Positions 1-64,000 of a stretch of DNA of 64,000 nt are shown piece by piece. Source of the stretch: Amoebophrya sp. A120 (taxonomy: Eukaryota; Protista; Dinoflagellata); the NCBI GenBank assembly GCA_905178155.1, contig CAJINV010000006.1, forward strand, positions 1,737,876 through 1,801,875, given 5' to 3'. Positions within the stretch are counted from its first letter, which is position 1. The number at the start of each line of letters is the position of its first letter. The notes beneath the pieces were generated by a model. The model made no database searches. It had not been told where the DNA came from and worked only from the letters and a program-made list of their open reading frames with translations. The position numbers and the translations under genes are program-made.

Positions 1-580
1 TGCCGTTCCGTTTGTTCTGATTTTTCTGGCGCTATCAATATTTATTCCCTCGCAGGAGCCTGTGAAAATCGCAGAAAATAAGATTAAGCAGCCTCAAGGA
101 TCATGAGAAGTTTGTACACATACTCAAGGGCAAAGAGGAAGGTGAAAATATTTATCAACACACTCATATACGTTTTTCTTCACAATAAAAGTGGAATCAG
201 GAGGTCAGTTCCAGTTGTCTCCGAAGGCGATTTCGGAAACGACGCTCGCTAGAAGTACAACTACACTGTGTTCCTTTTTCAGCCACAAACGCCCGCGACA
301 CAAAAATTGTGGCGCGCGCGAGGTGGATTCATCTTCTTTTACTATCTACGGTTCCTGCCTCAAGAAAACTGCAAAGTGCCGTGTTCCGTGGTGGCTCTGC
401 TGATGCTCGTAGTTCCGGTCCACTATACCACGCGGCATAATATTATCCACGAGGGTATGGTTGGACGCACAGAGCATCATCGCAGAGATTCTGGGTTCTT
501 CGTTCCTCGGCTGTTCATCGTTCTCTTCCAGTTGGCCTTTCAGTGAGTGTGTATTTTCCAAGTTGATGCTCTGAATGTGA

Positions 581-918
581 TAAAAATAAAATTTTGAATT
601 TTCGCGGATTTGGGAAGACGATAAAAATAAAATTTTAAAATTTCGCGGATTTTGAAAATCCATAAAAGCGAAAATCTTGGTCGAACATGTGGTGAAGGGT
701 TGAAATTGAAGGCGATAAAAATAAAATTTTAAGATTTCGCGGATTTGTTATTTAACCTTTTTGAAAAGAATGCTTTGAAACAAGCAGAGCACTGCAGCCG
801 CGTGATATGATATGAGAAAAAGCAAGTTCCTTAGTTCTTGTGTTAGCCATGCTTGCTCGTTCTCGGTGTTTTCTCATTGGTGTTGCAATAAAAATAAAAT
901 TTTGAATTTTCGCGGATT
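581..918. repeat. Four dispersed copies of a ~32-bp AT-rich repeat TAAAAATAAAATTTTRARWTTTCGCGGATT
   Basis: Copies begin at ~581, ~622, ~716 and ~889 in the non-coding region upstream of gene 1. Confidence 0.85.
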
Positions 919-1427
919 CGGATTCGCGAACTCAATTGAAGATGATAAAATAAGTTTGAACAAAATGCATCTGGTGTCGTGGTGCTCTTGCTCCGTACAT
1001 GATCTTCGATCGCGCAATTATAGTCTGCTTCTCCTATCTCGACTAAGTTCAACCTGCATCAGTATCGTTCTATGGCGGGGAAAATTCAAATTTGTGTCGT
1101 ACAGCCACGAGTAGAGCTATCGTTGAGGGAGAGAGAATCAGAAGGATTTATTGCAAAGAAGGTGCGCTTCGTGCTCGTCGATTTGGCATCGTCGGCGGCT
1201 CCTCGGCCGCCAGGCATGACAGGAGAGGACTCGCAAATTTCCATACGCAAAAAGTAAAAGACGACCTCTAGCTCTCTTTGCTTCATTGTTATTCATCGAA
1301 AATTTGAAGATTTTTGATCAAAAAAAGGTGTATGATGTAAAAACGTGTAGCCTTTTAGTAGTTCCCGGTAGAAGTGCTGCTTGCGTTGCCTTTTAATCTA
1401 CTTCTCTTTCACAACAAGAAGCAAAGC

Positions 1428-4400
1428 ATGGCCTCCGCAATTCTGAATGATTTTTTGAATGGACCGCTCCGGTCTGTTTCCGAAGCGTTGTTGGCGCCCC
1501 AGCCCTTCTACGGCCGCAAGTACTACTACGACGAGTGCAAATGGGGTAAGGCGACCAGCAACGGGCAGTTTTACCAGCAGTGCAACGAGCGGGCGGGTCC
1601 GGAGCCAAGGTTCGTGCCCACTATGCATTGCAAATATCGATCTGGGTCTGGAAAGCTGTAACTTGTGATGCTGCACTTGCATACTGCAAAAATCTGTATT
1701 GCATGAACATCAAAAGAGGTTCAGTTTTTGCCACGGCGAGGGCGCATTTCTCATGCAGTGTAGGCATCAGGAAGCTGTCACAAAATCTGTGATGCTGGGG
1801 CATGCATCACAGCCGTCAGGAGTCACGCAAAACGTGCATGACAAACCTTGCATCCTTCCAGAAATCCAGGGATATTTGCATTTGATACCCACCGACAAGG
1901 ACGAAGCGACGTTTTTCAAGAAGATCAATGGAGACATATGCAATTGGTGGAAAAGTACAACCGTTTACTAGCTATAAAAAATCGCATGACAAATTCCCTC
2001 AGCATGAAGAGCGAAATTTGTAATGCGGATTTATTACCGTGAGAGTGCAAGTTGTAATTATTATGCATGTCTACGATTAGGATTACTACGAAAACGAATG
2101 CGGTGCTTTTGCATTGCATAAGACAAAGTGTCCAACGACCGGAAACTCGCGCTGCTGATGGAGCCTGGCTATGAATTGCAAGAGTATCGTACTAGTATAA
2201 GTCGCATGACAAACTTCGATTTCCTCAGCATGAGAAGTAAAATTTGTAATGCGGATTCAACTCAACATGGAAATTTGTAATGCACAAATGCGATTAGTAC
2301 GAGTGCGATACCTTTGCAATGCATACTGGCCAGGGCGACGCGGTCGAGGCGGCGGCGAAACTGGGGCTGAAGCTCCCAAAGCACGTGTCCGCGGCGTACT
2401 ATCACGACCGGGTGGAGGAGTACGCCAGCGCGCTGCGGTCCAGCGTGACCAGCCACAACGGGAAGAATTCCCGGCTGTACCCGCCAACAGCGGGGATGCA
2501 GGACGCGGGAAACTTGGAGCAGCCCATCTTGGTGGTGGACGAGATCTCTCCTACGATTGAATCCACGGACCTCATGGACTTTAACGCGAGCGTCGATTCT
2601 GGGTATTTCTGCAAGTCCCCCAACCGCATCGCCGACGACGTTATCTATCCGGAGGCTAACGGCGCGGGTAACGACAGCACGACCACCTCATGGCTAGCGC
2701 AGAAACTGCACAAGGTGAAGAATTTCTTCCACCCGGCCGGCAGCAAAGCGGTCGCTTTTCACCCGACGTTCACGTTTCGCGACCCGATCCCGGGGCTGCT
2801 CCACGTCAAGATGCGGGATCTCACCACTGGCGCAGTGCACTGGGATCAAATTTTATGCATTGCGAAAGTTTCGTACTCCTACTCCTAGTGTTCGTATTGC
2901 AATACAACTTAGGTCAGCATGACAAATGGAATTTCTCATGCTGATTTAGCTTGAGGAAAATATTTGTCTTGCATGACTGCGATCAGAAGCACGAGTGCGA
3001 TACTTTTGCACACGATAAATTTTCAAGATGAACTACTCCACGGTGCTGGACGAAACCACGGAACCACTTGCGCCGGGGGAACACGAAGAAGCCGGCGAAA
3101 GCGATCTGCCACCGCTGACCGGAAACAACCGCCCCTTCTATCCGGTTTATCAAATGCAAATACGTCTGGATCTGGAACCGATTGTTGAGGTTTGTGCTGC
3201 TGCGTCTGCTTGACACAGAAGGCGTGGTATGGAACGCCTAGCATCACAGGTTTCGAGACGGTGTCCCGATGCCTGATCCGCATGACAAGCGCCTTCTTTC
3301 GGCGAGAGGACAAAAAGCTCCTTTTACTGTCCAAGCATGACAGATTTTTGTGTGAAGATCCAAGTATGCATCACAAGTTCGCATCCTTCCAGACCCAGAC
3401 ATTTTTGCATTTGATACGGTTTGCCCGGACGCGAAATCCCTGAACACCTTTCACCAGTTATCAAAATGAAAAATCCCCCCTCCCCATATTGAAACGGAAA
3501 CTTCTGTTGCTGGATTTGTGTACACAAGTCAGCCCTGTCTTGCAGCGAGGCACTACAGGCAAAGCCTCAGCCTGCGTAGGGGTGTTTTGTGGTAGGCTCT
3601 TGGCACCAGAGAGGCCTGCCATGTAGGTGAAACAGCATTACAAATCGCCCCCATAAGGCGGCGGATTCTTTGGGTTTGCCTTCTTGCAAGACAGATGTGA
3701 TTTGTGACCTCAAATCCGCAACGCAAATTTTTGGACACATTCTTTTTCGATATGGGGAGGGGGGATTTTTCCTCTCAATACCAGTACGAGATCACGTTCA
3801 AACAGGTGAAACCCTACCGGCGCCAGTACACGGACGCACAGTGTTATGGGGGTGTCAGGATTGAAATCGTCAAAGTTGAAATAGTTTGCCATGCATGAAT
3901 TGGATGCCAGTCGGAACCCAGTTTCCAAGTGGCGCACGACAAATTCCGGCGTTACCGCAATCCAGTTTGTCATGCTGTTTAGGCAAAGAGGACTGATTTT
4001 CTCATGCTACTTTAGCAGCTCAACCTCTAACCCCAAACAGGCTTACAATCGGTCTCACTTGGTTGCTCTGCAACACACGTAAGTCGCGTCATGCATTTTA
4101 TGCATGACAAATCATTTCAACTTTGTCGATTTCAAACCTGACGCTTCCATAAGTGTCGGCAAGCGGCGCTGAAGCAGGAGTTTCAAAATTACCATGCTGA
4201 AATATGAAATGCAAAAGCATCGTACTCGTACTAATCGCATTTTTCCTGCATTACAAATTTTTTTCTCAAGTTCAATCCGCATTACAAATTTCATTTCTCA
4301 TGCTGGGGAAATTTGTGATGCGATCCATACTAGTACGATACTTTTGCAGTGCATATGAAAAACCGAAAGCTGATGAGGATGCTGTCGAGGATAAAGTTTC

Positions 4401-6233
4401 TCGCGGGCCGGCGGTGCCGTGGCTTCTGGACTCCCGCAGGAGCAAGGGTGCAAATAAAACCTCCTCGTCCGACGATGAAGATGTTGACGCAAAGTCTTTC
4501 TTGGAGCTTAGCAAGGAGAAGTTGTTGTTCCCCCACGACGGAGGATACCCAGCCGCGACAGATACTTCTAGCAGGACGGGGACATCGGGCGGTAGAACTT
4601 CTCCAACTGCTTTGCTACCTCCTTCCGCGGGCGGCGGAAAACTACATCAAAATGGAAGTAACCACAGCGCGGCTGCCGGCTTCGGAGAAGATGAAGATGA
4701 CAAAATGAATCTCGGTACAACTAAAACAACATCAATTACAACTCCGCCTGATGTTGAAATGAAATACGGCAATAAAGGCAAACCAGCACGAATACAGCAA
4801 GAAGAACATCAGCCAGAGCTCGTCCAGCAGCCCGGGCAGGGCTTGGTCGTCGTTGAAAATGGGTTCTACAAAATCGGAAGATTTCTGTTTGGTAGACGAC
4901 CAGGAGGCGGGGACGAGCAGATAATGAAAACTGCACTCGACGATGGCAACAACTCGGTTGGCGGGGACGAAGTTGTAACTGCGAATGAAAAGACGAGTTT
5001 TGAAAATAGCACTAGAAGAAATAATACAACCGATGTTCTTGCACCACTTCCATCATCGGCTGCATCTTCTTCAGCCACGTCCTCTACTTCTAAATCATCT
5101 TCCCGCCCACCACCCGAAGTCGATTCGTTCTTCCTGGTTCCGTCGGAAAGGAAAAACCAAATCTTGCGCAACGCGGGACGGAATATCCAGCTTTTGGCGC
5201 CGCCGGGGGCACCTCCGACGGTGAACTTCGCGACAGCACCTCCTCTCGCGGGGGACAAAAAAACCGCTTTCGGCGTTTTCCAGAACGTGCTCGACTTGAG
5301 CGGGAAGCTCACGGAGGGCATGTATCATATGTAAAAACGTCCCCACCCCATAGTCAACTTGGGAACTTAGCAACACAAATCCAGAAGTTTTGAGAGCCAC
5401 GCATGACAAGCTGCAGTCCGTAGTGTAGTGCATGTCAGCAAGGACAACCGCATCACAAATCCATCTGCTTATGATCCTGTTTTCTGCATTACAAATTCCA
5501 GAGCGCGATTGGAAATGCCCCTCATCATGGAGATGCGCATTACAAACCTTCTTGTAATCGCAAAGCTGCATGACAACTATGGGGTGGGGATGTTTTTACT
5601 CACGATAGCATGGCCGGAACAGCCGGGGGAGGGGGCGGGGTCAATGGCGAAGATCTCGAGGATATGGATTGCAACTGTGTCTGAATCTGGAAGAGTGCAA
5701 CTTGTGATGCTGCATTTGGATTCTAGAAAAATCTGTGTTGCAGCATGAGCAGCAATGGGAATGTAATTTTTGCTACGTAGAGAGCATTTTTTGTCATGCG
5801 GAATAGGCATCAACATCAAGAAGCCCGGAAAAAATCTGTGATTCCAGGGCATGCGTCACAGACCGTGTTTATAAAAGTTTCGTTCCATGTCTATTTCGCA
5901 TCACAAAGTATCCAGACCCAGACGTACTATTTGCATTGTCGATACAGGAGACCTGCGGAGAAAAGGGGGGTTGGACCAGTGACGCCAATGAGTATACGGA
6001 CTTAGTCGGCCGGGTGCTGCTATCCTGTGCAAAAGTATCTGATAGATACTCGTATTGCAATCATGCATTACAAAGTTCCTTTTTTTAAAAGGTAAATCCG
6101 CATTACAAATTTCACTTCTCATGCTGCGGAAATTTGTAATGCATTTATACGAGTACGATACAGCTTTTGCACTGCATAGCTGCTCACGGAAGCGCATTCC
6201 ACCGCCCTTCCCTTCGATCACACCATGATGTGA
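1428..6233 (+). CDS. Gene 1: hypothetical protein split by 11 TAT..ATA introner elements; Cys-containing N-terminal part and a low-complexity middle exon
   Basis: ATG 1428 (MASAILNDFLNG). Removing the elements at 1622-1887, 1937-2120, 2170-2325, 2854-3017, 3148-3416, 3459-3780, 3845-4151, 4203-4355, 5323-5607, 5663-5944 and 6021-6178, each plus one 5-nt TSD, gives one open frame (..RFVPT|DKDEATFF..NGD|KVSND..EPG|QGDAV..) to TGA 6231-6233. No family recognised. Confidence 0.85.
1622..1887. mobile_element. Introner family B representative (about 230-330 bp; TIR TAT-N5-GCAAAWATGTCTGGGTCTGGAA)
   Basis: Starts TATGCATTGCAAATATCGATCTGGGTCTGGAA and ends GATATTTGCATTTGATA; TSD CCCAC at 1617-1621 and 1888-1892. 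Many further copies, e.g. 3148-3416, 5663-5944, 48672-48934. Confidence 0.92.
3459..3780. mobile_element. Introner family C representative (about 285-330 bp; TIR TAT..GAAAAATCCCCCCTCCCCATAT)
   Basis: TSD CCAGT; ends ATATGGGGAGGGGGATTTTTCCTCTCAATA. Other copies at 10166-10481, 10520-10832, 17558-17880 and several between 42.8 and 58.8 kb. Confidence 0.92.
3845..4151. mobile_element. Introner family E representative (about 305 bp; TIR TATGGRRGTGTCAGGATTGAAATCGTCAAAGTTGAAA)
   Basis: TSD AGTGT; ~37-bp TIR. Other copies at 15377-15683, ~18149-18456, ~23802-24148 and ~58892-59202. Confidence 0.92.
5323..5607. mobile_element. Introner family G representative (TIR TATC..GTAAAAACGTCCCCAC)
   Basis: TSD GCATG; ends GTGGGGATGTTTTTACTCACGATA. 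Other copies at 22626-22930, 26856-27150, 49994-50300, ~52864-53176 and 56614-57041. Confidence 0.9.
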
Positions 6234-6235
6234 AA

Positions 6236-6471
6236 TATGGCGTTCTCAACTGTTACATTCTCAACTGTTACATGAATTTGTGACGCAAGACTGGCAAAAG
6301 TGAAAGGAGGAAGATTGCGCCTTTTGCATTACAAGCCTGGCGCAGATTCAGATGCTGTCTAGCCCTTGCGAAATTTGTCATGCGAAGCAGCTCGATCATC
6401 TGCCGGCTTAAGGTGCTTTTGCATCACAAATCCATGTAACGGTTGAGAATGTAACGTTTGAGAACGCCATG
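6236..6471. mobile_element. Family H introner copy in the 3' flank of gene 1, without an intact TSD
   Basis: Starts TATGGCGTTCTCAACTGTTACA 2 nt after the stop and ends GAGAACGCCATG instead of ..CCATA; flanks TGAAA and GGCTA do not match. Confidence 0.75.
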
Positions 6472-7963
6472 GGCTAAAACGGAAAAGAGCTGTGATGTTG
6501 AGGCTGTTCTGTGAAAAGATATTTTTCTTGCTCACGACACTGACAATGTTCTGACACAGACACAGCACGCAGATTGCTGTTAGCCACGCCTTCAATAGCT
6601 GTAGCAGCTCGGGAGGAGCAAAAATGTTGACCGGGCGGGAGCTTTTTTTCACAGTCGAATGAGAAGTTGTTGAAAAGTGTAGAATTTTAGCTGGTAGAAT
6701 TGTTTGAATTGTATGATCCTGCGCAGCTCGTCGCTTCAGGAACAAGGACCATTGTTGTACGCATCTGCAAATCTCGAAGAGTTTTGTGATTCTTGTCCGT
6801 AACAGGCTACATCTTAGGAGCGAACTTCCTTTGATGCGAACACTGCGCGACAACACGAGTTGTTCTGCCGTATGCAGCATATTTGTCTTGTGTGCTAGGT
6901 GAATCGACTGCGAGGACCTGCTCCAAATGCAACCAGCAAACAAAAGAATGCAGATTCTCAACAATACGGCGCTAAGAACCACCACGAACTCGGTTTTGTG
7001 CGGTATTAGTGTGTTTGTTTTCGGTGTAATCACGAAGCAAGAATGTATTCGCAGGATCTTGTTGCTCTCAGTCTCAGACTCAGTCAACAGACAGGGAGGT
7101 TATTTTGTTCGTCGACGTGTCACAAGAACTTTCAACATGTTCACTGTTGTTCTGTGGGCGTACTACAACTAAATCATTTGTCAACGTCGCAGAGGACCGC
7201 GCATGACGACGAGGCAAGCCTGCTAGACATGCTCTTACTATGAGGAGAGGCTACGGCTAGAAGCATAGAGCATTCGTCGCTTACAACAAGGGTATACTAG
7301 AACAACAAGAACCGAAAGAGCGTCGTCGAAGCGTATAGTATTCTTGAACAAGTAGAAACTACTTCATGTCGTGAAAACTGTGGTCGTGGTGGGGTATTCA
7401 GTGATGCACTAAGGAGATCATAGTGAAACAAATCACGAAAAAAAACTTGTCCTGCACTTGCTTCTACGTGGTACAACTAGTGATCGTAGCGAGTGTTGAT
7501 GAGCGAAGCAACGGTCAGTCGTGCCTGTATTTGAATATTCATTGACCTCGTCCGATCAAGTTGTAGTTCTAGCTCTACGTAGTCGTAAAACCACCTTCAG
7601 TCGGAGAGACGAGTAGGTAAATACTTCTAGAGAACAAGCACTTTGATAAATTTTTGCATGGAAGCTGTTTATCATAGATGAAGTATGGCGTCTTAGGCAC
7701 AGTTTTATTTGAAGTTCTTGTACATGCTACTTGTCTACTTCATGACAACATCCACATCAGAATAAGACAGGGACCGACTGTTGTTTTTTTTGACCGGAAC
7801 TACTACAGTGCTGGGTCATCAACAAATATATGGCGGGGAGAAAGAAAAGAAAACTCAAACAAAACCGACCACAGGGTGACGAGAAAAAGATGGATTTGCT
7901 TTTACAAATCTAGTAGGGAACCAGAGCAGTAGAAACACGACCTTATCGTGAATAAGATTGATC

Positions 7964-10900
7964 ATGCCGGAGCAGCTGCAGCAGCAGTCTTCCGCAGCGT
8001 CCAGTGCTGCTGCTGCGCATCACCAAAACAGCAATCCAAATACACCCTATATCCCGGAGAGCGAGACGCCGCGGTTCAAGAATCTCGGGTTTCAGGGGCT
8101 GTTGCAGTTGGCGCAGAAGGCAAATCCGGTGCTGCTCGACACTGCGGTTACGAGGATAAGTGACGGGGATGGGTACGACGTTTTGCTCGAGGACGGTTTC
8201 GATATCCTTTGTAAAAGTATTGTACCCGTATTGCAATCATGCATTACAAATCTTTTTCTTAAGGTAAATCAGCACTACAAATTTTATTTCTCATGCTGAG
8301 GTGGACGAAATTTGTAATGCATCTATCGCAGTTGTACAAATTTGTCTTTGTCATGCGACTTTTCCTCTACTAGTACGATTTACTTTTGCAATGCATATTC
8401 GACCGGACCCTACAACACTCCACAAGCCAGCTTATCAGCGAGGGTATTAGTCGCGTAGTTGTAGTTCAACATCACTTCACCATGCGTTTGCATTTATTTT
8501 TTCATATTTTATTTCAACGTAAAGTCGTTTGTCATGCAGTTGCAGATTGAACATCAACACTTATACATGGCAAAAGTATCGTACTCGTAGTAACAATTGC
8601 AATACAAATTAGCTCAGCATGACAAAGGAAATTTCTCATGCTGATTTAGCTTGAAAAAGAAATTTGTCTTGCATGGCTGCGATTTTTCTTGCTAAAATCA
8701 CTTTAAAATTCTGATCAGGTGACCCTTCCTCCCCGAAGTCTGCTTCGGGTACCAAGAAGAAGCTCCGACACGGAAAATCCTCTGGTGACGTCGGGAAGTT
8801 GGAACGGCAAGTATCCCAACTCGAGGCGAAGCAGAAAGCCACCGACAAGAAGCTGAAGGAAGAAAAACGACGAGCGGTGGCGCTGGAAAAAGAGTTGGCG
8901 AAACTGCGGGTGGACAAAACCGAATATGAGAATCAGCTGTTCCAGAAAACCATCGACCTGTCGGCGTTGAAGAAGGAACGAGAGCTGGACCGACGGGCTT
9001 TCGACGCGGACTGCAAGAAGAAAGAGGTGTTTCTGAAGAAGCTGCTGCTCATATGAAATTGCACAAGTCCCCGTCCCCCTCATTTGTATGGCATCAACAG
9101 CATTGCAAACACCAGCACAAGTGCACCCTGTGCATGACAAGTTCATGATGCGCCGATTGTACTACTGTTTGGATCATTTCCGGAATTTGTCATGCACGCG
9201 GTGAAACAAGGTAGCAAGTGGATTTGGGTTTTTGCATGACAAATGAGGGGGAGGGCGGGGAGTTGTGCAGTGCCATAGCTCACGAAGAAGGAAATTTTGA
9301 AGGACCTGAAATTGAAGATCCGCCCAAAAACCGCCTTATCCTGTGCAAAAGTATCGTACTTTCGTATTGCAATCATGCATTACAAATCTTTTTGTTAAGT
9401 CAAATCCGCATTACAAATTCTATTTCTCATCATGCTGAGGAAATAATTTGTAATGCATTTATACAAGAATCGGATAGGATACTTTTGCAGTGCATACGCC
9501 TCCTTGAAAGACGCCGGAGGGGTCCACATAGATGAGTTAGCACTGGAGCGCCGATATCAAGTGCAAAAATGTCTGGGTCTGGAAGTAGAATGCAAGTTTG
9601 TCATGCTTGTCACGCGTGGCTCGAGAATCTGTGTTGCATCGGCACGAAATGGCCCTCTTACCTGTCATGCAAAAACGCAGTTTGCCATGCGGAATACGCA
9701 AGACATTGCAGCCAAGATGAAATTTGTCAGGCATAGCTGCGTATTGCAGCGCATCTAGCATTCACTTGTAGCATTTGCATTACAAGTTTCCAGACCCAGA
9801 CACTTTTGCATTTGATAGCCGACCACTGTCCGCGTCGAAACCGGTGCCGCAGTTTTCCGATGGAAAGAACATACTAGAACGACTCCAGGGGGAGGACACG
9901 GAGAATCTATGAAAGTGCACAACCCCCCCTCCCCCTCATTTGTCATGGTGCAAAATTCCAAGTCCACCCTTTACCTGTTCGCACTGTTTGCATGACAGAT
10001 TCCGGCAGCACTACAATCCTCTAGGAATTTGTCATGCAAAAGTTGCATCTTTGCCAGCGCTTGTGTTGCCGTTCATGCAACACAAATGAGGGGGAGGGGG
10101 AGTTGTGTGCTCTCATAGAATCTCCTGTCCTTCTACAACTTGAAAGGAATCATGGGCACCGGCGATATCGTGAGGAAAAATCCTGCTCCCTCCCCATATC
10201 GAAAAAGAAATTTGTGTTGCTGTATTCGAGTACACAAATCGCTTTGTATTGCTAGAAGGCCAAGAGACGAAGCTGGTCCCTCTTTTGCAGGCAATTTGTC
10301 ATGCTGTTCCCGTTTCCAGTTGCTTCCTGTCATGCTGAAGACGCAAGGCTTTCCCGCGCCAGCCAGCACTACAATCCGCATCTCTTCCCTTCTAGCACGA
10401 CAAAGCTGATTTGTGGTCACAAATCCGCATCACAGATTTCCGTTTTGATATGGGGACGAGGCGGGATTTTTCTTCTTGATAGGCGAGGGGGTGACCTCCA
10501 CGAGACCACAGTCCGCGGCTATTGCAAGGAAAAACCCCCCTCCCCATAATGTCGAAAACGAAATTTGTGCTGCTGTAGTTGACTACACAAATCGACGTGT
10601 GTTGCTAGAAGGCCAAGACCCGCAGTTGTGGTCTCGTTTGCAGGTGGTTTATCATGCTGTTTCCCACTTCCAGCTGCCTCCTGTCATGCTGAAGATGCCA
10701 GGCTTTCCCCCGCCACCCAGCACTACAGTCCGCATCTTTTGCCTTCTAGCATGACAAAGCTGATTTGTGTACGCAAATCCAGCACGAGAAATTTCGTTTT
10801 GATATTGGGAGGGGGGATTTTTCTTCTTGAAAGCGGCGTCCCGGTCTTCCTACGCGACCGGCACCACGGGGGCTCTACTGAACAATAACCGCTACAGTGG

Positions 10901-13900
10901 CAGAGTGACCCTCCCCATGGCGGGAGGGGGCGTCGCGGTAGAGCAAAGTGATATTCATTGCAAATATGTCTGGGTGGTCTGGAAGGTTGCAACTTGTGAT
11001 GCTGTCTCTGCATTCTAAAAAAATCTGTATTGTATGACCAGCAAGTAGAGGGGTCCAGTTTGTGCTACGTGGAGAGAGCATTTCTCATGCGGAATAGGCA
11101 TCAGGAAGCCCTCCAAAAATCTGTGATGCTAGGTTGTGCAACATTACAGGCGTCACGGGTCATGTAAGATTTGCATCACACGTCTTGCATTCTTCCAGAC
11201 CTCCCAGGCAGTATTTGCATTCCATAAGTGAGGAAGAGCCACCACCACCGGTAAACCCCATGCCGCTGCAGGAGGCGTGGAGCCAGAGTGTGGGGAACGC
11301 AAAGTTATCAAATGCAAAGATGTCTGGATGTCTGGGCGGAGGTTGCGAGATCATTTGTCGTGCTAGTCGGGCATGACTCTGAGCTCTGTATTAATTCCGT
11401 GGCCGCAAAGAGCACGTCTTGCCTGTCATGTAAATAAAACGCAGTTTCTCATGCGGAGTTATTTGCAACTCAGAATCACGGAAAGAGTTGTCATGCTGGG
11501 CAGCGCATTACAGTGTGCTCACTATTCCCTTTCTTGCATCACAAGTTTCCATACCCAGGCAAAGGCATTTTTGCAATGCATAAAAGTCCTCATCCAACAA
11601 TAACCTTGGAACAAGCGGCGCGACCAGCAGCTCGTCGAGACCCGGTACGGGCCGCGGCGGGGGAAAGCAAGGCGGGAGTGGCGGCGGCCTGGCGGCGCTG
11701 AAGGGAGTAAATCTAAACATATGCATTGCAACAGTATCCGATACTAGTATACATAGATCGCATGACAAATTTCCTCAGCATGAGAAATAAAGATTTGTAA
11801 TGCGGATGGACCTTGAGAAAGAGATTTGCAATGCAGGAATGCGATTAGTACAACGAGTGTGGTGCTTTTGCAATGCATAAAACAAGGACGTGGACGATTT
11901 ACTGAATGAACAGGAGTATCCAGTGCAAGAAAAGGATCGTACTCGTATAAATGCATTAGAAATTATTTTCTCAGCATGAGAAATAAAATTTGTTATGCGG
12001 ATTGACCTTTAGAAAAAGATCTGTAATGCAAGGTTGGAATTACTACGAGTACGGTCGCGATGCTTTTGGATTTCATAAGGAGGAGCAAGGGGAGCCGGAC
12101 GACGAAACAAAAAAGCTATCCTGTGCAAAAGTATCGTACTCGTATTGCAATCATGCATTACAAATTTCCTTGTTAGGTCAAATCCGCATTACAAATTTTA
12201 TTTCTCATGCTGATGAAATTTGTAATGCATTTATACGAGTGCGATACTTTTGCAATGCATAAAAGCCACTCTTCAGCAATATCCTGTGCAAAGATAAAGA
12301 AAAGCATCGTACTCGTACGCAACTTCCCAGGAATGCATTACTACAAATCGCGATCTTCAGGTGAAACCGCATTACAAGAAATCTTAATGCTTCTCAGGCT
12401 CTACTAAATGTCATGCTATTCGTACTATGCGATACTTTATTTCCTTTTGCACTGCATAGGCAAAGACGACGTGCAATTTCTGGCAGAGGAGTTCAAGAAA
12501 CTGGACCAGCGGTTTGCCATCGCGAGCATCGACCGGCAGGAAATGGCAAAAATTCAGGCGGAGCTGGCAGTAAGCAGCGAGAAAGCGAGCGACTTGGAAT
12601 CGACTTGCAAGGCAGCGCGGGACTTGATATGCATTGCAGCTACGTCTGGGTCTGGAATAAACTTGTGATGCTAGGCTACGAGGAGTGACTGCTCTGTGAT
12701 TTTGTACAGCCAAGCATTATGAGAAATAAGATATACGTGTCGCGTCGTGTAGTTGCTCTTTCCGCATGACAAAGTGTGTTTTTGCGTGACAACAAGCAAA
12801 AGCATCTCTTCATCTTGGACACGACGCATCACAAACTCTTCAGTCATGCCAGACAAGCATGGCAAACAGTTGCATTCTACTTCCAGACCACCCAGACATA
12901 TTTGCATTGGATACTTGACGCAGAAATACCAAGTCGAAAAAACCAAATTGGAGGACGGCATGAAGAGAAGCAAATCGGTACCATCAAAATTTTTGTTTGT
13001 CATTGTCATGCGAACAACAAGAGTGCTAATATAGTGTCAATAACCTCTGTAGTCAACATCATGCGGTCTGTATTCACTACCAACACAAAAATTATTAGGT
13101 CGCCACCAAGTTGGCAGAGCGAGCGAACCTGGAGGACCAGCAAAATGACAGGGTACGGAAAACTATGAGAGTGTACAACTCGTACCCCTCCCTTTCATTT
13201 GTATGACATGAACAGCAACACAAACATAACTACACGTGGAGCCTGTGCATGACAAATTTATGTACCTACTGCTACTGTAGTAATGTTTGGGCTTCCAAAT
13301 AAATTTGTCATGCAAACAGTCCCACAACGCAGCGATTGGGTTCTGTTGATTTTGCATGGCAAATGAGGGCGAGGGGGGGTTGCGCACTCTCATAAAAACG
13401 GTGAGAAAACATGAAGACCACATTGCCTACCTTAAAAACCAGATGAAGGAAGCCAACGAGAAAAACGGAAAAGCTATAGCGAGAAAAAACTGTTTCACTG
13501 TGAACTTGTGATGCAGAAAATGGAACACAGAACTATTTGTCTTGCTACACGACCTGCAAGACATTGGATTTTCAAACGTGTTTTCGTCCCCTGGGAAGTG
13601 CGCGTGGCAAGTTTTCTTTGTCATGTAGGAGGAACTTGTGAAGCGAAACTCACAAAATGAAAATCGTCACAGTGAAACACTTTTTTCCCACGATAAAAGC
13701 GATCAAAGATCTACAGGCCGAGAACAGTAACCTGCGCAAGAAAAATATCGTACGAAAAAAGTTTGTCACAGTTACTAACTTGCAGGTTTTGCATTACAAA
13801 TTTTTTTAGCATCACAAGTTTTCCTTGTATTGCAGAAACACTAGGAAAATCCCCTATGAAGCTTGGCTGTGATGCATTTTTACGCATGACAGAAAATTTT

Positions 13901-15163
13901 GTATTGCAAGGATGCGCATGAGTGATCGTGACGAACTTTTTTTGTTTGATAAAAAACATGGAGCTGGAGCAGCAGCTGCGGACCATATGAACTGCAAAAG
14001 TATATCGTACTCGTATAAATGCATTACAAATTTTCCCAGCATGAGAAATTGAATTTGTCATGCGGATTTACCTTAAGAAAAAAATTTGTTATGCGTGACT
14101 GCAATTACTACGAGTGCGATAGTTTTGCACAGGATAAACCATATCGTCGAACAACAAGCAGCTGGAGAAATCCATCAACGAAAAGCAAACTGAGGTCGGG
14201 CTTCTTATGGCGTTCTCAAATTGGTTACCCTTACCCTCTCAGCTGTTGCGTGATCTGTCATGCAAAATTACCATCAGAGCCGACACGGCCAAGCAGCTTC
14301 GCATGACAAATTCTCGAAGGAGTGGCAAAGAGGCTGATAAAAATCTGTGCCATCAAATCTGTGATGCAAGACGCGCAAGATCCCCCCCTTTCATCACTCT
14401 TGCCCTCCGTGCATCACAAATCCGTGTAACAGTTGAGACGGTAACCGATTTGAGAATTCCATACTTGTGGAGCAGTGGCGGTCTCTATGACAGTGCACAA
14501 CTCCTCCCCGTCGTTCTCATTTCTCATGCAAAATACCAAATCCACGGCCACGCTTTCCCTCCTGTCACTATTATGCATGACAAGCTCTGGTATCCCAAGT
14601 AGCACTGGTGATGTACTCCAGTGCAACTTTGTCATGCAAATCCGGCACTCTTGCTGACGGTTGTATTGCTAAATATATAATGCTATACAAATGAGGGGAA
14701 GGGGGAGCTGTGCACTGTTATAGTCTCGTTCGGGGGAGTACTTCCGCGAAAAGTACGACTACGAGAACTCGCGGATTACCAAATGCAAATATGTCTGGGT
14801 CTGGAAGAATGCAGATTTTTCTCATGCTGTTTTTGCATGACACAGCAGGTCTGTTATGGAAGTCCTAGCATGATCACAGATATTTCATCGAGAACGTTCG
14901 GCAATGTTTAATCCGCAAGACAAATTCCCCTTTTTGGTGACAGGAAGTGGGCGCGTTTTGCTGCCTATGCATGAGACGAGATTTGCGCGTCTAGTGGAAT
15001 TCTCATCACAAGTTCGGATCCTCATCCTTCCAGACCCAGTCAGACATTTTTGCAGTTGATACGGATCACCAAGCTGCAAAACACGAACAAGCTGCTGCAA
15101 AGTCAGATCGCGGCGGCAAATGCCGGCTTCGACCGCTACTGCGAGCGGAAGGCGAAGATGTAG
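7964..15163 (+). CDS. Gene 2: coiled-coil-rich hypothetical protein with 21 introners and 2 canonical introns
   Basis: ATG 7964 (MPEQLQQQSSAA). The frame stays open through elements starting at 8203, 9052, ~9337, ~9555, ~9908, 10166, 10520, ~10952, ~11306, ~11720, ~11917, ~12117, 12280, ~12628, ~13164, 13475, 13746, ~13986, 14206, 14486 and 14777, and GT-AG introns 8444-8718 and 12978-13098, to TAG 15161-15163. It has E/K/Q/L-rich heptad segments (LERQVSQLEAKQKATDKKLKEEKRR; IKDLQAENSNLRKKNMELEQQLR). Confidence 0.85.
8444..8718 (+). other. Canonical GT-AG intron containing a decayed family A introner (~8562-8700)
   Basis: GTATTAG..TGATCAG, phase 1, joins ISE-G-DPSSPK in frame with ORF 8799-9056. 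Confidence 0.75.
12978..13098 (+). other. Canonical GT-AG intron
   Basis: GTACCA..ATTATTAG, phase 0, joins KRSKS to VATKLAER. Confidence 0.8.
13475..13695. mobile_element. Introner family F representative (about 205-225 bp; TIR TAT..GAAAAAACTGTTTCACTGTG)
   Basis: TSD AAAGC. Other copies at 21090-21304, ~28093-28300, ~38446-38671 and 54944-55152. Confidence 0.9.
13746..13951. mobile_element. Introner family K; an opposite-orientation copy lies at 54670-54880
   Basis: This copy ends ATCGTGACGAACTTTTTTTGTTTGATA and the 54670 copy starts TATCAAACAAAAAAAGTTCGTCACGAT; TSDs AAAAA and GAAAA. Confidence 0.9.
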
Positions 15164-16940
15164 TAGTTGATGAAACGGGAACGCGATCGCGAACGGACAG
15201 AGTGGTCTACTCGAGGACCGCTACAACTACAACTACATCGTCAATAAACCTTCTACTCACTGAATTTGTTGTTTTTCAACTACTTACTTTCATCAATCTT
15301 TATCTTTAATAGTGAACCACAACCAATACCAATTGCAAATTTTTCATCACAATCTTTTTACTATCTTTAGTGCAGATATGGAAGTGTCAGGATTGAAATC
15401 GTCAAAGTTGAAATAATTTGTGATGCATAAAATGCAACCCACAAAGTGCCTGCCTTGCAGAGTAGGCAAGGGAGGCACATTGCAAGGGGGGTAGAAATAG
15501 AGCTGCTAAAGTAGCATGACAGAAGGCGTCTTCCTTGTTACCCAAACAGCAATACAAACTGGATTTAAGCACCGCCAAAACTTGTCATGCGCCACTTGAA
15601 AACTGGGCTCCAACTGGCATCCATTTTATGCATGCCAAACTATTTCAACTCTGACGATTTGTTTCAAACCTGACACATCCATAGCAGAGCCACAAAAACC
15701 AATTGCAAATTTTTCATCACAATCTTTTACTACTTTGTTCACCAAAACTATCCGTACAGTACTTCTGAAGATCATGGTGCACAGACAGTGCCATGAAGAA
15801 GGCCGTTGATGTGCATGGAACACCAGCACCACCAGAGGCGAGCATTTAGACTGAATTTTAGACACAATAAGGAGAAATATACCTCCACTCAAGTAGAGCT
15901 ACCTTCAAGAAATAAAGTTTAGGCCACTTGATTTTCATTTTAGACAACTTTGACAGCGAGGAGAAGTGAAGTGCAGGATATCAGCAGTTTTTAGCTGTAC
16001 TAACAGACTGTGCGCGACGGAGGAGGTGCGGGGGGGAGAATGCATTTCGAACAAACGGGCAGGTGGACGAGAGCAAGTGCTATGAGATTCGGCAATATGG
16101 TCGTGCTCTCGACGACGTCCGGTAATTATGTTGCGCCTGTTTCTAGTACTCCGCGACTTGTTATATCCTTTGAAGACAACAAGAACAGAAGTACTTCTAG
16201 ACCCTGTATTTACACTACGTTGATTAGACCATTTTATTTTTATTAACTCAAGTTGGCATTGCCGTTGGACTTGGAGCACGACTGTGCGGCACCAGTACTA
16301 CACCGTTTGATGCAACAATACGGTCGTAATATCTACTTCGTGCTTGATTCATCATGTACAGATTGATACGTGAATAGAAGGTGACGAAAGAAGAGAAAGG
16401 TAAAAATGGGCTCAGCCACCTCGTGTTGATTGCAGTTGTTGACTAGTATCGATCTTTGATGAAGAGGACAAGCAAGAAGTTCTGCGACGTCGCGTGTCAT
16501 CTGGTTCATGACATCCCCATCAGAAAACAACGACCAATTGTTGTTTTCTTAGAAGATCTACACTAGGTCTTCAAAAAATACCAGAACGCCGAGAACGAGT
16601 GCAAGAAAAAATATAAGTGACTGTACTACTAGACCGCCGCGTGGCCTTCTAGTTGATGACGACCGAGGGCAAGAAGGGAGACCGTAGCTCTAGAATGCGT
16701 GGCTCGAGCGGGAATGAGGGACAAGAACTCGAGAGTAGATCTTGTAGTTCATCGTGGGTTATGTTTGTATTTCCTATCTTTAGGAAAGTGAACAAAGAGG
16801 ACTTCATCTGATACCCTGCAACTACTACAGCACGTCGACTAAGTTGTAGAAACCAAAAGCAAAACACAAGCAAGGAGAGGAACAACTAGACCCACTAGTC
16901 TTCGTCTTCAGGGGTCGTGGTCGCAAAAGAAGAAACCATC

Positions 16941-18555
16941 ATGCTCGGCCTCCGTCCCAACATCGCCAAACTGCCCGAGATATGCACTGCAAAAGTATCG
17001 TACAACTCGTATAGAGCCATGCATAGCAAATTTCCCCAGCATGAGAAATAAAATTTGTAATGCGGATTTAGCTTAAGAACAAGATTTGTAGTGCATGGCT
17101 GCAATTACTATGAGTGCGATACTTTTGCAGCTCATACGAGAGGGGTAACAGCTGTGCGGCAGAAACCGCAAGGAAAACCACCGGCAGCCTCTACTACGAC
17201 TTTGCGGACAGAAAGGCACGAACTTTGTCGAGCGGGCAAGAACTTGCGGCCGCTGCTATAACCCGTTCAGGTGTTACAATCTCAAACGGTACAATAGAAT
17301 TTGGATTTTGTGTTGCATGACGAGCATGACAGACTCGGACAGCATTCCACTTTGCGCAATACAAATTTCGCCAGATTGTAGCGCGGTTTGGGACTCCAGA
17401 ACTTGTCATGCGCAAACCTATGAGAGTCGGCTACATAATGCACCTCTTGCATCACAGATTTCGATATTCTATTGTAACATTTGAGATTGTAACACCTGAG
17501 CAGATTATAGCTGCTGGTGCAACGAGTTCGACTTCCACCAAAACCACCAGATTCAAGTATCAAAAGGAAAAATCTTCCCTCCCCATATCGAAACGGTACG
17601 ATTCCGAAAATTTGTGTTGCTGATTTGAGACCACAAATCGGGTCTGTCTTGCAAGGAGATAAGCGCAGAGGCTTCCGCGCCATTATGGAAGCGATTTGGC
17701 ATGCTGTTGGGCCTAGGGGACGCACGTTTGTAATGCTAAACAACTAGACCCAAGCGCCCCTATCTAGGCTGAGGATCTGGCTGCGATGCCTTACTGCAAG
17801 ACAGCGCGCATTTGTGTACGGAAATCCCGCATCACAGATTTCCGTGTTGATATGGGGAGCGGGGCTTTTTCATTTTGATATCAAGTCCGCAGCCGCGAAG
17901 CCGATCTCGTCGAACCCGCAGCAATTTCCAATCGCCGCTTTGTCCGCATTATGAATTGCAAAAGTATCCGATACTTGTATAAAAAATGCATTACAAATTT
18001 CCTCAGCATGAGAAAGAAAATTTGTAATGCGAATTTACCTTGACAAAATACAATTGTAATACAACGAGTATCAGATACTTTTGCACAGGATACGCATCCA
18101 GACTTGCTAAGGAAGAGCTGGATGACGGGCCTATTTTGGTGGCGTGCCATATGGGGATGTCAGGATCGAAATCGTCAAAGTTGAAATAATCTGTAATGCA
18201 AAAAAGCCATACCAGCTGGAGCCCAGTTTGCAAGTGGCGCATGACAAATTTTGGCAGCATGGAAATCCAATTTGTCATGCTGCTTGGGCAGAGAAAACTG
18301 CTTTTGTCATGCTATTTTAGCAGCTCTGTCTCACACCCCAAACAGGATTATAATCGGCCTCAGTTGGCTGCTCTGCAAGACAGGCACTTTGCGTCTAGCA
18401 TTTTATGCATCACAAACTATTTCAACTTTGACGATTTCAATTCTGACGCTTCCATATGCCAGAAGCCGGTCGCAGTTTTGAAGGCACAAGAGGGCTTGAG
18501 AAAGAAGAGGCTTGGGGAGAAAATTTTGCCGGAGACCGTGAGGGCAGAAACGTAG
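16941..18555 (+). CDS. Gene 3: short hypothetical protein with 5 introners; true start may lie upstream
   Basis: MLGLRPNIAKLPE|RGNSCAAE..AAA|GATSST..RFK|SAAAKP..SA|SRLAKEELDDG..AC|QKPVAV.. to TAG at 18555. Perfect TSDs CGAGA, GCTGC, TCAAG, CGCAT and TGCCA. Confidence 0.7.
17257..17509. mobile_element. Introner family J (single copy here, ~44-bp TIR TATAAYCYGYTCAGGTGTTACAATCTCAAA)
   Basis: TSD GCTGC; removal restores the gene 3 frame. Confidence 0.88.
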
Positions 18556-20377
18556 TGAAATAAACTTTGATCATATAAGATGATGAATTTCTCACTGACA
18601 AAGCTATTTTAGTAATTTTTTTTGTATGATGCTCTTGCAGTTGTCTAGAATGCAATTTATCGTGCTACAGTTAACTTCACTGCATGAGACGAGAAGAAAC
18701 TTGGTGTAGTCATGCGTCTTTTGCAATTACAACTGCGTTATCAAATGTAAAAATGTCTGGGTCTGGAAGATTCATGCTGTTTTTGCATGACACAGAAGGT
18801 CTGGCATGGAAGCTCTAGCATCACAGGTTTCGAGAAGCTTCCGCAATGCCGAACCCGCATGAGAAATCCCCTATTTTGGCGACAGAATTGAGCAGCTTTT
18901 GCTACCGATGCATGAGAGATTTTTCTGTGTTCGAAAATGCGCATCACAAGTTCGGATCCTTCCAGACCCAGACATTTTTTACAGAAAATTTTATAATCAA
19001 TACGAGTCGTATTAGACCGACGCAGAAAGCGCGCGCAATCGTATTGGTCCCATTGCTCGTATTGGTCGCCTCGTATTGACGTGGCGCCAGGGCCCCCAAG
19101 ATGGTAGGCCCGCCCAGCCGCCTGCCCTGATTGGTATACCGTAATCGCGTCGCGAAAAACGACCGCGCGCCGCTTGGAAACTTTTGAAAGTACTGAAGTA
19201 GCCACGCCACTAAAAAAAAAAACAACTCGGCGCCGCGCCTGCGGCGCGGCTTTTCCTTTTCCTTTTGGTAAACAACGGCTAACAAATTAATGGGAACTAG
19301 CGGGCGCTTGCTCTTGCTGGCGACGCCACTGTTTCCAAATACGCCCGCAGCGCAGCGCTGCTCCTTCTGCGCCCCTGACTCCTATGCTTCGCCATATGAG
19401 TTTGAGGGGCCGGGCAGAGTCAAGCATCGCCGCCATTCATCGGCGCCTGAGTTGGTTTGTTCCATCCTTGGACTCAGACTAGAAACAGGCTTCATTAGAA
19501 GTGGGGGGCCTCTCTCTCGAGATTTAGTTGTCCCAGGGGGACGAGGGCCCGACCGCGTATCATGTCCCGCGCCCGTCCTGTGTCATCTTAGAGGGGAAAG
19601 CCCCATGAAGATCGCAGCACCATGGAGCCGTGGGCCCGCACATTTTCGAAGGAAAGTTGAAGTGGCTATCTCAACGCTCCTCCATGCAGGAGAGTTGAAG
19701 GAGCCGCTTCAGCAACCTTTGCACCTCTTTTGTCCTTCATTTCTGCATGACAAATTTCCAAACTTGGAAACTTGGCATCCATAAATGAAGGGCCACAGAA
19801 TGAAAGCCAAAGTTGTTGAAGTGGCCACTTCGGCTTTTCCTCCATCGGAGATAGGAAAGTTTAAGTGGCCGCTTCGTCAGCAGTGAGTAGTTTGTTTGCC
19901 CCTCATTTCTGCATTGCACATTGCCAATCATGGTGGCAATTTGTATAAGCTGAAACGAAGGACAAAGAAAAGCGCTTCCTTTGTGCTTCGAAAGTTCCGG
20001 CTCCCGCTCGTGGGAGAACGAAAAAGCTGTGACGTGAGTAAAGATTTTACTGCTCAGGTCCGGCGGCCTATTAAGTAAAACTTTTACTCAGGTCCGATGG
20101 CCTGAGTAAAATCTTCAGCCAGGAGGAGCAGGGCCATGCCGAAAAAATTGCTCGCGAGCGGTCGGGATGAGAAAAACCCGCTTGAAAATTCAGAAAACGC
20201 TTGCCTTGAGAAAATTTTGCCGGAGACCGTGAGGGCAGAAACGTAGTGAAATAAAGATAAACTTTGATATAAGATGATGAACCTGTTCCAACTAACAAAT
20301 TCATTTTGAATTTTTTGTATGATGAGATGCTCTTGCAGTAAGTAGTTGTCTAGAATGCAATTTATCGTGCTATAGTT
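18517..20377. repeat. ~160-bp direct duplication (18517-18672 and 20208-20377) flanking a truncated introner plus a 1.2-kb insert
   Basis: GAGAAAATTTTGCCGGAGACCGTGAGGGCAGAAACGTAGTGAAATAAA..GTTGTCTAGAATGCAATTTATCGTGCTA is present twice, with small indels. Confidence 0.85.
18981..20207. mobile_element. Non-coding insert of unknown class abutting a family B introner (18739-~18980) that lacks its terminal bases
   Basis: Abrupt compositional change, repeated CGTATTG units at 19008-19078, hairpin TTTTACTCAGG..CCTGAGTAAAA at ~20082-20111, no credible ORF. Confidence 0.55.
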
Positions 20378-20465
20378 TTCTGCATCCGAGGAGCAAGCTG
20401 ATGTCAGGTTGCGTTTTTTGCAACGACAACTACATAATATCATCAGGTACGTCCGTCTTCACAGC

Positions 20466-23400
20466 ATGCTCTTCCCCGCTCCGGTACCCTGAGTAAAAAT
20501 GTCGCGGACACCACCCCAGAGTTGTCATGCTGATTCGCAATTATGACAGGATCAAGAATAGCAACAGTTTCAGTTGTTGTAATGCGGACCCCCTTGTTGA
20601 GTGTGAGAGATACATATGATAAATTTCCAACACCCCCATGAGAGATACTTAGCTCCAATCGTTTTTTGGCATTTGTAATGCTGTGAAGAGGATGAGGAGA
20701 TAGCTTTGTGATGTGGCTGATGTACTTGCTGAACTACACTACACCACAATCCGCAGAGGAACTTGGCATGCGCGACTCTTAATAAAAAACCTCTGGACTT
20801 GTAATATTGCTATTGAGTTTTGTTCATCATTGACTCGGGGTTGAGGACGTTTTTATACGGAATACCCGCCTGCCAGCGAAGACGAGCCTGCGTCAAAGAT
20901 ATGAATTGCAAAAGTATCGTACTGGTATAAATGCATGACAAATTCCCTCAGCATGAGAAATAAAATTTGTTATGCGGATTTACCTTGAGGAAAAAATTTG
21001 TAATGCATGACTGCAATTACTACGAGTGCGATACTTTTGCAGTGCATAAAAGATGCCACAGCTCGAAACTTTGAAGCACCAGCTGAATGTATCCCACGAA
21101 AAAACTGTTTCACTGTGATGATGATTTTGCAAGATCTGCATCACAAGTTTGTCACACATGACAGAGAAAATTTTCCATGCGCGCTTCCAATTGGAAATAA
21201 ACACCCCTAAGGAGTCAAGGTCTTGCAGGTGTAGCAAGACAAATAGTTCTGCGTTCCATTCTATGCATCACAAGTTCACAGCGAAACAGTTTTTTCTTGC
21301 GATAGAATGCGGTAGCAGAGGCGAATCAGCTTGGAACCAAGGAGAGCCTGCTCCCACCCGAATTGCTGAACGAAATCGAATATCAAATGCAAATACGTCT
21401 GGGTGTGGAAACATGCAAAGTTTGTCATGCATATTTAGCATGACCCCCCGCCCCGTGATGCCTGTAATGCATGGCCTAGCATGACAGATTTGTAGAGGGC
21501 TTCCTTACGCCTGTTCTGCGTGAGAAATGCCCTCTCCGCGTAGTACAAACTGGGCTCCTCTTGCTCGCTGCAATGCAGATCTTTTTCGAATCCAGAGACT
21601 ACAGCATCATAAGTTGCAACCTTCCAGACATCCAGGGATGTTTGCGTTTGATACCGAGCAAATTCTCCACGAGCGGTGGACCCAATATCGCGAGAAAAAA
21701 CTGCTCAACTTGTAATGCGGACATGACTCGAGACAGTCAGATTTCAATTTTTGTCATGCTCGACATGCAGGAAGGTTGGTCATGAGCTTCACACACGTTT
21801 TCTCTTGCTGTTTGAAGCATGATCATAAGTTTTGTTTATCTTGCTTCGGGAATTCCAATTTGTGTTGCTGAGTCTGCAAAGATTTGAGACTGAGACAGTT
21901 TTTTCTTGGGATACCCACGACGTCAGGCAAGTTTTGTCCGAAATCGACAGCTGCGGCACGCAATTGGAAAACAGCCGCGTTTATGGATTGCAAATATCCC
22001 TGGATGTCTGGAACGAAGATTGCAACTTGTCATGCTACATCCGAATCATGCAAAAATCTGTGTTGCATGAGTGCCAAAAGCTGTTCACTTTCTACCAACT
22101 TGGCAAGGAGTTTCTCATGCAGGATGGGCATGACAGAGATGTTTGCAATGCATAGCGTTAGCAAAATCGCCGAACTGCAGCGGTTGGTCGACTATCTTGT
22201 GCAAAAGTATCGTACTCGTACAAATGCTAATGCAAGTCTTGCATTACAAATCTTGCATTCAAGGCAAATCTGCATTACAAATTTTATTTCTCATGCTGAG
22301 GAAATTTGTAATGCATTTATACGAGTACGATACTTTTGCAGTTCATATCGACTGTTGCTCTCTCGTCGGTGTTATCCTGTGCAAAAGTATCGTACTCGTA
22401 TTGCAGTCCTGCATTACAAATTTTTTTCTCAAGGTGAATCTGCATTACAAATTTTCTTTCTCATGCTGAGGAAATTTGTGATGCATTAATACGAGTACGA
22501 TACTTTTGCAGTTCATAGGTGTGGGCAAGGGGGCAAAAGGATCCGTGGAAGCGTCGTGCAGACTGAAAACCGACGACCAGCTACGAACCGAGGCGGAATG
22601 CGTACTGGAGACCCTGAAACTGGACTATCCTACTTAGTAAAAACGTCCCCACACGACCATAGTCAAGATGGGAATAAATCTGCTAGACAATAAATCCACA
22701 ACCAAGGCTTGGTTGTTGCGCATGACAAGTTTGGGCGAGCAATTGAATCGTATTCAGCTAGTTTACCAGCATCACAAATCTAGAATTTCATGCTGATTGG
22801 AGAGCATGGCAAAATGATCCGCAACAGGAGGAGAAAACGCTTGTTCTCATGGGTTCTTCCGCATGGGAAACATCTTCAGCATGCAGAATTGCATTACAGC
22901 TAGGGGGCGGGGACGTTTTTACAAATGATATGGGCCAGCTGTGGTTCAAAACGACGGAGACTCTGGCGAAATCGGGTATCCAGTGCAAAAGTATCGTACT
23001 CGTATTCTTACAGTCATGCATTACAAATCTTTTTCTCAAGGTAAATTCGCATTACAAATTTTATTTCTCATGCTGAGAAAATTTGTAATGCATTTACACT
23101 ACTAGTACGATACTTTTGCACTGCATATCGGCCGAGCGGGGACAACAGGGTGGCGAAGGTTTCCGTGCGGAGCTATCAAATGCAAAAATATCTGGGTCTG
23201 GAAGGTTGGAAGACTTGTCATGCAGGTCTTCCATGACACGTGAGGTCTGTCATACATGACCCAGCATGACAGATTCTGTCTCACCTCTATCATGCCTCGT
23301 CTGCATGAGAAACTTCCTTTCAACTTGGTCAAAAGTGGACAGCTTTTGGCATTCATGCAACACAGATTTTTGCACGATCCAGAATTAGCATATACAGGTT

Positions 23401-26400
23401 GTAACCTTCCAGACCCAGACATTTTTGCAATGCATAGGAGCAAGGGGAAGAGGAGTTTCCGCCGGCCCCTGAAGCTGTCGATGGTGGAGCAGGTAGTGCG
23501 GAGGCAATGACAGTGGAAAACGAGGGGGACGGAGGTATAAATTATATATTCGAATAAAATGATTGACTGTTTGTTTTTACAAGAAATTTTCCGCCACAGG
23601 AAGATAGACTGACATGAATCAAGCACGCATGAACATAGAAAATAACGGTGGACGCCTTTATTTTTTCATCTAATTTCAAGTACTTGTTCCTGCATCTGAA
23701 TATTAAACGATGACGAAGCAAGCATCTTCATCAGCTTCACACAGAAATATATATTTTCGTAAACGTTTATCCTAGTAGGTGACAATGCTGTCGGTCAACC
23801 ATATGGAAGTGTCAGGATGGAAAAAATCGACAAAGTTTGTAATGCAGAAAATCGATACCAGTTCCACTTCCACTTGGACCTTTTGGAACCCAGTTTATTC
23901 TACGCGGCGCATGATAAATTTTGGCAACTATTACACCTAGATCGAGTGCGCCATGCTGTTTGGCGGGCACGACGAAGACTTCTTTTGTCGTGCTATTCTA
24001 ACAGCAACAGCCCTGTCATCTCAGACCACAAACACGCTTGCAATCGGCCTCACTTGATGTTGCCAGATCCCTGCAAGACCACTGCCACTTGATGCCTTCC
24101 ATTTTGTGCATGACAAGGTGTTTCGATTTCGATCCTGACACCTCCATACACCAGCGGATGGCGAGGAAGTAGGTCTGACCGAGGATGCAGCAGTATTGGC
24201 GTCAGCGGACACGACAACACTCGAGAAGATGCCAGCACAACCATTCTATGCACTGCAAAAGTATCGTACTAGTATAAGTCGCATGATAATGATAAATTTC
24301 CTGAGCATGATGAGAAAAGAAATCTGTAATGCGGCTTTACCTTGACAATGAAATTTGTAATGCATAAATGCGATTAGTACAACGAGTGCGATGCTTTTGC
24401 AGCGCATACATTCGGGGATGCGAATGACCTGAAAACGCTGATCACCGCCATGGAAACGGCGTACAAATACCGCGACTCGGCTATGGCGTTCTCAACTGTT
24501 AAGTATATTCTCGGCTGTTACATATACATGGACTTGTGATGCAAGAATGGAAAAAGTGAACGGGGTGACATTCCGCGTCTTGCATGACAGATTTTGCACA
24601 GATTCTCAGCCTCTTAGGCTCTTCGAGAATTTGTCACGCGAAGCAGCTTGATGGTGTCGATTCTGAATCTGAAGGTAATTTGGCATGACAAATCATGCAA
24701 CAGTATGAGAATGTAACACTTGAGAGCGCCATATCGGCCACCTACCTCTGTGCGCAGATCCAGCAGCGGGCGTTAGAAGTGTCGCGAATGTTATCCGACT
24801 TGAAAAATACACATGTTGTGATCGTGGGATCTTCTTCGACAAACAATAAAACTGCACTTTTTCATGATGATCCTGCCTTGTTACAAGAAAATTTCGTCAT
24901 CGTCGCGTCCCTGGTGTTCTGTACAAGACACGAAATTTTTCTATCCTCTCCCACAGAGAAGATGAAAAAGAAAATGCACATCATGCAGTTTATTTTACTT
25001 GGTTTTTTTTCCTTTGATACCTATGGGTGACCAGCAGTGGCGTGTTATCTGACTTCCCGACAAATTTTCATCTTGGAAAAGTGATGAGCTACGGACTTCT
25101 CACTGCGTTTCCACCGGTGTTCTAGAAAGGAGTGAGAAGTCAGCGACTTCTCGTTTCTGAAGCATTTTCATTTGTGAGAATTCACTGATTTCTCACTTCT
25201 GAAAAGTTTTCATGTTGAAAAGCAAGAAGTCGCTTCGCTGACTTCTCACTTCTGAAAAGTTTTCATTTGGGAAAAGTGAGAAGTCACTGATCTCACTCGG
25301 TTTGCCGAACAATCCGAGAAACGGAGTGGGAAATCAGTGATTTTTCACTTTTGAAAGACTCTCACTCTGGTTGGAGTCACGCTGACTCTTCCCAGAGTGA
25401 GAATTTTTCAAAAGTGAGAAATCAGTGATTTCTCACTACTTTTCTCGAAGGTACCCGAGCACCGAATGCCCTTCGGAGCTCGGGTACCTTCGAGAAAAGT
25501 AGTGAGAAATCAGTGATTTCTCACTTTTGAAAAATTCTCACTCTGGAGTCGAACTCCAGAAAAAGTTTCCAGCCGTCAAGATTTTGCGAGAGTGAGAAGT
25601 CACTGATTTCTCACTTCTTTTCTCTAAGCCTTTCGGGATGTGTAGGTGACTTCTCACTCCGAGTGAAAAAGCCAGTGAGCTTGCACTTGGTTTTTTGAAT
25701 GTCTTCGGGAGGCAGCGCGAAAGCTCGCTGCGTGCGAAAAGTTAATGGAATTTCATTCCCCCACTTCTCCAGCCTATTCGTAAAACGGAGCGAAAAGGCG
25801 CGGACTTTTTACTCCCTCCCTGAGGGGCCCTTTGGGCGAGCCCGAAGTGCAAAGCCAGCGCGTTTTCGCTTTTGCTGTCAGCGCGCTCGCAAAGTCAGCT
25901 GGCTTTGATTGCCCCCCTAGGGGGATTTGTTTTGTGCCGTCGATCTTCGTGCTGCTGCAGAGGTTTGCGAAGCTTCAAAAGAACTACACTAGCGCGCCAA
26001 ACTGATCGACTTGGCGTGAATTCTGTCCCTCGAAGGCGTCCGGAGAAGTTTTCCGGCGAAAAGGGGGGGGGGGCTTTTGCGAGTCATGCATCATGCAGTT
26101 TATTTTACTTGGTTTTTGTTCCTTTGATACCTGTGGGTGACCAGCAGTGGCGTGTTATAAGCGAAAACCAAAAAAAAATACCAGGCAAGTCGCCAGCGAT
26201 TTAGATGGGAGGGGGGGCACCAGCAGCAGCAACATGGGGTGTATAGGTGGTCGCGCGCTTGTTTTCCAATTTTGGACAGCCAGCATAAGCCCCAGAACGC
26301 GCATGGCCGGCGCAGGTTGCCATTGTGGCTGCTCTTACCTTGGCCAGCCCCGGGCTTGATGCGTGGGCAGTATGCCGGCGGAGCGATCGGCGCCGGGCGG

Positions 26401-28602
26401 GGGAAAACAATGCGCGGCCCGGAAGGATGGGCAACAGCTAGGGGGCGCCAGAAAAGAAAACGCTAAGCGCAAGCAGTCCAGCTGTTCCTTTTTTCAGGTT
26501 CATTGCGCTACCCATCTGCTGGCATTTGCTCGTGGTCCAGCCCTTCCGCCCCTGTATCTGTGGCTGCGCCCGCACTGCTTCGCCAGACGCGGTATGCGTC
26601 AGCGAGAGTATGTTTTCGTATGGCAGAGGTCAAGAAAACAGAGAAAGCTCGTAGCAGTAAACAACGAAAAACGGACCAAAGGCCTGCGAATTTGGCGGGG
26701 TTTCGCTTCGAAGACAATCATTGCAATTTTCACGACTTAAAAATTGATGCAAAATAGTAGCGAGCAGGTTCACCATCGAAATGAGGAAAGTTGGAGGTTT
26801 GTCCCAGCATAGTTTTTTTTCCTTTGATGCCTGTGGGTGACCAGCAGTGGTGTGTTATCCTGAGCAAAAACGTCCCCACCTCATAGTCAAAGATGGGGAC
26901 CTTGCAACACAAACCTGATGAAAGTGTCGGGAGTCACGCATGACAAGTTGCAAGCCGTAGTGTATTGATACCGCAGGTTCTTAGCAAGGACAGTCGCGTT
27001 ACAAATCCATCTCCTCATGCTGATTCCAAAACACGATGGAAAATGGCTCTCAATCTCATGTTGTTGGGGATGCGCATTACAAATGTTTCTGCGATTGCAA
27101 ATTTGCATGACAACTACTCTGAGGTGGGGACGTTTATTTCACCCAGCATACGTGATGCCAGAGGACGAGCTGGAGGACTTGCAGCTACAACTGGACCAGC
27201 AGGGTAATATCATATTACTATCGATGTTTTTTTGTCATGCGTAAACATGCAATACAGACGGCATCTGTGATGCGGAAGCTGTATGCGTCGAGTGAAGATG
27301 ATGAAAAATCATGAAAATGATGTCCACGACCTCCTCCAGGTTGGTCCGTCTTATCCTATCACGCGCTGAACGAGCACGCTCTGGACCCTGTGCTGTCGCC
27401 AAACCTCTGCTCCCACGGGGCCACGGCCTTTGCGAAAATTAATCCCAGTATTTTGCTGCAGATCTTGGAGTATGCACTGCAAAAGCATCGCACTTACTAG
27501 TATGAATTGCATTACAAATTAGCCCAGCATGAAAAGCTGAATTTGTCATGCTGAATTACCTAAGAAACCAGATTTGTCATGGTAGTCTGGCATTTAATAT
27601 AAAAGTACGATGCTTTTGCGCAGGATATGGAGGAGCACAGTCAGGAACTGCAGATGTACAGAAACCTGTTTTATCACAGCTTGAAGGTATGAAATGCAAA
27701 AGTATGATCGTACTAGTAGTAGAAATCGCATTACAAATTTCCTCAGCATGATGAGAAATAAAATTTGTAATGCGGATTCACCTTAAGGTTATTTGTAATG
27801 CATGACTGCAATTGCTAAATCTAAACGAGTACGATACACTTTTGCAATCCATAAAAGGCCTTGAAGGACAACTTTGCGGACCCGAGTAACGCTGCGTTTA
27901 TCCAGTGCAAGAGCATCGTACTCGTAGTAATTGCAATTATGTATTACAAATCTCCATCCCAAGGTAGAACAGCATGAGAAATTCCTTTTGTCACGCGGTA
28001 AGGTAATTTCAATTTGTAATGCAATTACTACTAGTACGAAGCAGTTTTGCAATGCACCGCGTTTCGGGAGAAATTGAATTCCGACGAGGTATTATCCCAC
28101 GAAAAAACTGTTTCACTGTGGTGATTTTGCAAAATCTGCATCACAAGTTTGCTACGCATGACACTGAAAATCTGTCTGGGGGGTTCCTAAGGGAAAACAC
28201 AGCTAGAAATCACTTGTCTTGCATGTGTAGCATGACACACACTTCTGCGATCCATTTTCTGCATCACAAGTTCACAGTGAAACAGTTTTTTCTTGCGATA
28301 GGTATTGCGGCTGAAGACGTTACTGGAGGATTTCATCCTGACCGGTGGCAACCCTGGGCAGGTGCTGCACAACATCGACGGTACCATTTTGCTATCCTGT
28401 GCAGAGGTATTGCACTCGTATAAATGCAGGTCTTGCATTACAAATTTCTTTTTCAAGGAAAATCGGCATTACAAATTTAATTTCTCATGCTGAGAAAATT
28501 TGTAATGCATTTATACGAGTGCGATACTTATTTTGCAGGTCATATTTTCTGGAAGCGCAGATTCTGTTCAAGCTCTTGATTCCTTTGGTCGACGGGGTGT
28601 GA
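20466..28602 (+). CDS. Gene 4: hypothetical protein with ~20 introners and at least 2 canonical introns; the junction across 24780-26835 is unresolved
   Basis: Open frame from MLFPAPAASEDEPASKMPQLETLKHQLN.. through to ..YKYRDSATYLCAQIQQRALE (24778). It resumes at VTSSGV-L-PEDELEDLQLQLDQQ|GWSVLSYHALNE.. and runs to TGA 28602. GT-AG introns at 23535-23778 and 27204-27339. Could be two genes. Confidence 0.65.
24482..24733. mobile_element. Introner family H representative (TIR TATGGCGTTCTCAA)
   Basis: TSD TCGGC; another coding-region copy at 14206-14463. Confidence 0.9.
24979..26858. repeat. Triplicated 45-70 bp host segment separated by two unrelated inserts
   Basis: ..TTCCTTTGATRCCTRTGGGTGACCAGCAGTGGYGTGTTAT at 24979-25048, 26089-26158 and ~26813-26858. 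Confidence 0.88.
25392..25546. repeat. Near-perfect palindrome with 69-bp arms and a 17-nt centre, inside an array of AGTGAGAARTCASTGATTTCTCACT units (~25080-25670)
   Basis: Arm 25392-25460 is the reverse complement of 25478-25546 with one mismatch; the centre has a further CCGAA/TTCGG stem. Confidence 0.92.
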
Positions 28603-29637
28603 AAGACAAAGAGGAGAAGGAATGGAGCAGATCATTGTGGCAAAAAAAGATATATGGTGCGGTACCAGAGCATAAGCAGGAGCAGCTGGTGCAGCCTCCA
28701 TGAAGCTTCATGAATGAAATGAAACTACTATAATACTCTATTCTTGCAATAGTACTACACCCACGGGACATCAGATGAAATCTTGGATTTTGATATGAAA
28801 AAACTCTACTGCGCTACTTACGCGTCGTACACCAGCCTATGGAACGTCTCGGGGGTCAAAGAAAAATATAAGCGTTTCTTTCAACAAGACAATGACAAAT
28901 CTCAGACACAAGAACTACCTCGAAAATGAATGACATGTAGAAGATGAAGAGACGGTCTACTTCTTCGCAGAAGAAAGTTGTAGTTGCATAAGCGTTACAA
29001 GAGCTCCTCGTACGAAGAGGTTCTTCTTTGGTCTCGCGCAAATAAAGTATAAGATCAGCAACGAAGTGAAATTCACGCTCTAGAAGCAAGAGCCTGGTAT
29101 TGATCCCTCCAGCGCGGATCGTTAAATGAGCGGCCTGGATCTTGAGATGAACCAGTTATAATTGTATGACGATCTTCAAATTCAAAACGCAAAAATTCCA
29201 AAGTAGATGATCCTGATCGCGATGATTTTGGAGTTCAACTTAGCAATCGTTCCGACCGTGTGATGAATCTCATGCTAGGCTAGGGGCGAAACTCCGCCTT
29301 CATTGTGCGCAGGCAGTTGATGTCATGGTCATGCGTACGGCTACGGACGAACAAACGTATTTTCACCTCTAAATAAATTCAACAGGGAACAAGTTAGTCG
29401 AAGTCAGTACAACGCAGTTCATGCATTCTGATCTTTTGTCAGAACTGTTGTAATTTCTTGTGTGTCCTCTTCTATAATTTTTCCTCAAGGTAGTCGTAGT
29501 TCGTCGTAAATTTATTCACGCGCGATTTCTACACTTCCTCATCCCGAGAATAAAGTCAACAACTCGTGCCTATTTAAGACCACAAATAATACTTACCTCC
29601 TTCCACCACCAGACTTTGACTTGTCAGACACATCAAA

Positions 29638-31490
29638 ATGGCGAAGTCAATTCGTTCCAAGATCAAGAAGAGGCTCCGCACCGTGAAGAGGCAGCGGGTG
29701 GATAAAATGGTCGATACCCCGAGGAGAGAAGCTTGCAACAACTCGCTGACGAAGCTGATTAAGGGCGAGGTATTAATACTTATTGCGATCATGCATTACA
29801 AATGTAGCTGCTAAGGCAAACCCGCATTAGAAATTCAGTCTGTAATGCTGAGCCAACTTGTATTGCGTTTTACACCAGTGCGATCCTTGTTGTTTTGTAA
29901 TTCATAGAGCAATGAAGCTTGTAACAACTCGCTAACGAAGTTGATTAAGGACGAGACATGAAGGATTTTTGTATGACGATGAAGCGGTGTTTATTTTTTG
30001 CTGTAGCCAACATCCTGCTCCTGCAGCATCAAACAACAAGGAGCGTCGAGAACACCAGAACACCTCAAACAACACATCACGCGGTGTTGGTTTCCGACAT
30101 GCAGCTTGCATCAGTTCTCAAAGGCGTCGCTTCATCAGTTTTTGCATCACAAAAGCTTGCTCTTGTGTAGCTTTAGGTTTAGGTTTCTGTAGCATTACAA
30201 ATTTCAATTTTTCTTTCCAATCAGGTCACCCGACACAAGCAAGTAAAGAACGCGTTTCTTCACCCAAACGACCCAGAGGCCGAGATTCCGCAGAAAAGCG
30301 TGAAAAAACCGATCGACTTCCGATCAGAAACGCTGCCGATGGTACTGAATTCTTTCACTTGATAACATACATGCTGGTTCAGTGTTGTTCGATTTTTTTT
30401 TTTTCGTCTTCAACAAACACACTTCATGCATCCTGTTCAGCAACATGCTACCTGCTGTGTAAAATTTTTTACATGCTTTGCATGACATGACATGACATGA
30501 CATGACATGACGAAGTTGTCGTAGAGGCCTAGATCGTTCTTGCGCAGCAGTTGTACTAGCATGACAAATGAAATAAAAACCACAGTCCGGCTTCGCCACT
30601 AATATGAACTGCAAAACAAAGTATCGTACTCGTATAAATGCATTACAAATTTCCTTAGCATGAGAAATAAAATTTGTAATGCTGATTTGCCTTGATAAAG
30701 AAATTTGTAATGCAAGACCTGCATTTATACGAGTGCGATACTTTTGCACAGCATAACTAAGGGTAACCGACGAAAGTACACGGAGGAAGAGCGGAAAGAA
30801 TTGCAAAAACTCGCGAAATATGCATTGCAAATATGACTGGGTCTGGAAGGATGCAAGGTTTGTCATGCTAGTCTGGCGTGACTCTGAATTCTGTATTGCG
30901 TGGCCACAAACTACAGCCTCTCTCGCGTGTCATGCAAATACAACGCAGTTTCTCATGCAGAATACGCAGCACAGAAGCACGAAAAAACTTGTCATGCAGC
31001 TTGGTGGCGCATAATTATACCACTTATTCTTGACTGCCTTGCATTACAAGTTTCCAGACCCAGACATTTTTGCATTTGATACGAAATCCCACCCCGAGGA
31101 GAAGATACTCGCGGGCAGGGGCAAACTTGCGTACGAGTCCTGCAAGGTCGGTCAGGATAGTGCGAAACAAGTCGCTGCTGTTCTATCCTGTGCAAAAGTA
31201 TCGTACTCGTATTGCAATCATGCATTACAAATTTTTTTCTTATAGGTAAATCCGCATTACAAATTTTGTTTCTCATGCTGAGGAAATTTGTCATGCGATT
31301 TATACTAGTACGATGCTTTTGAATTTCATATCTTCAGGAGAATAACGATTCCGAAGAGGACGCAGAAATGGAAGAGTCTGGAGAACAAGAAGCGAAGAAA
31401 GACGACGTGGATACAAAGCGCAAACCGGAACTGCCGAAGAAAAAAAAGAACGCCAGGAGTCGGGTACAGAAGTTCCGGCAGAAGAAGTGA
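29638..31490 (+). CDS. Gene 5: small basic protein, LLPH (Laps)/YBL028C-like 60S ribosome biogenesis factor
   Basis: Exons 29638-29769 (MAKSIRSKIKKRLRTVKRQRVDKMVD..), 30225-30341 (..KNAFLHPNDPEAEIPQKSVKKPIDFRSETLPM) and 30586-30602, then onward SGFATKGNRRKYTEEERKELQK.. to TGA 31490. It has 2 GT-AG introns and 3 introners (30603, ~30819, ~31184). The MAKSxRSK basic N-terminus is the hallmark of that family; recognised from memory, no search run. Confidence 0.7.
29770..30224 (+). other. Canonical GT-AG intron whose first 137 nt are a left-truncated family A introner
   Basis: GTATTAATACTTATTGCGATCATGCATTACAAAT.. aligns to family A from its internal GTAT to ..TTCATA (29906); acceptor CCAATCAG at 30224; phase-0 join KGE|VTRHK. 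Confidence 0.75.
30481..30510. repeat. (CATGA)6 microsatellite in canonical intron 30342-30585
   Basis: Directly visible. Confidence 0.95.
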
Positions 31491-32446
31491 TAGTTTACTT
31501 CGGGTGAGGATTATTTCGTTATTGAAAATCGCTTTTATTATTCGCGATGATCGCGAGGCATTTGCATTTCGCTTTCCCTTTTCCTTTGTGCCTCATTGGC
31601 GGGCGCGGGTTGGGAGAAGGAGATGATGGCGGCCTCATATTAACATGCAACTACATCAAACTATCTAAAGATGCTCTGATGATGAAAGAATAGAAAACCT
31701 GTTTGGCCCTGGCGTCAGAGGCAAGCATTGGTGTTTGTGAGCAAGGTTTCGTGTTTGTTGTTGATCAGATGGCGCCCAGAGGCTTGCTCTGACTCCACTT
31801 TGTCAGCCGCGTAGATCGTATCGAATACGATGTGTTGTTGAAGACAAATATGAAATTTACAAAAAAGTCGGTCCACGTCGACATGATCCAGCAGATCGTG
31901 CAAAGCTGGTATAGTACTTCGTGCAAATTATACAGCTAGATCGTGCAGCAGCCTTTCGTGCGACGTCTAAGTTGTACAAAACTTTCGTCCTGTTACACGA
32001 CCTTTCGCAGTCCTAGTTTCAGTCTCGGTTCTTGTTCCTGTACAATCGTGACAGAGAAAACTCGTCGCTCGGTTCTTGCTTTTGCTCGTTCAGTCACGAA
32101 AATCTGCTTGAGGCGGTTGTATTAAAAGGATATGCTTGTCGTCATAATTCGTGAAGCATTTATCTCTAGGCTCTTTTTGATTTGGGTTTTAAATGATGAC
32201 AGCGCACCTCACGCTCACCCCATTTCATTCTTCCACCCCGTATCAAGTACTTATTTCAACATCGCTGGTGCTGTAGGTCCTGTTGCACTCTTGATGATGA
32301 AGCCCTCCAACTAATGTGGTACGACGACGTCGTCGCAACTATCGAGTTGCAATTCTTCCTTGTTCCAGTCTAGTAGTCTCGCATTCAATACTAGAAGCCA
32401 GCGTATTTCCACGACCACGACCTTATTCCAGCCTGATAAAAATAAA

Positions 32447-35400
32447 ATGGCCTCGCCCACCCCAACAACCCCGGCCGCGCGGCCCAGAACATTCGGAGCG
32501 TCGAAAAGCGGCAGCCTGAAGATCTTGACAGAGGAGAACGACAAGAAGGATAATACCGTGCAGCCGGTTCTTATTTCCGAGGACCAACTGCCTGCCACAA
32601 CGGCCCTCGACCGCCAAAGTTCTTCCAAGAGTTCCACCAAGTCCGCTCCGTTCATGCCCCCGGACAGTCCCTATCCTGTGCAAAAGTATCGCACTCGTAT
32701 TGCAGTCATGCATTACAGATCGGTTTCTTAAGGTAGAGCCGCATTACGAATTTTATTTCTCATGACGAGGAAATTTGTAATGCATTTGTACGAGTGCGAT
32801 ACTTTTGCAATGCATAGTCCCCCTGGTTACTCAATCCTGGCGTCCTTGAGTAAAGAAAGCATTGCCACGCCGGGCTCTACTAGGAGTACTCCTGCTGGTG
32901 CTGCGCGCCGGGGGCTGCTGGTGCCCAGGTCTACTAGTCCGAATGATACAGCCAGTGTGAAAAGAACTAGAGAAGTAGTAGAGCGTATGAATTGCAAAAG
33001 TATCGTAGTCGTATAAATGCATTACAAATTTCCTCAGTATGACAGATAAAATTTGTAGTGCGGATTTACCTTAAGAAAAAGATTTGTAATGCATGACTGC
33101 AATACGAGTACGATACTTTTGCACAGGATAGAGCGTCTCTCTTCAGATCCAGCCTACGATCCCCAAAGCCCGGTCGCGCGAGCGGCTGCCGCGCGGCAAA
33201 AACGACAACGCGCTGGTGCACCTCCTGCGGACGTCGATGCTGTTGTTGAACTTGAAAGTGATGATATAATACGAGGCGGCTCTACAACTGGTGCCGCCTC
33301 TCCTGCTCCCACCAGCACAACTGGAGGAGGTGTTGGAACAAGAAAAATAGCCGAGAAGAACCCAGCTGCTGCTCCCGGTCCCGACTCCGAGAAGGAGATG
33401 AACAAGGCCAAGAAGCTGACGAAAGTGGAGCAGAACTCTGGCGGCCCAAGTGCTTCTTCTACCGATCATACGACAAGAGCGCCGGCTCCTTCAACAAGCC
33501 GAAGCCCCGCCGCCGCGGGGCAAGAAGAACAACTCTCCCCCTTGAGCAAAGCCGCGAAGGGGCTGGTACAGGGTCTATTGGGTGAAGAAGTGCACATGGC
33601 AAGGACGGCAGGCGGGGCCGGTGGAGGCGCAGTGCTAACTACTTCTTCCGGGGTCGATTTTGCCGATAAAGCGATTAATGAAAACCAAAGTGGACAAACC
33701 AGTCCTACTGCTGGCAAAAGCGCTATCCCACAACTCTCGCCAAATCAAGTTGTGCATGACGCGGCTCTTCAAGTAGACGACCTCGTCCCGCCGGAAGATG
33801 CACAGGGTGCTGTTGTAGTGCCCTCGTTTTCTACTACCTTGGGCTCCACTGCGAGAAGCCCAGCACGAGGACCTCCGAGTTCCGACTTTGCCGCACGAGA
33901 ACCTCCGGTAGCAAAGGTGGACAAGGGGGGAAAGAAAATAGCGGACAATTATCGACAGAGAAATGAAAATGAAGAAGAAAAAACTCTGCAACGCATCCTC
34001 CACTCAGCCCCGCCTGTGACCACCTATAAATCTTCCGCTCTAGTCCAGCAGGTGGAAAAAGAGTTGGATCACTTGAGAAGGCAGACGGAAGAGCTCAACA
34101 AGATGGAATTTATCCGGCAGAAGGCGGTGAAGGCACAGCAGGACTTCACCGTGGATTCTATCCGGTGCAAAAGTATCGTACTCGTAGAAGTAATCGCAGG
34201 TATGCATTACAAATCTCTTTCTGAGGCTAAATCAGCACTACAAATTCAATTTGTAGTAATGCTGCGCTAATTTGTAATGCATTCATACGAGTACGATGCT
34301 TTAGCTTTTGCAATGCATAGATTCTTTGAGGAAGCAAATTTTTCAGCTGCAGTTCGCTAAGGACCAAGAGTATCAAAAATTGCACCACAAAGTGGCGTAT
34401 CGGGTGATAAACACTTTGTTGAATACCGCCGAAAGCGGCCTGGAACAGCTGAACCAGGGGTACGATGGAGACCTTCTTGGCGGCGGGATAACGCCCAGTG
34501 CAGTAGGTCCGACCCGTGCGTCGCCAATAAACCACTATTTCGGGGACACCACGTCGACGCCTGAAATATTAAGCGATAGACCACCTGCTCCGCGAACAAG
34601 TAGATCTCGCTCACCTCCGCAGGATCATCGGCTCAACATTACGAGGACCACGTCGAGCGCGACGAGACAGAATAATTTGAAAGCAGACACGACACAGGCT
34701 CCTGTTCCAGCAGCAGCTGACCCCAGTTTATTAGTCGTGCCTGGACGAATCGTGAACACGAACCGCCCGTCCAGTCCGAGCAAGTGGCAGGATGAAGTGT
34801 TGCTGAGTTTGAGTAGTGAGGAGTATCACCATGGGACAAGAACCAATGACAACATCACAACACAGGCGAGAGGGACTACACAAGGTGAGCAAAGAAAGTT
34901 TGTTGCTCCGCGAGGTGGACCACGTAGTACAGGGAGGCAAAATGACAAAAAATTCGAGCAACCCACCACCGCGGAACGCTTATGGTTGGAAAGTTTGCGA
35001 CGGAGGGAAAACATGCGGGCACCAGAAGTCATCATGCCCCCGACCGACGATAGTCGTGCAGCTCGTGTAGGCCAACTTTCGCCTCGTCTTATTTCAAGAG
35101 CTGCAACCAGATCGCGATCGAACACGGTCGCACATCAACCAGGAGTGACAGAAATAAAGAACAGACCACGACCACTGTCTTCTGCACCTCGTCCGCTTTC
35201 GACGCAGCACGAAGATGCTCCTCGTCGGGTGTGGCCTCTCGTGCCCCTAGAAATTCCGCCAACGGCAGCAGCTACACCAGCTGCAATGGGTTTGGGTCCA
35301 CCGCCCCTTAGAAATATTAACAAGCGCAGGAGTCGCTCCTTGTCACCGCGGATGAACAATACAACTCAGCCTGTTTTCGATCCATATGCAGTGCAAAAGT

Positions 35401-37075
35401 ATCGTACTTACTAGTATAAATGGCTATGGCATGACAAATTTCCTGAGCATGAGAGAGAAAATGCATGACTGCGATTACTTACTTCTACTAGTACGATACT
35501 TTTGCACGGGATAATCCAGTCGTGAAGCCCAAGCCGCTGATTGACGTGAAAGCCGAGGCCGCACGGATGTTGACACCGCTTCCGCCTGCATCGTTCTCCC
35601 GCGGGTTCTTTAAAAGTGGCTCGAAAAGTGCTCGATCCGTATCCGCGAAAAGCTCGAAGAAAACCAGTTCTGCTGCTGGCAAGGCGAAGAGTTGTGTAGG
35701 ACCAGCAGCAGCCACAACGACTGCACCGCAAAACGCTTCGAAGCAGAGCGTGCCGGAAGAATTGATCGGCACGGGGCACGTGGCGGAGTGGAATGAGAAA
35801 ACCCAGGCGTTCCAGTTTTCCGAAGTGGTGGTATCGACGTACCCAACAACAACAACAACATCTCCGCCTGTTCTTGCGCCCAAAACCGACACGACGACTT
35901 CTAATGTTGACAATAGTACCACGACGACGACAGCAGCAGGGAAGCAAGAAATAAGAAAGCCAGCAGCTGGTGTAAAAAAAGCCGTGTCAAATACAACCTC
36001 TATTAGTAGACCTGTAGTATTTGCCCCGGTCCCGCGGGCTTTTTCCCGAAGATCCCGCATCATGAAGAGTCCACCGAGTAGCATGATCTCCCGGGCAGAC
36101 GTAAAGGTGGTACCGGCGGCGCTGCTCCAGAAAGAGCAGGAAATCATCATGAAAGAGCAGACAGCAGACCGCGATGGAGAGGAACTACAGCTTCTGCAGC
36201 AGGGAGAGGACTTTTTGGGGGAGAAACTTGTCATGCACGACGCCGAACAGGATGGTGGAGATGGACCACCGAGATCAAATGGCGCAACAAATATTTTTAA
36301 GCGGACTACTACTTCGAGCCGACATTTCGTTTCGCTCGACACTGATACTGCGCAGATTGAAGATCTCGATTTGTTGGACAAAGTGCACATCTCCGAGCAC
36401 CGGCCGTCAAAGACGTTGTTAGACAGGTTGGAGATAACGGTCTCGAAAAGTAGTGGAGGAAAAATCGAGGACAATGGGACGTCTCGACCGACGGGCGGCA
36501 ATGAAGGAAAAGCCAAAAGAAATGGAATTACTGTTGCGAGTAGTTCTCAGACCACAAAGAAGCCACAGAACAAGCCCGAAGAGCTGCATCAAGTAGATGC
36601 AGCAAGAAATATGAAGAAACTCGCCCGAAGAATTATATCAACCACTCCATCGCCCTACCACAGCATGGTAGTCCAGGCACACATATGAAATGCAAAAGCA
36701 TCGTACTCGTATAAATGCATGACAAATTCCCTCAGCATGAGAAAAAAAAATTGTAATGCGGATTTACCTTGAGAAAAAAATTTGTAATGCATGACTGCAG
36801 TACAAGTGCGATACTTTTGCACAGGATACCACAACGCGAACCAGCTTTGCTATGTGGAAACCCTGCAGAAGCTCCCGTCTGGGAAATGTCTGACGCCGGC
36901 GAAAGACAAGTTGGAACAAAAACTGCTGGAAAAAAAGAGAAACGAACACTTTCCAAAAGGCCGGTCGAGCTTTGGGTCGTTGCTGACCTTTCCTAGGTGG
37001 AATTGTCCGGAAGTGGATGACTCGTTGAAAAAGTTGTTACGGAGTCTGAAAACGAAAACAGCGATGAATCAATGA
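32447..37075 (+). CDS. Gene 6: large low-complexity (S/T/P/A-rich, probably disordered) protein with 5 family A introners
   Basis: ATG 32447 (MASPTPTTPAARP). ORFs 33089-34270, 34308-35414, 35522-36688 and 36791-37075 join in frame after removing elements at 32672, 32986, ~34159, ~35385 and ~36683 (TSDs GTCCC, GAGCG, GATTC, ATCCA, ACACA/CCACA). Confidence 0.85.
32672..33130. mobile_element. Two adjacent family A introners (most abundant family, about 140-190 bp; TIR TAT-N5-GCAAAAGTATCGTACTCGTA) in opposite orientations
   Basis: 32672-32816 starts TATCCTGTGCAAAAG; 32986-33130 ends CTTTTGCACAGGATA. Both are 145 bp with perfect TSDs. Confidence 0.93.
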
Positions 37076-38200
37076 GGATGGATTATATATTTCTTCCGTG
37101 GATACAAGTCAAGCCTTCTCAGTAACAGTAAGTATCTCGGTTTAATATTTTCATCACCCTCGTCATCGTCAGTCCTTTATTTCCAGCATCGAGTTGTTGT
37201 ATCATAGTGCCAGCAACTAGCTCGGGGTCCTCATTCGGACTTTGTAGATTCGGTTTCGTTTCAGAGAAGTTTCTAAGTTGATGATGTCTACGCAATTGGA
37301 CAACAAGTGTAGTTTATTTGCTCTCCTACTCCTGTGTTTAAATCTATTGTTATCATTTCGATGTGATCGCGCCATCGTAGTACGATGGCAGTGACGTCTT
37401 TTGATGTCGTTCCTATTTCATTTTGAAAATCCCTTTCTCGACGAAAAACTGCTTGCAACACCGCGATAGCGTGATTTGTGTCTCGACCGTTCTTGACTTC
37501 GCTGGTGCCGTGAAAGAAAGCCAATCAATCGCATTTTCTATTTTGAAGCCCAACAAGCCCATAAAAATTGTTGAGGCCGTGTTCTTCGCAGCTGGACTAT
37601 AGAAATCCGTAGGTTATTAAAAGTGTCATCACTCGCGTATGTCGTATGAATGCGTGGACGTCGTTGTTGAGGAATTGTTGTGCAAAAGTGCTGGAAAAAA
37701 TGCTCACGTTGACGGCAATCAAATGTGAAATTCAATGTGGAGAAGTTTCAGTGAGAGAGCATATCGCAAAGCGGCTAGACTCGCTCTCGCACTCGATCTC
37801 GAAGAGCACCAGAGATTTTCAAACGAGACTGCAGAAGATGCGCTACAACAACTGTGCGGTAATTTTGTATGAGGAAACCGTATGCTAAGTCGTGCTGGAC
37901 GGAGCTGCAGGCACCTCATCAACCACTCAGACTAGTCGAGAAACCCACCAGTGCCTCTTCCAACAAGATGGGGCCGGGCGCAGAAGTGGAATTATGTAAT
38001 CTTTTCGTAGAGACATTATAGAGCTTTGTTTGATTGAAAATGACGTCGATGTTGTCGATGCGAGCCTTATATATAATTAAGATCACCGGCAGCGAAAGCT
38101 CCTGCAAGGTGATGAAGATGACCACATCTTCAAAGTGACAGTTTGAATCCGGACGACGAGAGGTCTACTTCCAGCAGCCAACATTTGCAACATCTTCAAG

Positions 38201-41200
38201 ATGCCCGGAGCTGTGTCGCTGGAGCACCTTCACTTGTATGAACTGCAAAAGTATCGTACTCGTATAAATGCATTACAAATTTCCTCAGCATCAGAGAAAA
38301 AATTTGTAATGCGGATATACCTCAAGTAGAAAAAGTAAAAGATTTGTAATGCATGACTGCAATGCGAGTATTGTGCGATGCTTTTGCACAGGATAACTTA
38401 ACCTCCGTGTCAACGTCGTTCACCGCTTTTCATCAGGACGATGTGTATCGTGAGAAAAAAGTGTTTCACTGTGAACCTGTGATGCAGAAAATGGAACGCA
38501 GAACTTAACTATTTGTCTTGCTACACCTGCAAGGCATGGGATTTTCCAGCGCGTTTTCCCTTGGGAAGTGCGCATGACAATAAATTTTCAATGTTAATAT
38601 GTGTAACAAACTTGTGATGCAGATCTACTTGCAAAATCACCACAGTTGTGAAACAGTTCTTTCTTGCGATAATGTGGACAGCAGCACCACTGTCTACCAC
38701 GTCCAGGAAGAATTTAACTTCCAACTCCAGGCGGGAAAGAAGCCGACGCCAGGAAAACATGATCAGAACAACACCGGTCGTAGTTCCTTCAGGTGTTATG
38801 CCTGGGACGGTCGTTAGCATACAGAAGGGTGAATTTGCAGTGAATTTGTATTGCATGACTTGCATTTACTTCAAAAGAGAAGTGCGCTGCGTAAAGGGCT
38901 GGGCACGAGCCCAAGCAGCTCACGCAGCGTGAAGGGCTGCAGCTCGGTGCCAGGTGGCACTTGCAGCACCGAAAGAAGTAGTGGTAGGTCTTGCTGGGGC
39001 CCGCCGGACTGTGTAGTGCATATGTAGCCAAAGAGTGTGGGTCGTGGGGCTCTTGTTCATCTGCGCGTCTGCCTCAGAAGTTCCTCTCCGGAATGGTCGG
39101 GAGGGAGGGCGACGCCTGAACACAGGGGCACTAGTTCAACACGTGCGCTCTCACGAGTTGTGGTTGTGGCTTGGAATTGGATATCTGGGAGTAGCCTCGG
39201 GTGGAAAGGAAGGCACGACTCGGCTACGGGCACTAGCTTGCTTGGCCTGGTGTGCTCGGCTTACAACTCCCCAGGCGTGTTTTTGCCCCCGGAGCAAGTC
39301 TTTTTCGAGGTGGCTCTCAGGTCAAGAATTCTCTTGGTGAATTTTGAGGCTTTTTGTTTTTGCGACACTTTTTTGAAGCCCCCAAACCCGGAGTTTCTCA
39401 CGCGCTAGCGAATTTTGAAAAGGAGCCGGAGGCCAAAATTCACCGGCGCCCTTTTCAAAATTCACCCCAAAATTCACCGGGCGCCCATTTTCGACCGTGA
39501 TAAGCAAACTTTAGCGCAGAAAAGTGCTCAAAAAAGTGCACAGATAGGCCATGAGAAGGAACGCAAAGGGGGAAAAAGCGTAGTCCTCTGCTGCCCTAAG
39601 CCCGCCTGTATTCTGCTGAAAATGCCGCAAGATTTCACGCGCCTGCCGGGAAAATGCGTCAAAGCTCTCGGCCGGGTCCTTTCGTCCTTGCCTGCCTTCT
39701 TGCTTAGTTGTATGCGCTTCGCAGCCTTTATTTCTGGCGTCTTTGCCGCGGCTGCTGCAGTGCTCTTCTGCGAGAACCCGGAGGCGCAAAAACCTGCCCA
39801 AAGAACGGCGCCCGGGCCATGTCCTCTGGCTGCCCACTGCACAAAAGCCCGCGGCTGCTGTGCGGTGCAGGGCCTTCTACTTCCCAGAACAGGGCCAAGA
39901 GGGACAATGTCCCGGCGGGCTCAACTGCAATTTGGCATGCAAAATTCACTACAAATTCACCACTTCTCATGCTAACGGGTGACAACATGATCAGAACAAC
40001 ACCGGTCGTAGTTCCTTCCGGTGGCTCACGACAAACTTCGCGACAAGTGGCGGTCGCAGCAGCGGTGGTGGTGGCTCGTCTTCATCAACGTCTTCTTCTG
40101 GTTCCTACCACAAAGATCATAACCCGGTGCAGCACCACTTGAAAATGATCAAACACACCTCTTTCGCGATTCACCAGGAGAGTTTGCAAGTCCTCCTGCA
40201 CAGCGTAAGAACTGCAACTGGGAAAGCAAAAAATGCCAAAACACGACTTGGCAAGACCTCCTTCAACCCACTGTGGCCCGGAGCGACTTTCAAGGATCAA
40301 CAACTCTACTCCGCCGGACAGCGCAACCGGTCGGAAACCTCCACGGGCCTACTGGCCTATGAACAGCAAAAGTATCGTACTCGTATAAATGCATTACAGA
40401 TTTCCTCAGCATGAGAGAGAAAATTTGTAATGCTGATTTACTTTCAGAAAAAGATTTGTAATGCATGACTGCAAAAATACGAGTACGATGCTTTTGCACT
40501 TCATATCGCCGGCATGAACGCCTGGCCCGCGGAGAAGGACGATGCCAACCGGATTACCAGCACGGCGAAGCACTTGGTTATGAACTGCAAAAGTATCGTA
40601 CTAAGATGAATTGCAATACAAATTGGCTCAGCATTACAAATTGAATTTGTAATGCGGATTTATCTTAACAACATAGATTTGTAATGCATAACTGCAATTA
40701 GGACGAGTATGTACAATACTGTTGCAGTGCATATTGGAGCCCGGGCCGGAATCCTGTGAGTACGTGAAAGCGACCTCGAACGGCCTAGACACCACGGCGG
40801 CCGGGTCCCCCGAAGGGACCGCGAATTTAACAAACGACTTTGTGAACAAGAACGGCCTAAACACCCTGCGCGCCGAGGCGATCAAATTTGAAATGAAAAA
40901 GTCGGGCTCGAGCTGCACCCCCGGAAACTACCGGTGTTGCACGAACCTGAAGATGCAATCCCGGGCGGACCCGAATTTGTTCCGCGAGGGGCAGTATGTC
41001 AATTGCAAAAGAGTATCGTACTCGTATAAATGCATTACAAACTTCCTCAGCATGAGAAACGCTGATTAGCCTTAAGAAAAAGATTTGTGATGCATGATTG
41101 CAATACGAGCAATTTTTGCGATGCATAGTCCGTACGTCTTCATCCGGTCGGACTCCGGGGAAGAGGACGGCGACGCCTTGATGGCTAGGGTGAAGCGATT

Positions 41201-44200
41201 CGAGCCGGTGACTATGCAATACAAATTTCCCGCACATGCACAAGATGCATCACAAATTTCACCAATCAGGAGCGGAAAACTTGTCATGCTATTAACTAGG
41301 ATCGAAGCCAAGTTTTGTCATGTAGAGACCTCCGCGTTTGTACGTCCACGTCGTGTACGGGAAATTATTTCCTGTGGATAGTGACACAGGGGTGGGTGGT
41401 GCAGCCGTTGCGGCCAAGAAGAGGTTCTCTCTTATGCATTGCAAAAATGTCTTGGTCTGGAAAAGTGGAACTTGTGTTGCATGTCTTGCATCCCTGAAGA
41501 ATCTGTATTGCACAGCCAGCAAGAAAGGCGGTACTTTTTCGTCTTGTAAAAACGCAGTTTGTCATGCGTGCTACGCATCAGACGGCGTCAAGTATACTTG
41601 TCGTGCTGGGCTGCACTTGAGAGCGCCAGTCTTATCCATACTTTAGCATCACAAATTTCCAGACCCAGACATATTTGCATTTGATATCTCTCTCCGAAAG
41701 ACGATCTGCAGACGGTGAATTCCGTGCAAGTAAGGTGTCAGCTATGAGAGTGCACAACCCCTCCTCCGCCTCATTTGTATAGCATGAACGGCAATACAAC
41801 CACAAGCAAGAATGCCGGTTTCGCATGACAAATTTGAACTGGATCATTGTAGTGCTACTTGGGCTGCCATAACTTGTCATGCAAACAGTGCCAAGAGGCA
41901 AGGCCACCTAAATTAGGTATTTTGCATGACAAATGAGGGGGAGGGGGAGTTGTGCACTCTGATAGCAGCGGTCTGCAGAAAATCCGGAGGGGAAGAAGGA
42001 TTTGGTCGTATCCTGTGCAAAAGTACTTATCGTACTCGTACTACTTGCAAATATGCATGACAAGTGTTTTTCTCACGGTAAAACAGCATTACAAATTGTC
42101 TTGCTGAGCGAATTTCTGATGCAGTCGTACGAAGATACTTTTGCAATTCATAGGTCGATGCCGGCGACTACAAGAGCTACTGGAGCGGCATGGAGCCCAT
42201 CGCGGTGGAATCAAAAATCCCGGAACGGTGTCGCGGGGACGAAAAGACCTACAAGTGCGAGTTATTCGACAAGGAGTGCCGGGTCATGCCGGGAACCCCA
42301 AGCGAGGCTGAAACGCTGAACGCCCATGGATATGGATTGCAAAAATGTCTGGGTCTGGAAAAGTGCAAGGTTTGTCATGCTAGGCTAGCAAGACTCTTAA
42401 GTCTGTCATGCGCGTTACCGAAAGGCCTTATTTTTCTGTGATGCAAAAACGCAGTTTGTCATGCAGAATAGGCAACACTTAGCAGCTCAGAAACTTGTCA
42501 TGCTGAGCCATCATTTGTGGCCTCCACATTCTAAGTCTTGCAGCATTACAAGTTTCCAGACCCAGACATTTTTGCATTTGATAATGGAAGCGACGACGAA
42601 CCGGAAAGACCGCCGCCGTTACCGCCAACCATGGACCAAAACAGCCACATCGAGATGAAAGACGAAAACTTCGTGTCCGAAAACACCCCGGGGATCACGT
42701 GTAAACAACGGCTAGAGGCTTGTCAGTACAACTACAGCTTCCACGCTTCTAACCAGAACGAGACGGGGTGGACGCCGCCTTTGGGCTACCAGCCCGGGAT
42801 GAACCGGGAAAAACCACTTGGCCGGGCGCACGATTTACGACGAAGAAAAATTCCCCCTCCCCGTATCATTATCAAAACGGAAATCTGTGATGCAGATTTG
42901 TGGTCACAAATCAGCTTTGTCATGCTAGAAGGATAGTAGAGATGCGGGCTGTAGTTCTGGATGGCGTGGGAAGGCCTTGCGTCGTCAGCATGACAGGAGC
43001 CAGCTGGAAGTGGGAAACAGCATGACAAATTGCCTGCACCAAACGAGGCCACGACTTCTGCGGCTCTTGGCCTTCTAGCAATGCAAGGCGATTTGTGTAC
43101 TCAAATACAGCATCACAAATTTCGTCTTCGATATGGGGAGGGGGGATTTTTCCTTTTGATACGATGCGAAAAGCAGGAAGCTGCTGCTCGGGGAAGCGAT
43201 TGACGAGTACATGTTTCACTACCCGTATCTTACAAAAAAACTGTCTCAGTCTCAAACCTTTGCAGACTCAGCAACACAAATTTGCGAAGCAAGAAACAAA
43301 AAATCTCTGATGCTTCAAACAACAAGGGAAAACACATTCATACATAGGAAAGATCGATCTTTCTTGCATCTCAAGCATGACAAAAAACAGTCTCAAGGAA
43401 GTTGCGCATTACAAGTTCTTGAGACTGAGACACTTTTTTCTCACGATAACCCGGACCCGAAGGGCTTTTTGGGCAACCAGCTGGTCGAACGGTTAAAAAT
43501 CGGGCAGATGCCCGGGGAAGGCCTGGTGGCGCACTATCCAAGGAAAAAACTGTGTAGGTATAATTTTCTTGGAGGAATAGCATCACAAGTTTGCTCTGCA
43601 TGACACAGAAATAAACCTGTCATGCGTAGCTAGTACGTGAAAACACGACGTACGAAAAGAGCCTCTGATGCACGTCCAGCATGACAAGTGTAACAGTTTT
43701 GGATTTTCTGCGTCACAGACCTACGCTCACATAGTTTTTTTCTTGCATACGCACGTGTCCGGGTTTAACAACGAAACCGGGAAGTACAAAATCGTCCCGG
43801 TCGGGAATCCAGCGCTCGACGCGGAAAACGAAAATTCCGTGATCGGCAAGGAAATATGTCAGTGCACGACTCCCCCTCCCCCCTCTTTTGTCACGCAAAA
43901 GTCCAAATCCAAGTGCTTTCCGGTGGCACTGTTTGCATGACAGATTCAGGAAGCGGCCCAAACAGAACTACACTATCACTAGGCGCATGAGCTTGTCATG
44001 CACACGCTCCACGTGTGCTAGTATTTGTATTGCTGTTCATGCAATTATAGTACAAACGAGGGGGAGGGGGGGGGTTGTGCGGTCTCATAGGAAATCGAAG
44101 CCGCACGGAACGACCCGGATACCGGCGAAAAATTGGAGCCGGTCGATGGCTATCAACTGCAAATATCGATCTGGGTCTGGAAACTTGTGATGCATGTCAC

Positions 44201-47200
44201 TGAATAGTAACCACACTGTAATGCACCGCCAAGCATGACAGCTTTTCTCGGGGCTTTGTGTTGCGTATTTCGGATGAGAAACATCGTTTTTGCATGACAG
44301 ACAAGAGGAGGTGTTCCGATGGCCCGACGCAATACAGAGTTCTTCAGAGTCACATGCCAAACTAGCATGAGAAATCTCGCAATCTTCCGGAGGACCCAGA
44401 TCGCTATTTGCGATGCATAACGGCGTGTACGTTCGGTGTCACCGACAGGATTTCGGCTCCTTCTGGGACTGGGCCGACAACAACATCCCGGATGTATGCA
44501 CTGCAAAAGTATCGTACTCGTATTGCAGTCATGCATTACAAATCTTTTTATTAAGGTAAATCAGCATTACTACAAAATTTATTTCCCATGCTGAGGAAAT
44601 TTGTAATGCATTTATACGAGTGCGATACGTTTGCAATGCATAGGATGACAAGGGCGACTATACCGCAATCTACGGAGCTAACAACCAGAAAGCAACGAAT
44701 TCTATGCTCTGCAAAAGTATCGTACTAGTACAAACTGCATTACGATAACGATTACAAATTTGGTCAGCATGAGAAATGGAATTTGTCAAGCTGTTTAACC
44801 TTGGGATGGAGATTTTTGATGCATGAGTGCGATAATTACTACGAGTACGATACTTTTGCACAGGATAAATTCCTGGTGGCCGGCCCCCATCCGGAAGAGC
44901 GACGACTTGCCGGCCGAGTGCAACTACCGGCGGGGCAACGACTACTACCCGATGTGGATGGAGTTCAGTAACGTTCCCTATGAGCTCCGCAACCACCATA
45001 TTACAATGAAAAATGCCCCCTCCCCATATCAATACGGAAATCTGTGATGCAGATTTGTGGTCACAAATCAGCTTTGTGATGCTAGAAGGCAAAAGATGCG
45101 GACTGTAGTGCTGTCTAGCGTGGGAGTAAACCTATGCAGCTCCAGGATGACAAAAGGCAACTAGACAAGCGGGAAACAGCATGACAGATTGCCTGCGATT
45201 TAGGCCGCAGCTTCGTCTCTTGGCCTTCTAGCAATACAAGTTGATTTGTGTACTCAAATGCAGCATCACAAATTCGCGCATCTTCCGTTTCCGATATGGG
45301 GTGGGGGCTTTTTCCACTTTGATACGCCACACCATCTGGAAGGGCAAGGCCCGCGACGCGGGAGGCAATCCTATTCTGAGGAAAAATCCCCCCTCCCCAT
45401 ATCGAAAAGGTGTGCTTCCGAAAATTTGTGTTGCTGATTTGACGTCACAAATCACGTCTGTCTTGCAACAAGACAAGCGCAGAGGCTTCCGCACCATTAT
45501 GGAAGCGATTTGGCATGCTGTTGCGCCTAGAGGGCACCCTTTTGCAATGCTAAGCAGCTAGACCTATACGCCCCTACCTAGGCCGAGGATCTGGCTGCGA
45601 TGCCTTACTGCAAGACAAATCCGATTTGTGTACCCAAATCCTGCATCACAGATTTCCATTTCGATATGGGGAGGGGAGATTTTTCCTTTTGATAAATCCG
45701 GGGCATTGGTTTCCCGAAGAGCGGCCGGGAGACCAGAATGGCTTGGGTACGGGGAAGTGGAAACTGCCCATGCCCGGTATCAAAGTGAAAAAAGCCCCTA
45801 AGAACCCATACTCAAAAGACAATTTGTGTTGCTGGATTTGTGTACACAAATGAACTTTGTATTGCAGCCAGAGCTTGTGCTTGTCGGCATATTCTAAGCC
45901 CATTTCATCTTGGGCACGCATCCGGCTAGCAGGTGCGCATGAGAAACAAGTCTGACAGAGCAGGCGAAAACGCATGACAGACTGGATGCACATCAATGCG
46001 CCACATGGGTGCCGTTTGCATTGTACAACGCAAGACAAAGCTGATTTGTGGTCACAAATCAGCATCACAAATTTTCTTTTCGATATGGGGAGGGAAATAA
46101 ATTTTTCCTTACGATACCCGGGGTGGACATGCCGAACTGGGTCTGGAAGACGGACAAACAGCGGAAAGACATGAACCTGAACTGGAAAAAACTTCTCGTC
46201 GACGCGGCCCTGGTGCGCGTGCGACACTGGTATCATAAGGACCGGGAGTATGTCCGCGACCAGCACGTGTCCGCGGAGTATGCATTGCAAAAGTATCGTA
46301 CTCGTATAAATGCATCACAAATTTCATCAGCATGAGAAATAAAATTTGTAATGCTGATTTGCCTTAACAAGATGATTTGTGATGCATGACCGCAATACGA
46401 GCACGATACTTTTGCACAGGATACGGAGAAATACGAAGGAAAAATTTTGGGCACGATGGACCGAAAATTATGCAAGAAAAAAACATTGTTACGTGTAACT
46501 TTGTGATGCGCATCAACATGCATATGCAAGATGATTGCATCTGTCATGCTGGGCATGCGTTGCAAGGTCCATTCAGGAGCGTTTTCACGTACCATCTGCG
46601 CATGACAGGCTTTTGCTGTAATGCAAGACAGATTTGTCATGCTGTTCCCCCAAGATCAGAGTTACACCTACAATCTTTTTTTCTTGGATAGAAATTACCG
46701 CTGGAACAGTGGGGAGACACGGAAATGGTATAGTGAGTAGGATCATTTTTATTTGTAGTAAGTTGAAGTTGATACTAGCTCGTAGTTACTTCCTGTTCCG
46801 GTTGCTGTTCTATTGGTGTGAGGCAGATTTAAGAGGTTGCTTTCTTGTTCGTCATAAGAAAGTCAACTACTACCAAGCATGGCACCTCATTGTAGCATGC
46901 CGGTACTAGTAGTACCGCTTAGGAGAAAAAACATCAACATATATCATAAACGTCTCTCCCGCTCTACACCTACAGTATGACCTCCAACACTTCCGACCGG
47001 GGCCGCAACCCGAACTCACCATTCCGGCCCGCAACCTGCGCGCCATCGAGGGCGGACTGCGGATAACCTGCGGCGACAACAGCGAATGGGGAGATCGGGA
47101 GGGCATCGTGACCTCGTGGCGGCAGGTGCCGGAAATTTGCAAGAAGAACTTCAAGTGGAAGGTGCAGCTGTGGGGCAATCTGGACGACGATACTTCGGTT

Positions 47201-50200
47201 GCGGAAAAGCCGTATCAACCGCAACTACGTCTGGGTCTGGAAGCTTGTGATGCTCAAGTATGCATGAGTCAGGCGCTTTCAAGTGCAGCCAAGCATGACA
47301 AGTTTAGTTGACCACGCCGTCTGACGCGTAGCGCGCATGACAAACCGCGTTCTACTTCTTGCATCACAAAAAAATGGTGCCTTTGCTGGCTATGCAACAC
47401 AGATTTGTTTTCAGGAATGCAAGACATGCAACACAGGTTCCACTTTTATTCCAGAGCCAGACATATTTGCGATGCATAAGCCGGCAAACTGGAATCGGGA
47501 GCAGAAGGAGTACCGAAAATTCATCGAGTCTGTCCTCGCGAATCAGGCTATGGCCTGGCCGGCACCGCAGTCCAACATGCTCCAAGTCGACGCGATGTCG
47601 GAGTTATGAGAGTGCACAACCCCCCCCCCTCCCCCTCATTAATATTTACATTGCTTGACTTCCGGGTTCTGGTCCCGCCTACCCCCCGGCGACAGGTGAC
47701 CTTGACAGGTGACCTTGACAGGTGACCTTGACAGGTGACCTTGACAGGTGACCTTGACAGGTGATCGTGACAGGTTACCGTGACAGGTGACCTTGACAGG
47801 TGACCTGGACAGGTGACCTGGACAGGTGGCCGCGACAGGCGAAGCGTGAGGATAAAGCAAAGGCGAGGCCAGCGCCTGGGCGCAAATATTTATTTTTCAC
47901 GCCAAATGCCGCTCTTGACGTGAAAAATAAATTAAAAGCGCCAAAAAAAAAAAACGACGCAAAAATTGAAAAAGATTAAAGCTGTAACACAAACTGCCTC
48001 CATAAGCAAAGAAGTCTTTGCGTTCGCGTTGCCATGCAAAAATAAAAAAGCGGCTATCTCTGCAATGCACGGCCAGGAAACAGCTGCTCTCTTTGCTCTG
48101 TGGAACCGGAAAGGCGTTGCGCTTCAATATTAGAGAACTTTTTTGCAGAAGCCACACAGAGATATTCACTTTGCTTCTATTTTTGTTTTTTCTTGCAAAA
48201 TGCAGGGCGCCTAATTCGCCCTTTTTCCACTAGCGCTTCGCGCACTGAGCCACTACGCGCGCGCCTGGTGTGAGGCGAGGGGCGGACGCTGTCCGCCCCG
48301 ATGCCGAACACCCTTCCCCCACTAGCGCCACTAGGGACGAGCACAAGGCCCCAGCGTGGGGACCCTGTCCCCACGCTCGGGTGGGCCTTGTTTGTCATGC
48401 AAAATACTTAGCTTACGCCTTGCCTCTTGGCACTGTCTGCATGACAAGTTCTGGCAGCTGCCCAAATAGCACTACACTCCTGTCCACATTTGTCATGCGA
48501 AACCTGCATTCTTGCTGACGCTTGTATTGCTGTTCATACGATACTAAAAATGAGAAGAACGGGGAGTTGTGCACTTTCATACGAGTTCGAGTGCTCGAAG
48601 AAATGCTGTGGAAATCGGTTCTGCAAGTCGTTTTCCTATTTGAAAAACAAAACGAGGAAGAACAACTGCTTTATCAAGTGTAAAAATGTCTGGGTCTGCA
48701 AGAGTGGAAGATTTGCGATGCAGGTTTTCCATGACTCATGAGGTCTGTAATGCATGGTCTAGCATCACAGATTTTGAGAGGGCTTCCTCGTGCCTGTTCC
48801 GCATGAGAAATGCCCTCTCGCCGTGGCAAAAACTGGACTCCTCTCGCCGGTCATGCATTACAGGTTTTTTTTTGAATCCGAAGACAGCATTACAAGTTGC
48901 AATCTTCCAGACCCAGACATTTTTACATTTGATACGCTTGCTTTTCAAGCAACTCGACGCGGCGGTCATTTCCACGAAAGCTATGCATTGCAAAAGTATC
49001 GTACTAGTAGAAATGGCATGACAAATTTGAATAGCATGACAAATGAAATTTGTAATGCAGATTTACCTTAGGAAGCAGATTTGTATTGCATGATTGCAAC
49101 TGGTACGAGTACGATACTTTTGCAAAGCATAAAAGCGACGGAGCTGCGAAACACCCCCTGCGGTAAGGAGGTCTCGCACATGCAGTTTTGCCGGCAGACC
49201 GAAAAATACTGCAGCTACTTTGCCGACCCGAACGTCTCGCCGATTTTTTCGAAAGTGGATGAAGCCTCCCCGTTGACCACGCTAAGCGGAGATATGAAAT
49301 GCAAAAATACCTGGGTCTGGAGACTTGTGATGCTGGGTGGCGTATCATGAGGAGGCCACAAGTGCTGGCGCAGCATGACAAGTTTCTGAGCTTCTAGGTG
49401 TTGCCCACTCTGCATGACAGACTGCGTTTCTGCACGACAGAAAAATGGGTAGGTGGCTACCGTTTGAAGTTTATAAACGAATGGGACGCCCTGCCCTTAG
49501 CCTTCCAACATGACAGAAAAATGGGGCTGCTCTTGGGTAACGTGCATGACAGATTTATTAAGAGTCATGCCAGACAAGCATGACAAACGTGCACTCTTCC
49601 AGACCCAGACATTTTTGCATTTGATAGGAGAGAACGTGAAACAAGCGGCCGCGCCGAAGTGTCAGCAGTGTCCCGATTTCAAGAACGGAGAAACCTGTGC
49701 GTCCATATGAGAGTGCACAACTCCCCCTCCCCCTCATTTGTATGGCATGATCAGCATTACAACAACCAGCGCACGTAGGGCCTGCGCATGACAAGTTCAA
49801 GCTCACGCGCGTACTAGTGCAGTACTGTTTGGGCTTCCCGAAAAATCTGTCATGCAAACAGTGCCACAATCTGGCGCTTGGATTTGGTCACTTGCATTAC
49901 AAATGAGGGGGAGGGGGAGTTGGGCAATCTCATACTCCATGGTGCAGAAGCAGAAGGAGGCCGGGATGTTCGACGTGAATATTTCGAAGAGGATACTGTG
50001 AGGAAAACCGTTCCCACCTTAGAGCCAAGATGGAGATTTTGCAACACAAACCTAAAGAGTTTTGCGAGCCACGCATGACAAGTTCAAGTTGGAGGCTGTA
50101 TTGTAGTGCAGTTTAGCTGGTGCAACGGAATCTTCCGCATAACAAATCCACCTCCTTATAATCCTGTCTACAGCATTACAAGTTTCATCAAAACACGATT

Positions 50201-53200
50201 GGAAGGGCCTCTCTACTTGGGGATGCGCATCACAAATGCTCCTCTGCTTGCCAATCTGCATGACAACTACTCTGGTGTGGGAACATTTTTCCTCAGGATG
50301 GAGGAACGGGCAGAGCGCCGACATCGACGAGCAAGCCCGGGACATGCTGATCTCCGAGTCCAGTGCGAACTGCAACATCAATTGCCAGTTCGATCCGCGG
50401 CCGTGGAAAACGTGCAAACTCGACACGGTGGATATCCAGAGGAAATTTCCCGTACACGTACAAATCAGGTCTCTGCATGACAAAGCTTGTCTTCCATCCT
50501 ACTTAGCATGACAAGTGGCATGCTCTAAGTTGGCAAAATTTGTGATGCATTTTGTACATGTGCGGGACATTTCCTGTGGATAGTGGACGCTACCTACGAA
50601 AAAGACCCACTACCCGTCGTGTACGCGAGCGTCCGCCTCCGGCCCAGGATCAGAGAGTTATCAAATGTAAAAATGTCTGGAAGAATCCGAATTTTGTTAT
50701 GCTGTTTTTGCATGACACAGAATGTCTGTCATGGAAGCCCTAGCATCACAGATTTTTAGAGGCCTTCCTGATGCCTATTCCGCACGACAAATGCCCTCCA
50801 CGCGTAGCACAAACCGGACTCCTCTTGCTGGTCATGCAATACAGAATTTTTGTAGAGTCCAAAAATAGCATCACAAGTTTCAACCTTCCAGATCCAGACA
50901 CTTTTGCAATCCATAAGAGTGGGTGCCAGACGATTGCTGTGGCGGTGAGTGGGTGTGGAACTGGAATCAGCACGGCCTATGCATTGCAAAAGCATCGTAC
51001 TAGTATAAATTGCAATACAAGTTTCCTTAGCATGAGAAATAGAATATGTCATGCGGATTTGCCTAAATAAAAAGATTTGGAATGCAAGACTTGCATTTAT
51101 ACGAGTGCGATGCTTTTGCACAGCATACGGGCCCTGGACCGACTACCAACCCATCCGGGACATCTCGGACTTTGCGAAGTCGCGGTTCAAATTATCAAAA
51201 GGAAAAATCCCCCGTCGCCATGTCGAAACGAAGTCTGTAATGCTGGATTTGCGTACACAAATCACATTGGTCTTGCTGGAGAAGATGACTGTAAGTCCAT
51301 ATCAAGTCGGAGTAGAGCGGTCATGGCCTAGGCACTTAGCATGAGAGACGTCTGCGCTGTAGGCCCAACAGCATCACAGACCGCCTGCATAATGCGGCGG
51401 CTGTCTGTGGAATTGCCTTCTTGCAAGATGACTGAGGCGATTTGTGGTCGCGAATCAGCATTGCAAATTTTCTGCTCCGTAGCTTTTTGATATGGGGAGG
51501 CGGGGTCTTTCCTCGCGATACAAATTTCAGGGCAGCGAAGCGGAGCAGTCTATCACTATTAAAGGAAAGGATAGAGACACCAAGATGCGGCTGGGCCGGT
51601 CCAAACCCACGGAGGGGTTTGGTTCTTCCTGGGAAAAGGTCCTATCCCAGAAAAAAAGATTGTAGCTGTAACTTTTTTGGCTGATTAGCATTACAAACCT
51701 GTCTGGCATGACAGCAGAAACCTGTCATGCGCAGATAGCATGTCAAAACGCGCTTGAATGAGAATGAACCTTGCAATGCATGTCCAGCATGACAGACGCA
51801 ATCATCTTACGTGTTGCGCATCACAAACTTACACTAACAATGTTTTTTTCCTGCATAGGTGCCCGTAAGCGACGAATACCCGGACGGGTGGCGGTACCGC
51901 GGGAAGGTCGGGGAGATGTTTATCAAAGTGAAAAATCCCCCCTCCCCATATCGAAAAGGATCGCCTCAGAGAATTTGTGATGCTGATTTGTGACCACAAA
52001 TCATGTCTGTCTTGCAAGAGAGCGACGGCATGGGCTCCGCCCTATTATGCAGGCGGTTTGTAATGCTGTTGGTCCTACACCATAGACGTGCCCCATGCTA
52101 AGCGCCTAGGCCAGAACCTCTCTCCATTGGCGTGGTATGGGCCTGCAGTCCTCTACTGCAAGACCAATCTGATTTGTGTACGCAAATCCAGCATTAGAAA
52201 TCTCGTTTTGATATGGGATGGGGGCTTTTTTCACTTTGATAATGTTGTTTCCGCGGCCCTCCAAAAATATGGCGGTAGACCTGCAGTTTATGGTCAAGAA
52301 CTCCGACGGCCACAAGATATCCTGTGCAAAAGTATCGTACTCGTATTGCAATCATGCATTGCAAATATTTTTCCTAAGGTAAACCAGCATTACAAATTTT
52401 ATTTCTCATGCTGAGGAAATCGAAATTTGTAATGCATTTATACAAGTACGATGCTTTTGCACTGCATACAAGACCACCGTGAAAAATATCGTGGTGCCGG
52501 GGCGCAACGAGAAGCTGCAGCAGAGGTTTTTGCCGTTTTTCCCCACCGACTACTTCAAAAAAGTCCAAGACATCTATGACAGTGCACAACTCCAACCCCC
52601 CCCCCTCATTTGTATGGCATGAACAGCAATATAACCACCAGCACACATGGAGCCTGTGCATGACAAATTCATGTGCCTAATGTAGTACTATTTGGGCTTC
52701 CGGAATTTGTCATGCAAACAGTGCCACAAGGCAGCGAGAGCGACTGGATTTGGGATTTTGCGTGACAAATGAGGGGGAGGGGGAGTTGTGCACTGTCATA
52801 ATATCGGCGGGGTGCGGAAAGTCATCCAGAAAGCGTGGCGGATGAAGAACGAGATCAACCCGGTATCCTATGTAAAAACGTCCCCACAACTTCCGCCCCA
52901 GAGTTGTCATGCAGATTTGCAATGACAGGAACATTTGTGATGCGCATACCCATGATAGTCATCTCATTGCCATTTCCAATTGTGTTTTGAAATTTGTAAT
53001 GTTGTAAACAGGATGAGTAGATAGCTTTGTGATGCGGCTGTCCTTGCTAACCTGAACTACACCACGGACTGTAGCGCGTCATGCGTGACTCCCAAAACTT
53101 CTGGATTTGTGTTGCGCACTGCCCAAAAATCAGTGACTCCGGGACGAAGGTGGGGACCACGTTTTTCCACAGGATACCCGGACCGTGGAATTTTTCGGAA

Positions 53201-56200
53201 CGCCATTGTGGAATTCGTGAACCGGAAGAAGATACGCATGGCAAAAGCATCGCAATCATAGTGGGAACAATTGCATTACAAATTTGCGCAGCATGAAGAA
53301 TTGAATTTCTCATGCGGATTCGCGCACAAAGATAGATCTGTCATGCGTGCTTGCAATTGATTCCACCTGTCCTGAATGCGATGCTTTTGCACAGGATAGA
53401 AGGCCAAGGTGCTCTACTGGGACCCGGTCCACGAGGAGGCCGTCTTGCAGGACTTGGCTACCTATGGATTGCAAATACAGAATTTGTGTTGCTGAAGCGC
53501 GCATCGCAGAAGGTGTCCGCTTGTACGGCATGATAACAGCATGAGAAATTTTGCGAGGCTTAGGTTTGCAGATTCACTCCTCGTGATAAAACGCATGACA
53601 AAGAACTTCACAGCATGACAAAAAAAACTAGCGACTCGTATTCACGCATCACAGATCTTGTAGTCCTTCAAAGCTCGCATGACAAAGACCGTCGATATTT
53701 GCAACGCATACTACCTCGCGCGTGTTCTACCAGCAGCGACCGGAGGTGCACTTTCACGCCCCGAGGGCTAAGGACAACTACACCTGCCACGAGGGGATCC
53801 GCGTGCAGACGCGGTTATGCACTGCAAATATGTCTGGGTTTGGAAGGATGCAGCTTGTCATGCTAAATTTGGATCATGCAAAAATTTGTGTTGCATGATT
53901 ACCAAAAACTGTCCATTTTTGACCAAGTTGGGAGTGAGTTTCTCTTTCTCATGCAGGATAGGCATGATACAGATCATCTCACAGAATCTGTCATGCTAGA
54001 TCCTGCATTGCAGACCTCATGTGTCATGTGGAACCTGCATGAGAAGTCTTGTATTCTTCCACACCCAGACATATTTGTACTTGATACCGGTTGCACGAGA
54101 TCAAAACCGTGACCGCGCCGTCGCAGGAGGAGTGCGCGGTGCAGTGTGTATCCTGTGCAAAAGTACCGTACTCGTATAAGGAATGCCAGACTAGCATGAC
54201 AAATCTGGTTTCTTAGGTAATTTAGCATGACAAATTATTAATTATTAATTTTTCATGCTGAGCTAATTTGTAATGCAGTTTATACTAGTACGATGCTTTA
54301 GCTTTTGCAGTGCATAGTGTGACAAGCAGACCAACTGCGAGAGTTTTGACTTTTTCAAAGGCGAGGAAAAGTGGCGAACGTCGAAGCAAATGAACTGTCA
54401 TCTCTACTCGAAGAACGGGCACACGAAAGAGCTGCTCTTGCGGGACAGGTATCAAGTGCAAACGTGCAGCCTGGGTCTGGAGGAAAACTGTGATGCCGGT
54501 TTGTTAATGGTAGGCGCACTGCAACTTCTATACGCGGCGAAGCATGACAAAATTTTCAAAATCCTATCACACCCAGATCCATGTTTGCAATGCATAACAG
54601 GCAGGGGTTGCGGAAGGAAAAAATCCATTTTGGAAGACGCAAGGCGGACATTAACATGGACTTGGAAAATATCAAACAAAAAAAGTTCGTCACGATCATT
54701 CATGCGCATTTTTGCAATACAAAACTTTCTGTCATGCGTAAAAATGCATCACAGCCAAGCTTCGCGAGGGATCTCCCTAGCGTTTGTGCAAGACAAGGAC
54801 AAGCTTTGATGCTAAAAGTTTTTGTAATGCAAAACCTGCAAGTTAGTGACATGACTGTGACAAACTTTTTTCTCTTCATAGAAAAGGTGCTGCCAAACTA
54901 CAAGCAGAGCAAGCACAGCAACGAGTATTCCCGGATGGGAATTTAGGCAAAGAAAAAACTGTTTCACTGTCAACTTGTAATGCAGAAAATGCATCTTAGA
55001 AGTGTTTGTCTTGCTACACATGCAAGACACTGGATTTTTAGCTGTGTTTTCCCATTGGAACCTCGCATGGCAAATTGTCTCTGTCATGCGGAACAAACTT
55101 GTGATGCGAAACTTGCAAAATCCTTACAGTGAAACACTTTTATCCTGTGATAGAATTCCGTTCCTCGAAGCACCTCTGAAGCCCGACAAAGAGCAGGAGA
55201 AGACTTTCATTTTCCAAATCCCGTGCGTATAAACTGCAAAGGTATCGTACTAGTATAAATTGCAATTATACAAATTAGCTCAGCAGTACAAATTGAATTT
55301 GTAATGCGGATTTCACTTAAGAAAAAGATTTGTAAATGCATAAAAGCAATTAGTACGAGTACGATACTTTTGCACTGGATAGTGCGAGGCGTGCATCAAC
55401 TCCTGGGCCCGACACGGCATGGCGGTCACGGAAACCAAGGATTTCAACCAGGATATCGCAAGGGAAAATCCCGCCTCCCCATATCGAAAAGGTATGTCTC
55501 AGAAAATTTGTAATGCTGATTTGTGACCACAGATCGTCTCTGTCTTGCAAGAACGCGGTCGGTTTGTAATGCTGTTTGCCCTACAGCCTAGACGTTTGCC
55601 ATGGTCAGCGACTAGCCCAAAACATCTCGTCTGCTCACTCTTACTATAGGCATGCAGTCCTCTCAAGCAAGACAAATCTGACTTGTGTACGCAAGTCCAG
55701 CATTGGAAGCCTCGTTTTGTTGATATGGGGAGGAGGGACTTTTCCTTTTGATACAAGACCTGGACCCCGACAGCGCCGGCGATTTTTCCAAAAGCGTCCA
55801 CATGGGCACCGGCGCCACCAGGGGACTGAACGGCGCGCGAGACCGGCTGTGGTGCAGAAACGGGAACGGTGCCTTGGTCAATAACCGATGCTCGGTGCAG
55901 GAGCTGGGGCACGCACGGCGGTATCGAATGCAAATGTATGTCTGCTGGGTCTGCTGGTGAAGACTGTTGCAACTTGTGATGTGCTACCTTTGGACTGTTC
56001 TATTAGAACAGTCCAAAGGTAATTTTTATCAAATAAAAATCTGTATCGCCTGAGCAGAAAGAAGAACAGTCCAGTTTTTGCTACGTGGACGACGAGGAGC
56101 ATTTCTCATGCCCGGATGGACATCAAGGCGGCTTCTTCAAAACGTCTGTGATGCTGGGGCCTACGTTACAGATCGATCATGCGTCATGCAAGATGTGCAT

Positions 56201-59200
56201 GGCAATAAACGTAAACCTTGTATCCTTCGTGCAGACGCAGATCCAGACACAATTTGCACTGCATAGGGGGAACCGGCAGGCAAAATGGTATACGAAGGGC
56301 ACGTATCAACTGCAAAAATGTCTGGGTCTGGAAACTTGTAATGCTGCGTTGGGAATAGTGAATGCTCTGTAATGCACAGGCAAGCATGCGAAATATCTGC
56401 GCACCTTTGTGTTGCGTTTTTCGCATGACAAACTGCGTTTTTGCATGACAGGCAAAAGGGTCTCTTCTTGGACACGCATCACAAACTTTTTGGTCATGCC
56501 AGACAAGCATGACAAGTCTCGCAATCTTCCAGACCCAGACATATTTGCAATCCATAGCACGTTGGATTACGAGGAACAGGACGAGAAGGGCCGCATGGTG
56601 AGAAAGGAAGCCATATCCCGTGTAAAAACATCCCCACCCCAGAGTCAAGATAAGTGGCCACATTATACCATAGTTATTTCCGTACTTCACCTACGTCATT
56701 CTCTCCTTTTTAACTTCAACAAAGTTCGAAACTTCTCTGTGCTTTAAATTTGGTCTTTTCCAGTACATAAAACACCCCAGAGTCAAGATGGCGACTTTTT
56801 GCTACACAAGTCAACAAGTTTAGGCTGTTCTGCATGACAGATTTGAGCTCGTAAGTAGGTAGTCCTGTTCAGCTAGTGTGTTCGTATTACAAATCGACAA
56901 CCCTATCCTGCTTGGAGCATGACAAACTCCCAGGTAATATTAGAAAACGCTCCAGCTCTGCATGGGGCTGCGCATGAGAAATGTTCTAGGCTCGCAGATT
57001 TGCATGACAAGTCTGGGGCGGGAGCGTTTTTGCGGAGCATAAACCAAAGTGATTGACAGAGTGCCAGATGAAGGCATGTACACCGAGCCCGCAGTTGAGG
57101 CGAAAGACGGGCGCCACATGTATCCACAGTACTTCTAAATCATTTCCCGTACTGCGCACACAGTGACAGCAACAGCTACAGCTGCGGTTTCTACTGCATC
57201 ACAAAACTTGCCTTCGATCCTAGAGTCAGCATGACAAGTCGTGTTACACTCTAGTACGTCATGGCGAACAAGTTTGTCATGCACTTTGCACATCGTGTAG
57301 TACAACGGGAAAATAAAGATAAATTTGTATTGCATAACATGGTACAGGACCACATTACGCCGTACAGGAAGTATCTTTGGGGCTACGGCCGTGTAGAGAT
57401 GGGTCTTAACGAGGACGCACCGGAGTACTGGCACCATTGCGACCGGAAAAAACCGCACACCGGAATCTACCCAGAGTAAACTTCCCGTACGCGTACAAAG
57501 CTGGTTTCTGCATGACAAACTTTTCTTCCAATTCTACTCAGCATGGCAAGTGACATGCTCCAACTTGGTAAAATTTGTCATGCATTTTGTACATGTACTA
57601 CAGGAAATTTGTATTGCATAGAATTATCAACAGGAACAGTAGCTCCGCTGTCATCAACAATTCCATGATGCAGGAAATTTGCCGACCCGCCTGGGAGCGG
57701 CCCGGTGTGGCGAACGGAGTCGATATGTGCCACTCACGGTGTGTGTTCGAGTTGCAGGGAAACGGGAAGGAGACATCCTTGGTGGATGGAAGCAAAAACG
57801 AGAAGCCGGGGGGTATCGACCAGGATATTTCCTGCCGCAAAATGTGCTTGGACCATGCGATTACGCCCTACAACCCACGGTGGGACGATTTGGACGAAAA
57901 CATGAAGGCGGTGCTGATGAAGGATCAGTACGTGGAGTCTCCGGAGGGAACGAACACGGGGAGGAACAGCAACCCCGGAGCCATCAAGCTCCGGCCGTAC
58001 CTGAACAAGAAGTGCAACGCCATCTACGACTTTTTCTGCAGAAAAGACGCTCCGGGGAGGTCCCACTGGGAGAAGGGGAACCCGCCACCGCACCCAAAAG
58101 ACAAGGACAAACCCCCGTCCAAGTGGCATCACGGGAGGTGGCCCTTCACGCACGACAGCTACGAGTGCATGGACCTCCACGACCCCATTCGCGACGAGCC
58201 GAACCCCATCGACCCCAGCTGCTGTGGCGGCTGGGCCGAGCCGTTCTCGAACAACCACGGGCGGTACAGCAGCTGGTCGCCGTTTCCGAAGATTTTCTGC
58301 AACCAGTTCTACCGCACCGATATGGCGTTCGGAAAACGATTTGGGCAGGAACTGGGCGCAATCGACAAGGAGCACGACCCGGTGGAGACGCCCAACGTGC
58401 CGGAGGGCGAGTTGAAAGCGGTCGACCCGGTGACCGGAGACACGACTACGTTCTCCGGCTTCAACAAGCATCGCCAGCGGGGGCACTGCGAGGTGCCGGA
58501 GCGTGGGAAGTATCATGAGGAAAAATCCCCCCTCCCAATAATCAGGCGGAGGTTTGTGTAGCATGATTTGTGATCACAAATCACATTGTCATGCTAGAAG
58601 GGAAGAGATGCGGAGTGTAGTGCTGGCTGGCGTGGGAATAAACCTTTGCGTCTTCAACATAACAAAAAACAACTAAAAGTGGGACACCGCATGACAAATT
58701 GCCCGCAAACGAGGCCGCGACTGTGTCTCTTGGCCTTCTAGCAAGACAAGTCGATCTGTGTACGCAGATCCAGCACCACAAATATCCTTTTCGACATGTT
58801 GGGGAGGGGGAATTTTTCCTCACAATAGAAAGCCGATGGATATCATCTACCCCTGGGAAGACCACCACGGGGATACGGTCGGGAAGCGAAATATGGATGT
58901 GTCAGGATCGAAATCGTCAAAGTTGAAATGATTTGCCATGCATAAAATGCAAGACATGAAGCACCTGTCTTGCCGGGATGGCAAGTGAGGCAGATTGTGA
59001 GCCTATTTAGGGTTTGGGATAGAGCTGCTAAAAGAGCATGACGAAAGCAGTCTTCTGTGCCCAAACAGCATGACAAATTGGATTCCGGTGCTCCGAAAAT
59101 TTGTCATGCGCCGCTTAAAAATTAGGCTTCCAACTGGTATCCATTTTATGCATGACAAATCATTTCAAGAACTTTGTCGCTTTCAAACCTGACGCTTCCA

Positions 59201-60361
59201 TACGAAACAAACGATACACCATGGACCCAGATATGAATCGCAAAAGCATCGTACAACTATTAGTATTTGCATTACAAATTAGCTCAGCATGGCAAATGGA
59301 ATTTGTCATGCTGTTTTACCTTGGGATGGAGATTTGTAATGCATAACTGCAAGAATTACTACGAGTGCGATACTTTTGCAGAGGATACCAGAGTCCTGTC
59401 TACAAATGGGGCATTCAGTGTTCAAGGAAATGGAGGACGCGTATTACGATTTCGCGAGGCTGCAGTCCGGGCACCAGGGGTCCGGCCGCATGTTCGCGTG
59501 GGACGCGGTAGATAAAAGGGCGTACCACGGAGGCATAAGAGATGTTCGCGGCATGCGGTGGCATGAAAACAATACGAAGGTGACCATGGAGCAGTGCCGC
59601 ATGCCGGTCGTCATGGTAACGAAGCACATGGGCGATCAGGAAGCTAGCTCCTTTGACGTGTCTCCCATGAAGCCTGCCTGCCGGTATGCGAAGAAAAAGC
59701 TGTTTCACGGTTTTTACACATTGTGTTGCAGGCATCGCAAGACAGACAAGTTCTGTCATGCCGAAGAAGATGCTCAGGAGCCTAGAGTTTCATACGTGTT
59801 TATTTCCCTACCGATTTTTGCATTGCAAGTTTTCTCTGTCATGCAAGGCAAATGCAAATTTGTGATGCTGAGTTGTTCATTACAGATGTGTAACCTCTGC
59901 AACACTTTTCTCCTTTGATAGCCGGGTGCACATCGCCAGTAAGGATTTCGAAGATAAGGACCCGAACGACACAGATACGTACTTGCAGCAGTCGGAAGCC
60001 CTGGGCGTATCAACTGCAAATATGTCTGGGTCTGGAAGGGGACAAGTTTGCCATGCACATTTTCCATGATCCACGATGTCTGTTATGTATGCCCTAGCAT
60101 CACAGATTTTGTGAGCGCTTATCGATGCGCACCCCGCATGAGAAATGCCCGATCCACGTAGCCAAATTTGGCTGCTCTTGCTGCTCATGCAATACAGATT
60201 TTTTTAGCATCCACATGCAGCATCACAAGTTGCACTGTTCCAGACCCAGACATTTTTGCAATGCATAGCGCGCCCTTCACGACGAGACAAACAACGGAAC
60301 CGAGGGTGTGGAGGGCATCCCAGAGGACGGGGCGGACCTACCGGAAGGAGTCTCGGTCTGA
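38201..60361 (+). CDS. Gene 7: very large Cys/Trp-rich protein with at least two PAN/apple-like domains; about 58 introners and one canonical intron; start uncertain
   Basis: Frame traced by hand without a stop from ATG 38201 to TGA 60359-60361; GT-AG intron 46728-46975. The spliced motifs ECSKKCCGNRFCKSFSYLKNKTRKNNCLLFK and EECAVQCDKQTNCESFDFFKGEEKWRTSKQMNCHLYSK match the PAN pattern C-x3-C-x5-C-x-SF-x-Y/F..C-x-L. No signal peptide seen at the provisional start. Confidence 0.8.
38797..39977. mobile_element. Long (1.18 kb) introner-like TIR element with a truncated right end
   Basis: Starts TATGCCTGGG; 38812-38857 is an imperfect inverted repeat of 39935-39977; TSD GGTGT/GGTGA; internal AAAATTCACC repeats at 39435-39480; no credible ORF. 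Confidence 0.75.
46728..46975 (+). other. Canonical GT-AG intron
   Basis: GTATAG..CCTACAG, phase 0, joins WGDTEM to YDLQHFRPG. Confidence 0.8.
47641..48390. mobile_element. 750-bp insert nested in a family D introner (47605-48581); Helentron/HINE-like architecture
   Basis: Interrupts the family D TIR in its TTT run (CCCCCTCATT|..|TTTGTCATGC). It carries a 13-bp tandem array and ends in a long hairpin at 48343-48391. Confidence 0.7.
47691..47839. repeat. Tandem array, about 11 copies of GACAGGTGACCTT
   Basis: Directly visible; each unit contains the palindrome AGGT-G-ACCT. Confidence 0.95.
49706..49934. mobile_element. Introner family D representative (about 210-245 bp; TIR TATGAGAGTGCACAACTCCCCCTCCCCCTCATTTGT)
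   Basis: TSD GTCCA/CTCCA. Other copies at 9052-9277, ~9908, ~13164, 14486, ~41743, ~43856 and ~52576. Confidence 0.92.
50433..50582. mobile_element. Introner family I representative (TIR TATCCASAGGAAATKTCCCG)
   Basis: TSD GTGGA; related copies at ~41214, 57121 and ~57468. Confidence 0.85.
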
Positions 60362-61958
60362 GTTGGTCTTTATGCAGTTGTGCAAATGGAGCAATATGAA
60401 TATCCTCGTACCCCTACCTGTATACAACCCTGCAGAACATTTTTTTTTGGAACTCTGTTTTCATTTCGGAGCAAGTTCTCCAGTTTGCAAAGTCAAAATT
60501 TAGAGCTCTATTTTGGTACAGGTGACGTTTCTAGCACAAAAAAAAAATTCAGCTTAATTGTTTGCGTTTCGGAAGTAGACAAAAAAACTTACTAGCAAAA
60601 ATTTTCAGCAGAGCAGATGCAGAGCTTTATCCTCCATTTCATTGTAAATATTGACTAGATGATAAAATTGACGATGATTCATTTATTTTCGAGAAGTGTG
60701 TTTTATCCGTATTGAAGTTGTGCAAAGTACTATTTTGGATAGAAAAGAAGAACACTATTTTACGTTTTTCATTGTCTCGGCAGAATTAGTGATCCTTAAA
60801 GTTGTTGATGCAGAGAATACAGTGCGACGTTCACGTTGAAGATCTTGATGTACCTACTCCAATATAACTGTAGTGAGGTGCGACTTGAGCTTTGTTTCTA
60901 GTGCCGTAGTCATTGATTCCTAGAATTACTTGATCGACGCGGGCTGGGTGGATTTGGTTTGAGAATAGAGTGTACTTACTTACTATCAGAAGCTGCAAAT
61001 GTTGGCAGACTCAGCTTTGCTAAAACTCGATTAAGACGACACCAGAATTTTTAGTCCGTGGATGAGAAGTGTGGCTGAGATGGATACATCAATCAGGAAC
61101 TGATTTTGTGTCCCAAGAACTTGAACTTGTATTTGATTGGATCAAAGAAAAAGCTGTACCCAGAAAAGCAAAACGATTATTGATCAGGTGCACACAAGGC
61201 CCCCTTATGTTCTGCGGGCGATGCCGATGCCGATGCGGACGAGAAGAAGGACCTGTTGGCCTCAGTGTCAGTAGTACTAGTTAGTACGCTGGTGAAAAAA
61301 AATATTCTAAATTTCCTTTTCGTCGTCGTGTCTGTGTCTCTCTTATGTCTATTCGCTGCGTGGTGCGAGCCTTTATATTGCGGAATACAACGTCGGTGAA
61401 CAGGATGAAGATGAGTGGCCAGCTGATGGTTTTTTTCGGGTTTGATGATCGTTGGAGATGTGATGCTGCTCTTTGTCGCTGCTCAAGATGATCTGCTGGA
61501 AAAAAATGGAAACGGCACACAAGTGATGTTGGCTTTTTTCTGGTGAGGCTGAGAATGGCGTGGTGCTGGTGCCTGACCACCAGAACCTCGAGGAAGTAGA
61601 TGGATCTGCTTTATTCCCAACCTCTGCTAAACTCGTGTAGTAGAAGAACCTAGTTCATTATTCGGAAATGGTATCAGCATCAAGTTGTCGTTTTTTATAT
61701 CCCGATCCGATGTCCAAGCGTGCGCCGTCCCAGGATGTGAGCTTGTTCTACTCCGTGCTGTGGCGCATGATCTCTTCTGCATTTATGAAAAGAGAAATTC
61801 AAATTTTAGCATAAGTAGAGCGCGCCCTTTTAAAGGTAGTAGCTCTTCTTCATCTGGTGGTGTTCCGTATACAGAACTCGGAGGTAGAAGCTATGTGTGT
61901 AGTGATGTAAAAGTAAATACAAATAGCTATCGCGACCACGCGAAAAAATAAATTCGCC

Positions 61959-64000
61959 ATGCAAATAGACGAGATCGAGGAGGTGCCCTCCAGCGACGAG
62001 GACGAGCCGGAGGCAAATCCCTATGTACAACCTCCACCACAACAAGCTGCACTTCTTACTCACGGAACGCCGGGCCACTTCAGCTCGTCTGAGATCCCAA
62101 AAAGATCCTATCAAGATCCTGGCCGCTGGGCTACTTCGGCGCCCCGAAATTACGAATCAGGCCCAATGTTTTGGCCTTCGCTCTGCCTCCTTTGTATAGC
62201 AAATTTGCGCGGCCTTTTCTGGGCGTGTCGCATAGCTGCCGAGCTTTTCCTGGCCCCTCCCCCGCCTAGAATCTATGGATTTGGCGGCGCAAAAAAGTGG
62301 CCAAAAAAGTGTCCTCTGGACAGGATCTTGATCGGAACTTTATCGGATCTTGAACGGAACTTTTTAGGAACTTTTTTTTGGCCTCTGAAGCTTTCGCCAT
62401 ACCGCCGTGATTGGCGACTTTGAACATTGTTTGAACATTGGCCGGATCCTTTGTTCGGGGTTCAAGAAGTGGCCCTTCTCCCTTTGAAACACGGGCTGTT
62501 TCTTTGATTCAACAAATTCAGCGGCTTCGTTTCTTTTTGAATCAAAAAAAAAACTCGCTTTGGGCTAGTGCGCCGTCTTTTGCTGGACCATTTCCGACCT
62601 GGCCTTGTCCTCGGGCTCAGGTATATCTGGCCCATGGAGGCGAGATGGACCCTGCGGACGGGGGCAATTCCGTCCATTGCCGGGCCCCAGATTGTTCCGC
62701 GTCGCGCCAGGGCTTTTACAACCGCGCGACCACTCGCTCGCCTTTGTTGGGCGTGGTTATTCGTCACTCCCAGCAAGCTAGCGCCTGTGGCAACGCCCGC
62801 GGGGCGTCTGGCCCTTTCTCACATCTACCATACCTTCGTGTAACGCGCGTTACACGAGCGGTCTATGCTTCCCTTTCGTCGGCAGGCTGTCCCTGGAAGC
62901 TACAGAGGGGCGGACGCTCCGAATCTTTCCGACCCCTCCCCCTGGGGTGTCGGGGGTAATCTTTTCAGGATCTTCGTGGGTTCTCAGGGCGTCGTCTGTG
63001 GCCCGTCGTGCCGCCAGTAAACTTCGGAACAACAACTTTTCTACCCCAGCACAGCCCTTGCAGGATGAAAATAACAGCACCAGAGGACCTGCTCTTTCAC
63101 GACGACCACCGCATGATTTTTATCAGCCAATAAACCAACTACCAGGTCGTGGACCCCCGGTAGGAGGAGGAGGAGGAGCAGGAGGCGCTCATGCTCAACC
63201 CCCACACCACCACCTCCCGTCAGCGACTGCGTATGGCGCAGCGCCCGGGCGGCAACCGCGTGGTGGTGGACTGCAAGAACTGCAAGCGGCAGCAACAGCT
63301 TCTGGTGTAGGTTGCACTTCTACGAGTACAATAAGCGGTGGGCAGCATGTTGTGTTTTCCGCACTGCAGCAACCCCCGGCGCAAAAAGGCGCCTCTCTAT
63401 TCGGACCAAGTACACTTACACAAAGTACTAGAGGGCTACACCGGCACATGTTACCGCCGCCGCTGGTGCCGGCGGGGCAAGTGCAACCAGGCCTTCCTGG
63501 CGGTAACAGCACTAGCAGCACCGCGGAAGGAGCTAAAAAAAATTTCCAGGAAATTATACCTGGTGTAGTACTACAAGAACCCTCGTCAAGTTCTTTCCCT
63601 TTCTCTGGACCTTCGCAGATTAAACCCAGCTCTGCTTCTGCTGCTGTCGTGCAGCCAACTAGATTTGGAGGTAGTAGCGCCTCTAGTGGGGCTGGGTTTG
63701 GATCATTTGGTAATCATAATCCCGCTGTAAAAATAAAACAGCAGCCGTCAACGCCCGTCGCTCCATTCGGTGCCGCTTTTGGAGGACCTAGTGCAGCTGC
63801 TGCGCCGACGTCGTTCTTTGGGGGTTTCGGCAATTCAAGTAGAAATGCCACTGCTAGTGGAACAAACATAGCGGTGGGGAATGCGGCGGCGCCTTCCTTT
63901 GGCGCCGCAACACCGGGTATTAACAAGCAGGCAACTAGTTCAAGTGGAAGTGGTTTCATCTTGTCCGCACCACAAGCGCAACAGCAGTTCGGCAGCTTCG
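61959..64000 (+). CDS. Gene 8 (partial): low-complexity protein with FG repeats, possibly a nucleoporin; runs off the window
   Basis: First exon MQIDEIEEVPSSDEDEPEANP from 61959. A stop-free + frame runs from ~62960 to the window end (missing from the ORF track because it has no stop) and reads ..RFGGSSASSGAGFGSFGNH..APFGAAFGGP..SFFGGFGNS..PSFGAA..QQFGSF. The join across 62087-62987 is tentative. Confidence 0.55.
62087..62987. mobile_element. Non-coding insert or intron with an internal inverted repeat
   Basis: AGATCCCAAAAAGATCCTATCAAGATCCTG (62092-62121) is an imperfect inverse of 62321-62350. Composition resembles the other long inserts; possible GT (62087) and AG (62987) bounds. Confidence 0.4.

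Follow-up and report, generated by a model that had tools for sequence, protein, structure and literature searches.

Introners in a 64,000-nt stretch of the Amoebophrya sp. A120 genome are removed together with five flanking nucleotides, probably by a relaxed U2-type spliceosome

Amoebophrya sp. A120 is already known to carry introners, and both the elements and their non-canonical ends have been published for its genome (Farhat 2021). In the sections of that account available, the A120 introners are RNA-supported, form a hairpin and are flanked by direct repeats of 3-5 nt (5 bp in the legend of Fig. S19), and their splice sites are described as variable, without a defined border position or any evident signature (PMC7789003). 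Several other systems are close. In Fritillaria borealis, introns with terminal inverted repeats (TIRs) and target site duplications (TSDs) but no GT-AG ends are handled by an adapted U2-type spliceosome; there, according to the extracts available, AG-AC and AG-AT ends dominate and U1 is conserved, whereas in Amoebophrya the first and the last four intron bases come from the target without constraint, and U-A stands at +2/+3 (Henriet 2019 via PMC11282704; PMC13326754). The introners of dinoflagellates and algae are likewise TIR elements that derive part of a splice site from the TSD, some of them in both orientations, and in Polarella class 12 the last base of a 5-nt TSD and the first base of the element make the donor, the same register as proposed here. 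As far as the partial texts go, these introners need G at +1 and an AG in the target, which restricts their sites, whereas Amoebophrya takes any 5-mer (10.1101/2020.10.14.339549; PMC12130899). Giardia, Trichomonas and Spironucleus have a fused branch point and 3' site but, in the excerpted source, retain a final AG as well as a long branch consensus, and their introns are not mobile (PMC6679479). Lastly, the nonconventional introns of euglenids resemble these elements in their TIR-paired ends, TSD-like repeats, offset cuts and likely MITE origin; they differ in CAG/CTG pairing between +4-6 and -8-6, pyrimidine-purine junctions and circular non-lariat products, and the available part of the review describes no U+2/A+3 donor for them (PMC11282704). 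In the elements studied here +4 to +6 are T, S and a variable base, and the junction bases are free. Compared with the Farhat 2021 account, the present locus has one geometry (element plus 5 nt), strand-specific invariant bases and, it appears, one register.

Within the window, meaning the whole 64,000-nt stretch of DNA analysed, there are 127 TIR elements in six genes (Table 1), covering 29,033 of the 64,000 bases. A library of termini gave 126 curated pairs, and the 127th (38797-39992) was shown up by protein P0005. Four of the 126 rows were dropped before window counts were made (one non-coding element and three, at 18739, 29771 and 31184, that sit within ordinary GT-AG introns), leaving 122 for the splice analysis. 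A search for TAT..ATA with a 5-bp flanking duplication and a TIR match of at least 9/15 returned 79 cases, against 0-2 in 20 Markov shuffles. The duplication is perfect in 84/122 elements and imperfect in 38/122; seven elements start with TAC or TAG instead of TAT, four end in AAA, ATG (twice) or ACC, and two further ends, AGC and ATC, are deduced from database proteins. Each of the 12 families with several copies has members in both orientations. With TIRs, a TSD of fixed length, short non-coding bodies, multiple copies and insertion both ways, the elements are MITE-like, non-autonomous copies of a TIR transposon. An autonomous element with a transposase was not seen in the window or in 130 loci, among which the longest closed element is 753 nt. 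The second assembly gives a similar picture: among 256 elements, 180 have a perfect 5-bp duplication and 50 have one mismatch, while duplication lengths of 3, 4 and 6-9 give 0-7 and a length of 2 gives 23. After 57 of these rows were dropped (strand score of 4 or less, or more than 2 duplication mismatches), 199 oriented elements remained. A sequence-only reading of this DNA had proposed about 123 to 125 such elements in seven genes, all TAT..ATA with a 5-bp TSD. Its number was close, but the ends and duplications are less uniform and the genes are six, since 16941-28600 encodes one protein (P0008) and 38200-60361 another (P0005). It had also pointed to the introners known from Amoebophrya. 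This identity is borne out, because the window matches A120 proteins: P0002 and P0008, both labelled A120, show 100% identity to its exons. The published traits of A120 introners are also found here, namely an inverted repeat of TAT, 7 variable nt and an A-run, repeated families, and removal from RNA.

Table 1. Genes, elements and canonical introns in the window (coordinates of the window; rows for elements and introns within a gene carry the strand of that gene)
Feature	Coordinates	Strand	Remarks
Gene 1	1428..6471	+	734 aa, without a family assignment; elements: 11 coding, 1 in the 3' UTR
Gene 1 elements, first six	1622-1887, 1937-2120, 2170-2325, 2854-3017, 3148-3416, 3459-3780	+	
Gene 1 elements, last six	3845-4151, 4203-4355, 5323-5607, 5663-5944, 6021-6178, 6236-6471	+	
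Gene 1 3' UTR element	6236..6471	+	ATG end; decayed duplication TGAAA/GGCTA; removed as +5
Gene 2	7964..15163	+	647 aa, coiled coil; 21 elements
Gene 2 elements 1-7	8203-8397, 9052-9277, 9337-9496, 9555-9817, 9908-10117, 10166-10481, 10520-10832	+	
Gene 2 elements 8-14	10952-11226, 11306-11582, 11720-11879, 11917-12077, 12117-12261, 12280-12458, 12628-12913	+	
Gene 2 elements 15-21	13164-13394, 13475-13695, 13746-13951, 13986-14136, 14206-14463, 14486-14722, 14777-15061	+	
Gene 2 GT-AG introns	8444-8718, 12978-13098	+	
Non-coding element	15377..15683	+	Perfect 5-bp duplication; outside coding sequence, excluded from splice statistics
Gene 3	16941..28602	+	One protein, P0008
Gene 3 elements 1-8	16981-17136, 17257-17509, 17558-17880, 17950-18092, 18150-18456, 20485-20864, 20900-21048, 21090-21304	+	
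Gene 3 elements 9-16	21381-21653, 21686-21913, 21982-22154, 22193-22347, 22373-22517, 22626-22930, 22977-23127, 23174-23436	+	
Gene 3 elements 17-25	23802-24148, 24247-24408, 24482-24733, 26856-27147, 27471-27627, 27688-27853, 27899-28058, 28093-28300, 28393-28544	+	
Gene 3 GT-AG introns	18552-20446, 23535-23778, 27204-27339	+	First contains element 18739-19002
Gene 3 element without duplication	26856..27151	+	3' TIR aligns ungapped, ending AGC (27147)
Gene 4	29638..31490	+	YBL028C_N ribosome-biogenesis family; exon structure from reading frames
Gene 4 elements	30603-30755, 30819-31081	+	
Gene 4 GT-AG introns	29770-30224, 30342-30585, 31147-31337	+	Last contains element 31184-31330
Gene 5	32447..37075	+	1292 aa, low complexity; frame evidence only
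Gene 5 elements	32672-32816, 32986-33130, 34159-34319, 35385-35513, 36684-36828	+	
Gene 6	38200..60361	+	2147 aa PAN-domain protein, P0005; start approximate
Gene 6 elements	38237-38395, 38446-38671, 38797-39992 and 55 more, 40358-40505 to 60008-60267 (including 40995-41127)	+	
Gene 6 GT-AG intron	46728-46975	+	
Gene 6 1.2-kb intron	38796..39996	+	Implied by P0005; T+TAT donor, 3' end ATC+AGAA

The elements are real introns, precisely removed, in a genome that also holds GT-AG introns. Contigs from runs X1 and X3, presumed to be RNA and presumably cDNA-based, lack exactly the element plus 5 nt, summed over 30 joints: gaps of 268, 177, 45 and 1234 nt match the k=5 prediction for 30 elements and 2 GT-AG introns, the first two being the gaps in Gene 1. 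Deleting each element with 5 nt also leaves the frames free of stops: 734 aa are read across 11 junctions, 647 aa across 21, 1292 aa across 5 and about 2085 aa across 55. In Gene 1, only k=5 among k of 0 to 10 yields a full-length frame; in Gene 2, k=8 also came close to a full frame, in a test where one canonical intron was placed slightly off. Within the spans of three database proteins, 98 of 104 joints are present, although the labelled proteins derive from BLAT transcript alignments and may share RNA data with X1/X3. Removal is read from gap sums and database proteins because the joint table was filled by a DNA run. In the second assembly the corresponding frame test is weak, since k=2 and k=5 alike leave 14 of 15 triplets open. 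A raw RNA run, X8, placed 99 partial reads on one element end and was uninformative on these genes. The earlier expectation that transcript junctions would skip each element plus 5 nt agrees with the summed gaps of the contigs, and the claim that deleting an element with one TSD copy restores the frame was confirmed by the open frames; the example given, 1622-1892, is a 266-nt element (1622-1887) plus 5, or 271 nt. "One exact rule" overstates the case, given imperfect duplications, ends other than TAT/ATA, and three elements (6236, 26856, 38797) that are absent from the product despite little or no duplication.

Two explanations would do without an RNA-level intron. Hairpins beside short direct repeats are a known substrate for template switching by reverse transcriptase (PMC8240250, in the part available), and X1/X3 presumably passed through cDNA, so the joints could be artefacts, or the genes pseudogenes. 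However, frames stay open over 55 joints and are colinear with intact orthologs, removal also occurs where the repeat is absent, its register appears fixed, and there are full-length contigs without any element and without the GT-AG introns; this explanation is scarcely credible. Transposon ends and a strong RNA fold could instead point to DNA-level excision, as with ciliate IESs, or to a self-splicing ribozyme, which we consider very improbable. Run X5 covers intergenic DNA and crosses from exons into elements (its contigs show presence, not absence), and no element-free DNA copy emerged: the element-free contigs are transcripts, because GT-AG introns are missing from them too. A ribozyme is disfavoured because unrelated interiors of 129-1200 nt work both ways, which no catalytic fold would allow, and an Rfam search of 25000-64000 gave no match.

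Where the cuts fall can be narrowed further. A single common register, in which the intron is one base plus TAT...ATA plus 4 nt, is well supported by database proteins and one contig boundary. In P0002, P0005 and P0008, each of the 17 repeat mismatches that alter a residue permits this register (c=4); c=5 is excluded by six p5 sites and c<4 by two p4 sites. A contig piece restarting at 6476 (X1, X3) indicates that, at element 6236, the transcript retains 4 or more bases of the upstream repeat, and residue L594 of the ortholog P0004, P0006 Q239 and P0001 A1264 lend further independent support. Care must be taken here, as uniformity is an assumption fitting 17 sites, no single element pinning both cuts, and stop codons do not discriminate, as frames are open in each of the six registers. 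L063 suggests that other registers may be used. A literature search, with most subscription journals outside its scope, found no paper giving the border position or the removal route; the cut register is new here, the published account having left the border position open.

In this inferred register, T at +2 and A at +3 occur in 122/122 window elements and 199/199 from the second assembly (321/321), which is U at +2 and a purine at +3 as in U2-type donors. The window's canonical donors agree with this N-TA-Y pattern, 8 of 9 being GTA. Table S4 of the A120 paper, in the part available, has only N-T donors among its top classes (PMC7789003); this is consistent but open to aligner bias, and was not counted as independent support. 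An A at -7 is found in 122/122 and 197/199 elements (319/321). Both exceptions carry an in-register AG, and for one of them a shift of register gives a perfect GT-AG intron. The three removed elements lacking a duplication still keep N-TA and A-7. For example, at 26856 P0008 restarts 4 nt past the AGC, with A at -7, and a decoy ATA 3 nt further on is unused; its 5' partner is uncertain because a small upstream exon is triplicated. The 1.2-kb intron in Gene 6, whose placement is one of two equivalent registers, also has A at -7, lacks a duplication (GGTGT/AGAAC) and adjoins a 43-nt exon duplication. Position and conservation make the A at -7 a candidate branch adenosine. A good U2 branch consensus was not found around it, and A at -7 is inconsistent among six canonical acceptors examined.

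Other canonical features are largely missing. End dinucleotides fall into 51 classes, and G is not enriched at +1 (90/321). The earlier statement that GT-AG and AT-AC ends are lacking is right for nearly all elements, the exceptions in the inferred register being GT-AG in 2/122 and AT-AC in 3/122. Cryptic canonical sites were considered and set aside, since GT/GC-AG or AT-AC is offered by a minority of elements only, in any register. U12-type introns have a long conserved RTATCCTT donor and a TCCTTAAC branch site; here +5 onward is variable, though one family end reads N-TATCCTG. AG forms the last two intron bases in 18/122 (p=3e-4) and 24/199 (p=0.013) elements, against a background of 6-7%, and this weak enrichment, confined to the acceptor slot, is expected if the AG pocket still helps. 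Unlike with a normal spliceosome, an AG within 8 nt downstream is bypassed by 50 of 104 non-AG acceptors. Conservation also depends on the strand, tracking the direction of transcription although elements insert both ways. Changes in the TA pair number 0 at the 5' end and 8 at the 3' end (p=0.008), and changes at TIR position 3 number 10 and 2 (p=0.04), with an interaction of p=0.0007; taken by itself, the second assembly shows no significant asymmetry (p=0.17). As all 12 multi-copy families lie in both orientations, the asymmetry arises at the RNA level.

These observations bear on the earlier proposal that the machinery reads paired termini, not splice signals, and works beside the spliceosome. 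Such a spliceosome-independent protein system, of the kind proposed for euglenid introns, would comprise an endonuclease and a ligase, possibly a domesticated transposase or TIR-binding protein; it would recognise the hairpin and cut at set distances from the ends, 1 nt upstream of TAT and 4 nt downstream of ATA. The predicted hairpin is indeed strong, its inner stem being paired in 94% of 121 elements with a median z of -6, and the 51 end classes, absent G+1 preference, bypassed AGs and a U1 that was not found fit such a system. The cut at 26856 tracks the stem-aligned end instead of the neighbouring ATA, a nuclease could likewise read U-A and A, and euglenid introns offer a precedent with TIRs, offset cuts and circular products (PMC11282704, partial text). 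What is conserved, however, is base identity and strand, not pairing: TIR positions 4-7 are paired in only 48-67 of 123 elements, and terminal pairs can be broken (TAC starts; AAA, ATG, ACC, AGC and ATC ends). In 10/122 elements the stem is shifted by 1-5 nt relative to the ends, and the frame still follows TA and A, the cuts being unmoved. The invariant bases fall at spliceosomal +2/+3, as in the host's GTA donors, the acceptor slot is the one place where AG is enriched, and a bulge-helix-bulge motif seems impossible because the exons are arbitrary. The hairpin probably helps removal, judging from the predicted folds, and paired termini survive as a contributing factor and the leading rival; as stated, the proposal is unsupported, and we consider a separate system unlikely, below a relaxed spliceosome.

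A second specialised spliceosome or dedicated snRNP (a variant U2/U6 or a new U1 replacement) with the same lariat chemistry could explain why canonical introns here are strictly GT-AG and the elements are not, and the available sections of PMC7789003 list more than one variant each of U2 and U4 in A120. Yet the donor consensus is common to both intron types, the elements can grade into GT-AG introns (27688, 54450, L063, 29770), and minor-spliceosome snRNAs are reported absent in the same source, so that this possibility appears improbable. The GT-AG intron 29770-30224, for instance, begins with the G+TAT of element 29771-29906; a G+TAT..ATA+G intron at 29771 was dropped, as the element begins the longer GT-AG intron.

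The reading we favour, at a probability of roughly 0.6, is that a U2-type spliceosome acts on the elements in a relaxed mode, with the hairpin as an aid, the A at -7 as branch point and a cut at a fixed distance of 6 nt beyond it. Elements insert both ways round, each insertion duplicating 5 bp (p1-p5), and the net loss is the element plus 5. The cuts would lie between p4 and p5 of both copies, making the intron p5+TAT...ATA+p1-p4. Given a palindromic TIR, either end would give the U-A donor and the other the A of ATA as branch point, making orientation irrelevant. The TIR stem (positions 10-15) is predicted to join the ends, replacing recognition driven by U1 and U2AF, and G+1 and a final AG would not be needed. 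The duplication would be required for a clean protein, not for the cut; since the geometry always removes +5, only elements with 5-bp duplications would be tolerated in coding exons. A DDE transposase or an integrase that cuts with a 5-bp stagger would mobilise the elements in trans. In the available sections of the A120 paper, U2, U4, U5, U6 and 83/89 spliceosomal proteins are retained, and U1 was not found (PMC7789003). Precedents include the invariant spacing from branch to 3' site in Giardia and Trichomonas (PMC6679479) and the MITE-like introns without GT-AG ends that the spliceosome removes in Fritillaria (review PMC11282704), both from partial texts. That the A120 spliceosome has gone so far as to give up G+1 and the terminal AG, with three bases (U+2, A+3 and the branch A), the hairpin and a 6-nt ruler defining the intron, we rate at even odds.

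The register provides a simple rule for annotation. The labelled A120 proteins P0002 and P0008 run into elements and lose their C-termini, and in Gene 2, which has orthologs in other Amoebophrya, the rule brings back colinearity with the A25 ortholog. Repeats in A25 start with TTA, for which U+2/A+3 would again be predicted; AT5 and the Karlodinium strain have canonical introns. If a lariat does join base +1 to the A at -7, few known splice codes would be as stripped-down as this one; it would be a natural test of what the spliceosome's active site needs, and it would explain the rise of MITEs to tens of thousands of genic copies. With G+1 and the terminal AG given up, one palindromic end (TAT/ATA) would encode a complete intron in either orientation and at any target, so that a MITE with a 5-bp stagger would be harmless anywhere in a gene, and the splicing code of the host and the footprint of the transposon would match exactly.

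A plain scan for TAT..ATA elements that are flanked by an exact 5-bp duplication and show a TIR similarity of at least 9/15 returned 79 matches in the window versus 0-2 per shuffle (20 shuffles), which bears out the sequence-only reading in that the elements are real. With the scan ends serving as a terminus library, 126 elements were curated, and a 127th was revealed by P0005, the database protein matching the gene at 38200-60361. The curated elements occupy 29,033 bases, measure 129-428 nt except for a single one of 977 nt, and make up 12 multi-copy families plus 8 singletons, with both orientations relative to the genes in each family; all element-bearing genes of the window lie on the + strand and together contain nine ordinary GT-AG introns. 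The motif GCA[ATC][GTC]ACA has 448 copies, in both directions, within 125 of the 126 elements versus 24 outside, and is a candidate transposase- or RNA-binding site common to the families.

Several other features accompany the elements (see table). Secondary insertions or repeats of ~1 kb lie within elements or introns; no transposase was recognized in them, and no mobilizing enzyme was found in the window or in 130 loci of a second assembly. Integrase-like homology is reported for one TIR family of A120 by Gozashti 2025 (PMC12130899). Four exon-end duplications adjoin elements or sit within long introns, which suggests that upstream exon sequence was copied when element ends were repaired or a transposition there was aborted, and one of them left a duplicated peptide in P0005. 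The product of 38200-60361 is a cysteine-rich protein of 2147 aa with a PAN domain; its homologs show only 44-56% identity, and it may serve the parasite at its surface or in adhesion.

Elements removed with little or no duplication, and repeats and insertions in the window
Feature	Position	Character	Basis for removal
Element	6236	in 3' UTR	contig gaps/pieces
Element	38797	end ATC	single database protein (P0005)
Element	26856	end AGC; nearby ATA ignored	single database protein (P0008)
Exon-end duplication	18494-18734/20180-20431		
Exon-end duplication	29728-29769/29914-29955		
Exon-end duplication	38753-38795/39981-40023		
Exon-end duplication	24979-25048/26089-26158/26812-26855		
~1-kb insertion/repeat	47605-48581	tandem array 47691-47842	
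~1-kb insertion/repeat	38797-39992		
~1-kb insertion/repeat	about 19003-20130		
~1-kb insertion/repeat	25060-25900	palindromic array 25174-25628	
~1-kb insertion/repeat	62000-63000		
Short direct repeats	572-921	31-41 nt, upstream of gene 1	

Once every element is taken out together with 5 nt, long frames open, the longest ~2085 aa over 55 joints. Runs X1 and X3 are two samples of one study, and their RNA nature is presumed; their contigs align to the window piecewise without extra letters between pieces. Among the values +2 to +8, only the +5 model predicts all the unmatched gaps of 268, 177, 45, and 1234 nt exactly, as sums for 30 elements together with 2 GT-AG introns rather than as individual junctions. 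These contigs are free of the GT-AG introns and leave empty an intergenic bin in which the DNA run X5 has coverage, and thus behave as transcripts. Pieces of X5 continue from exon into element, so the elements are retained in DNA; DNA excision or self-splicing is a highly improbable account of their removal. Joints are individually present in 98 of the 104 cases within the spans of P0002 (gene 2), P0005, and P0008 (gene 3, 16941-28602). Of the six missing joints, four are due to a database model that continues into the element, one belongs to an element located in a canonical intron, and the sixth differs in its end. A reverse transcription artifact is the least credible explanation of all. 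The sequence-only observation that deleting the element with one duplication copy restores the frame stands. The gene 2 model built by +5 removal stays colinear with its A25 ortholog at the point where P0002 diverges. P0002 (at element 14206) and P0008 (at element 28393) run into elements and terminate in element-derived sequence, and their C-termini look mis-annotated. All 99 raw RNA reads of run X8 match one element end (18739-18772) with a single foreign flank; this downstream flank is also present in X3, and its locus lies elsewhere than the window. It seems to belong to an abundant transcript that retains an element end. Alternatively, the 99 reads could be PCR duplicates.

The sequence-only reading had further held that one exact rule, TAT..ATA plus a 5-bp duplication, applies and that the paired termini are the signal, and here it fails. 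The duplication is perfect in no more than 84 of 122 cases, seven elements start with TAC or TAG, four end in AAA, ATG, or ACC, and removal occurs with unpaired ends as well as, in three elements (see table), with little or no duplication. What is read is thus neither the duplication nor terminal pairing. The cut register was approached through residue-changing mismatches between the repeat copies, at which the database protein tells which base was kept. All 17 informative sites in P0002, P0005, and P0008 are compatible with cutting between repeat bases 4 and 5: the downstream base was kept at six position-5 sites and the upstream base at eleven sites in positions 1-4 (two of them position 4), a pattern that neither left nor right normalization can produce. 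The labeled protein models derive from BLAT transcript alignments (the origin of P0005 is not given), and the register is independently supported by the position, 6476, at which a contig piece resumes and by residues L594, Q239, and A1264 of homologs. As no single element fixes both cuts, we infer a uniform register, in which the intron would be N-TAT...ATA-NNNN. Its ends form 51 dinucleotide classes; the claim that they are not GT-AG holds for all but 2 of the 122.

Read in this register, T+2, A+3, and A-7 are present in 122 of 122 window elements, and their pairing partners vary. In a second set of 256 elements from 130 loci of the second assembly (contigs JACKZZ01...; 180 perfect and 50 one-mismatch 5-bp duplications), 199 were oriented by a codon model that called 114 right and 2 wrong of 126 in the window, on which it had been trained; T+2/A+3 occur in 199 and A-7 in 197 of the 199 oriented elements. 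Viewed post hoc, an in-register AG is present in both A-7 exceptions, and in another register one of them is a perfect GT-AG intron. In the pooled sets, TA changes are confined to the 3' end (8, versus 0 at the 5' end; p=0.008), and TIR position-3 changes lie mostly at the 5' end (10 versus 2; p=0.04; interaction p=0.0007); the asymmetry is non-significant (p=0.17) in the second set alone, in which many elements had one end preset by the search pattern. Because elements insert in both directions, the asymmetry must act on RNA. Host GT-AG introns have GTA donors in 8/9. AG at the last two intron bases is about twice expectation (18/122 in the window, 24/199 in the second set), with no G enrichment at +1. 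Of the 104 acceptors without AG, 50 disregard an AG that follows at most 8 nt downstream, so AG is not scanned for. Judged by sequence, the conserved bases look like spliceosomal signals. P0008 implies a further non-canonical intron, from 24817 to 25023, 26133, or 26833, without recognizable TIRs; in its GT-donor register all three possible ends have A at -7 and lack AG, and it may be an old, decayed element.

Folding of 121 elements predicts the inner stem (TIR 10-15) in 94% and the terminal three pairs in 69%, with a median z of -6 (8 composition shuffles per element), and TIR positions 4-7 are paired in only about half. The stem is shifted against the ends in 10 of 122 elements, with the frame unmoved. 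The most fitting view is that the stem brings the two ends together and that bases fix the cuts. A euglenid-like route, with a nuclease and a ligase, is an unlikely alternative.

We instead favor, with a probability of about 0.6, a U2/U5/U6 core in a relaxed mode, which would take N-U-A as the donor, branch at A-7 (a lariat is predicted), and set the 3' site 6 nt beyond. The core contacts of the spliceosome include U+2, A+3, and the branch A. Farhat et al. 2021 (PMC7789003) report this U2/U5/U6 core as present in A120 and found neither U1 nor minor snRNAs; a dedicated second snRNP set is doubtful. Fixed branch-to-3' spacing and paired intron interiors are described for Giardia and Trichomonas in PMC6679479, and removal of MITE-like non-GT-AG introns by an adapted spliceosome for Fritillaria in the review PMC11282704. 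In Polarella, one class of introners has a 5-nt duplication and shares the donor register of the A120 elements but, unlike them, requires G and AG.

Two exons are 100% identical to proteins labeled Amoebophrya sp. A120, and the elements are, as first proposed, the introners of Farhat et al. 2021, who give TAT-initiated inverted repeats, 3-5 nt direct repeats, and RNA support, term the splice sites variable and their border unknown, and leave the mechanism open. The system is real, and its description for this genome predates the present analysis. Its elements are not standard U2 introns by membership, lacking GT-AG as a class, and likely work like U2 introns. The +5 geometry, the cut register, and the three strand-specific invariant bases were not found in the literature searched (largely outside subscription journals, and for Farhat et al. 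2021 the text, whose figures may show part of them) and are what the present analysis adds. In strain A25 (Table S4, PMC7789003) all nine top non-canonical classes begin TT and the repeats begin TTA, so that a different element would again supply U and A to positions +2 and +3.

Follow-up and report, generated by a model that had tools for sequence, protein, structure and literature searches.

By what route do the non-canonical introns of the marine parasite Amoebophrya, which number tens of thousands, spread without a known transposase, and how are they removed without U1? Both points are stated to be open in the sections of the A120 genome report available to us (PMC7789003). The 64-kb stretch of Amoebophrya sp. 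A120 DNA analyzed here (the window) contains 123 catalogued elements with TAT…ATA ends (28,253 bp, both orientations, span 1622..60267), and a preliminary description proposed that one internal motif recurs in all of their families as a shared cis code that makes them removable. The motif, GCAT[GTC]ACA[AG]A, has 244 matches in the whole window (131 on the plus and 113 on the minus strand). Inside the elements lie 233 of these (8.25 per kb), compared with 11 in the remaining 35,747 bp (0.31 per kb), and 200 dinucleotide shuffles of the elements gave 1.05 matches on average and at most 5. Before counting, three candidates had been removed as doubtful (starts 18739 and 49741, and a short version at 56614). 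At least one strict site is present in 46 of 49 copies of family A, 20 of 22 of B, 8 of 13 of C, 12 of 12 of D, 8 of 8 of E, 5 of 5 of F, 5 of 5 of G, 4 of 4 of H and in 5 of 5 singletons. The motif is thus found in all eight multi-copy families and all singletons, is rare elsewhere and exceeds the background density, as had been claimed. Among the 11 outside matches, 6 fall within clear decayed element copies (47–130 nt of similarity to the element library), 4 have only 28–30 nt of such similarity and 1 has none. The shared motif is real, and we regard it as confirmed.

The elements form a single structural class, and other inserted repeats lack the motif. Their ends had been described as dissimilar, which does not hold throughout: TAT is common to positions 1–3 of strict ends, and C or G follows at position 4 in 95% of them. 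TAT-N7-AAA is present in full in 5 of 8 family consensuses, and E, F and H share only TATG. An exact 5-bp target duplication flanks 85 of 121 window elements and 302 of 395 elements of a second assembly, and it has no base preference; identity between the flanks is 0.93 at 5 bp versus 0.24–0.30 at other lengths, and an exact 6-bp duplication occurs in 0 of 121 elements in the window and in none of the second-assembly set. Empty insertion sites were sought, and no locus was orthologous to the window. Of 28 consensus pairs compared after masking of motifs and ends, one alone (D–G) beat its 200 shuffles, by virtue of a terminal G-rich stretch, and the statement that the bodies are otherwise unrelated therefore stands. 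A terminal repeat derived from a motif copy was rejected, the half-site being matched at just 2 of 16 consensus ends, and so was a nucleosome-length rule, given that element lengths of about 108, 145, 171, 209, 226, 260, 290, 307 and 320 bp share no common unit.

Like MITEs (miniature transposable elements with inverted repeats), the window elements are short, non-coding and multi-copy, with terminal inverted repeats, a fixed-length duplication and no transposase gene; like introners, they combine TAT-N7-AAA ends and 3–5-nt direct repeats with removal at non-canonical splice sites. The A120 introners of Farhat et al. (2021; PMC7789003) likewise have inverted repeats of TAT, 7 looser bases and AAA, direct repeats of 3–5 nt, non-canonical splice sites and no coding capacity, and all nine leading types start with NT. 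By their TAT…ATA ends and 5-bp duplication the window repeats match these known A120-type introners. The available sections of that report describe no family-wide internal motif, palindrome or spacing rule. In the A120 entries of Gozashti et al. (2025; PMC12130899), as far as we have them, most of 58 rows are DNA elements with terminal inverted repeats of unknown superfamily; family lengths of about 148, 208–227, 252–260, 278, 305 and 319–340 bp resemble those of the window families, the families are regarded as diverse in origin, and an internal site common to them is not mentioned.

What, then, is the motif? We find that it forms the strong half of an imperfect 10-7-10 palindrome of 27 bp, TTTGTNATGC-N7-GCATNACAAA, in which one half is usually weak. 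At a spacer of 7, the weak half has at least 5 of 9 matches in 18 of 41 consensus sites, versus 0–4 of 41 when nine other spacers are tried. It is often poor: its TGC trinucleotide at spacer 7 is found in 6 of 107 sites in A, 0 of 24 in D and 0 of 9 in G. Palindromes are paired 31–33 bp apart, a distance of three turns of DNA, and this is seen in each of the four orientation classes. With a 4-nt offset to the palindrome centre, both opposite-strand classes in the window collapse onto 31–33 bp, and this was repeated in non-A elements of the second assembly (108 and 26 pairs). Gaps of 31–33 bp account for 15 of 32 adjacent consensus gaps (null mean 1.6, maximum 9 in 20,000) and, in held-out non-A copies, for 105 of 235 in the ++ class, 121 of 247 in --, 92 of 225 in -+ and 18 of 112 in +-; off-rule gaps are 18, 20 and 39–40. 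The paired layout was repeated in 407 elements of the second assembly, new families included. Families from outside the window obey the spacing rule too, and the smallest, a 108–122 bp type, has a single pair (for example L048:3723-3830, L056:612-720 and L061:904-1012 in the second set). In a scan of viral sequences, five contigs have one perfect palindrome each and no other half-sites; we treat these as chance.

Individual copies illustrate the layout. A family F element (18150..18456, plus strand, 307 bp) has centres at 54, 86, 135, 167, 222 and 254, with gaps of 32, 49, 32, 55 and 32 and the outer centres 54 from each end. Three site pairs are seen in a family D element (45372..45694, plus strand, 323 bp), the D consensus gaps being 31, 52, 32, 52 and 32. 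The half-sites of a 145-bp family A element (46279..46423, plus strand) at 46312+, 46330+, 46345- and 46376- put the centres of its palindromes at 30, 48, 80 and 111 of the element. Further examples are 42331..42583 (family B, minus strand, 253 bp) and, on the plus strand, 43535..43749 (C, 215 bp), 49706..49934 (E, 229 bp) and 24482..24733 (H, 252 bp). Sites lie symmetrically near both ends, with end-distance modes of 44–45 and 52–56 bp and minor modes of 33 and 64–67; family A (30–31, 35, 39) is off this pattern. Outer sites had been placed, for the most part, about 30–45 nt inside the ends; they are indeed subterminal, but their starts span 31–55 nt. A circular statistic for the end distances was flat (0.56–0.62) over periods of 10.5–13, and we therefore claim no helical period for them.

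The cores of these sites are conserved. Deviation from consensus is 7.2% in cores versus 27.4% in bodies, lower in cores in 8 of 8 families, and the cores are thus about 3–4 times better conserved than element bodies. The sites may be left-overs without present function, stemming from one ancestral element and from the internal duplication of an approximately 32-bp unit. The shared TAT ends and 5-bp duplication do imply a related origin, an arrangement with an 18-bp gap is common to A and C, and D and G have their terminal stretch in common. Against this, 27 of 28 masked consensus pairs are no more similar than shuffles, and the spacing is kept across inverted orientations, an outcome that tandem duplication would not produce. 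We consider this reading very improbable; the conservation contrast has already largely refuted it.

Private changes, at 1.8% in cores, 5.7% in bodies and 3.8% in terminal repeats, give a similar picture. Cores have 63 such changes in 3,452 positions versus 82.7 expected were they to decay at 2.4%, half the mismatch rate of the duplications (P 0.014, after exclusion of 70 copies that the search pattern had selected; with them P is an inflated 7e-7), and this tilts toward some selection after insertion. As an age clock, duplication mismatch was rejected: body divergence is the same with and without a mismatch (0.054 and 0.053), which makes the clock doubtful.

Is the motif also the reason why the elements can be removed from RNA? 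Part of a host gene (41965..60360, plus strand; its end is approximate and its start probably lies further upstream) gives an open frame of 1,794 aa once the elements and one canonical GT-AG intron (46728..46975, plus strand) are taken out. It agrees with a spliced contig at a constant offset of 104 at 13 of 13 checkpoints, and has one homolog, P0001, which is 55% identical across 39% of one exon. The spliced contig (run X7) was taken as RNA by guess, and the canonical intron, in which the motif is absent, is missing from it too. All 46 of 46 elements are missing from the contig, each leaving one copy of the duplication; for the family B example, 42326-42583 is omitted, that is, the element plus 5 nt, and the family A example is also removed. 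GT-AG would be possible at any cut in only 6 of the 123 elements. Two further raw RNA runs from 2026, X9 and X10, were set aside (134 and 9 reads, mostly 90–95% alike and only within element sequence).

Elements are spliced in either orientation. Family G contradicts the earlier claim that every family carries sites on both strands: the copy at 49994..50300 (plus strand) has 6 internal sites, every one of them sense to the gene, the one at 52864..53176 (minus strand) has 5, all antisense, and both are removed, as is a 428-bp element with G-like ends and an insertion (56614..57041, plus strand), which has sense sites throughout. The last is removed exactly even though its first site centre is at 215, and so is a 977-bp element that has family E ends and carries a large insertion inside (47605..48581, plus strand), where the first site centre is 437 bp from the left end; the element at 55922 is a further case of exact removal despite few or displaced sites. 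The motif as the reason for removability is not supported: removal persists when sites are lost or displaced.

A role in RNA, whether as a site for a splicing factor or through complementary pairs that stabilize a fold-back joining the ends, is accordingly hard to sustain, and we consider it improbable. Across 44 RNA-verified elements, the predicted folds do show motif–motif pairing for 898 of 2,013 motif bases, and scrambling the motif costs 9.0 kcal/mol versus 3.75 for control 10-mers; to this extent the suggested pairing in RNA is supported. Yet the predicted terminal stem probability is unaffected by scrambling (0.77, 0.78, 0.78), family G pairs 0 of 110 motif bases, and the 31–33-bp spacing holds over the orientation classes only if taken from palindrome centres. 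A single-strand RNA signal or an obligatory fold-back is unlikely because a one-strand family is spliced either way round. Splicing may instead be separate from movement and guided by a terminal RNA stem, the cut probably falling 1 nt ahead of TAT and 4 nt beyond ATA (6 junctions). The preliminary interpretation is partly supported. Its shared cis code for one factor is supported, the motif being conserved, palindromic and at fixed spacing across non-aligning families; the indicated substrate is double-stranded DNA, not RNA.

We lean toward the explanation that the paired palindromes are putative subterminal binding sites of one shared, probably integrase-type, transposase, which would mobilize all families in trans. 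Each palindrome would be bound, on double-stranded DNA, by a dimeric protein; with three helical turns between them, two dimers would occupy the same helix face, and one pair may be the minimum, to which long families would add further pairs. The uniform 5-bp duplication and the shared TAT ends suggest one enzyme, which would cut at TAT and insert via a 5-bp staggered cut. The 10-7-10 form is that of a tyrosine-recombinase core site; this candidate was dropped because a 5-bp duplication of random sequence indicates a staggered cut.

Repeated motifs bound, sometimes cooperatively, by transposase are familiar from Ac/Ds, CACTA, the IR/DR of Sleeping Beauty, and the end arrays of Tn7 and Mu. hAT5 elements have a hAT transposase, a 5-bp duplication and hAT-type ends with subterminal repeats, and the window elements are compatible with them in duplication and subterminal repeats. 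Among MITEs, those of the Emigrant/Lemi1 type (PMC1636448) have repeated internal motifs to which a related autonomous element's transposase binds, a precedent for the binding proposed here. The window elements differ from subterminal-repeat MITEs in having one site and one spacing rule over at least 10 non-aligning types, and in doubling as introns.

The putative enzyme may be a DDE transposase of the IS3EU/GingerRoot neighborhood, whose elements share TA..TA termini and a duplication without nucleotide preference with those of the window (PMC10045372, PMC6839031). IS3EU/GingerRoot duplications are usually 6 bp and GingerRoot repeats 100–150 bp long, whereas the window elements have 5 bp and shorter repeats (PMC10045372, PMC6839031); the duplication length counts against this placement. 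By their termini the window elements fall outside Ginger1 and Ginger2, which have TG..CA. The available part of PMC12130899 enters A120 family 38 as "Ginger, 5-bp TSD, TA/TA termini" with integrase-related ORFs. In the available sections of Farhat et al. no complete transposase is reported for A120, which is read there as ruling out general mobilization by transposase (PMC7789003). Pfam transposase families were matched by 0 of 9 window ORFs and by 0 of 59 ORFs tested out of the 102 in the loci that are 260 aa or longer. As a lead from the sequence, A or B ends joined with one base between them would restore a 10-7-10 site in which one half is strong and the other weak. The circle junction of IS2, of the IS3 family, has a 1-bp spacer and 5 bp between catalytic centres (PMC3299598); in the window elements an end-joined site would be possible only for A and B.

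The evidence from DNA geometry fits a host factor equally well. A host double-stranded-DNA-binding protein that reads the paired palindromes, as an architectural helper of transposition, is possible although rather unlikely; it would agree with cores changing less than terminal repeats and below half the duplication mismatch rate, with terminal repeats of E, F and H unlike the rest beyond TATG, and with a cell for which no transposase is known and U1 was not detected in the available data (PMC7789003). In the strong form, the palindromes would be a chromatin mark that brings excision machinery to nascent RNA in a cell without U1: a double-stranded-DNA intron mark, read by a host protein, perhaps a domesticated transposase, in place of U1. 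This we consider unlikely. If it were true, any element with the pair and TAT ends would become a harmless intron in either orientation. However, the motif is limited to the TAT…ATA, 5-bp class, being absent from the canonical intron and other inserted repeats, exact removal extends to copies with few or displaced sites, and the sites stand at set distances from the DNA ends, which is relevant to cutting DNA ends.

In conclusion, the paired-palindrome layout appears to be new, in that we did not find it in the literature. One palindromic site and one spacing rule would join at least 10 A120 types into a single mobile system, and two codes can be told apart: a DNA layout that likely serves movement, and a terminal stem, with its fixed cut, that likely serves splicing. 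The paired site would provide a defined DNA bait for catching its protein and a signature for finding the autonomous element.

The motif GCAT[GTC]ACA[AG]A matches the window 244 times, and 233 of these matches lie within 123 elements, introner-type TAT…ATA repeats spliced out as introns that together occupy 28,253 bp. Motif density is 8.25 per kb inside elements versus 0.31 outside, and shuffled element sequences yield about one match. The preliminary description had reported a single motif repeated across otherwise unrelated families. Both parts were confirmed, in that the motif was found in every family and only 1 of 28 consensus pairs masked for motifs and ends scored above its own shuffles. 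The refined profile is GCAT(G/T/C)ACAAAT, with variants including GCATGAGAAA.

Elements were catalogued from their ends and flanking repeats and then curated by eye, with three doubtful candidates removed. Clustering gave families A (49), B (22), C (13), D (12), E (8), F (5), G (5) and H (4), each present in both orientations, and five singletons, two of which are E- and G-type ends flanking insertions. Singletons with B-like ends and their own or shortened bodies lie at 54450-54596, 53463-53710 and 21982-22154, the first two being spliced out in the contig of sequencing run X7. All elements start with TAT and, according to the end profile, nearly all end with ATA. Elements are flanked by a repeat of exactly 5 bp, perfect in 85 of 121, with an identity of 0.93 at length 5 versus 0.24-0.30 at lengths 2-4 and 6-9; it shows no evident base preference. 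The elements share these features with the A120 introner elements in the portions covered of Farhat et al. (PMC7789003), and their lengths match family lengths in those of Gozashti et al. (PMC12130899). The elements themselves are of an already known kind.

The motif forms one half of a palindrome. In the family-weighted flank, TGC occupies positions -10 to -8 relative to the motif, and the commonest letters at -17 to -8 are the reverse complement of the half-site. With a spacer of 7, 18 of 41 consensus sites have at least 5 of 9 matches to the second half, versus 0-4 at other spacers. Many sites, most markedly those of families A and G, have a poor weak half. Raw intersite distances have maxima at 31-33 for tandem sites, at 15 and 33 for convergent ones, and at 17-18 and 48-50 for divergent ones; with palindrome centres as the reference points, the tandem 31-33, the convergent 15 and the divergent 49 collapse to a single distance. 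The offset unifying the orientation classes is 4 nt, the value predicted by the palindrome. Among 32 gaps between neighbouring consensus sites, 15 are 31-33 bp long, where 20,000 null trials averaged 1.6 and never exceeded 9; in individual copies the proportion is 161 of 380. Layouts are near-symmetric, for example, gaps of 32, 49, 32, 55 and 32 with outer centres 54 from both ends in family F, and 31, 52, 32, 52 and 32 with outer centres 56 from both ends in family D. Off-rule gaps are 18 in families A and C, and 20 and 39-40 in family B. A spacing of three helical turns whatever the orientation would be a property of double-stranded DNA.

A family A pattern search retrieved 85 stretches of one other assembly, forming 79 loci with 407 distinct elements, none orthologous to the window. 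The 5-bp repeat is exact in 302 of 395 short elements, at most one mismatch having been required. All eight families recur with their spacing kept. In a spacing test that left out family A, the basis of the search, the share of 31-33 gaps in the four orientation classes was 105/235, 121/247, 92/225 and 18/112, and the peak of the offset was once more at 4. A site is present in 18 of 19 unassigned elements, and 12 of the 26 gaps in this group are 31-33. One type among them, 108-122 bp long, has a single site pair; another, of 170-174 bp, has at most two. This assembly comes from a related genome that has families in common with the window, and the comparison therefore bears on replication rather than on independent origin.

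Family-type ends surround unrelated inserted DNA at L016:1561-2313, L021:3096-3834, L032:7213-8030, L035:1388-1808, L048:3904-4432, L055:1746-2273, L065:1617-2092 and L073:2129-2941 (loci of the second assembly), and it seems that other insertions often land in TAT…ATA introns. At L008:505-1608 lies a 1,104-bp element whose terminal repeat is new and whose interior is repetitive and rich in GC; its sites are arranged as in family F at only one end. Within the window, a different repeat of GTGAGAA/TTCTCAC words without the GCAT motif (25050-25700) contains a 75-nt near-perfect inverted repeat (25392-25546) and has copies of a 70-nt direct repeat on either side (24979, 26089, 26789). A 250-nt duplicated stretch (18494-18737, 20180-20431) lies around a decayed family B copy and a GC-rich insert (~19000-20200). 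A 43-nt direct repeat (38753-38795, 39981-40023) surrounds a GC-rich intergenic block, which may be an insertion of yet another type, with a long duplication.

Evidence of splicing comes from one 5,676-nt contig of run X7 (presumed RNA), aligned to the window in pieces, which also lacks a canonical intron present in the window. When 46 elements, each with a single copy of its repeat, and a GT-AG intron were excised, 13 of 13 checkpoints shared one offset and an open frame of 1,794 aa remained (41965-60360). It encodes a cysteine-rich host protein whose single homolog, P0001 (726 aa), has PF00024. Other genes treated in this way yielded frames of 710, 1,307 and 263 aa; some regions remain broken, probably due to canonical introns. 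A single cut after repeat base 4 is consistent with all six junctions that have mismatched repeats (40995, 42836, 55454, 55922, 57468, 58511), and the intron is thus N-TAT…ATA-NNNN. Wherever the cut is placed, only 6 of 123 elements could yield GT-AG. The many AN intron endings in published A120 splice tables (PMC7789003, PMC12130899, as far as covered) may reflect ambiguous placement within the repeat.

It had also been proposed that sites on both strands can pair in RNA to stabilise a fold-back. In predicted folds of 44 spliced elements, motifs often pair mutually and add stability, but the predicted terminal stem is independent of them and motif-motif pairing is absent in family G. The 46 elements spliced from the contig hold 116 sense and 97 antisense internal sites. 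Elements 49994 and 56614 (named by start coordinate) have sense sites only and 52864 antisense only, unchanged at a lower threshold, and all three are spliced out exactly. Insertions in 47605 and 56614 leave the first site 437 bp and 215 bp, respectively, inside the end; excision is still exact. The insertion in 47605, a 977-bp element, contains a tandem 13-nt repeat (47665-47868). The earlier interpretation is partly supported: the data favour a shared cis code read by one factor, and make an obligatory RNA fold-back unlikely.

Cores deviate from consensus by 7.2% versus 27.4% for bodies, and are lower in 8 of 8 families, a comparison that is partly circular as the consensuses also served to call the sites. 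Changes found in one copy only amount to 1.8% in cores, 3.8% in terminal repeats and 5.7% in bodies (217 copies); with context matched, 67 private core changes were observed versus 262 expected, a count that includes search-selected copies. The core rate is somewhat below half the repeat mismatch rate (2.4%; P 0.014), with the repeat mismatch a doubtful clock, and leaves room for selection on cores after insertion.

Uniform ends and a uniform duplication point to one transposase. The TA..TA ends, shared with IS3EU/GingerRoot, suggest that neighbourhood, but the duplication there is usually 6 bp (PMC10045372, PMC6839031, as far as covered) rather than 5 bp, and we therefore do not file the elements there. 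The best candidate relative is A120 family 38, for which the portion covered of PMC12130899 gives a 5-bp duplication and TA/TA ends, and which has integrase-related ORFs. No transposase was found among 9 window ORFs or among the 59 tested of 102 locus ORFs, and the part of Farhat et al. covered reports none in A120 (PMC7789003). A serious rival is that a host DNA-binding factor reads the sites instead of a transposase. Family A or B ends joined with one base between them would form a 10-7-10 site with one strong and one weak half, as might an IS2-like circle junction.

In conclusion, what appears to be new is the shared motif, its palindrome and the spacing rule. We found no published account of these in the literature covered, including the accessible portions of PMC7789003, PMC12130899, PMC11282704 and PMC12005148; Farhat Figures S19-S25, the bioRxiv supplements and Roy et al. 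2023 (Curr Biol), outside that coverage, could mention the motif. The most likely, putative mechanism is that a dimeric protein would bind each palindrome, with two dimers cooperating on one helix face of paired palindromes near each element end.

Follow-up and report, generated by a model that had tools for sequence, protein, structure and literature searches.

The closest described counterparts of the elements analysed here are the introners of Amoebophrya sp. A120, which are ~240 nt long, fall into many families, act as non-canonical introns and were accompanied by no transposase that could be found (PMC7789003). Section 11 of that report describes a TAT triplet, then seven nucleotides of lower conservation and three or more As, and the legend of its Fig. 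S19 gives flanking 5-bp direct repeats. No DNA-transposon transposase was found in A120 with the Repbase domain library, and transposase-driven movement was argued against (PMC7789003). An A120 family that is TA..TA, Ginger-like and flanked by 5-bp target-site duplications (TSDs) is also already in print: introner family 38, a DNA element with TIRs that functions as an intron, is tabled as Ginger, yet the text denies it Ginger termini and TSDs (PMC12130899, SI file 8).

Two further systems invite comparison. The nonconventional introns of euglenids (PMC12501133) likewise carry inverted repeats near their ends, a 3′ overhang longer than the 5′ overhang and junctions that slide over direct repeats, but they follow a signature of their own, N3CDG..CH′GN5–6∣R, whereas the overhangs of the elements described below are 1 and 4 nt. 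The MITE-derived introns of Fritillaria borealis (PMC11282704; 10.1101/2025.08.15.670264) share TIRs, TSDs, non-GT-AG ends and precise removal; they differ in preferring AG-AC or AG-AT ends and an exon context, with U1 retained and modified and U2AF duplicated.

Compared with these descriptions, the elements in a 64,000-nt stretch of DNA (the window) are A120-type introners, which are already known, and not the unknown transposon of the original prediction, whose signature had been published for Amoebophrya sp. A120 (PMC7789003). They begin with TAT, continue with relaxed bases and an A-run, are bordered by 5-bp repeats (the definition allows 3–5 nt), and are removed as mostly non-canonical introns in putative RNA contigs; we see no difference in kind. 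The host is tied to Amoebophrya indirectly: related contigs share families with the window at up to 98% identity, and the topoisomerase II on contigs carrying the same families has its best match (71%) in Amoebophrya sp. A25. Family 38 has the same TA/TA termini and 5-bp TSD but is 808–810 bp long with Copia/Gypsy-like ORFs, and the window contains no such ORF. Amoebophrya goes unmentioned in PMC12166617, and a comparison of two end patterns with viral contigs gave 0 matches.

Element ends and target duplications

The final catalogue comprises 122 short TAT..ATA elements that occupy 28,264 bp, or 44% of the bases in the window (Table 1), with 5-bp TSDs that are exact in 85 cases and carry one mismatch in 34 and two mismatches in 3. 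Borderline cases, whose TSDs had two mismatches or whose ends were cut short, were decided by hand (18739 out; 21381, 26856 and 20485 in), and degenerate remnants at 6236, 8562, 18739, 29774 and 41001 were excluded. When all 64 terminal triplets were compared, TAT defined 70 elements with an exact 5-bp flank repeat and an inner inverted repeat, against 0 or 1 element for each of the other 63 triplets in the same search and none in 20 dinucleotide shuffles, in line with the near-invariant triplet and 5-bp TSD originally proposed. A 6-bp flank repeat was found for 0 of 123 TAT..ATA pairs in the window, and 7 of the 122 copies start with TAC or TAG. By appearance they are non-autonomous TIR transposons, and their insertion duplicated 5 bp of exon without a strong sequence preference.

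The two ends of a single copy are complementary at positions 1–3 in 120, 120 and 115 of 122 elements, at positions 4–7 in only 52, 64, 67 and 47, and at positions 8–15 in 92–114, where positions 1–3 and 8–15 were search criteria. Positions 16–24, which lay outside those criteria, also exceed positions 4–7 (0.60–0.79), and 470 elements collected independently from metagenome contigs repeat the pattern (0.50, 0.56, 0.62 and 0.35 in the gap versus 0.77–0.96). The stretch behind the triplet is therefore not as complementary as the rest of the repeat, and the predicted bipartite end, a triplet and an inner paired repeat separated by a poorly paired gap, holds in both sets. The gap itself is shorter than the 5–7 variable nucleotides first proposed (4 to 5 bases, positions 4–7 or 4–8) and is not random, with G or C at position 4 in 231/244 ends. 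Because conservation of the gap within one family end (0.69–0.84) is about equal to that of the distal TIR (0.78–0.88), much of the mismatch reflects a difference between left and right ends. The inner inverted repeat had been called perfect and family-specific; it is present but imperfect, with an A-rich block at positions 10–14 common to most families (A at positions 11–13 in 200–219/242 ends, positions 4–9 relaxed, and TCAG or TCAA instead in a few families). The mismatched ends quoted as examples are genuine.

Table 1. Coordinates of elements, host reading frames and introns in the window
Feature	Position	Strand	Remarks
All TAT..ATA elements (122)	1622..60267	.	129–428 bp, one 977 bp; some dozen families with multiple copies, in both orientations
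First element, 1622–1887	1617..1892	+	Includes 5-bp duplications (1617–1621, 1888–1892)
Copy of largest family (about 150 bp)	17950..18092	.	Mismatched ends quoted in the original prediction; second such copy 32986–33130
Element swollen by unrelated insert	47605..48581	.	~730-bp insert, about 47658–48386, with 13-bp tandem repeat
Host reading frame	1428..6200	+	Open across 11 elements after removal of each + 5 nt
Host reading frame	8720..13000	+	Open across 13 elements after removal
Host reading frame, 1336 codons	32315..37072	+	Across 5 elements after removal
Host reading frame	41140..46700	+	Open across 17 elements after removal
Host gene, 1329 stop-free codons	47001..60350	+	Across 35 elements; weak PAN-domain match in one exon (E 0.0012, below curated cut-off)
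Skipped elements, 13/13 (element + 5 nt)	50310..54440	+	All four putative RNA contig sets
Intron, element 50978–51127	50977..51131	+	Duplications differ at base 4, left kept
Intron, element 51643–51857	51642..51861	+	Duplications differ at base 4, left kept
Intron, element 52575–52800	52574..52804	+	Duplications differ at base 2, left kept
Intron, element 53233–53398	53232..53402	+	Duplications differ at base 5, right kept; 5′ end TAC
Intron, element 53816–54086	53815..54090	+	Duplications differ at base 1, left kept
Intron, element 55454–55753	55453..55757	+	Base 3 differs, left kept (contig piece boundary, run X1)
Intron, element 55922–56265	55921..56269	+	Base 3 differs, left kept; unspliced form in run X5
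Intron, element 57468–57620	57467..57624	+	Duplications differ at base 5, right kept
Intron, element 58511–58827	58510..58831	+	Duplications differ at base 2, left kept
Intron, last element 60008–60267	60007..60271	+	Duplications differ at base 2, left kept

Intron status and host genes

The intron nature of the elements had been missed originally. In putative RNA contigs, the element plus 5 nt is skipped at 31/31 junctions examined and in both orientations: 13/13 joints do so in four runs on two samples from a single study, and 18 further junctions agree by length in 5/5 groups, the RNA nature of runs X1–X4 being a guess and their contigs dropping rare variants. Contigs from run X5 carry the elements unspliced. 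In these probably RNA-derived contigs, the transcript loses the element together with 5 nt, which restores the original exon.

The host reading frames open on the plus strand only after element removal, with as many as 1329 codons spanning 35 elements, and this strand was favoured in 6/6 regions by a codon model whose training set came from other loci. Junctions inside ORFs of at least 200 aa numbered 28, compared with up to 25 in random frames (top-five sum 80 versus 62), although this test is too blunt, since removing the element with 2 or 8 nt also keeps the frame. Element orientation relative to the sense strand is balanced in the two largest families (63 versus 66 and 54 versus 52).

A fixed cut position

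Copies in which the left and right duplications differ indicate which base is kept after removal. All ten such copies examined agree with a single cut that lies 1 nt before TAT and, on the other side, 4 nt after ATA, with the left base kept at bases 1–4 (8 copies) and the right base at base 5 (2 copies); agreement of all ten has a chance of 0.005 if positions are assumed independent and uniform. On 10/10 informative copies, the intron follows the rule N∣TAT..ATA NNNN∣, comprising the last base of the left duplication, the element and bases 1–4 of the right one. The position is pinned by only two base-4 and two base-5 copies, all in one gene and in contigs that lack rare variants. Upstream of 50000 the window has 26 more copies with differing duplications, among them 14206, 22626 and 28393 (base 4) and 21686, 22977, 38237, 40579 and 42836 (base 5). 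Splice sites had been called variable relative to the hairpin (PMC7789003).

Splice signals and route of removal

GT-AG occurs at the fixed cut in only 2/122 introns, and at any of six positions in 6/121. Rfam returned 0 matches at gathering score to group I/II or other curated RNA. An excess of AG at the 3′ cut in the window (19/122 versus 6, 3 and 6 at other positions) did not replicate in related contigs (32/345 versus 23, 28 and 27; p 0.18), and was discarded as support for the spliceosome. The nine leading A120 splice pairs in Table S4 of PMC7789003 all have NT at the 5′ end; however, in annotated A120 introns of family 2 the shares of 5′ NT and 3′ AN are equal (both about 68%), which points to the choice of the aligner among sliding positions, and this bias was rejected as independent support.

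Changes of the terminal triplet at the intron 5′ end number 2 in positions 1–2 and 9 in position 3, compared with 9 and 2 at the 3′ end (22/305 stranded elements changed; Fisher 0.009; contigs alone p 0.054). The terminal TA is therefore kept at the 5′ end and decays at the 3′ end, a pattern that speaks for a signal of donor type rather than a stem at the RNA termini. The 3-bp terminal stem that had been proposed for the RNA does not fit this asymmetry, and is absent from both of the folds (2 of 4) that hold both full ends. No 5′/3′ asymmetry was seen at TIR positions 4–20, and hence there is no sign of the A-run acting as a pyrimidine tract. We lean towards a spliceosomal route. Since the ends are symmetric, N-U-A would stand at the 5′ cut in either orientation, a donor that probably lacks only its G; the long hairpin may then join the ends, with the spliceosome reading +2U/+3A and setting the 3′ cut by distance, a step that we rate as a whole slightly above even.

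A competitor, to which we assign a distinctly lower probability, keeps the same elements and the same cut but would remove them by a non-spliceosomal, structure-guided route of the type proposed for the euglenid introns, in which a protein measures from the inverted-repeat stem and cuts with a 3-nt strand offset. Predicted long hairpins in 4/4 copies folded (z –7.0 to –9.7), removal irrespective of orientation, the lack of a GT-AG rule or of a replicated AG enrichment, and the failure to detect U1 in the A120 genome (PMC7789003) are all consistent with such a route, and the Euglena rule N3CDG..CH′GN5–6 has an offset of 2–3 nt, resembling the 1 versus 4 nt seen here. However, the triplet decay is asymmetric and includes changes that disrupt pairing, and positions 4–7, beside the cut, are the least paired. 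The euglenid signature is absent, with intron +4 being T in 115/122 and the CDG motif missing (+4 to +6 are T, G/C and variable). The genome retains nearly all spliceosome proteins (PMC7789003), and in tunicates an altered spliceosome processes the MITE-derived non-canonical introns. Spliceosomal removal is the preferred reading.

Internal motif and parent enzyme

An internal motif, GCATNACA, is present in 121/122 window elements and 451/470 contig elements, and recurs at a spacing of 31–33 bp in 222/862 same-strand pairs and in 8/13 families with unlike spacers. A role as branch site was rejected in favour of one at the DNA level, because the motif has no sense bias (627 versus 641) and its orientation near the ends depends on the family. 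Often paired three helical turns apart, it is a putative transposase binding site. Since otherwise unrelated interiors share TAT(G/C), the A-rich block at positions 10–14 and GCATNACA, the chances are roughly balanced that all families were mobilised by a single transposase or a small clade.

No parent enzyme turned up in the 0.77 Mb searched. The original statement that the window holds no transposase stands: no long element has these ends, and no transposase family was recognised in 27 + 14 frames scanned. Related contigs (709 kb) contained no parent among 473 elements, the longest being 1104 bp, and of their 245 frames of at least 200 aa the 233 scanned showed no transposase family. As for the long elements (622–1104 bp, in L037, L008, L055 and L035), seven frames from L037 and L008 gave no Pfam match, the 815-bp element in L037 gave no Pfam or Atlas match, and the element interiors in L055 and L035 had no frame over 124 aa.

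Known superfamilies were compared by their ends. Transib elements end in CAC, and CAC gave at most 1 element in the terminal-triplet search. Ginger1 and Ginger2 make 4- or 5-bp TSDs, and the 5 bp seen here falls within this range; TDD-4 and TDD-5 of the Ginger2/TDD group share 5-bp TSDs and have an integrase-like enzyme, but their termini are TGTNR (PMC2836005), and TGT gave 1 element in the window versus 70 for TAT. The likely parent enzyme is integrase-like and of the IS3EU/GingerRoot type. IS3EU is described as 'always TA..TA' (TAYGG..CCRTA in rust fungi) and GingerRoot as TA..TA, both with integrase-like transposases, no nucleotide-specific target and capture of foreign sequence (PMC10045372, PMC6839031, PMC12730594), the last two traits being shared by the window elements; the same type of enzyme is expected, though none was seen, for the window elements. 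The differences are a TSD that is usually 6 bp rather than 5 bp and, in GingerRoot, TIRs of 100–150 bp, and the literature searched held no link between these groups and Amoebophrya. The earlier view that no recognised superfamily has this signature thus gives way for the TA..TA ends, though the lineage that has them usually makes 6-bp TSDs.

A less probable source, close to the original prediction, is a DDE lineage that has not been described, or else a resident LTR retrotransposon whose integrase works in trans, with no dedicated known transposase. The combination of TAT(G/C), a 5-bp TSD and a motif at 31-bp spacing fits no superfamily description compared; A120 has autonomous LTR elements and no transposase found, most LTR elements make 5-bp TSDs, and family 38 carries Copia/Gypsy-like ORFs without Ginger homology. 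However, TA..TA ends with an integrase-like enzyme already mark IS3EU/GingerRoot, TSD length spans 3 to 6 within that enzyme group, and LTR ends are mostly TG..CA. A hAT-type (hAT5-like) parent, with GCATNACA as its subterminal binding repeat, seems quite unlikely. hAT elements typically have short subterminal binding sites in repeated form, hAT5 makes 5-bp TSDs, and one A120 family row (fam135) lists hAT5/hAT6 terminus matches; against this, a hAT domain occurred in no frame scanned, hAT5 is placed among animal lineages, and A120 has no DNA-transposon transposase detectable with the Repbase domain library (PMC7789003). An IS3EU/GingerRoot-like enzyme remains the preferred parent.

Implications

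Overall, we somewhat favour a picture in which A120-type introners, inserted into exons in either orientation, are removed at one fixed position, probably by a relaxed spliceosome, and were mobilised by a transposase likely of the IS3EU/GingerRoot kind. It is very improbable that the joined contigs are instead genomic, from a strain whose sites are empty, the elements being insertion polymorphisms. In favour of this, the RNA status of runs X1–X4 is guessed, and X8 and X9, as raw RNA runs, yielded 19 and 9 partial reads that all missed the long exon. Against it, all examined junctions are joined with exon pieces free of other letters despite diverged copies and duplications, an element is retained in one X1 contig of low depth, 77/121 elements would shift the frame if left in place, and such A120 introns were validated by RNA-seq (PMC7789003).

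The elements themselves are published; what is new here, relative to the portions of PMC7789003 cited, is one fixed cut where that report has variable sites, the asymmetric triplet decay and the shared internal motif at 31–32 bp spacing, together with the TA..TA link to IS3EU/GingerRoot. A bolder reading, which we regard as doubtful, is that a spliceosome lacking U1 uses the transposon end as a symmetric splice code. The terminal TA would then serve as donor +2/+3 in either orientation and the A of the opposite triplet, 7 nt upstream of the 3′ cut, as branch point, with both Gs of GT-AG dispensable; one new integrase-like lineage with 5-bp TSDs, binding GCATNACA pairs three helical turns apart, would have spread all families. 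If so, an element could insert at any point of a coding exon and in either orientation without altering the protein.

The link to IS3EU/GingerRoot and the shared motif indicate what to search for and what the parent enzyme should bind, and the fixed cut turns seemingly random splice dinucleotides into one rule that would correct the intron annotation of the A120 genome, with its ~30,000 copies. If the spliceosomal reading holds, the A120 spliceosome would operate with no U1 and with neither of the terminal Gs, a point relevant to the bulk conversion of transposons into introns.

Structure of the element ends

The TAT..ATA elements of the window are introners of the A120 type, real and already known. 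Introners of Amoebophrya sp. are described in the consulted text of PMC7789003, and among all 58 A120 rows of SI file 8 of PMC12130899, family 38 is a TIR element of 808–810 bp with a 5-bp TSD, TA/TA termini and ORFs homologous to Copia and Gypsy. A search of the window (G+C 42–55%, zero N) with each of the 64 terminal triplets, requiring perfect 5-bp repeats on both flanks and an inverted repeat further in, returned 70 elements for TAT and at most one for every other triplet; the same scan of 20 dinucleotide shuffles returned none. Relaxation of the TSD criterion and addition of copies by homology gave a final catalogue of 122 elements (1622 to 60267; 28,264 bp in total), with TSDs that are exact in 85, carry one mismatch in 34 and two in 3. 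Their interiors form 24 clusters, some over-split, the largest comprising 43 copies of ~150 bp.

Counting from the outermost base, the left end of a copy complements its right end in 120, 120 and 115 of the 122 copies at positions 1–3 and in 92–114 at positions 8–15, both ranges having served as search criteria, versus 52, 64, 67 and 47 at positions 4–7; pairing at positions 16–24 (0.60–0.79) likewise lies above positions 4–7. Of 244 ends, 231 carry G or C at position 4. The end of the largest family, used as query in one scan of metagenomes, picked up 164 stretches, kept as 156 loci (709 kb once duplicates were removed, most from one assembly), which contain 473 elements. The 470 of these measuring ≤700 bp repeat the profile, with complementarity of 0.50, 0.56, 0.62 and 0.35 at positions 4–7 versus 0.77–0.96 at 8–15, and conservation within one family end is 0.69–0.84 at positions 4–8, 0.93–0.98 at 10–13 and 0.78–0.88 at 16–24 (22 family ends). 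The element end is therefore bipartite, with a gap that is relaxed, in part a fixed left/right difference, and non-random. Thus the layout of the original prediction, a variable gap inside the TIR, recurs in the independent set, but the gap does not vary at random. One locus, L037, carries a topoisomerase II whose best match is Amoebophrya sp. A25 (71%); the gene itself is split at profile position 199.

Elements as introns

Long plus-strand frames in the window open once each element is removed together with 5 nt, and a codon model whose training set was limited to Pfam-verified frames of the metagenome loci selects a stop-free plus frame in 6 of 6 regions. The product of the 1329-codon frame at 47001–60350 is possibly a surface or invasion protein. 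Contigs of four putative RNA runs (two samples of one study, RNA status being guessed by the tool) skip 13 of 13 elements in 50310–54440, each by element length + 5. In one of these runs, X1, five gaps between pieces span 18 further elements, and their lengths (128, 266, 282, 81 and 84) are exactly those predicted, as length sums in which errors within a group may cancel; element 57121–57336 was recognised through such a gap. Another run, X5, holds elements in unspliced form. Orientation relative to the sense strand is balanced (63/66 and 54/52). Raw RNA reads from 2026 with the same species label (runs X8 and X9) match element ends but not exons, implying similar ends in a related strain or in another stage.

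Published splice sites have been called variable (PMC7789003), because identical duplications let the cut slide over six positions. Ten copies in the covered region, all in one gene, have duplications differing at one base and are thus informative; five were called through contig joints in four runs and five through piece boundaries in X1, from contigs that drop rare variants. A single position is compatible with every one of these ten copies, the 5′ cut lying 1 nt ahead of TAT and the 3′ cut 4 nt beyond ATA (chance of agreement 0.005, assuming independent uniform positions). This rule was not found in the parts of the literature searched, which comprised text rather than figures.

Features in the window and in related metagenome loci (L handles)
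Feature	Position	Observation
Left duplication copy kept	element 53816	difference at base 1; contig joints/boundaries
Left duplication copy kept	elements 52575, 58511, 60008	difference at base 2; contig joints/boundaries
Left duplication copy kept	elements 55454, 55922	difference at base 3; contig joints/boundaries
Left duplication copy kept	elements 50978, 51643	difference at base 4; contig joints/boundaries
Right duplication copy kept	elements 53233, 57468	difference at base 5; contig joints/boundaries
Host frame	47001–60350 (+)	1329 codons, stop-free across 35 elements (codon model, introns removed); cysteine-rich with PAN/Apple-like stretches; match to PAN_1 in one exon (E 0.0012)
Host frame	41140–46700	may belong to the same gene as 47001–60350
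Antisense frame	50613–57198 (-)	542 codons, also open after intron removal; scored non-coding by the codon model
Retained element	53434–53740	element 53463–53710 still present, flanked on both sides, in a low-depth X1 contig (a retained intron, pre-mRNA or carried-over DNA)
Ends matched by X8, X9	48886–48934, 58892–58923	
Degenerate/truncated elements	6236–6470, 8562–8697, 29774–29906, 40995–41127	
Degenerate/truncated element	18739–18979	98% identity to a copy in L030, yet without right terminal bases
Element with insert	47605–48581	unrelated ~730-bp insert, CTTG on flanks
Insert	47658–48386	about twelve 13-bp tandem units at start; GC-rich hairpin-like end
AT-rich repeat	580–930	~30-bp unit, four or five dispersed copies, upstream of first gene
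Long elements	L037 6184–6998; L008 505–1608; L055 816–1787; L035 4568–5189	normal family ends, perfect TSDs
Esterase-like domain	L042 5207–8436 (+)	erythromycin-esterase-like domain over three frames, beside ubiquitin-conjugating and RING domain, in a eukaryote

Some of the degenerate or truncated elements apparently lie at gene ends or between genes. No second copy of the ~730-bp insert was found in the window or loci; the partial text of PMC12130899 lists A120 families of 721–730 bp with 10–11 bp TIRs.

Mode of removal

Introns cut at the fixed position open with N-U-A-U-(G/C), similar to the consensus spliceosomal donor minus its G; GT-AG occurs there in only 2 of 122 window elements. Once an element has inserted, splicing alone would be expected to constrain its ends. 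The triplet is altered in 22 of 305 stranded elements detected without positions 1–7 as seed, with 2 changes at positions 1–2 and 9 at position 3 of the 5′ end, versus 9 and 2 at the 3′ end (Fisher 0.009; 0.054 for the loci alone). In the window catalogue, 7 of 7 changes at the 5′ end fall at position 3 and 3 of 3 changed 3′ ends at positions 1–2, four of these changes overlapping the larger set. Two observations count against a spliceosomal reading: no 5′/3′ asymmetry was seen at positions 4–20, and AG, though enriched at the 3′ cut in the window (19/122 versus 6, 3 and 6), is not enriched in the loci (32/345 versus 23, 28 and 27).

We lean towards removal by the spliceosome. According to the available part of PMC7789003, the A120 genome retains nearly all spliceosome proteins, U1 not being detected, and tunicates provide, in the portions consulted, a precedent for an altered spliceosome (PMC11282704; 10.1101/2025.08.15.670264). 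Euglenids offer one for a separate route, with an offset similar to that of the elements and a different signature (PMC12501133, in part). Removal by a structure-guided enzyme, which the long hairpins in 4 of 4 predicted folds would favour, appears less likely, since a pairing-only model does not predict the asymmetric triplet decay and the terminal triplet is unpaired in both folds that hold both whole ends (the other two miss the last base). The same observations argue against the terminal 3-bp RNA stem that had been proposed.

Internal motif and parent transposon

An internal motif, GCATNACA or the complementary sequence, is present in 121 of 122 window and 451 of 470 loci elements; outside the elements its density is lower by factors of ~17–20 and 9, respectively. 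Same-strand pairs are spaced by 31, 32 or 33 bp in 222 of 862 cases, the copies not being independent, and this spacing recurs in 8 of 13 families of at least three members, with spacers unrelated as judged by eye. No sense-strand bias was seen. Spacing by three helical turns without strand bias suggests a DNA-binding protein; the pairs would be its site, and the protein would by inference be the transposase.

As predicted, the window holds no transposase family in the 27 + 14 frames scanned and no long element with these ends. The longest intact loci elements (622–1104 bp) combine family ends with unique interiors; four such elements look like gene-fragment capture by TIR elements. No Pfam match to a transposase or integrase was found in 233 of the 245 loci frames of at least 200 aa or in six shorter frames taken from within long elements; comparison of a single frame with the Atlas produced no usable match, and viral contigs gave none. 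The sequence searched is <1% of the ~115 Mb genome (PMC12005148, in part), so the parent's absence carries little weight. Among candidates, Ginger1/2 termini are given as TGTNR in the consulted part of PMC2836005, and hAT5 has 5-bp TSDs. The elements look like a 5-bp variant of IS3EU/GingerRoot, a lineage with TA..TA ends and usually a 6-bp TSD; they differ in TSD and are therefore not filed under it. Such a variant would explain the Copia- and Gypsy-like ORFs of family 38; a pairing of Amoebophrya with IS3EU was not found in the literature searched, where a single paper names Amoebophrya and GingerRoot once each. The unknown parent originally proposed is thus still missing from the sequence searched, but the elements themselves belong to a described system and a candidate lineage can now be named.

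Overall, a known system is viewed here from the DNA side, to which the fixed cut, the asymmetric triplet decay and the common 31-bp-spaced motif are useful additions.

What the first reader, a model, noticed from the sequence alone, without database searches (positions are those of the whole stretch)
6236..38200. Inverted TE landscape: elements fill coding exons, avoid intergenic DNA and mostly decay when outside CDS
Seen: intergenic stretches 6.5-7.9, 15.7-16.9, 28.6-29.6, 31.5-32.4, 37.1-38.2 and 60.4-61.9 kb have no element. Of the five non-coding copies, four have damaged ends or lost TSDs (6236 after a stop, ~8562 and 29770 in canonical introns, 18739 intergenic); only 15377 is intact. 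Coding copies keep their ends. Inference: termini are under purifying selection because they are the processing signal, and insertion may target gene bodies.
Basis: partly seen in the sequence, partly recalled or inferred. Interest (0 to 1): 0.7.

Follow-up and report, generated by a model that had tools for sequence, protein, structure and literature searches.

The report
Amoebophrya-type introners with fixed cut position
Short jumping elements crowd the protein-coding parts of these genes and are cut out of the RNA at one fixed offset without the usual splice signals; such elements are already known from the marine parasite Amoebophrya, the likely source of this DNA, and their rarity outside coding sequence is likely set at insertion rather than by later decay.

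Summary
The pattern is real and largely known. The window holds 129 TAT...ATA inverted-repeat elements, mostly with 5-bp target duplications (TSDs). There are 124 in 16.7 kb of coding sequence and 5 in 11.0 kb of non-coding DNA (p about 1e-21). They match the published Amoebophrya A120 introners, and RNA contigs skip them as element + 5 nt.

(1) At least 3.1 of the 7.1 kb called intergenic is UTR, and UTRs are as empty (2 copies, 26 expected). The bias is to coding sequence, not gene bodies.
(2) Four of five non-coding copies are damaged, against 11 of 124 coding ones. Yet the damaged 6236 copy is still removed exactly, and 29770 likely became non-coding through its damage.
(3) Coding copies do not always keep their ends.

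By-product: mismatched TSDs fix the cut. The intron is N-TAT...ATA-NNNN, the only register that fits all 9 informative junctions. Intron +2T, +3A and -7A are invariant in 122 of 122 copies while their pairing partners vary. The 2021 paper left this border unknown.

The parts
1428..6233 (+). Gene g1, 734 aa after removal of 11 elements
   Evidence: Single terminal stop; RNA contig gaps of 268 and 177 nt match the model
6236..6471 (+). 3'UTR copy 2 nt after the g1 stop; ends ATG, TSD TGAAA/GGCTA; removed from RNA as element+5 nt, register 4 or 5
   Evidence: Pieces resume at 6476 in X1 and X2; X2 record gap of 177 nt
   Evidence: table 8
7964..15163 (+). Gene g2, 647 aa, 21 elements and 2 GT-AG introns (8444-8718, 12978-13098)
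   Evidence: RNA record gap of 1234 nt = 1355 - 121
8562..8684 (+). Copy lacking its right end, inside the GT-AG intron 8444-8718
   Evidence: intron skipped in X1 and X2
15377..15683 (.). Intact copy in the g2 3'UTR, inside one unit of a ~60-bp tandem duplication; splicing not resolved
   Evidence: RNA on both sides
   Evidence: table 8
16941..18555 (+). Gene g3, 135-aa frame, 5 elements; model not checked with RNA
18739..18994 (.). Copy downstream of g3 with altered right end and no TSD, next to a ~1.2-kb GC-rich insert; both lie between two copies of a ~240-bp duplication (18494-18734 / 20180-20431)
20466..28602 (+). Gene g4, 425-aa model, 20 simple elements and one composite (24792-26829); start and the 26834-26854 exon chosen by frame only
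29638..31490 (+). Gene g5, 191 aa, N-terminus Pfam YBL028C_N (E 7e-10); 3 elements, introns 29770-30224 (inferred) and 30342-30585
   Evidence: second intron seen, table 5c
29770..29906 (+). Copy whose left end is replaced by a ~45-bp duplicate of downstream exon; its internal GTAT aligns with the predicted GT donor
   Evidence: junction not among the RNA rows shown
32447..37075 (+). Gene g6, 1292 aa, low complexity, only 5 elements (1.3 per kb); 3'UTR to 37521
38201..60361 (+). Gene g7, 2147 aa, 57 simple elements and one composite; weak PAN_1 match; aligns across many junctions with a PAN-domain protein P0001
38796..39996 (+). 1201-nt intron with an unambiguous RNA joint: starts 1 nt before TAT (38797), ends 4 nt after ATC (39990-39992) in register with the inverted repeat; nearby GT (38793) and AG (39993-39994) are not used; last 16 nt of the element replaced by a 43-bp exon duplicate
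   Evidence: joint 38795->39997, both=0
38237..38395 (.). Copy with TSD ACTTG/ACTTA: RNA keeps right-hand base 5 (register at most 4); same for 40579-40733 and 42836-43161
40995..41127 (.). Copy with TSD GGCAG/GTCCG: RNA keeps left-hand bases to position 4 (register at least 4)

Best explanation
These are non-autonomous inverted-repeat elements (TAT...ATA, 5-bp target duplication) that are removed from the RNA as element + 5 nt, and they are likely the published introners of Amoebophrya strain A120, likely spliced by a relaxed spliceosome. Shown: removal from RNA in coding and 3'UTR positions; both orientations; 16-fold excess in coding sequence; UTRs as empty as untranscribed DNA; one cut register (intron = N-TAT...ATA-NNNN) fits all 9 informative junctions. 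Inferred: the 5' end is read like this genome's canonical donors (GTAY against NTAY: U at +2, A at +3), and the 3' cut is placed by distance from the folded end rather than by AG, with the invariant A at -7 a candidate branch point. Inferred: the coding bias arises mainly at insertion or fixation (about 65%), and later loss outside coding sequence adds to it. Once in coding sequence, a copy is locked in because losing +2U, +3A or -7A would leave a frameshifting insert; copies inside GT-AG introns are released and erode.
For: Seven gene models each give one terminal stop after removal of element+5. 14 of the 15 joints shown skip element+5 nt; the fifteenth is 38797. Contig gaps of 268, 1234, 177 and 539 nt equal the predictions. 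Register: at most 4 at 38237, 40579, 42836; at least 4 at 40995, 6236; at least 2 or 1 at 40358, 41743, 36684; exactly 1 nt before TAT at 38797. Six of seven canonical donors are GTAT or GTAC; elements start TAT 115, TAC 6, TAG 1. T at +4 varies in 7 copies and its partner A at -7 in none (p=0.016); the six TAC copies are of different lengths and kinds. Signature equals Farhat's A120 description: TAT, seven less-conserved bases, then As; 5-bp direct repeats; mean intron 235 nt against 240; CDS GC 0.56 against 56.3%; all genes co-oriented. For insertion bias: no remnants in the six stretches; the elements' GCAT-N-A(C/G)A motif occurs 2 times in 7.1 kb there but 8 times in 1.46 kb of canonical introns; non-coding copies are no more diverged than coding ones (p=0.32); GC-matched non-coding windows stay depleted.
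Against: First and last intron bases are unconstrained (5' dinucleotides AT 37, CT 32, GT 28, TT 25; all 16 3' dinucleotides seen, AG 18 of 122), whereas spliceosomes normally need a G-G or A-C terminal pair (PMC13326754). No significant excess of G-U over A-C in the stem (100 against 85, p=0.30), so selection on RNA pairing is not shown; ends fold together equally in sense and antisense (112 of 121 each). Most joints come from one run (X2) whose RNA label is a guess; only 15 of 38 joints and 8 of 250 pieces were displayed. A fixed register is inferred across copies: only 38797 is fixed on its own. Density varies strongly among coding regions (1.3 to 16 per kb, p=2e-7), which plain CDS targeting does not explain. 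One window, five non-coding copies.
Confidence: 0.72

Rival explanations
1. Survivor bias alone: copies insert everywhere, and those outside coding sequence erode and are deleted because nothing protects their ends.
For: 4 of 5 non-coding copies damaged against 11 of 124; motif debris in canonical introns; weak 18-30 nt hits at 27228 and 30557 inside canonical introns.
Against: No debris in UTR or intergenic DNA; coding copies whose nearest neighbour in the window is only about 80% identical are still easily recognised, so equally old non-coding copies should be visible unless deleted whole.
Confidence: 0.25
2. Selection against insertion outside CDS: copies in short intergenic DNA cannot be spliced away, and spliced copies deep in 3'UTRs would trigger nonsense-mediated decay, so they never fix (NMD rule recalled, not from a call).
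For: The one UTR copy shown spliced lies 2 nt after the stop; untranscribed gaps are only about 0.4-0.7 kb.
Against: An intact copy lies 213 nt after the g2 stop, splicing unknown; 5'UTRs (about 755 nt) are also empty, though short; no test of NMD here.
Confidence: 0.25
3. Removal is not spliceosomal: a hairpin-recognising nuclease and ligase cuts 1 nt before and 4 nt after the stem, as proposed for euglenid nonconventional introns.
For: No GT/AG or terminal-pair constraint; 3' cut at 38797 keeps its distance from the residual stem and passes over an AG; U1 not found in A25/A120 (PMC7789003); euglenid introns have paired ends, TSD-like repeats and leave as circles (PMC11282704).
Against: NTAY matches the canonical GTAY donors of the same window; invariant bases are orientation-specific and not pair-conserved; no G-U excess.
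Confidence: 0.3
4. GC preference of the mobilising enzyme explains the coding bias, as suggested for introners in general.
For: Insertion-site GC 0.58 against 0.56 for CDS (p=0.011); density rises with GC inside CDS (rho 0.19, p=0.013); PMC9860276.
Against: At 48-56% GC, non-coding windows hold 2 copies in 26 windows and coding windows 50 in 76; an 885-nt exon at 59% GC has none.
Confidence: 0.12
5. The elements are excised at DNA level, or X1/X2 are DNA of a strain that lacks them.
For: The tool marks the RNA label of X1/X2 as a guess.
Against: The same contigs also skip GT-AG introns and end near gene ends, while run X5 crosses element junctions and the 7031-7733 gap unbroken; junctions carry left bases 1-4 with right base 5.
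Confidence: 0.03

Closest known systems
Amoebophrya sp. A120 introner elements (Farhat et al. 2021, PMC7789003; seen: abstract, passages, sections 5, 11, 12, 16, supplement legends; no figures)
   Same: TAT start, seven variable bases, run of A; 5-bp direct repeats; many families; about 240 nt; no GT-AG; co-oriented genes; exon GC 56%.
   Different: That paper leaves the border 'unknown' and puts splice sites 1-5 nt from the repeats; it has no UTR or intergenic comparison in the passages seen. This window is denser (7.4 per kb CDS) than its RNA-supported average (1.42 per kb).
Introners across eukaryotes (Gozashti et al. 2022, PMC9860276; 2025, PMC12130899; passages only)
   Same: Enriched in genes in 161 of 175 genomes, GC bias, TIR/TSD DNA-transposon origin; the 2025 paper lists A120 genes with tens of introner introns.
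   Different: Those tests compare genic with non-genic DNA, not CDS with UTR; most such introners supply or co-opt GT/AG, which these do not.
Polarella glacialis introner-like elements (Roy et al., bioRxiv 10.1101/2020.10.14.339549; passages only)
   Same: Dinoflagellate, many families, TSDs, some in both orientations.
   Different: Phase bias tied to insertion-site needs; here phases are even (46/38/38) and no target base is required.
Euglenid nonconventional introns (review PMC11282704; passages only)
   Same: MITE-like, paired ends with a longer 3' overhang, TSD-like repeats, no GT-AG.
   Different: Pairing at +4..6 / -8..-6 with CAG/CTG and circular products; here the stem starts at +2 / -5 with TAT/ATA, product unknown.
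Fritillaria borealis non-canonical introns (Soo et al. 2026, PMC13326754; abstract, sections 4 and 30) and Entamoeba invadens fixed branch point at -8 (bioRxiv 10.1101/2022.06.08.495308; passages)
   Same: Precedents for U2-type splicing of non-GT/AG, transposon-derived introns and for a branch point at fixed short distance from the 3' end.
   Different: Fritillaria keeps preferred terminal dinucleotides; Entamoeba keeps GT-AG. Here both terminal bases are free.

Membership tests
Amoebophrya A120 introner elements | Inverted repeats of 8-20 nt at both ends, starting TAT, seven less-conserved bases, then at least three A | tested here: met
   Position counts over 122 copies against section 11
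Amoebophrya A120 introner elements | Direct repeats of 3-5 nt across the exon/intron borders | tested here: met
   5-bp TSD: 84 perfect, 34 at 4/5, 4 at 3/5 of 122
Amoebophrya A120 introner elements | Removed from transcripts without GT-AG ends | tested here: met
   end dinucleotides
Amoebophrya A120 introner elements | Repeated, grouped into families | tested here: met
   12 groups of 2-47 copies and 8 singletons among copies under 450 nt
Amoebophrya A120 introner elements | Located in the A120 genome | tested here: inconclusive
MITE / non-autonomous TIR DNA transposon | TIRs, TSD of constant length, no coding capacity, both orientations | tested here: met
   coding capacity judged from size (129-428 nt), no ORF search run
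MITE / non-autonomous TIR DNA transposon | Cognate autonomous element or transposase | not tested
   No genome on hand; the large inserts in the window were not searched; Farhat found no transposase in A120
U2-type spliceosomal intron | GT (or GC/GA) first and AG last dinucleotide | tested here: not met
   GT in 28 and AG in 18 of 122 at the RNA-derived register
U2-type spliceosomal intron | Donor core +2U +3A like the genome's canonical introns | tested here: met
   122 of 122; canonical donors GTA in 7 of 7
U2-type spliceosomal intron | Lariat through a branch-point A; dependence on U2/U6 | not testable with these tools
   Contigs only; invariant A at -7 is a candidate
Euglenid-type nonconventional intron | Conserved end pairing under RNA-level selection | tested here: inconclusive
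   Ends pair in 112 of 121 folds in either strand; G-U against A-C 100:85, p=0.30
Euglenid-type nonconventional intron | CAG/CTG at +4..6 / -8..-6 | tested here: not met
   Position counts

The most novel reading that the evidence does not exclude
Amoebophrya runs a ruler-type splicing reaction in which neither terminal base matters: the folded transposon ends present U+2/A+3 as donor and A-7 as branch point, and the 3' cut falls a fixed 4 nt past the stem. Any 5-bp target in either orientation is then restored exactly, and the mobilising machinery homes on coding chromatin rather than on transcribed DNA.
Probability: 0.35. Interest if true: 0.72.

Novelty: already known. Interest (0 to 1): 0.4.

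Why it matters
The landscape itself is ordinary for this genome type. What adds value is the cut register: how these non-GT-AG introns are removed is an open question, and the source paper could not place the borders. A fixed N-TAT...ATA-NNNN intron with three invariant bases gives exact predictions for lariat mapping and minigene tests, would correct many of the A120 intron borders (66,565 RNA-supported introns, over 60% non-canonical), and would turn the reported 'unprecedented variety' of splice sites into a by-product of random target duplications. The CDS-versus-UTR contrast narrows the targeting question from 'genes' to 'coding sequence'.

Tried and rejected
Genome-wide test: not possible, no genome held. 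No RNA holder is on record for the stretch; X1/X2 were judged RNA from what their contigs skip. Splicing of 15377, 18739 and 29770 was not resolved: the joints were not among the rows shown. Register test by stop codons: uninformative, all registers give one stop. Register test by homology to P0001: scores 863-864 for registers 0-4 and 860 for 5, too weak to count. G-U versus A-C test: not significant; sense-antisense folding differed by -2.1 kcal/mol (p=0.02), not counted because composition can cause it. Greedy GT-AG intron search gave wrong introns in g2, g4, g5 and was replaced by hand-set ones. Three automatic candidates were dropped: 29513 as a false pair, 14003 and 28408 as inner parts of longer elements; nine were added by hand after BLAST. 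The Fisher test used 12 damaged coding copies by miscount; one search uses 11. In the GC-window table 7 marks fall in mostly non-coding windows against 5 true non-coding copies, owing to boundary windows. Density excludes 18980-20179 and 61960-64000. Earlier scan findings: none. Huff et al. 2016 (linker insertion) could not be read and is recalled only. Literature searches for a published register or CDS/UTR contrast: searches listed none, judged from listings and the passages read; Farhat's figures (3, S19-S25), Gozashti's datasets and the journal version of Roy et al. were not seen and may hold it.
Full report
What is there. The window is eukaryotic DNA with seven modelled genes, all on the + strand, packed with short repeats; an eighth frame begins at 61960 and was left out. 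A search for TAT...ATA ends with inverted repeats and flanking direct repeats, completed by BLAST and by hand, gave 122 simple copies in coding sequence, two composite coding copies (24792, 38797) and five non-coding copies. Such pairs occur 107 times in the window and 0-3 times in each of 20 shuffles. The target duplication is 5 bp (84 perfect, 34 with one and 4 with two mismatches). Copies fall into 12 groups plus 8 singletons, each group in both orientations, with median nearest-neighbour identity of 80%. Removing each element plus 5 nt, with seven GT-AG introns and the two composite introns set by hand, leaves one stop at the end of each gene. The spliced g7 protein aligns over residues 1236-1730 with an outside PAN-domain protein (E 8e-103).

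RNA evidence. Contigs of runs X1 and X2 skip the elements; run X5 does not. Their RNA label is a guess of the tool, but they also skip GT-AG introns and end near gene ends. Gaps in contig coordinates equal the predicted exon sums: 268 nt and 177 nt in g1, 1234 nt over 20 elements and one canonical intron in g2, 539 nt in g7. Of 38 joints, 15 were shown; 14 skip element + 5 nt and one is the composite 38797.

The observation. Coding sequence has 124 copies in 16,734 nt (7.4 per kb), non-coding DNA 5 in 11,023 nt (0.45 per kb); binomial p=1.6e-21. The six named stretches are empty, also of remnants. About 3.5 kb of UTR holds 2 copies against 26 expected at the mean coding rate (p=2e-9); against the sparsest gene the deficit is not significant (p=0.17). 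Transcription alone therefore does not attract or retain copies. Coding density itself ranges from 1.3 to 16 per kb (p=2e-7), with empty exons of about 1 kb in g1, g6 and g7. GC has a small effect inside CDS but does not close the gap to non-coding DNA.

The decay claim. Four of five non-coding copies are damaged, against 11 of 124 coding copies (p=6e-4). The cases differ. 6236 lies 2 nt after a stop, ends ATG, has lost its TSD and is still removed as element + 5 nt. 8562 lies inside a GT-AG intron seen spliced. At 29770 a ~45-bp exon duplicate replaces the left end and the element's own GTAT aligns with the predicted donor, so damage likely came first and non-coding status second. 18739 adjoins a large insert inside a segmental duplication. 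15377 is intact. Non-coding copies are not more diverged than coding ones (72-83% against median 80%, p=0.32). The elements' internal motif is frequent in canonical introns (8 in 1.46 kb) and at background in the six stretches (2 in 7.1 kb). Erosion is thus visible in introns but not in UTR or intergenic DNA, which favours a bias at insertion or fixation over decay alone. One window cannot separate targeting from selection against insertion.

The cut register. Where the two TSD copies differ, the RNA shows which one stays. With r the number of left-hand bases kept: r is at most 4 at 38237, 40579 and 42836; at least 4 at 40995 and 6236; at least 2 at 40358; at least 1 at 41743 and 36684. Only r=4 fits all eight. 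The ninth, 38795->39997, has no ambiguity: the intron starts 1 nt before TAT, passing over a GT 3 nt upstream, and ends 4 nt after an ATC that stands where ATA would stand in register with the surviving stem, passing over an AG. The intron is therefore N-TAT...ATA-NNNN. In that frame +2T, +3A and -7A are invariant in 122 of 122 copies, while +4 varies in 7 (TAC 6, TAG 1), -6 in 2 and -5 in 2. A constraint acting on DNA would be symmetric; 7 against 0 for the +4/-7 pair gives p=0.016 (positions picked after seeing the data). All seven canonical donors begin GTA, six GTAT or GTAC. First and last intron bases are free.

Mechanism. Most likely these are non-autonomous DNA transposons removed by a relaxed U2-type spliceosome: the inverted ends bring the sites together in place of U1 (not found in A25/A120), NTAY serves as donor, A(-7) as branch point, and the 3' site is set by distance. 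Removal and register are shown; machinery and branch point are inferred. Precedents exist for U2 splicing of non-GT/AG introns in Fritillaria and for a branch point fixed at -8 in Entamoeba invadens. Against: no terminal base pair of the kind the spliceosome needs, and no sign of selection for G-U-tolerant pairing. A hairpin nuclease, as discussed for euglenids, stays open at about 30%.

Comparison with known systems. The signature matches the A120 introners of Farhat et al. 2021 in every sequence feature tested; Amoebophrya ex Karlodinium and AT5 use GT-AG. No call names the organism. Enrichment of introners in genes is published for 161 of 175 genomes, and A120 genes with tens of such introns in 2025. 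Farhat's Fig. 3 legend calls the border unknown and Fig. S23 gives 1-5 nt. Searches listed no paper giving a fixed register or a CDS/UTR contrast; figures and datasets were not visible and may bear on this.

Verdict. Observation partly confirmed; interpretation partly supported; system already known. Interest 0.4, carried by the register and the three invariant bases rather than by the landscape.

Noticed in passing
window 29728-29955, 38753-40023, 15322-15736, 24979-26859, 18494-20431: Local direct duplications of 42-240 bp flank damaged or composite copies. At 29770 and 38797 one element end is replaced by a duplicate of neighbouring exon that restores the empty-site sequence, as a partial conversion from an element-free template would.
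   Followed up: partly
122 coding copies: TSD mismatches are uneven by position (15, 9, 2, 6, 10; p=0.026), enriched at third codon positions (23 of 42), and in 10 of 15 position-1 mismatches the right-hand base (intron -4) is C.
   Followed up: partly
element ends, positions 4-7: End positions 4-7 pair in only 47-66 of 122 copies, between well-paired 1-3 and 9-15: a shared 3-bp / 4x4 loop / stem shape across unrelated families.
   Followed up: no
canonical introns 8444-8718, 12978-13098, 27204-27339, 29770-30224, 30342-30585: The motif common to all element families also occurs in GT-AG introns at 5.5 per kb; they may be old elements or share an intronic signal.
   Followed up: partly
window 15395-15435 and 18739-18772: Raw RNA reads of run X8 match only these element ends and run on into unlike sequence: related elements at other loci in that organism.
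   Followed up: no
window 18980-20179, 25045-26088, 26156-26811, 38870-39900, 47659-48390, 56650-56770, 62040-63600 (approximate): Larger inserts of other kinds, several nested inside elements; long palindromes at 25315-25628 and a 13-bp tandem array at 47691-47842. Not searched for transposase genes.
   Followed up: no
window 16941-18555: g3 ends in a stretch that recalls formyltransferases (ELDDGPIL; resemblance recalled, no call) but is short; it may be a fragment, yet its five copies are intact.
   Followed up: no
window 4360-5321, 33135-36682, 57625-58509: Exons of about 1 kb without any copy, mostly low-complexity with lower GC3 (0.49-0.53), one with GC3 0.81.
   Followed up: partly
window 572-921: Four copies of a ~35-bp AT-rich repeat upstream of g1, unrelated to the elements.
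   Followed up: no
window 5686-5975 and 20463-20691: Low-depth RNA contigs retain element sequence (depth 6 and 3), consistent with unspliced precursor or DNA.
   Followed up: no

Follow-up and report, generated by a model that had tools for sequence, protein, structure and literature searches.

TAT…ATA introner elements of Amoebophrya sp. A120: either-orientation introns with strand-polarised terminal bases

The elements that interrupt the genes in the window (the whole 64-kb stretch of Amoebophrya sp. A120 DNA analysed here) are miniature DNA transposons whose inverted ends read TAT…ATA and whose insertion duplicated 5 bp of the target. They match the published A120 introners and are removed as introns in both orientations. 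Three of their terminal bases, U+2, A+3 and A−7, are conserved in a strand-polarised way. On balance, their removal is probably carried out by a relaxed U2-type spliceosome, which would use an N-U-A-Y 5' site, a predicted branch A at −7 and a 3' site lacking AG, the latter set by the stem between the element ends.

Anatomy, families and host genes of the elements

The window holds 120 catalogued elements (1622..60267), which cover 41.9% of its length. Terminal inverted repeats (TIRs) paired with a duplication occur 117 times, compared with 6–7 in three base shuffles, and 57 of 87 elements picked by their TIRs only are flanked by perfect 5-nt duplications, against 0–3 at lengths of 3–4 or 6–10 nt. 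Positions 11–14 of the element ends hold A in 81–92% of cases (n = 1240 ends). TIRs, a duplication of fixed length, small size, absence of coding capacity and two orientations are all found, as in MITEs, while interior sequence and length vary from family to family. Eight longer copies (489–1104 nt) were found in 680 kb; the reading frames of the longest (L001), inspected by eye, contain nothing transposase-like. Across 573 elements, an internal motif shared by the two strands was hit 922 times in sense and 874 times in antisense.

Every window family with at least two copies includes both orientations (24 + 15 in family A); overall the ratio is about 50:50, without bias. The four opposite pairs named in the initial annotation are reverse-complement copies in + strand reading frames, with global identities of 0.75–0.88 as reverse complements vs 0.59–0.70 forward, and all eight of the coordinates proposed for them are exact element ends (Table 1). 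Within the part of a single host gene at 39982..46727, families A, 2 and 4 are each present in both orientations. The further claim that all hosts are on the + strand holds for 109 of the 120 window junctions, as called by a codon model trained on other loci; two junctions are minus (17257 and 17558, with weak scores) and nine are uncalled. Since RNA contigs cannot show the strand of the RNA, this claim rests on reading frames. Pfam matches above the cut-off were obtained for two of 13 exons, both on the + strand (PF10338 and PF00024), and a search of viral contigs with one exon as the query gave no match.

The insertion sites look unselected, with no target or frame bias, which, like the balanced orientations, fits the proposal that insertion is near-neutral. 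This proposal is weakened by the lower number of introner elements in translation genes (PMC7789003), which suggests a cost.

Table 1. Elements, host frames and comparison intron in the window
Feature	Coordinates (strand)	Length; duplication	Observations
Element	13746..13951	206 nt; AAAAA	Reverse-complement partner of 54670 (identity 0.85; forward 0.59); frame restored
Element	21686..21913	228 nt; CCCAA/CCCAC	Reverse-complement partner of 43226 (identity 0.75; forward 0.59); frame restored
Family A element, orientation 1	28393..28544	position-4 mismatch	RNA piece begins 28549; left duplication copy kept, provided the upstream join is the expected one
Host frame	32315..37072 (+)		1336 codons after removing five elements and one duplication each; RNA contig 32192-37519
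Family A element, orientation 1	32672..32816	145 nt; GTCCC	Missing from RNA contig jointly with 32986
Family A element, orientation 2	32986..33130	145 nt; GAGCG	88% identical to reverse complement of 32672 (identity 0.88; forward 0.70)
Part of one host gene	39982..46727 (+)		20 elements; 744 stop-free codons after removal
Family A element	40579..40733	mismatch at position 5	Joint 40573>40734; right copy kept, cut <= −1
Family A element	40995..41127	mismatches at positions 2 and 4	Joint 40993>41132; left copy kept, cut >= −1
Element starting with TAC instead of TAT	42836..43161	mismatch at position 5	Still removed; joint 42829>43161; right copy kept in RNA
Element	43226..43448	223 nt; ACCCG	RNA joint 43220>43449, skip 228
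Element	43535..43749		Oriented as 51643, opposite to 46469; RNA joint 43529>43750
Element	46469..46690	222 nt; AAAAT/GAAAT	Reverse-complement partner of 51643 (identity 0.81; forward 0.62) and 43535; RNA depth 0
Ordinary GT-AG intron, comparison class	46728..46975 (+)		Starts GTATAG; RNA loose end; recovered by blind model
Element	51643..51857	215 nt; GGTCC/GGTGC	Frame restored
Element in PAN-domain gene	54670..54880	211 nt; GAAAA	Frame restored

Removal from RNA and the position of the cut

Evidence for removal comes from assembled RNA contigs of one sample. All 18 junctions shown (15 RNA joints and three from adjacent contig pieces) skip exactly the element plus 5 nt, and they comprise both orientations of three families, confirming that the same kind of element is removed as an intron either way round. 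Among the named pairs, 32672 and 32986 are jointly absent from one RNA contig, in which 300 nt (2 × 150) are missing, and the removal of 43226 is seen directly as an RNA joint. For 46469 the evidence is indirect, as RNA depth is 0 across the element and 36 nt are covered behind it, while 13746, 54670, 21686 and 51643 are probably removed as well, judging from their restored reading frames. In the window, + strand frames are restored at 103 of 111 junctions when 5 extra nt are taken out, at 102 with 2 or 8 and at 70–85 with other lengths, the DNA frame test giving the length of removal modulo 3 only.

Where the two copies of a duplication differ, the copy kept in RNA limits the position of the cut, and the allowed offsets of all junctions overlap at −1 alone. 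As this is the only offset that fits every junction, a single fixed cut is inferred, which places the intron boundaries 1 nt upstream of TAT and 4 nt downstream of ATA (N-TAT…ATA-NNNN). Intron ends of the GT-AG type would result from this cut in only 15 of 573 elements.

Explanations other than RNA splicing by a host machinery, namely DNA excision (like that of ciliate eliminated sequences), absence of the elements from another strain, or self-splicing, seem extremely improbable. The RNA nature of the spliced runs is a guess, which leaves some room for such explanations; however, the same contigs also skip the ordinary GT-AG intron and become sparser in the intergenic stretches, and reads of the DNA run X1 pass continuously from flank to element at the five junction regions shown, with no break or difference, indicating that the elements are retained in DNA. 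Joined forms were not among the DNA reads listed, in a table swamped by repeat cross-matches. Self-splicing is opposed by the different interior sequences and lengths of the families, and by an Rfam search of the window that gave no match at the gathering score and hence no ribozyme family, in line with the initial view that the elements have no ribozyme core.

Polarity of the terminal bases and the role of the stem

The initial annotation attributed removal to symmetric features only, without a polarised branch point, and this view is not supported by the distribution of changes at the element ends. In 541 strand-called copies, whose ends were located blind to the last three bases, sense-strand changes at +2/+3/+4 number 0/1/13 vs 8/12/3 at the mirror positions −5/−6/−7 (37 changes in total; Fisher p 1.9e-6). 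The pattern is the same in the 440 copies outside the window (0/1/8 vs 6/10/3, p 4.1e-4) and in the subset whose duplications are perfect (n = 430, p 1.2e-4), and is weak for + strand loci alone (p 0.09). U at +2 never changes in the 573 copies, TAC accounts for 11 of the 13 changes at +4, and A at −7 is present in 570 of 573 copies, the three others being two clean cases and one that is probably mis-registered. Variants at the 3' end include ACA, ATG, ACC and AAA. Mutation bias is ruled out by the interior sense-strand rates (T>C 2.9%, A>G 3.2%), and wobble by the excess of A·C over G·U at terminal pairs 2 and 3 (8:1 and 7:1). Nevertheless, the six terminal bases change by 0–2.3%, vs at least 4.4% per site for duplication differences, meaning that a symmetric constraint exists too.

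The stem itself folds end to end on either strand (254 and 255 of 260), as the initial annotation had claimed, and fold stability shows no preference between sense and antisense (p 0.28). It may nevertheless matter as sense RNA, as suggested by pair 21 of family A, which is U·G in 24 copies and C·A in four once the search-bait copies are left out, and by stem positions 4–10 of the other families, with 105 G·U vs 68 A·C (p 0.006); this excess is absent at positions 11–40 outside family A. A broader set of orientation-dependent columns in family A (4–26) was discarded as partly an effect of the search bait, which lies at the 5' end in 80 of 105 bait copies; in the retest excluding these copies, position 21 holds and position 22 is weak.

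tRNA-type cleavage is associated with a bulge-helix-bulge in a given register or with a tRNA body, and IRE1-type cleavage with CNGCNG-type motifs in loops at the two cuts. A fully symmetric mechanism of either type (TSEN or IRE1), followed by ligation, would agree with the lack of orientation bias and with a 4-bp flank helix slightly more frequent than in shuffled sequences (0.325 vs 0.267 ± 0.017). It is nonetheless very unlikely, since the terminal bases are polarised and the cuts fall beyond the stem, by 1 nt on one side and 4 nt on the other, where the flanks are unpaired and variable. Neither geometry put forward in the initial annotation is borne out, as the bulge-helix-bulge helix is in register in 4 of 573 elements (for one assumed register), and the IRE1-type motif is missing from the 5' cut of all 573 and occurs at the 3' cut of 10.

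A protein nuclease–ligase route would have to be polarised as well. Such a spliceosome-independent system, of the kind suspected for the euglenid nonconventional introns, would read the stem together with a few polarised bases; it could consist of a nuclease with a ligase, or of a transposase or integrase domesticated to work on RNA. Its merits are a stem on both strands, the shared two-strand motif, the lack of enrichment of G at +1 (133/445, as in exons) or of AG at the 3' end (56/445, about the expectation from base composition), the failure to detect U1 snRNA in A120 (PMC7789003), and the release of euglenid TIR introns as full-length circles (PMC11282704). This alternative is rather unlikely, if to be taken seriously, because it leaves unexplained why U+2, A+3 and U/C+4 copy the ordinary donors, and why A−7 is maintained whether or not its stem partner pairs.

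The resemblance to ordinary donors comes from 89 predicted introns, in which GTAT (28/89) and GTAC (15/89) are enriched compared to nearby GTs (5.0% and 6.6%), and GTAA and GTAG are not. The start of the element would thus equal an ordinary donor without its G. Only 8 of 49 predicted ordinary introns have A at −7, their 3' sites being model-predicted and some of them wrong. In yeasts, the loss of SNRNP27K accompanies a preference for U at +4 (PMC10581693), and snRNP27 has not been detected in A120, whose reported components include U2, U4, U5, U6 and an almost full set of spliceosomal proteins (PMC7789003).

A spliceosome might also branch at another A, such as that at −12 or one in the internal motif, with A−7 forming part of 3' recognition. 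In keeping with this, position −12 is A in 385 of 573 copies, a U run occupies −19 to −15, and 423 of 573 elements carry the internal motif on each strand. This alternative is improbable, given that a third of copies lack an A at −12 and that only one of ~2,300 interior columns in families 1–9 depends on orientation at p<0.01.

Known introners and a candidate mechanism

More than 60% of introns in Amoebophrya A25 and A120 are non-canonical, and their mechanism of removal was left open (PMC7789003). The elements share with the A120 introners a TAT-starting inverted repeat, about seven variable bases followed by an A run, short direct repeats at the boundaries (given as 5 bp in the Fig. S19 legend), intron ends of the NT-NN form (the only ends among the nine commonest non-canonical splice sites of A120 in Table S4), many families and co-oriented genes (PMC7789003). 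In the parts of that paper available to us, the splice position is variable or unknown and orientation is not treated, so that the ~50:50 orientations, the fixed cut, the polarised U+2/A+3/A−7 and the match to GTAY donors go beyond them. In the open literature searched, no listed paper deals with how Amoebophrya introners are oriented, where they are cut or where they branch.

The premise that spliceosomal introns are strand-specific is contradicted by Polarella glacialis, in which several introner classes create introns in either orientation, with Aureococcus anophagefferens cited likewise; these are also TIR transposons with target duplications (10.1101/2020.10.14.339549). Since both the elements and either-orientation introners were already described, two-way removal is not new in kind. 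The Polarella and Aureococcus introners use G-starting donors (GT, GC, GA) and AG acceptors provided by the element or the duplication, and a bias towards one orientation is noted (10.1101/2020.10.14.339549), unlike the elements described here, which exhibit no G+1, AG, target preference or orientation bias. The MITE-derived introns of Fritillaria borealis likewise combine TIRs and a duplication without GT-AG, and are removed by an adapted spliceosome with preferred AG-AC and AG-AT ends and duplicated U2AF paralogs (PMC11282704, PMC13326754), whereas here the ends are NT-NN and U1 snRNA is not detected. Euglenid nonconventional introns, of likely MITE origin, also have their ends joined by a terminal stem and variable junctions, with pyrimidine/purine junctions, a CAG/CTG stem and released circles (PMC11282704), in contrast to the TAT/ATA ends and 5-bp duplication of the elements.

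The minimal set of signals proposed here is the same as in the group III introns of Euglena plastids, which hold U at 2, a branch A usually at −8 and sometimes at −7, and variable 3' ends (PMC5572947). This is an analogy of signals and not membership, and signals are all that was compared, group III introns having no ribozyme core. They are plastid introns of 91–120 nt, derived from group II, with G at +5, a domain VI hairpin confined to the region of the 3' end, and neither TIR nor duplication (PMC5572947).

According to the favoured reading, the spliceosome would recognise a 5' site of the form N-U-A-Y together with a predicted branch-like A seven bases upstream of the AG-less 3' site, the end-to-end stem would join both sites, and the 3' site would be set by distance. 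TAT would give U+2, A+3 and U+4 at the leading end in either orientation, and the complementary ATA would place A at −7 at the trailing end; reversibility would follow because the inverted repeat carries the two signals on each strand. The three-base repeat would hence combine a 5' splice site with a candidate branch A spaced by seven bases, as in group II/III introns. The bases directly before A−7 are variable and give no sign of strong U2 pairing, and without a preference for G+1 or AG, the second step would run without its usual signals. More tentatively, such a spliceosome, freed of the G+1 and AG rules, might splice every RNA that a TAT…ATA stem encloses.

The removal rule N-TAT…ATA-NNNN mends gene models, turning the fragments in the window into long frames, and the question of intron removal in A120 is narrowed to a single cut site with three bases under polarised constraint, and a predicted branch at A−7. 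If the proposed mechanism is true, insertion at any site and in either orientation would yield an exact intron, the transposon end being a complete two-way splice signal. This would show the extent to which a spliceosome can drop the dinucleotide rules, as well as a route by which a transposon becomes harmless to coding sequence both ways.

Element families, host genes and orientation

Repeats cover 47% of the window by self-comparison. A search for TAT…ATA termini, inverted ends and a flanking duplication recovered 112 elements, whose 5-bp duplications are perfect in 79, with one mismatch in 30 and two in three; candidate pairs numbered 117 in the real window versus 6–7 in three base shuffles. 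Among 87 elements chosen on inverted ends only, 57 carry a perfect 5-nt duplication, mean flank identity being 0.88 at length 5 versus 0.22–0.30 at other lengths. With ends found blind to the last three bases, 120 elements make up 41.9% of the window. These elements match the A120 introners described by Farhat et al. 2021 (PMC7789003), which have been assigned to several transposon classes (Gozashti et al. 2025, PMC12130899); ordinary introns are described for Amoebophrya ex Karlodinium and AT5 (PMC12005148). An internal motif common to the elements, GCA[TA]NACA[AG], occurs on both strands at 14.7/kb versus 0.9/kb elsewhere. Its sense copies are densest in the second fifth of the element and its antisense copies in the fourth; it is perhaps a transposase or splicing-factor site.

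The four pairs proposed as reverse-complement copies are confirmed as such, with forward/reverse identities of 0.70/0.88 (32672/32986), 0.59/0.85 (13746/54670), 0.59/0.75 (21686/43226) and 0.62/0.81 (46469/51643), and both orientations are present in 14/14 window families with at least two members. Long + strand frames appear once each element and one duplication are taken out (Table). The initial annotation placed all host genes on +, which a codon model, with other loci as its training set, supports for 109 of 120 junctions, with two weakly scored minus calls and nine uncalled; Pfam matches above the cut-off were found on + in 2 of 13 exons.

A pattern scan of one public assembly gave 126 loci with the same families (best matches to window elements have a median identity of 84%). 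Removal of overlaps left 120 loci which, with the window, comprise 680 kb and 689 elements. Host strand was assigned to 467 of the 569 elements outside the window, adjacent calls agreeing in 365 of 367, and dropping three rows with bad or cut ends left 573 sense-oriented copies. No orientation bias was found in any family tested (family A 123:96, p 0.08, search-bait copies included; next ten families, p 0.14–1). Target duplications have roughly exon composition, with no preference for G at +1 or for AG at the 3' end, and removed lengths spread evenly over the three frames; the sites thus look unselected, in line with the near-neutral insertion proposed earlier. Introners of Polarella and Aureococcus also occur in either orientation, but with G-donors and AG (10.1101/2020.10.14.339549).

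Removal from RNA and position of the cut

RNA evidence comes from contigs of runs X3–X5, one sample whose RNA nature was guessed rather than labelled. They behave as RNA, since an ordinary GT-AG intron is also skipped. A single X3 contig covers 32192–37519, its five listed pieces showing no differing letters, and skips three elements, leaving gaps of 166, 134 and 150 nt; over the same span, 300 nt are missing across 32672 and 32986 jointly. For 40250–46900 each run gave one contig, with 15 joints listed (and seven more), the listed ones skipping the element plus 5 nt. The lengths (118 nt between pieces) imply that three more elements are gone; RNA depth is 0 over element 46469. Families A, 2 and 4 are each removed both ways round inside this one gene, whose spliced frame runs for 744 codons with no stop, so that removal in either orientation, as first annotated, is upheld. 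The DNA run X1 passes from flank into element without differences, and DNA-level loss or self-splicing is highly improbable.

The cut was located from mismatched duplication copies, where RNA reveals which copy stays (Table). An offset of −1 is the sole value compatible with all 18 junctions; family A in orientation 1 is bounded to −1 or 0. Assuming one fixed offset, the intron is N-TAT…ATA-NNNN, in agreement with Table S4 of Farhat et al. (PMC7789003), where T is second in all nine of the commonest A120 non-canonical ends. In the text passages of the literature searched, no statement was found on orientation, fixed cut or end polarity of Amoebophrya introners.

Coordinates of elements, frames and other features (window positions; locus-copy coordinates for loci L001, L028 and L045, outside the window)
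Feature	Position	Details
Left copy retained, from joints	36684, 41743, 40358, 44151, 40995	mismatch positions 1–4
Left copy retained (mismatch positions 1–4), from piece ends or depth	31184, 28393, 44999, 46469	
Right copy retained	40579, 42836	mismatch position 5
+ strand frame, 756 codons		crosses 11 elements
+ strand frame, 1336 codons		crosses 5 elements
Gene	16899–18552	weakest strand call of the window; 3' end partly duplicated near 20200 (16843–18552, 20100–20431)
406-codon frame	62782–63999	no elements; end FG-like, low-complexity; no Pfam match
1185-nt repeat	38797–39981	TAT start, right end unmatched, within 43-nt duplication; 99% copy in outside locus L052, likewise inside ~50-nt duplication; depth and record length suggest skipping in RNA; junction may depart from the A−7 rule
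Region of decayed family A copy	29728–29955	enclosed by 42-nt exon duplication, inside GTAT-starting intron; first exon of gene matches PF10338
Enlarged family 4 element	47605–48581	977 nt, through nested material including 13-nt tandem array
Other enlarged copies	49293, 55922, 56614	
Copies outside coding frames	6237–6470, 8562–8690, 15377–15683, 18737–18990	ends decayed or duplication lost in several; ~45 nt of flank duplicated at 15377–15683
Longer TAT…ATA elements, without assigned coding function	L001 505–1608; L028 6184–6998; L045 7392–8209	5-bp duplications
GAGAA/TTCTCAC short repeats	25128–25660	near-perfect palindrome ~25430–25500; no relation to TAT families

Polarity of the ends and mechanism of removal

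Because families insert both ways, sense-strand asymmetry must postdate insertion. Among 541 copies with ends found blind, changes at intron positions +2/+3/+4 number 0/1/13 versus 8/12/3 at their partners −5/−6/−7 (p 1.9e-6; 4.1e-4 outside the window alone, 0.09 in + strand loci alone). Interior substitutions are strand-symmetric, and for two of the three pairs wobble would give the reverse pattern. Since 5' and 3' changes differ in this way, U+2/A+3 at the start and A−7 at the end are constrained, being kept whether paired or not, contrary to the claim of symmetric features only. One 5' end variant, the TAC-starting 42836, is seen to be removed from RNA; the three clean-looking exceptions to A+3 or A−7, an anecdotal set, all carry either a G at +1 or a terminal AG.

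The inner stem pairs at the RNA level on the sense strand. Stem pair 21 of family A, bait copies aside, is U·G in 24 cases and C·A in four, and stem positions 4–10 of other families hold 105 G·U and 68 A·C; no G·U excess was seen at their positions 11–40. The ends pair in 254/260 sense and 255/260 antisense folds. Structure-guided removal is retained insofar as the stem matters, with signals that are polarised and resemble spliceosomal ones. Symmetric removal of the tRNA (TSEN) or IRE1 type, as initially proposed, failed both the register and the motif test and lacks a place for polarised ends, making it very unlikely.

A gene model given only GT and AG predicted 203 ordinary introns, 89 with good flanks, and recovered the RNA-shown intron at 46728–46975. 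Of these 89 predicted donors, 28 are GTAT and 15 GTAC, motifs that make up 5.0% and 6.6%, respectively, of the GTs nearby; neither GTAA nor GTAG shows enrichment. TAC accounts for 11 of the 13 changes at +4 of the elements, and the element start N-TAT, with TAC as usual variant, is the predicted ordinary donor minus its G. A preference for U at +4 has been tied in yeasts to loss of SNRNP27K or METTL16 (PMC10581693), and snRNP27 is reported as undetected in A120 (PMC7789003). Group III introns share U+2 with the elements, and their branch A lies at −8 or −7 (PMC5572947; see also PMC4424553). A at −7 is absent as a feature of predicted ordinary introns (8/49).

These signals point, with a slight preference on our part, to a relaxed U2-type spliceosome, a reading built on few variant copies and one RNA sample, with A−7 as the candidate branch. 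The absence of U2-like sequence around A−7 and the reported non-detection of U1 in A120 (PMC7789003) count against it. A polarised protein nuclease–ligase removing the elements is a possible but doubtful alternative, and a spliceosome using a branch site other than A−7 is improbable. In the relaxed spliceosomal mechanism, N-U-A-Y would be read as donor, A−7 would serve as branch and the stem would act as a ruler setting the AG-less acceptor. The inverted repeat would put donor and branch signals on both strands, so that orientation would be irrelevant. The initial annotation is right in its observation and half right in its inference: the structure plays a part and insertion looks unselected, but the signals are polarised and similar to spliceosomal ones.

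Follow-up and report, generated by a model that had tools for sequence, protein, structure and literature searches.

The window, by which we mean the whole 64,000-nt (64-kb) stretch of Amoebophrya sp. A120 DNA that was analysed, carries on its forward strand a gene whose first coding exon, of 44 codons, is opened by an ATG at 29638. A protein search with this exon returned one match at 100% identity, P0001 (191 aa, labelled Amoebophrya sp. A120), in which the PF10338 YBL028C_N domain scores 33.9 bits (Pfam cut-off 28.2), and translation of six exons of the window reproduces P0001 exactly. The features of the gene, in window coordinates, are as follows:

29638..29769, + strand: coding part of exon 1, 44 codons, the copy present in mRNA (PF10338 / YBL028C-type ribosome biogenesis gene)
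29721..29725, + strand: left target-site copy GAGGA, with the putative insertion point at 29725/29726 (register -186 with GAGCA)
29770..30224, + strand: composite GT-AG intron of 455 nt (joint in X4 and X8 contigs; window exons give P0001)
29770..29778, + strand: working donor GTATTAATA, microhomologous to the element's GTATCGTA, a putative duplicate of the host donor
29779..29906, + strand: family A terminal inverted repeat (TIR) remnant, without left TIR, right end TTCATA intact (left boundary uncertain by a few nt)
29907..29911, + strand: right target-site copy GAGCA, directly after TTCATA
29912..29955, + strand: dead duplicate of the final 44 nt of exon 1 (6 changes, 3 synonymous)
29956..29960, + strand: putative decayed old donor, ACATG where a relative has GTATAATAA (by-eye comparison with the X9 loose end)
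29956..30224, + strand: body and CAG acceptor of the putative older host intron, intron B (X9 loose end, X9 record 14, X10 record 9)
30225..30341, + strand: exon 2, first letters GTCACC (X4 joint; P0001 translation)
30342..30585, + strand: intron 2, GT-AG (X4 joint; P0001 translation)
30586..30602, + strand: spliced-in micro-exon of 17 nt, with a GT-AG intron on one side and an intact family A intron on the other
30603..30760, + strand: intact family A element in reverse orientation, with its target-site duplication (TSD), spliced out as a non-canonical intron (X4, P0001)
30819..31086, + strand: non-canonical intron of 268 nt, another TAT..ATA element (X4, P0001)
31184..31335, + strand: intact family A element with TSD, spliced out as a 152-nt non-canonical intron (X4 joint)

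The first intron runs, as the earlier note had it, from GTAT at 29770 to 30224, and its last letters are CAG. All 455 nt are skipped in one X4 contig and one X8 contig of putative RNA (the RNA status of these runs is a guess, and the two samples share one study code), and exon 1 up to 29767 shows no differing letter in either. Its GT..AG ends are used in the putative RNA, as in a canonical GT-AG intron, and 29769/30225 is the sole joint listed here in contigs that omit rare forms; the raw-read RNA runs X11, X12 and X13 contributed 2, 2 and 0 reads, too few to test splicing. We considered 29914-29955 as a working exon and rejected it, as the X4 and X8 contigs both take the first exon copy. An assembly artefact was likewise rejected: all 111 sampled words occur in X1 and X2, and record 1 of X1, which may be the window's own source, spans 29450-30450 unchanged. 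A metagenome scan by protein gave 254 pattern matches, none of them confirmed, and a scan by a 26-nt exon pattern gave no match. Further downstream, the micro-exon at 30586..30602 appears as 12 letters between the sides of the joints in the X4 contig, in agreement with the P0001 translation. Both orientations of family A are spliced out within this one gene (30603-30760 and 31184-31335).

The family A set comes from a blastn search of the window with the intact copy at 31184, which returned 51 regions; removal of two duplicate rows, and of 13 regions that did not have both ends, left 36 two-ended copies. A 5-nt target duplication surrounds all 36 (perfect in 26, matching at 4/5 positions in 10), a result slightly biased by the selection of end pairs for the best duplication match. 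Perfect flanking repeats of 4, 6, 7 or 8 nt occurred around none of these copies, and of 3 nt around one. Two family A copies lie only about 25 nt apart, at 22193-22517. The introners of A120 are described, in the main-text parts of PMC7789003, as having TAT-N7-AAA inverted ends, direct repeats of 3-5 nt and non-canonical splicing.

The remnant at the start of the first intron is a member of this family whose body extends to TTCATA at 29906, as had been proposed. It aligns by blastn with the copy at 40613-40701 at an E value of 5e-20, and its local score of 126.5 compares with a maximum of 38 among 200 shuffles. Its right end (29893-29906, minus strand) carries the TAT-N7-AAA motif, reading TAT-N7-AAAA, and the left end is absent. 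The earlier note was right that the left TIR is gone, but put the loss at about 14 nt; the two nearest copies align with it from 29777-29779 onwards, and the remnant more likely begins near 29779, short of its left end by about 20-26 nt, as judged from these alignments. The remnant differs from the consensus in 33 of 126 columns, is 79.5% identical to its nearest copy and is more decayed than 35 of the 36 intact copies.

Directly behind the element, at the first base past its end, begins a copy of the end of exon 1. The pair originally noticed (29914-29955 versus 29728-29769) is indeed present, with 38/42 identical positions, but the duplicated segment extends to 49 bp (29907-29955 versus 29721-29769, 7 differences). 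The letters next to the element, GAGCA at 29907-11, match GAGGA at 29721-25 in the register of the duplication and in 4 of 5 positions; the 4/5 match by itself has a chance probability of 0.018. Since the copy starts at the element's 5-nt target site, we place the insertion point at 29725/29726. By this reading of the sequence, the old insertion site would lie inside exon 1, 44 nt upstream of the present donor, at what is no longer an intron position, and 29912..29955 would be the original exon piece behind the element. As the earlier note had described, the place of the left TIR is taken by a short duplication, and the former exon piece has come to lie within the intron. The duplication probably reaches about 9 nt further, into the intron, for a total of about 58 bp. 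One of the changes in the dead copy turns G43, invariant in 12 of 12 aligned proteins, into D. Synonymous sites have changed at 3/10 and non-synonymous sites at 3/34 (p = 0.12), an excess that is not significant by another test either (p = 0.13-0.27). A third 186-bp repeat unit (30099-30122, 71%) was unsupported by blastn.

The composite intron itself does not look like an introner. Among the 25 inverted repeats in the intron analysis none of 8-20 nt joins both intron ends, and the 455 nt fold no better than shuffles (z = -1.1, compared with z = -6.5 for the intact copy at 31184..31335). The 3-5 nt target-site repeat is absent from the intron borders, which instead both read AGGT; of the element's TSD pair, one copy (29721-25) lies inside the exon and the other (29907-11) inside the intron. 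Splicing at the element's own ends is not among the joints listed in the X4 and X8 contigs, from which rare forms are omitted. Two inverted repeats are found within the intron, 29881-29895 / 30031-30045 (14/15 nt) and 29978-29986 / 30128-30136 (9/9 nt).

A relative of this locus appears in the marine metagenome run X9, where three records match (12, 13 and 14). Record 12 (199 nt, depth 2) matches 29624-29773 and is unbroken at 29725. It differs from the window at four letters, all synonymous and none within 29698-29773, and it carries the letter of the first copy at 7 of the 7 positions at which the 49-bp copies differ. From exon 1 it passes directly into GTATAATA and then into sequence like window 29961-29984, which in A120 lies behind the exon copy. 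In alignment terms, the record follows the window to 29773, continues with AATA, and past GTAT has AAT and then 27 letters that align by eye to 29960-29986 with 6 mismatches. A 24-nt stretch of this loose end has a single match in the 64-kb window (29961-29984, 3 mismatches) and none in 100 shuffles; the stretch was picked after viewing the alignment, from 30 visible loose letters. Record 14 covers 30045-30260 with 9 differing letters, and record 9 of run X10 covers 30220-30352, including the CAG acceptor. The divergence of the record 12 loose end (6/27) exceeds that of record 14 (9/about 210; p = 0.003; the records are not joined), and the two may be different genotypes. Record 13 matches only 29637-29671, the first 35 coding letters, and its different upstream sequence points to a more distant relative present in the X9 run. 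Record 12, a single contig at depth 2, indicates an allele in which exon 1 is uninterrupted and is followed by a GT donor and the older intron, and we take this element-free state to be the ancestral one.

We think it very doubtful that the X9 allele arose instead by a subsequent collapse of the duplication, or that the contig is a chimera. Its depth of 2 would suit such an origin, as would the contrast between record 14, diverged from the window by only about 4%, and the exon copy, with a decay of 14%. A collapse to within 3 nt of register, however, would need homology reaching into the donor, which would again make the donor duplicated host sequence, and the contig has substitutions of its own on both sides of the junction.

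The sequence from 29956 to 30224 is consistent with an older intron. It ends in pyrimidines and CAG, and a blastn comparison found no family match longer than about 32 nt in the window; the possibility that intron B is another introner was rejected on the same absence of a family match in the window. At its start, 29956, GT has become AC. The X9 allele, with exon 1, GTATAATA and intron B, indicates that a GT intron at 29769/30225 existed without the element. The GT-AG intron and its donor are thus likely older than the element, as read from these sequences. The working donor GTATTAATA is one insertion away from the relative's GTATAATA and three changes from the element's GTATCGTA, and most likely it is the host's own donor, duplicated, and not the internal GT of the element; the duplication would have switched into the element where GTATAATA resembles GTATCGTA. 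In this architecture, an older intron with a host donor, we have high confidence. According to PMC7789003, canonical introns make up 98.6% of those at positions common to two strains, and introners are less frequent in ribosomal and translation genes than elsewhere; both trends are in line with an old canonical intron here.

These observations bear directly on the interpretation given in the earlier note, by which a duplication removed the left TIR, the exposed GTAT of the element became the donor, and an introner was thereby turned into a canonical spliceosomal intron. GTAT does occur at positions 15-18 in 50 of the 72 element ends, so that these four letters fit either source; GTATCGTA could yield GTATTA by two transitions and one insertion, and AC, not GT, stands behind the old exon copy. 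However, no element end reads GTAT.?AA, or even G[TC]AT.?AA (0/72 each), and the element-free allele, which has a GT donor without any element, already reads GTAT, AATA and intron B. Moreover, the acceptor and 269 of the 455 nt do not come from the element, the intron position lies 44 nt from the insertion site, and the present intron has neither a terminal inverted repeat nor the fold of the intact copy (z = -1.1 versus -6.5). We therefore regard the exposed-donor explanation as highly improbable. The same applies to the proposed passage from a non-canonical to a spliceosomal intron, as the X9 allele already has a GT intron at 29769/30225, a point for which one low-depth contig is the source.

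A variant in which spliced mRNA served as the template, so that cDNA gave exon 1 and the first GT of exon 2, seems to us more improbable still. Exon 2 does start with GT, and either side of the joint is compatible with AGGT; yet after this GT the window continues with ATTAATA, as in the genomic donor, and not with the CACC of exon 2, and an ancestral X9 donor would contradict the variant as well. Since the donor letters are host-like rather than exon-2-like (GTCACC), the template was genomic, not cDNA.

How the duplicate arose is a separate matter, on which we lean, short of firm belief, towards repair from an element-free allele: a patch copied from that allele would have fused the remains of the element and a dead exon end into an older GT-AG intron. 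In the ancestor, exon 1 would have been unbroken and the intron, from the donor GTATAATA to a CAG acceptor, about 270 nt long. By the TSD rule of the family, an element would have entered at 29725/29726, duplicating the 5-nt GAGGA, and it was probably spliced as a non-canonical intron before a 44-nt micro-exon. We propose this micro-exon state because a like layout works at 30586-30760 of the same gene, where the order of canonical intron, micro-exon and introner is in use (30342-30760). A break at the left end of the element would have let the left chromosomal end copy at least 58 nt (target site, micro-exon and donor) off an element-free genomic template, and the copied end would have rejoined the element about 20-26 nt in, at GTATAATA/GTATCGTA microhomology. 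Splicing at present joins the first-copy donor to the old acceptor (X4, X8). The old micro-exon and the old donor would then have decayed, as seen in GT to AC and in G43 to D; an active old donor could have allowed an additional in-frame exon of 48 nt to start from the AG at 29906-07, which the loss of this donor would have stopped, a possible reason for that loss. The net result would be one intron at the old canonical position in place of two, with the introner position gone. The locus is likely a case of incomplete intron loss rather than the birth of a standard intron.

Divergence data give two weak, post hoc hints of repair from an allele. One is the synonymous excess in the dead copy (p = 0.12), and the remnant's greater decay relative to 35 of the 36 intact copies fits as well. 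For the other, the relative differs at 4/14 synonymous sites in 29638-29697, at 0/16 in 29698-29769 and at 6/27 sites at the start of intron B, and pooling the flanks against the 0/16 of the copied tract gives a Fisher p of 0.048, which is post hoc and borderline. A tract with 0/16 divergence is what a conversion tract would give, and we regard this as a weak hint; splicing constraint near the donor could also yield 0/16. An allele with the full element at 29725 was not seen among the run records matched to the locus.

A one-step origin by half-site insertion predicts an identical final sequence and is a possible, though less probable, account. Here the transposase would have joined only the right end of the element at GAGGA, the free host end would have been extended by copying of the intact strand, over about 58 nt and past the donor, and then attached at the microhomology to a left end that had been trimmed. 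The element would never have been its own intron, and the result would be an insertion with a very long target duplication. What the locus shows fits this: there is one normal and one truncated end, the duplicated host sequence (49 bp and about 9 nt more) begins precisely at the intact end of the element (29907), and the remnant exceeds the intact copies in decay by roughly as much as the exon copy has decayed. A single event would suffice, and no second allele is needed. Aberrant retroviral integrations, with one normal and one truncated end and a long host duplication, match this structure and are a direct precedent (parts of PMC5041404), and aberrant integrations are also reported for Sleeping Beauty (parts of PMC5801840). 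Half-site insertion predicts purely neutral decay of the second copy, however, and the same ancestry for the first copy and intron B, and the data lean weakly the other way on both counts (p = 0.12 and p = 0.048, respectively).

An unlikely third origin would be a 186-bp tandem duplication by slippage between GTATCGTA and GTATAATA, after which the first element, the complete one, was lost precisely. It leads to the same sequence using only the observed microhomology and two ordinary types of event, and it agrees with the divergence hints if the loss was an allele conversion, but it requires two rare events at one site, and its intermediate is not seen in the run contigs. Allele repair, half-site insertion and tandem duplication with loss all give the same sequence, and on the weak hints above the two-step repair from an allele is slightly favoured over one-step half-site insertion.

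Several features of the locus are shared with known processes. Introns are known to be gained when a genomic segment containing AGGT is duplicated in tandem, and as in such gains an exon end and donor are duplicated here and the second copy is skipped; in contrast to them, no new intron position arises, the position being already present in the element-free allele. Precise intron loss mediated by reverse transcripts is likewise a known process. The exon is continuous across the former insertion site here too, whereas the template held intron letters, and so was genomic, and the loss is incomplete. As far as the main text of PMC7789003 describes them, the introners of A120 share with family A inverted ends, direct repeats and non-canonical splicing, but the copy studied here is one-ended and does not define the borders of its intron. 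That source reports DR/IR organisation in 15% of the canonical introns of A120, and its main-text parts do not describe one-ended copies with long exon duplications. With the integrations of HIV/ASLV and Sleeping Beauty, as covered in parts of PMC5041404 and PMC5801840, the locus shares a normal and a truncated end and a duplication far longer than 5 bp. It differs from them in that the TIR element is non-autonomous, the allele is natural and has decayed, and the duplication restores an exon and its donor, an origin in the same event being only possible. Transposon insertions into pre-existing introns, which according to passages of PMC12130899 are filtered out of introner surveys, share the end state of element sequence within an older intron; here, by contrast, the target site is exonic, and the element became intronic only via the duplication. 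A one-ended introner with a long exon duplication appeared in no title or abstract start found in a search that left most subscription journals outside.

Recurrence within the window is limited. Among 248 loosely defined element ends, two have their outer flank repeated upstream (29907 and 26812), and both duplications begin exactly at the element end. An enrichment over random positions of the window was not found, with 58 of 3000 of these also having a repeated flank. The candidate second case is a 47-bp segment (26812-26859) directly after an element-like end (CCCAGCATA, 26811), with copies at 26112-26158 (700 bp upstream) and 25002-25049 (1810 bp upstream), three copies in total; each is followed by TAT, and the last then by an apparently intact element at about 26857-27149. 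A protein search for the 26812 locus gave no match. Elsewhere, a 47-bp direct repeat (15322-15368 / 15692-15736) surrounds an inverted-repeat element (15377-15683) that is itself intact and bears a GCAGA duplication of its own, and this arrangement (15322-15736) is probably an older tandem repeat with an insertion. Short repeat arrays, including one 13-bp tandem unit, occur at 25048-25628, 572-921 and 47691-47842.

As a single decayed locus, the case changes no model. It stands as a well-resolved fossil, a variant of known events that reflects either incomplete loss of an introner or aberrant insertion, and it cautions that a GT-AG intron need not have been made by an element whose sequence lies at its start. 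The exit of introners from genes has been much less studied than their arrival. Here an incomplete loss can be read together with its template and junction, and its signature is countable across a genome that has about 30,000 introner-like introns (PMC7789003). It is a doubtful proposition that Amoebophrya has a recurring route of introner escape, in which the exon end and the next donor are recopied from an allele free of the element, the introner position is erased and its body passes into the neighbouring intron. If true, pairs of non-canonical and canonical introns would be fused into single GT-AG introns on the scale of the genome, and the events would leave countable fossils, each with one TIR and a long exon duplication starting from the TSD. 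Such a route would also help to explain the scarcity of introners in ribosomal and translation genes that is noted in the main text of PMC7789003.
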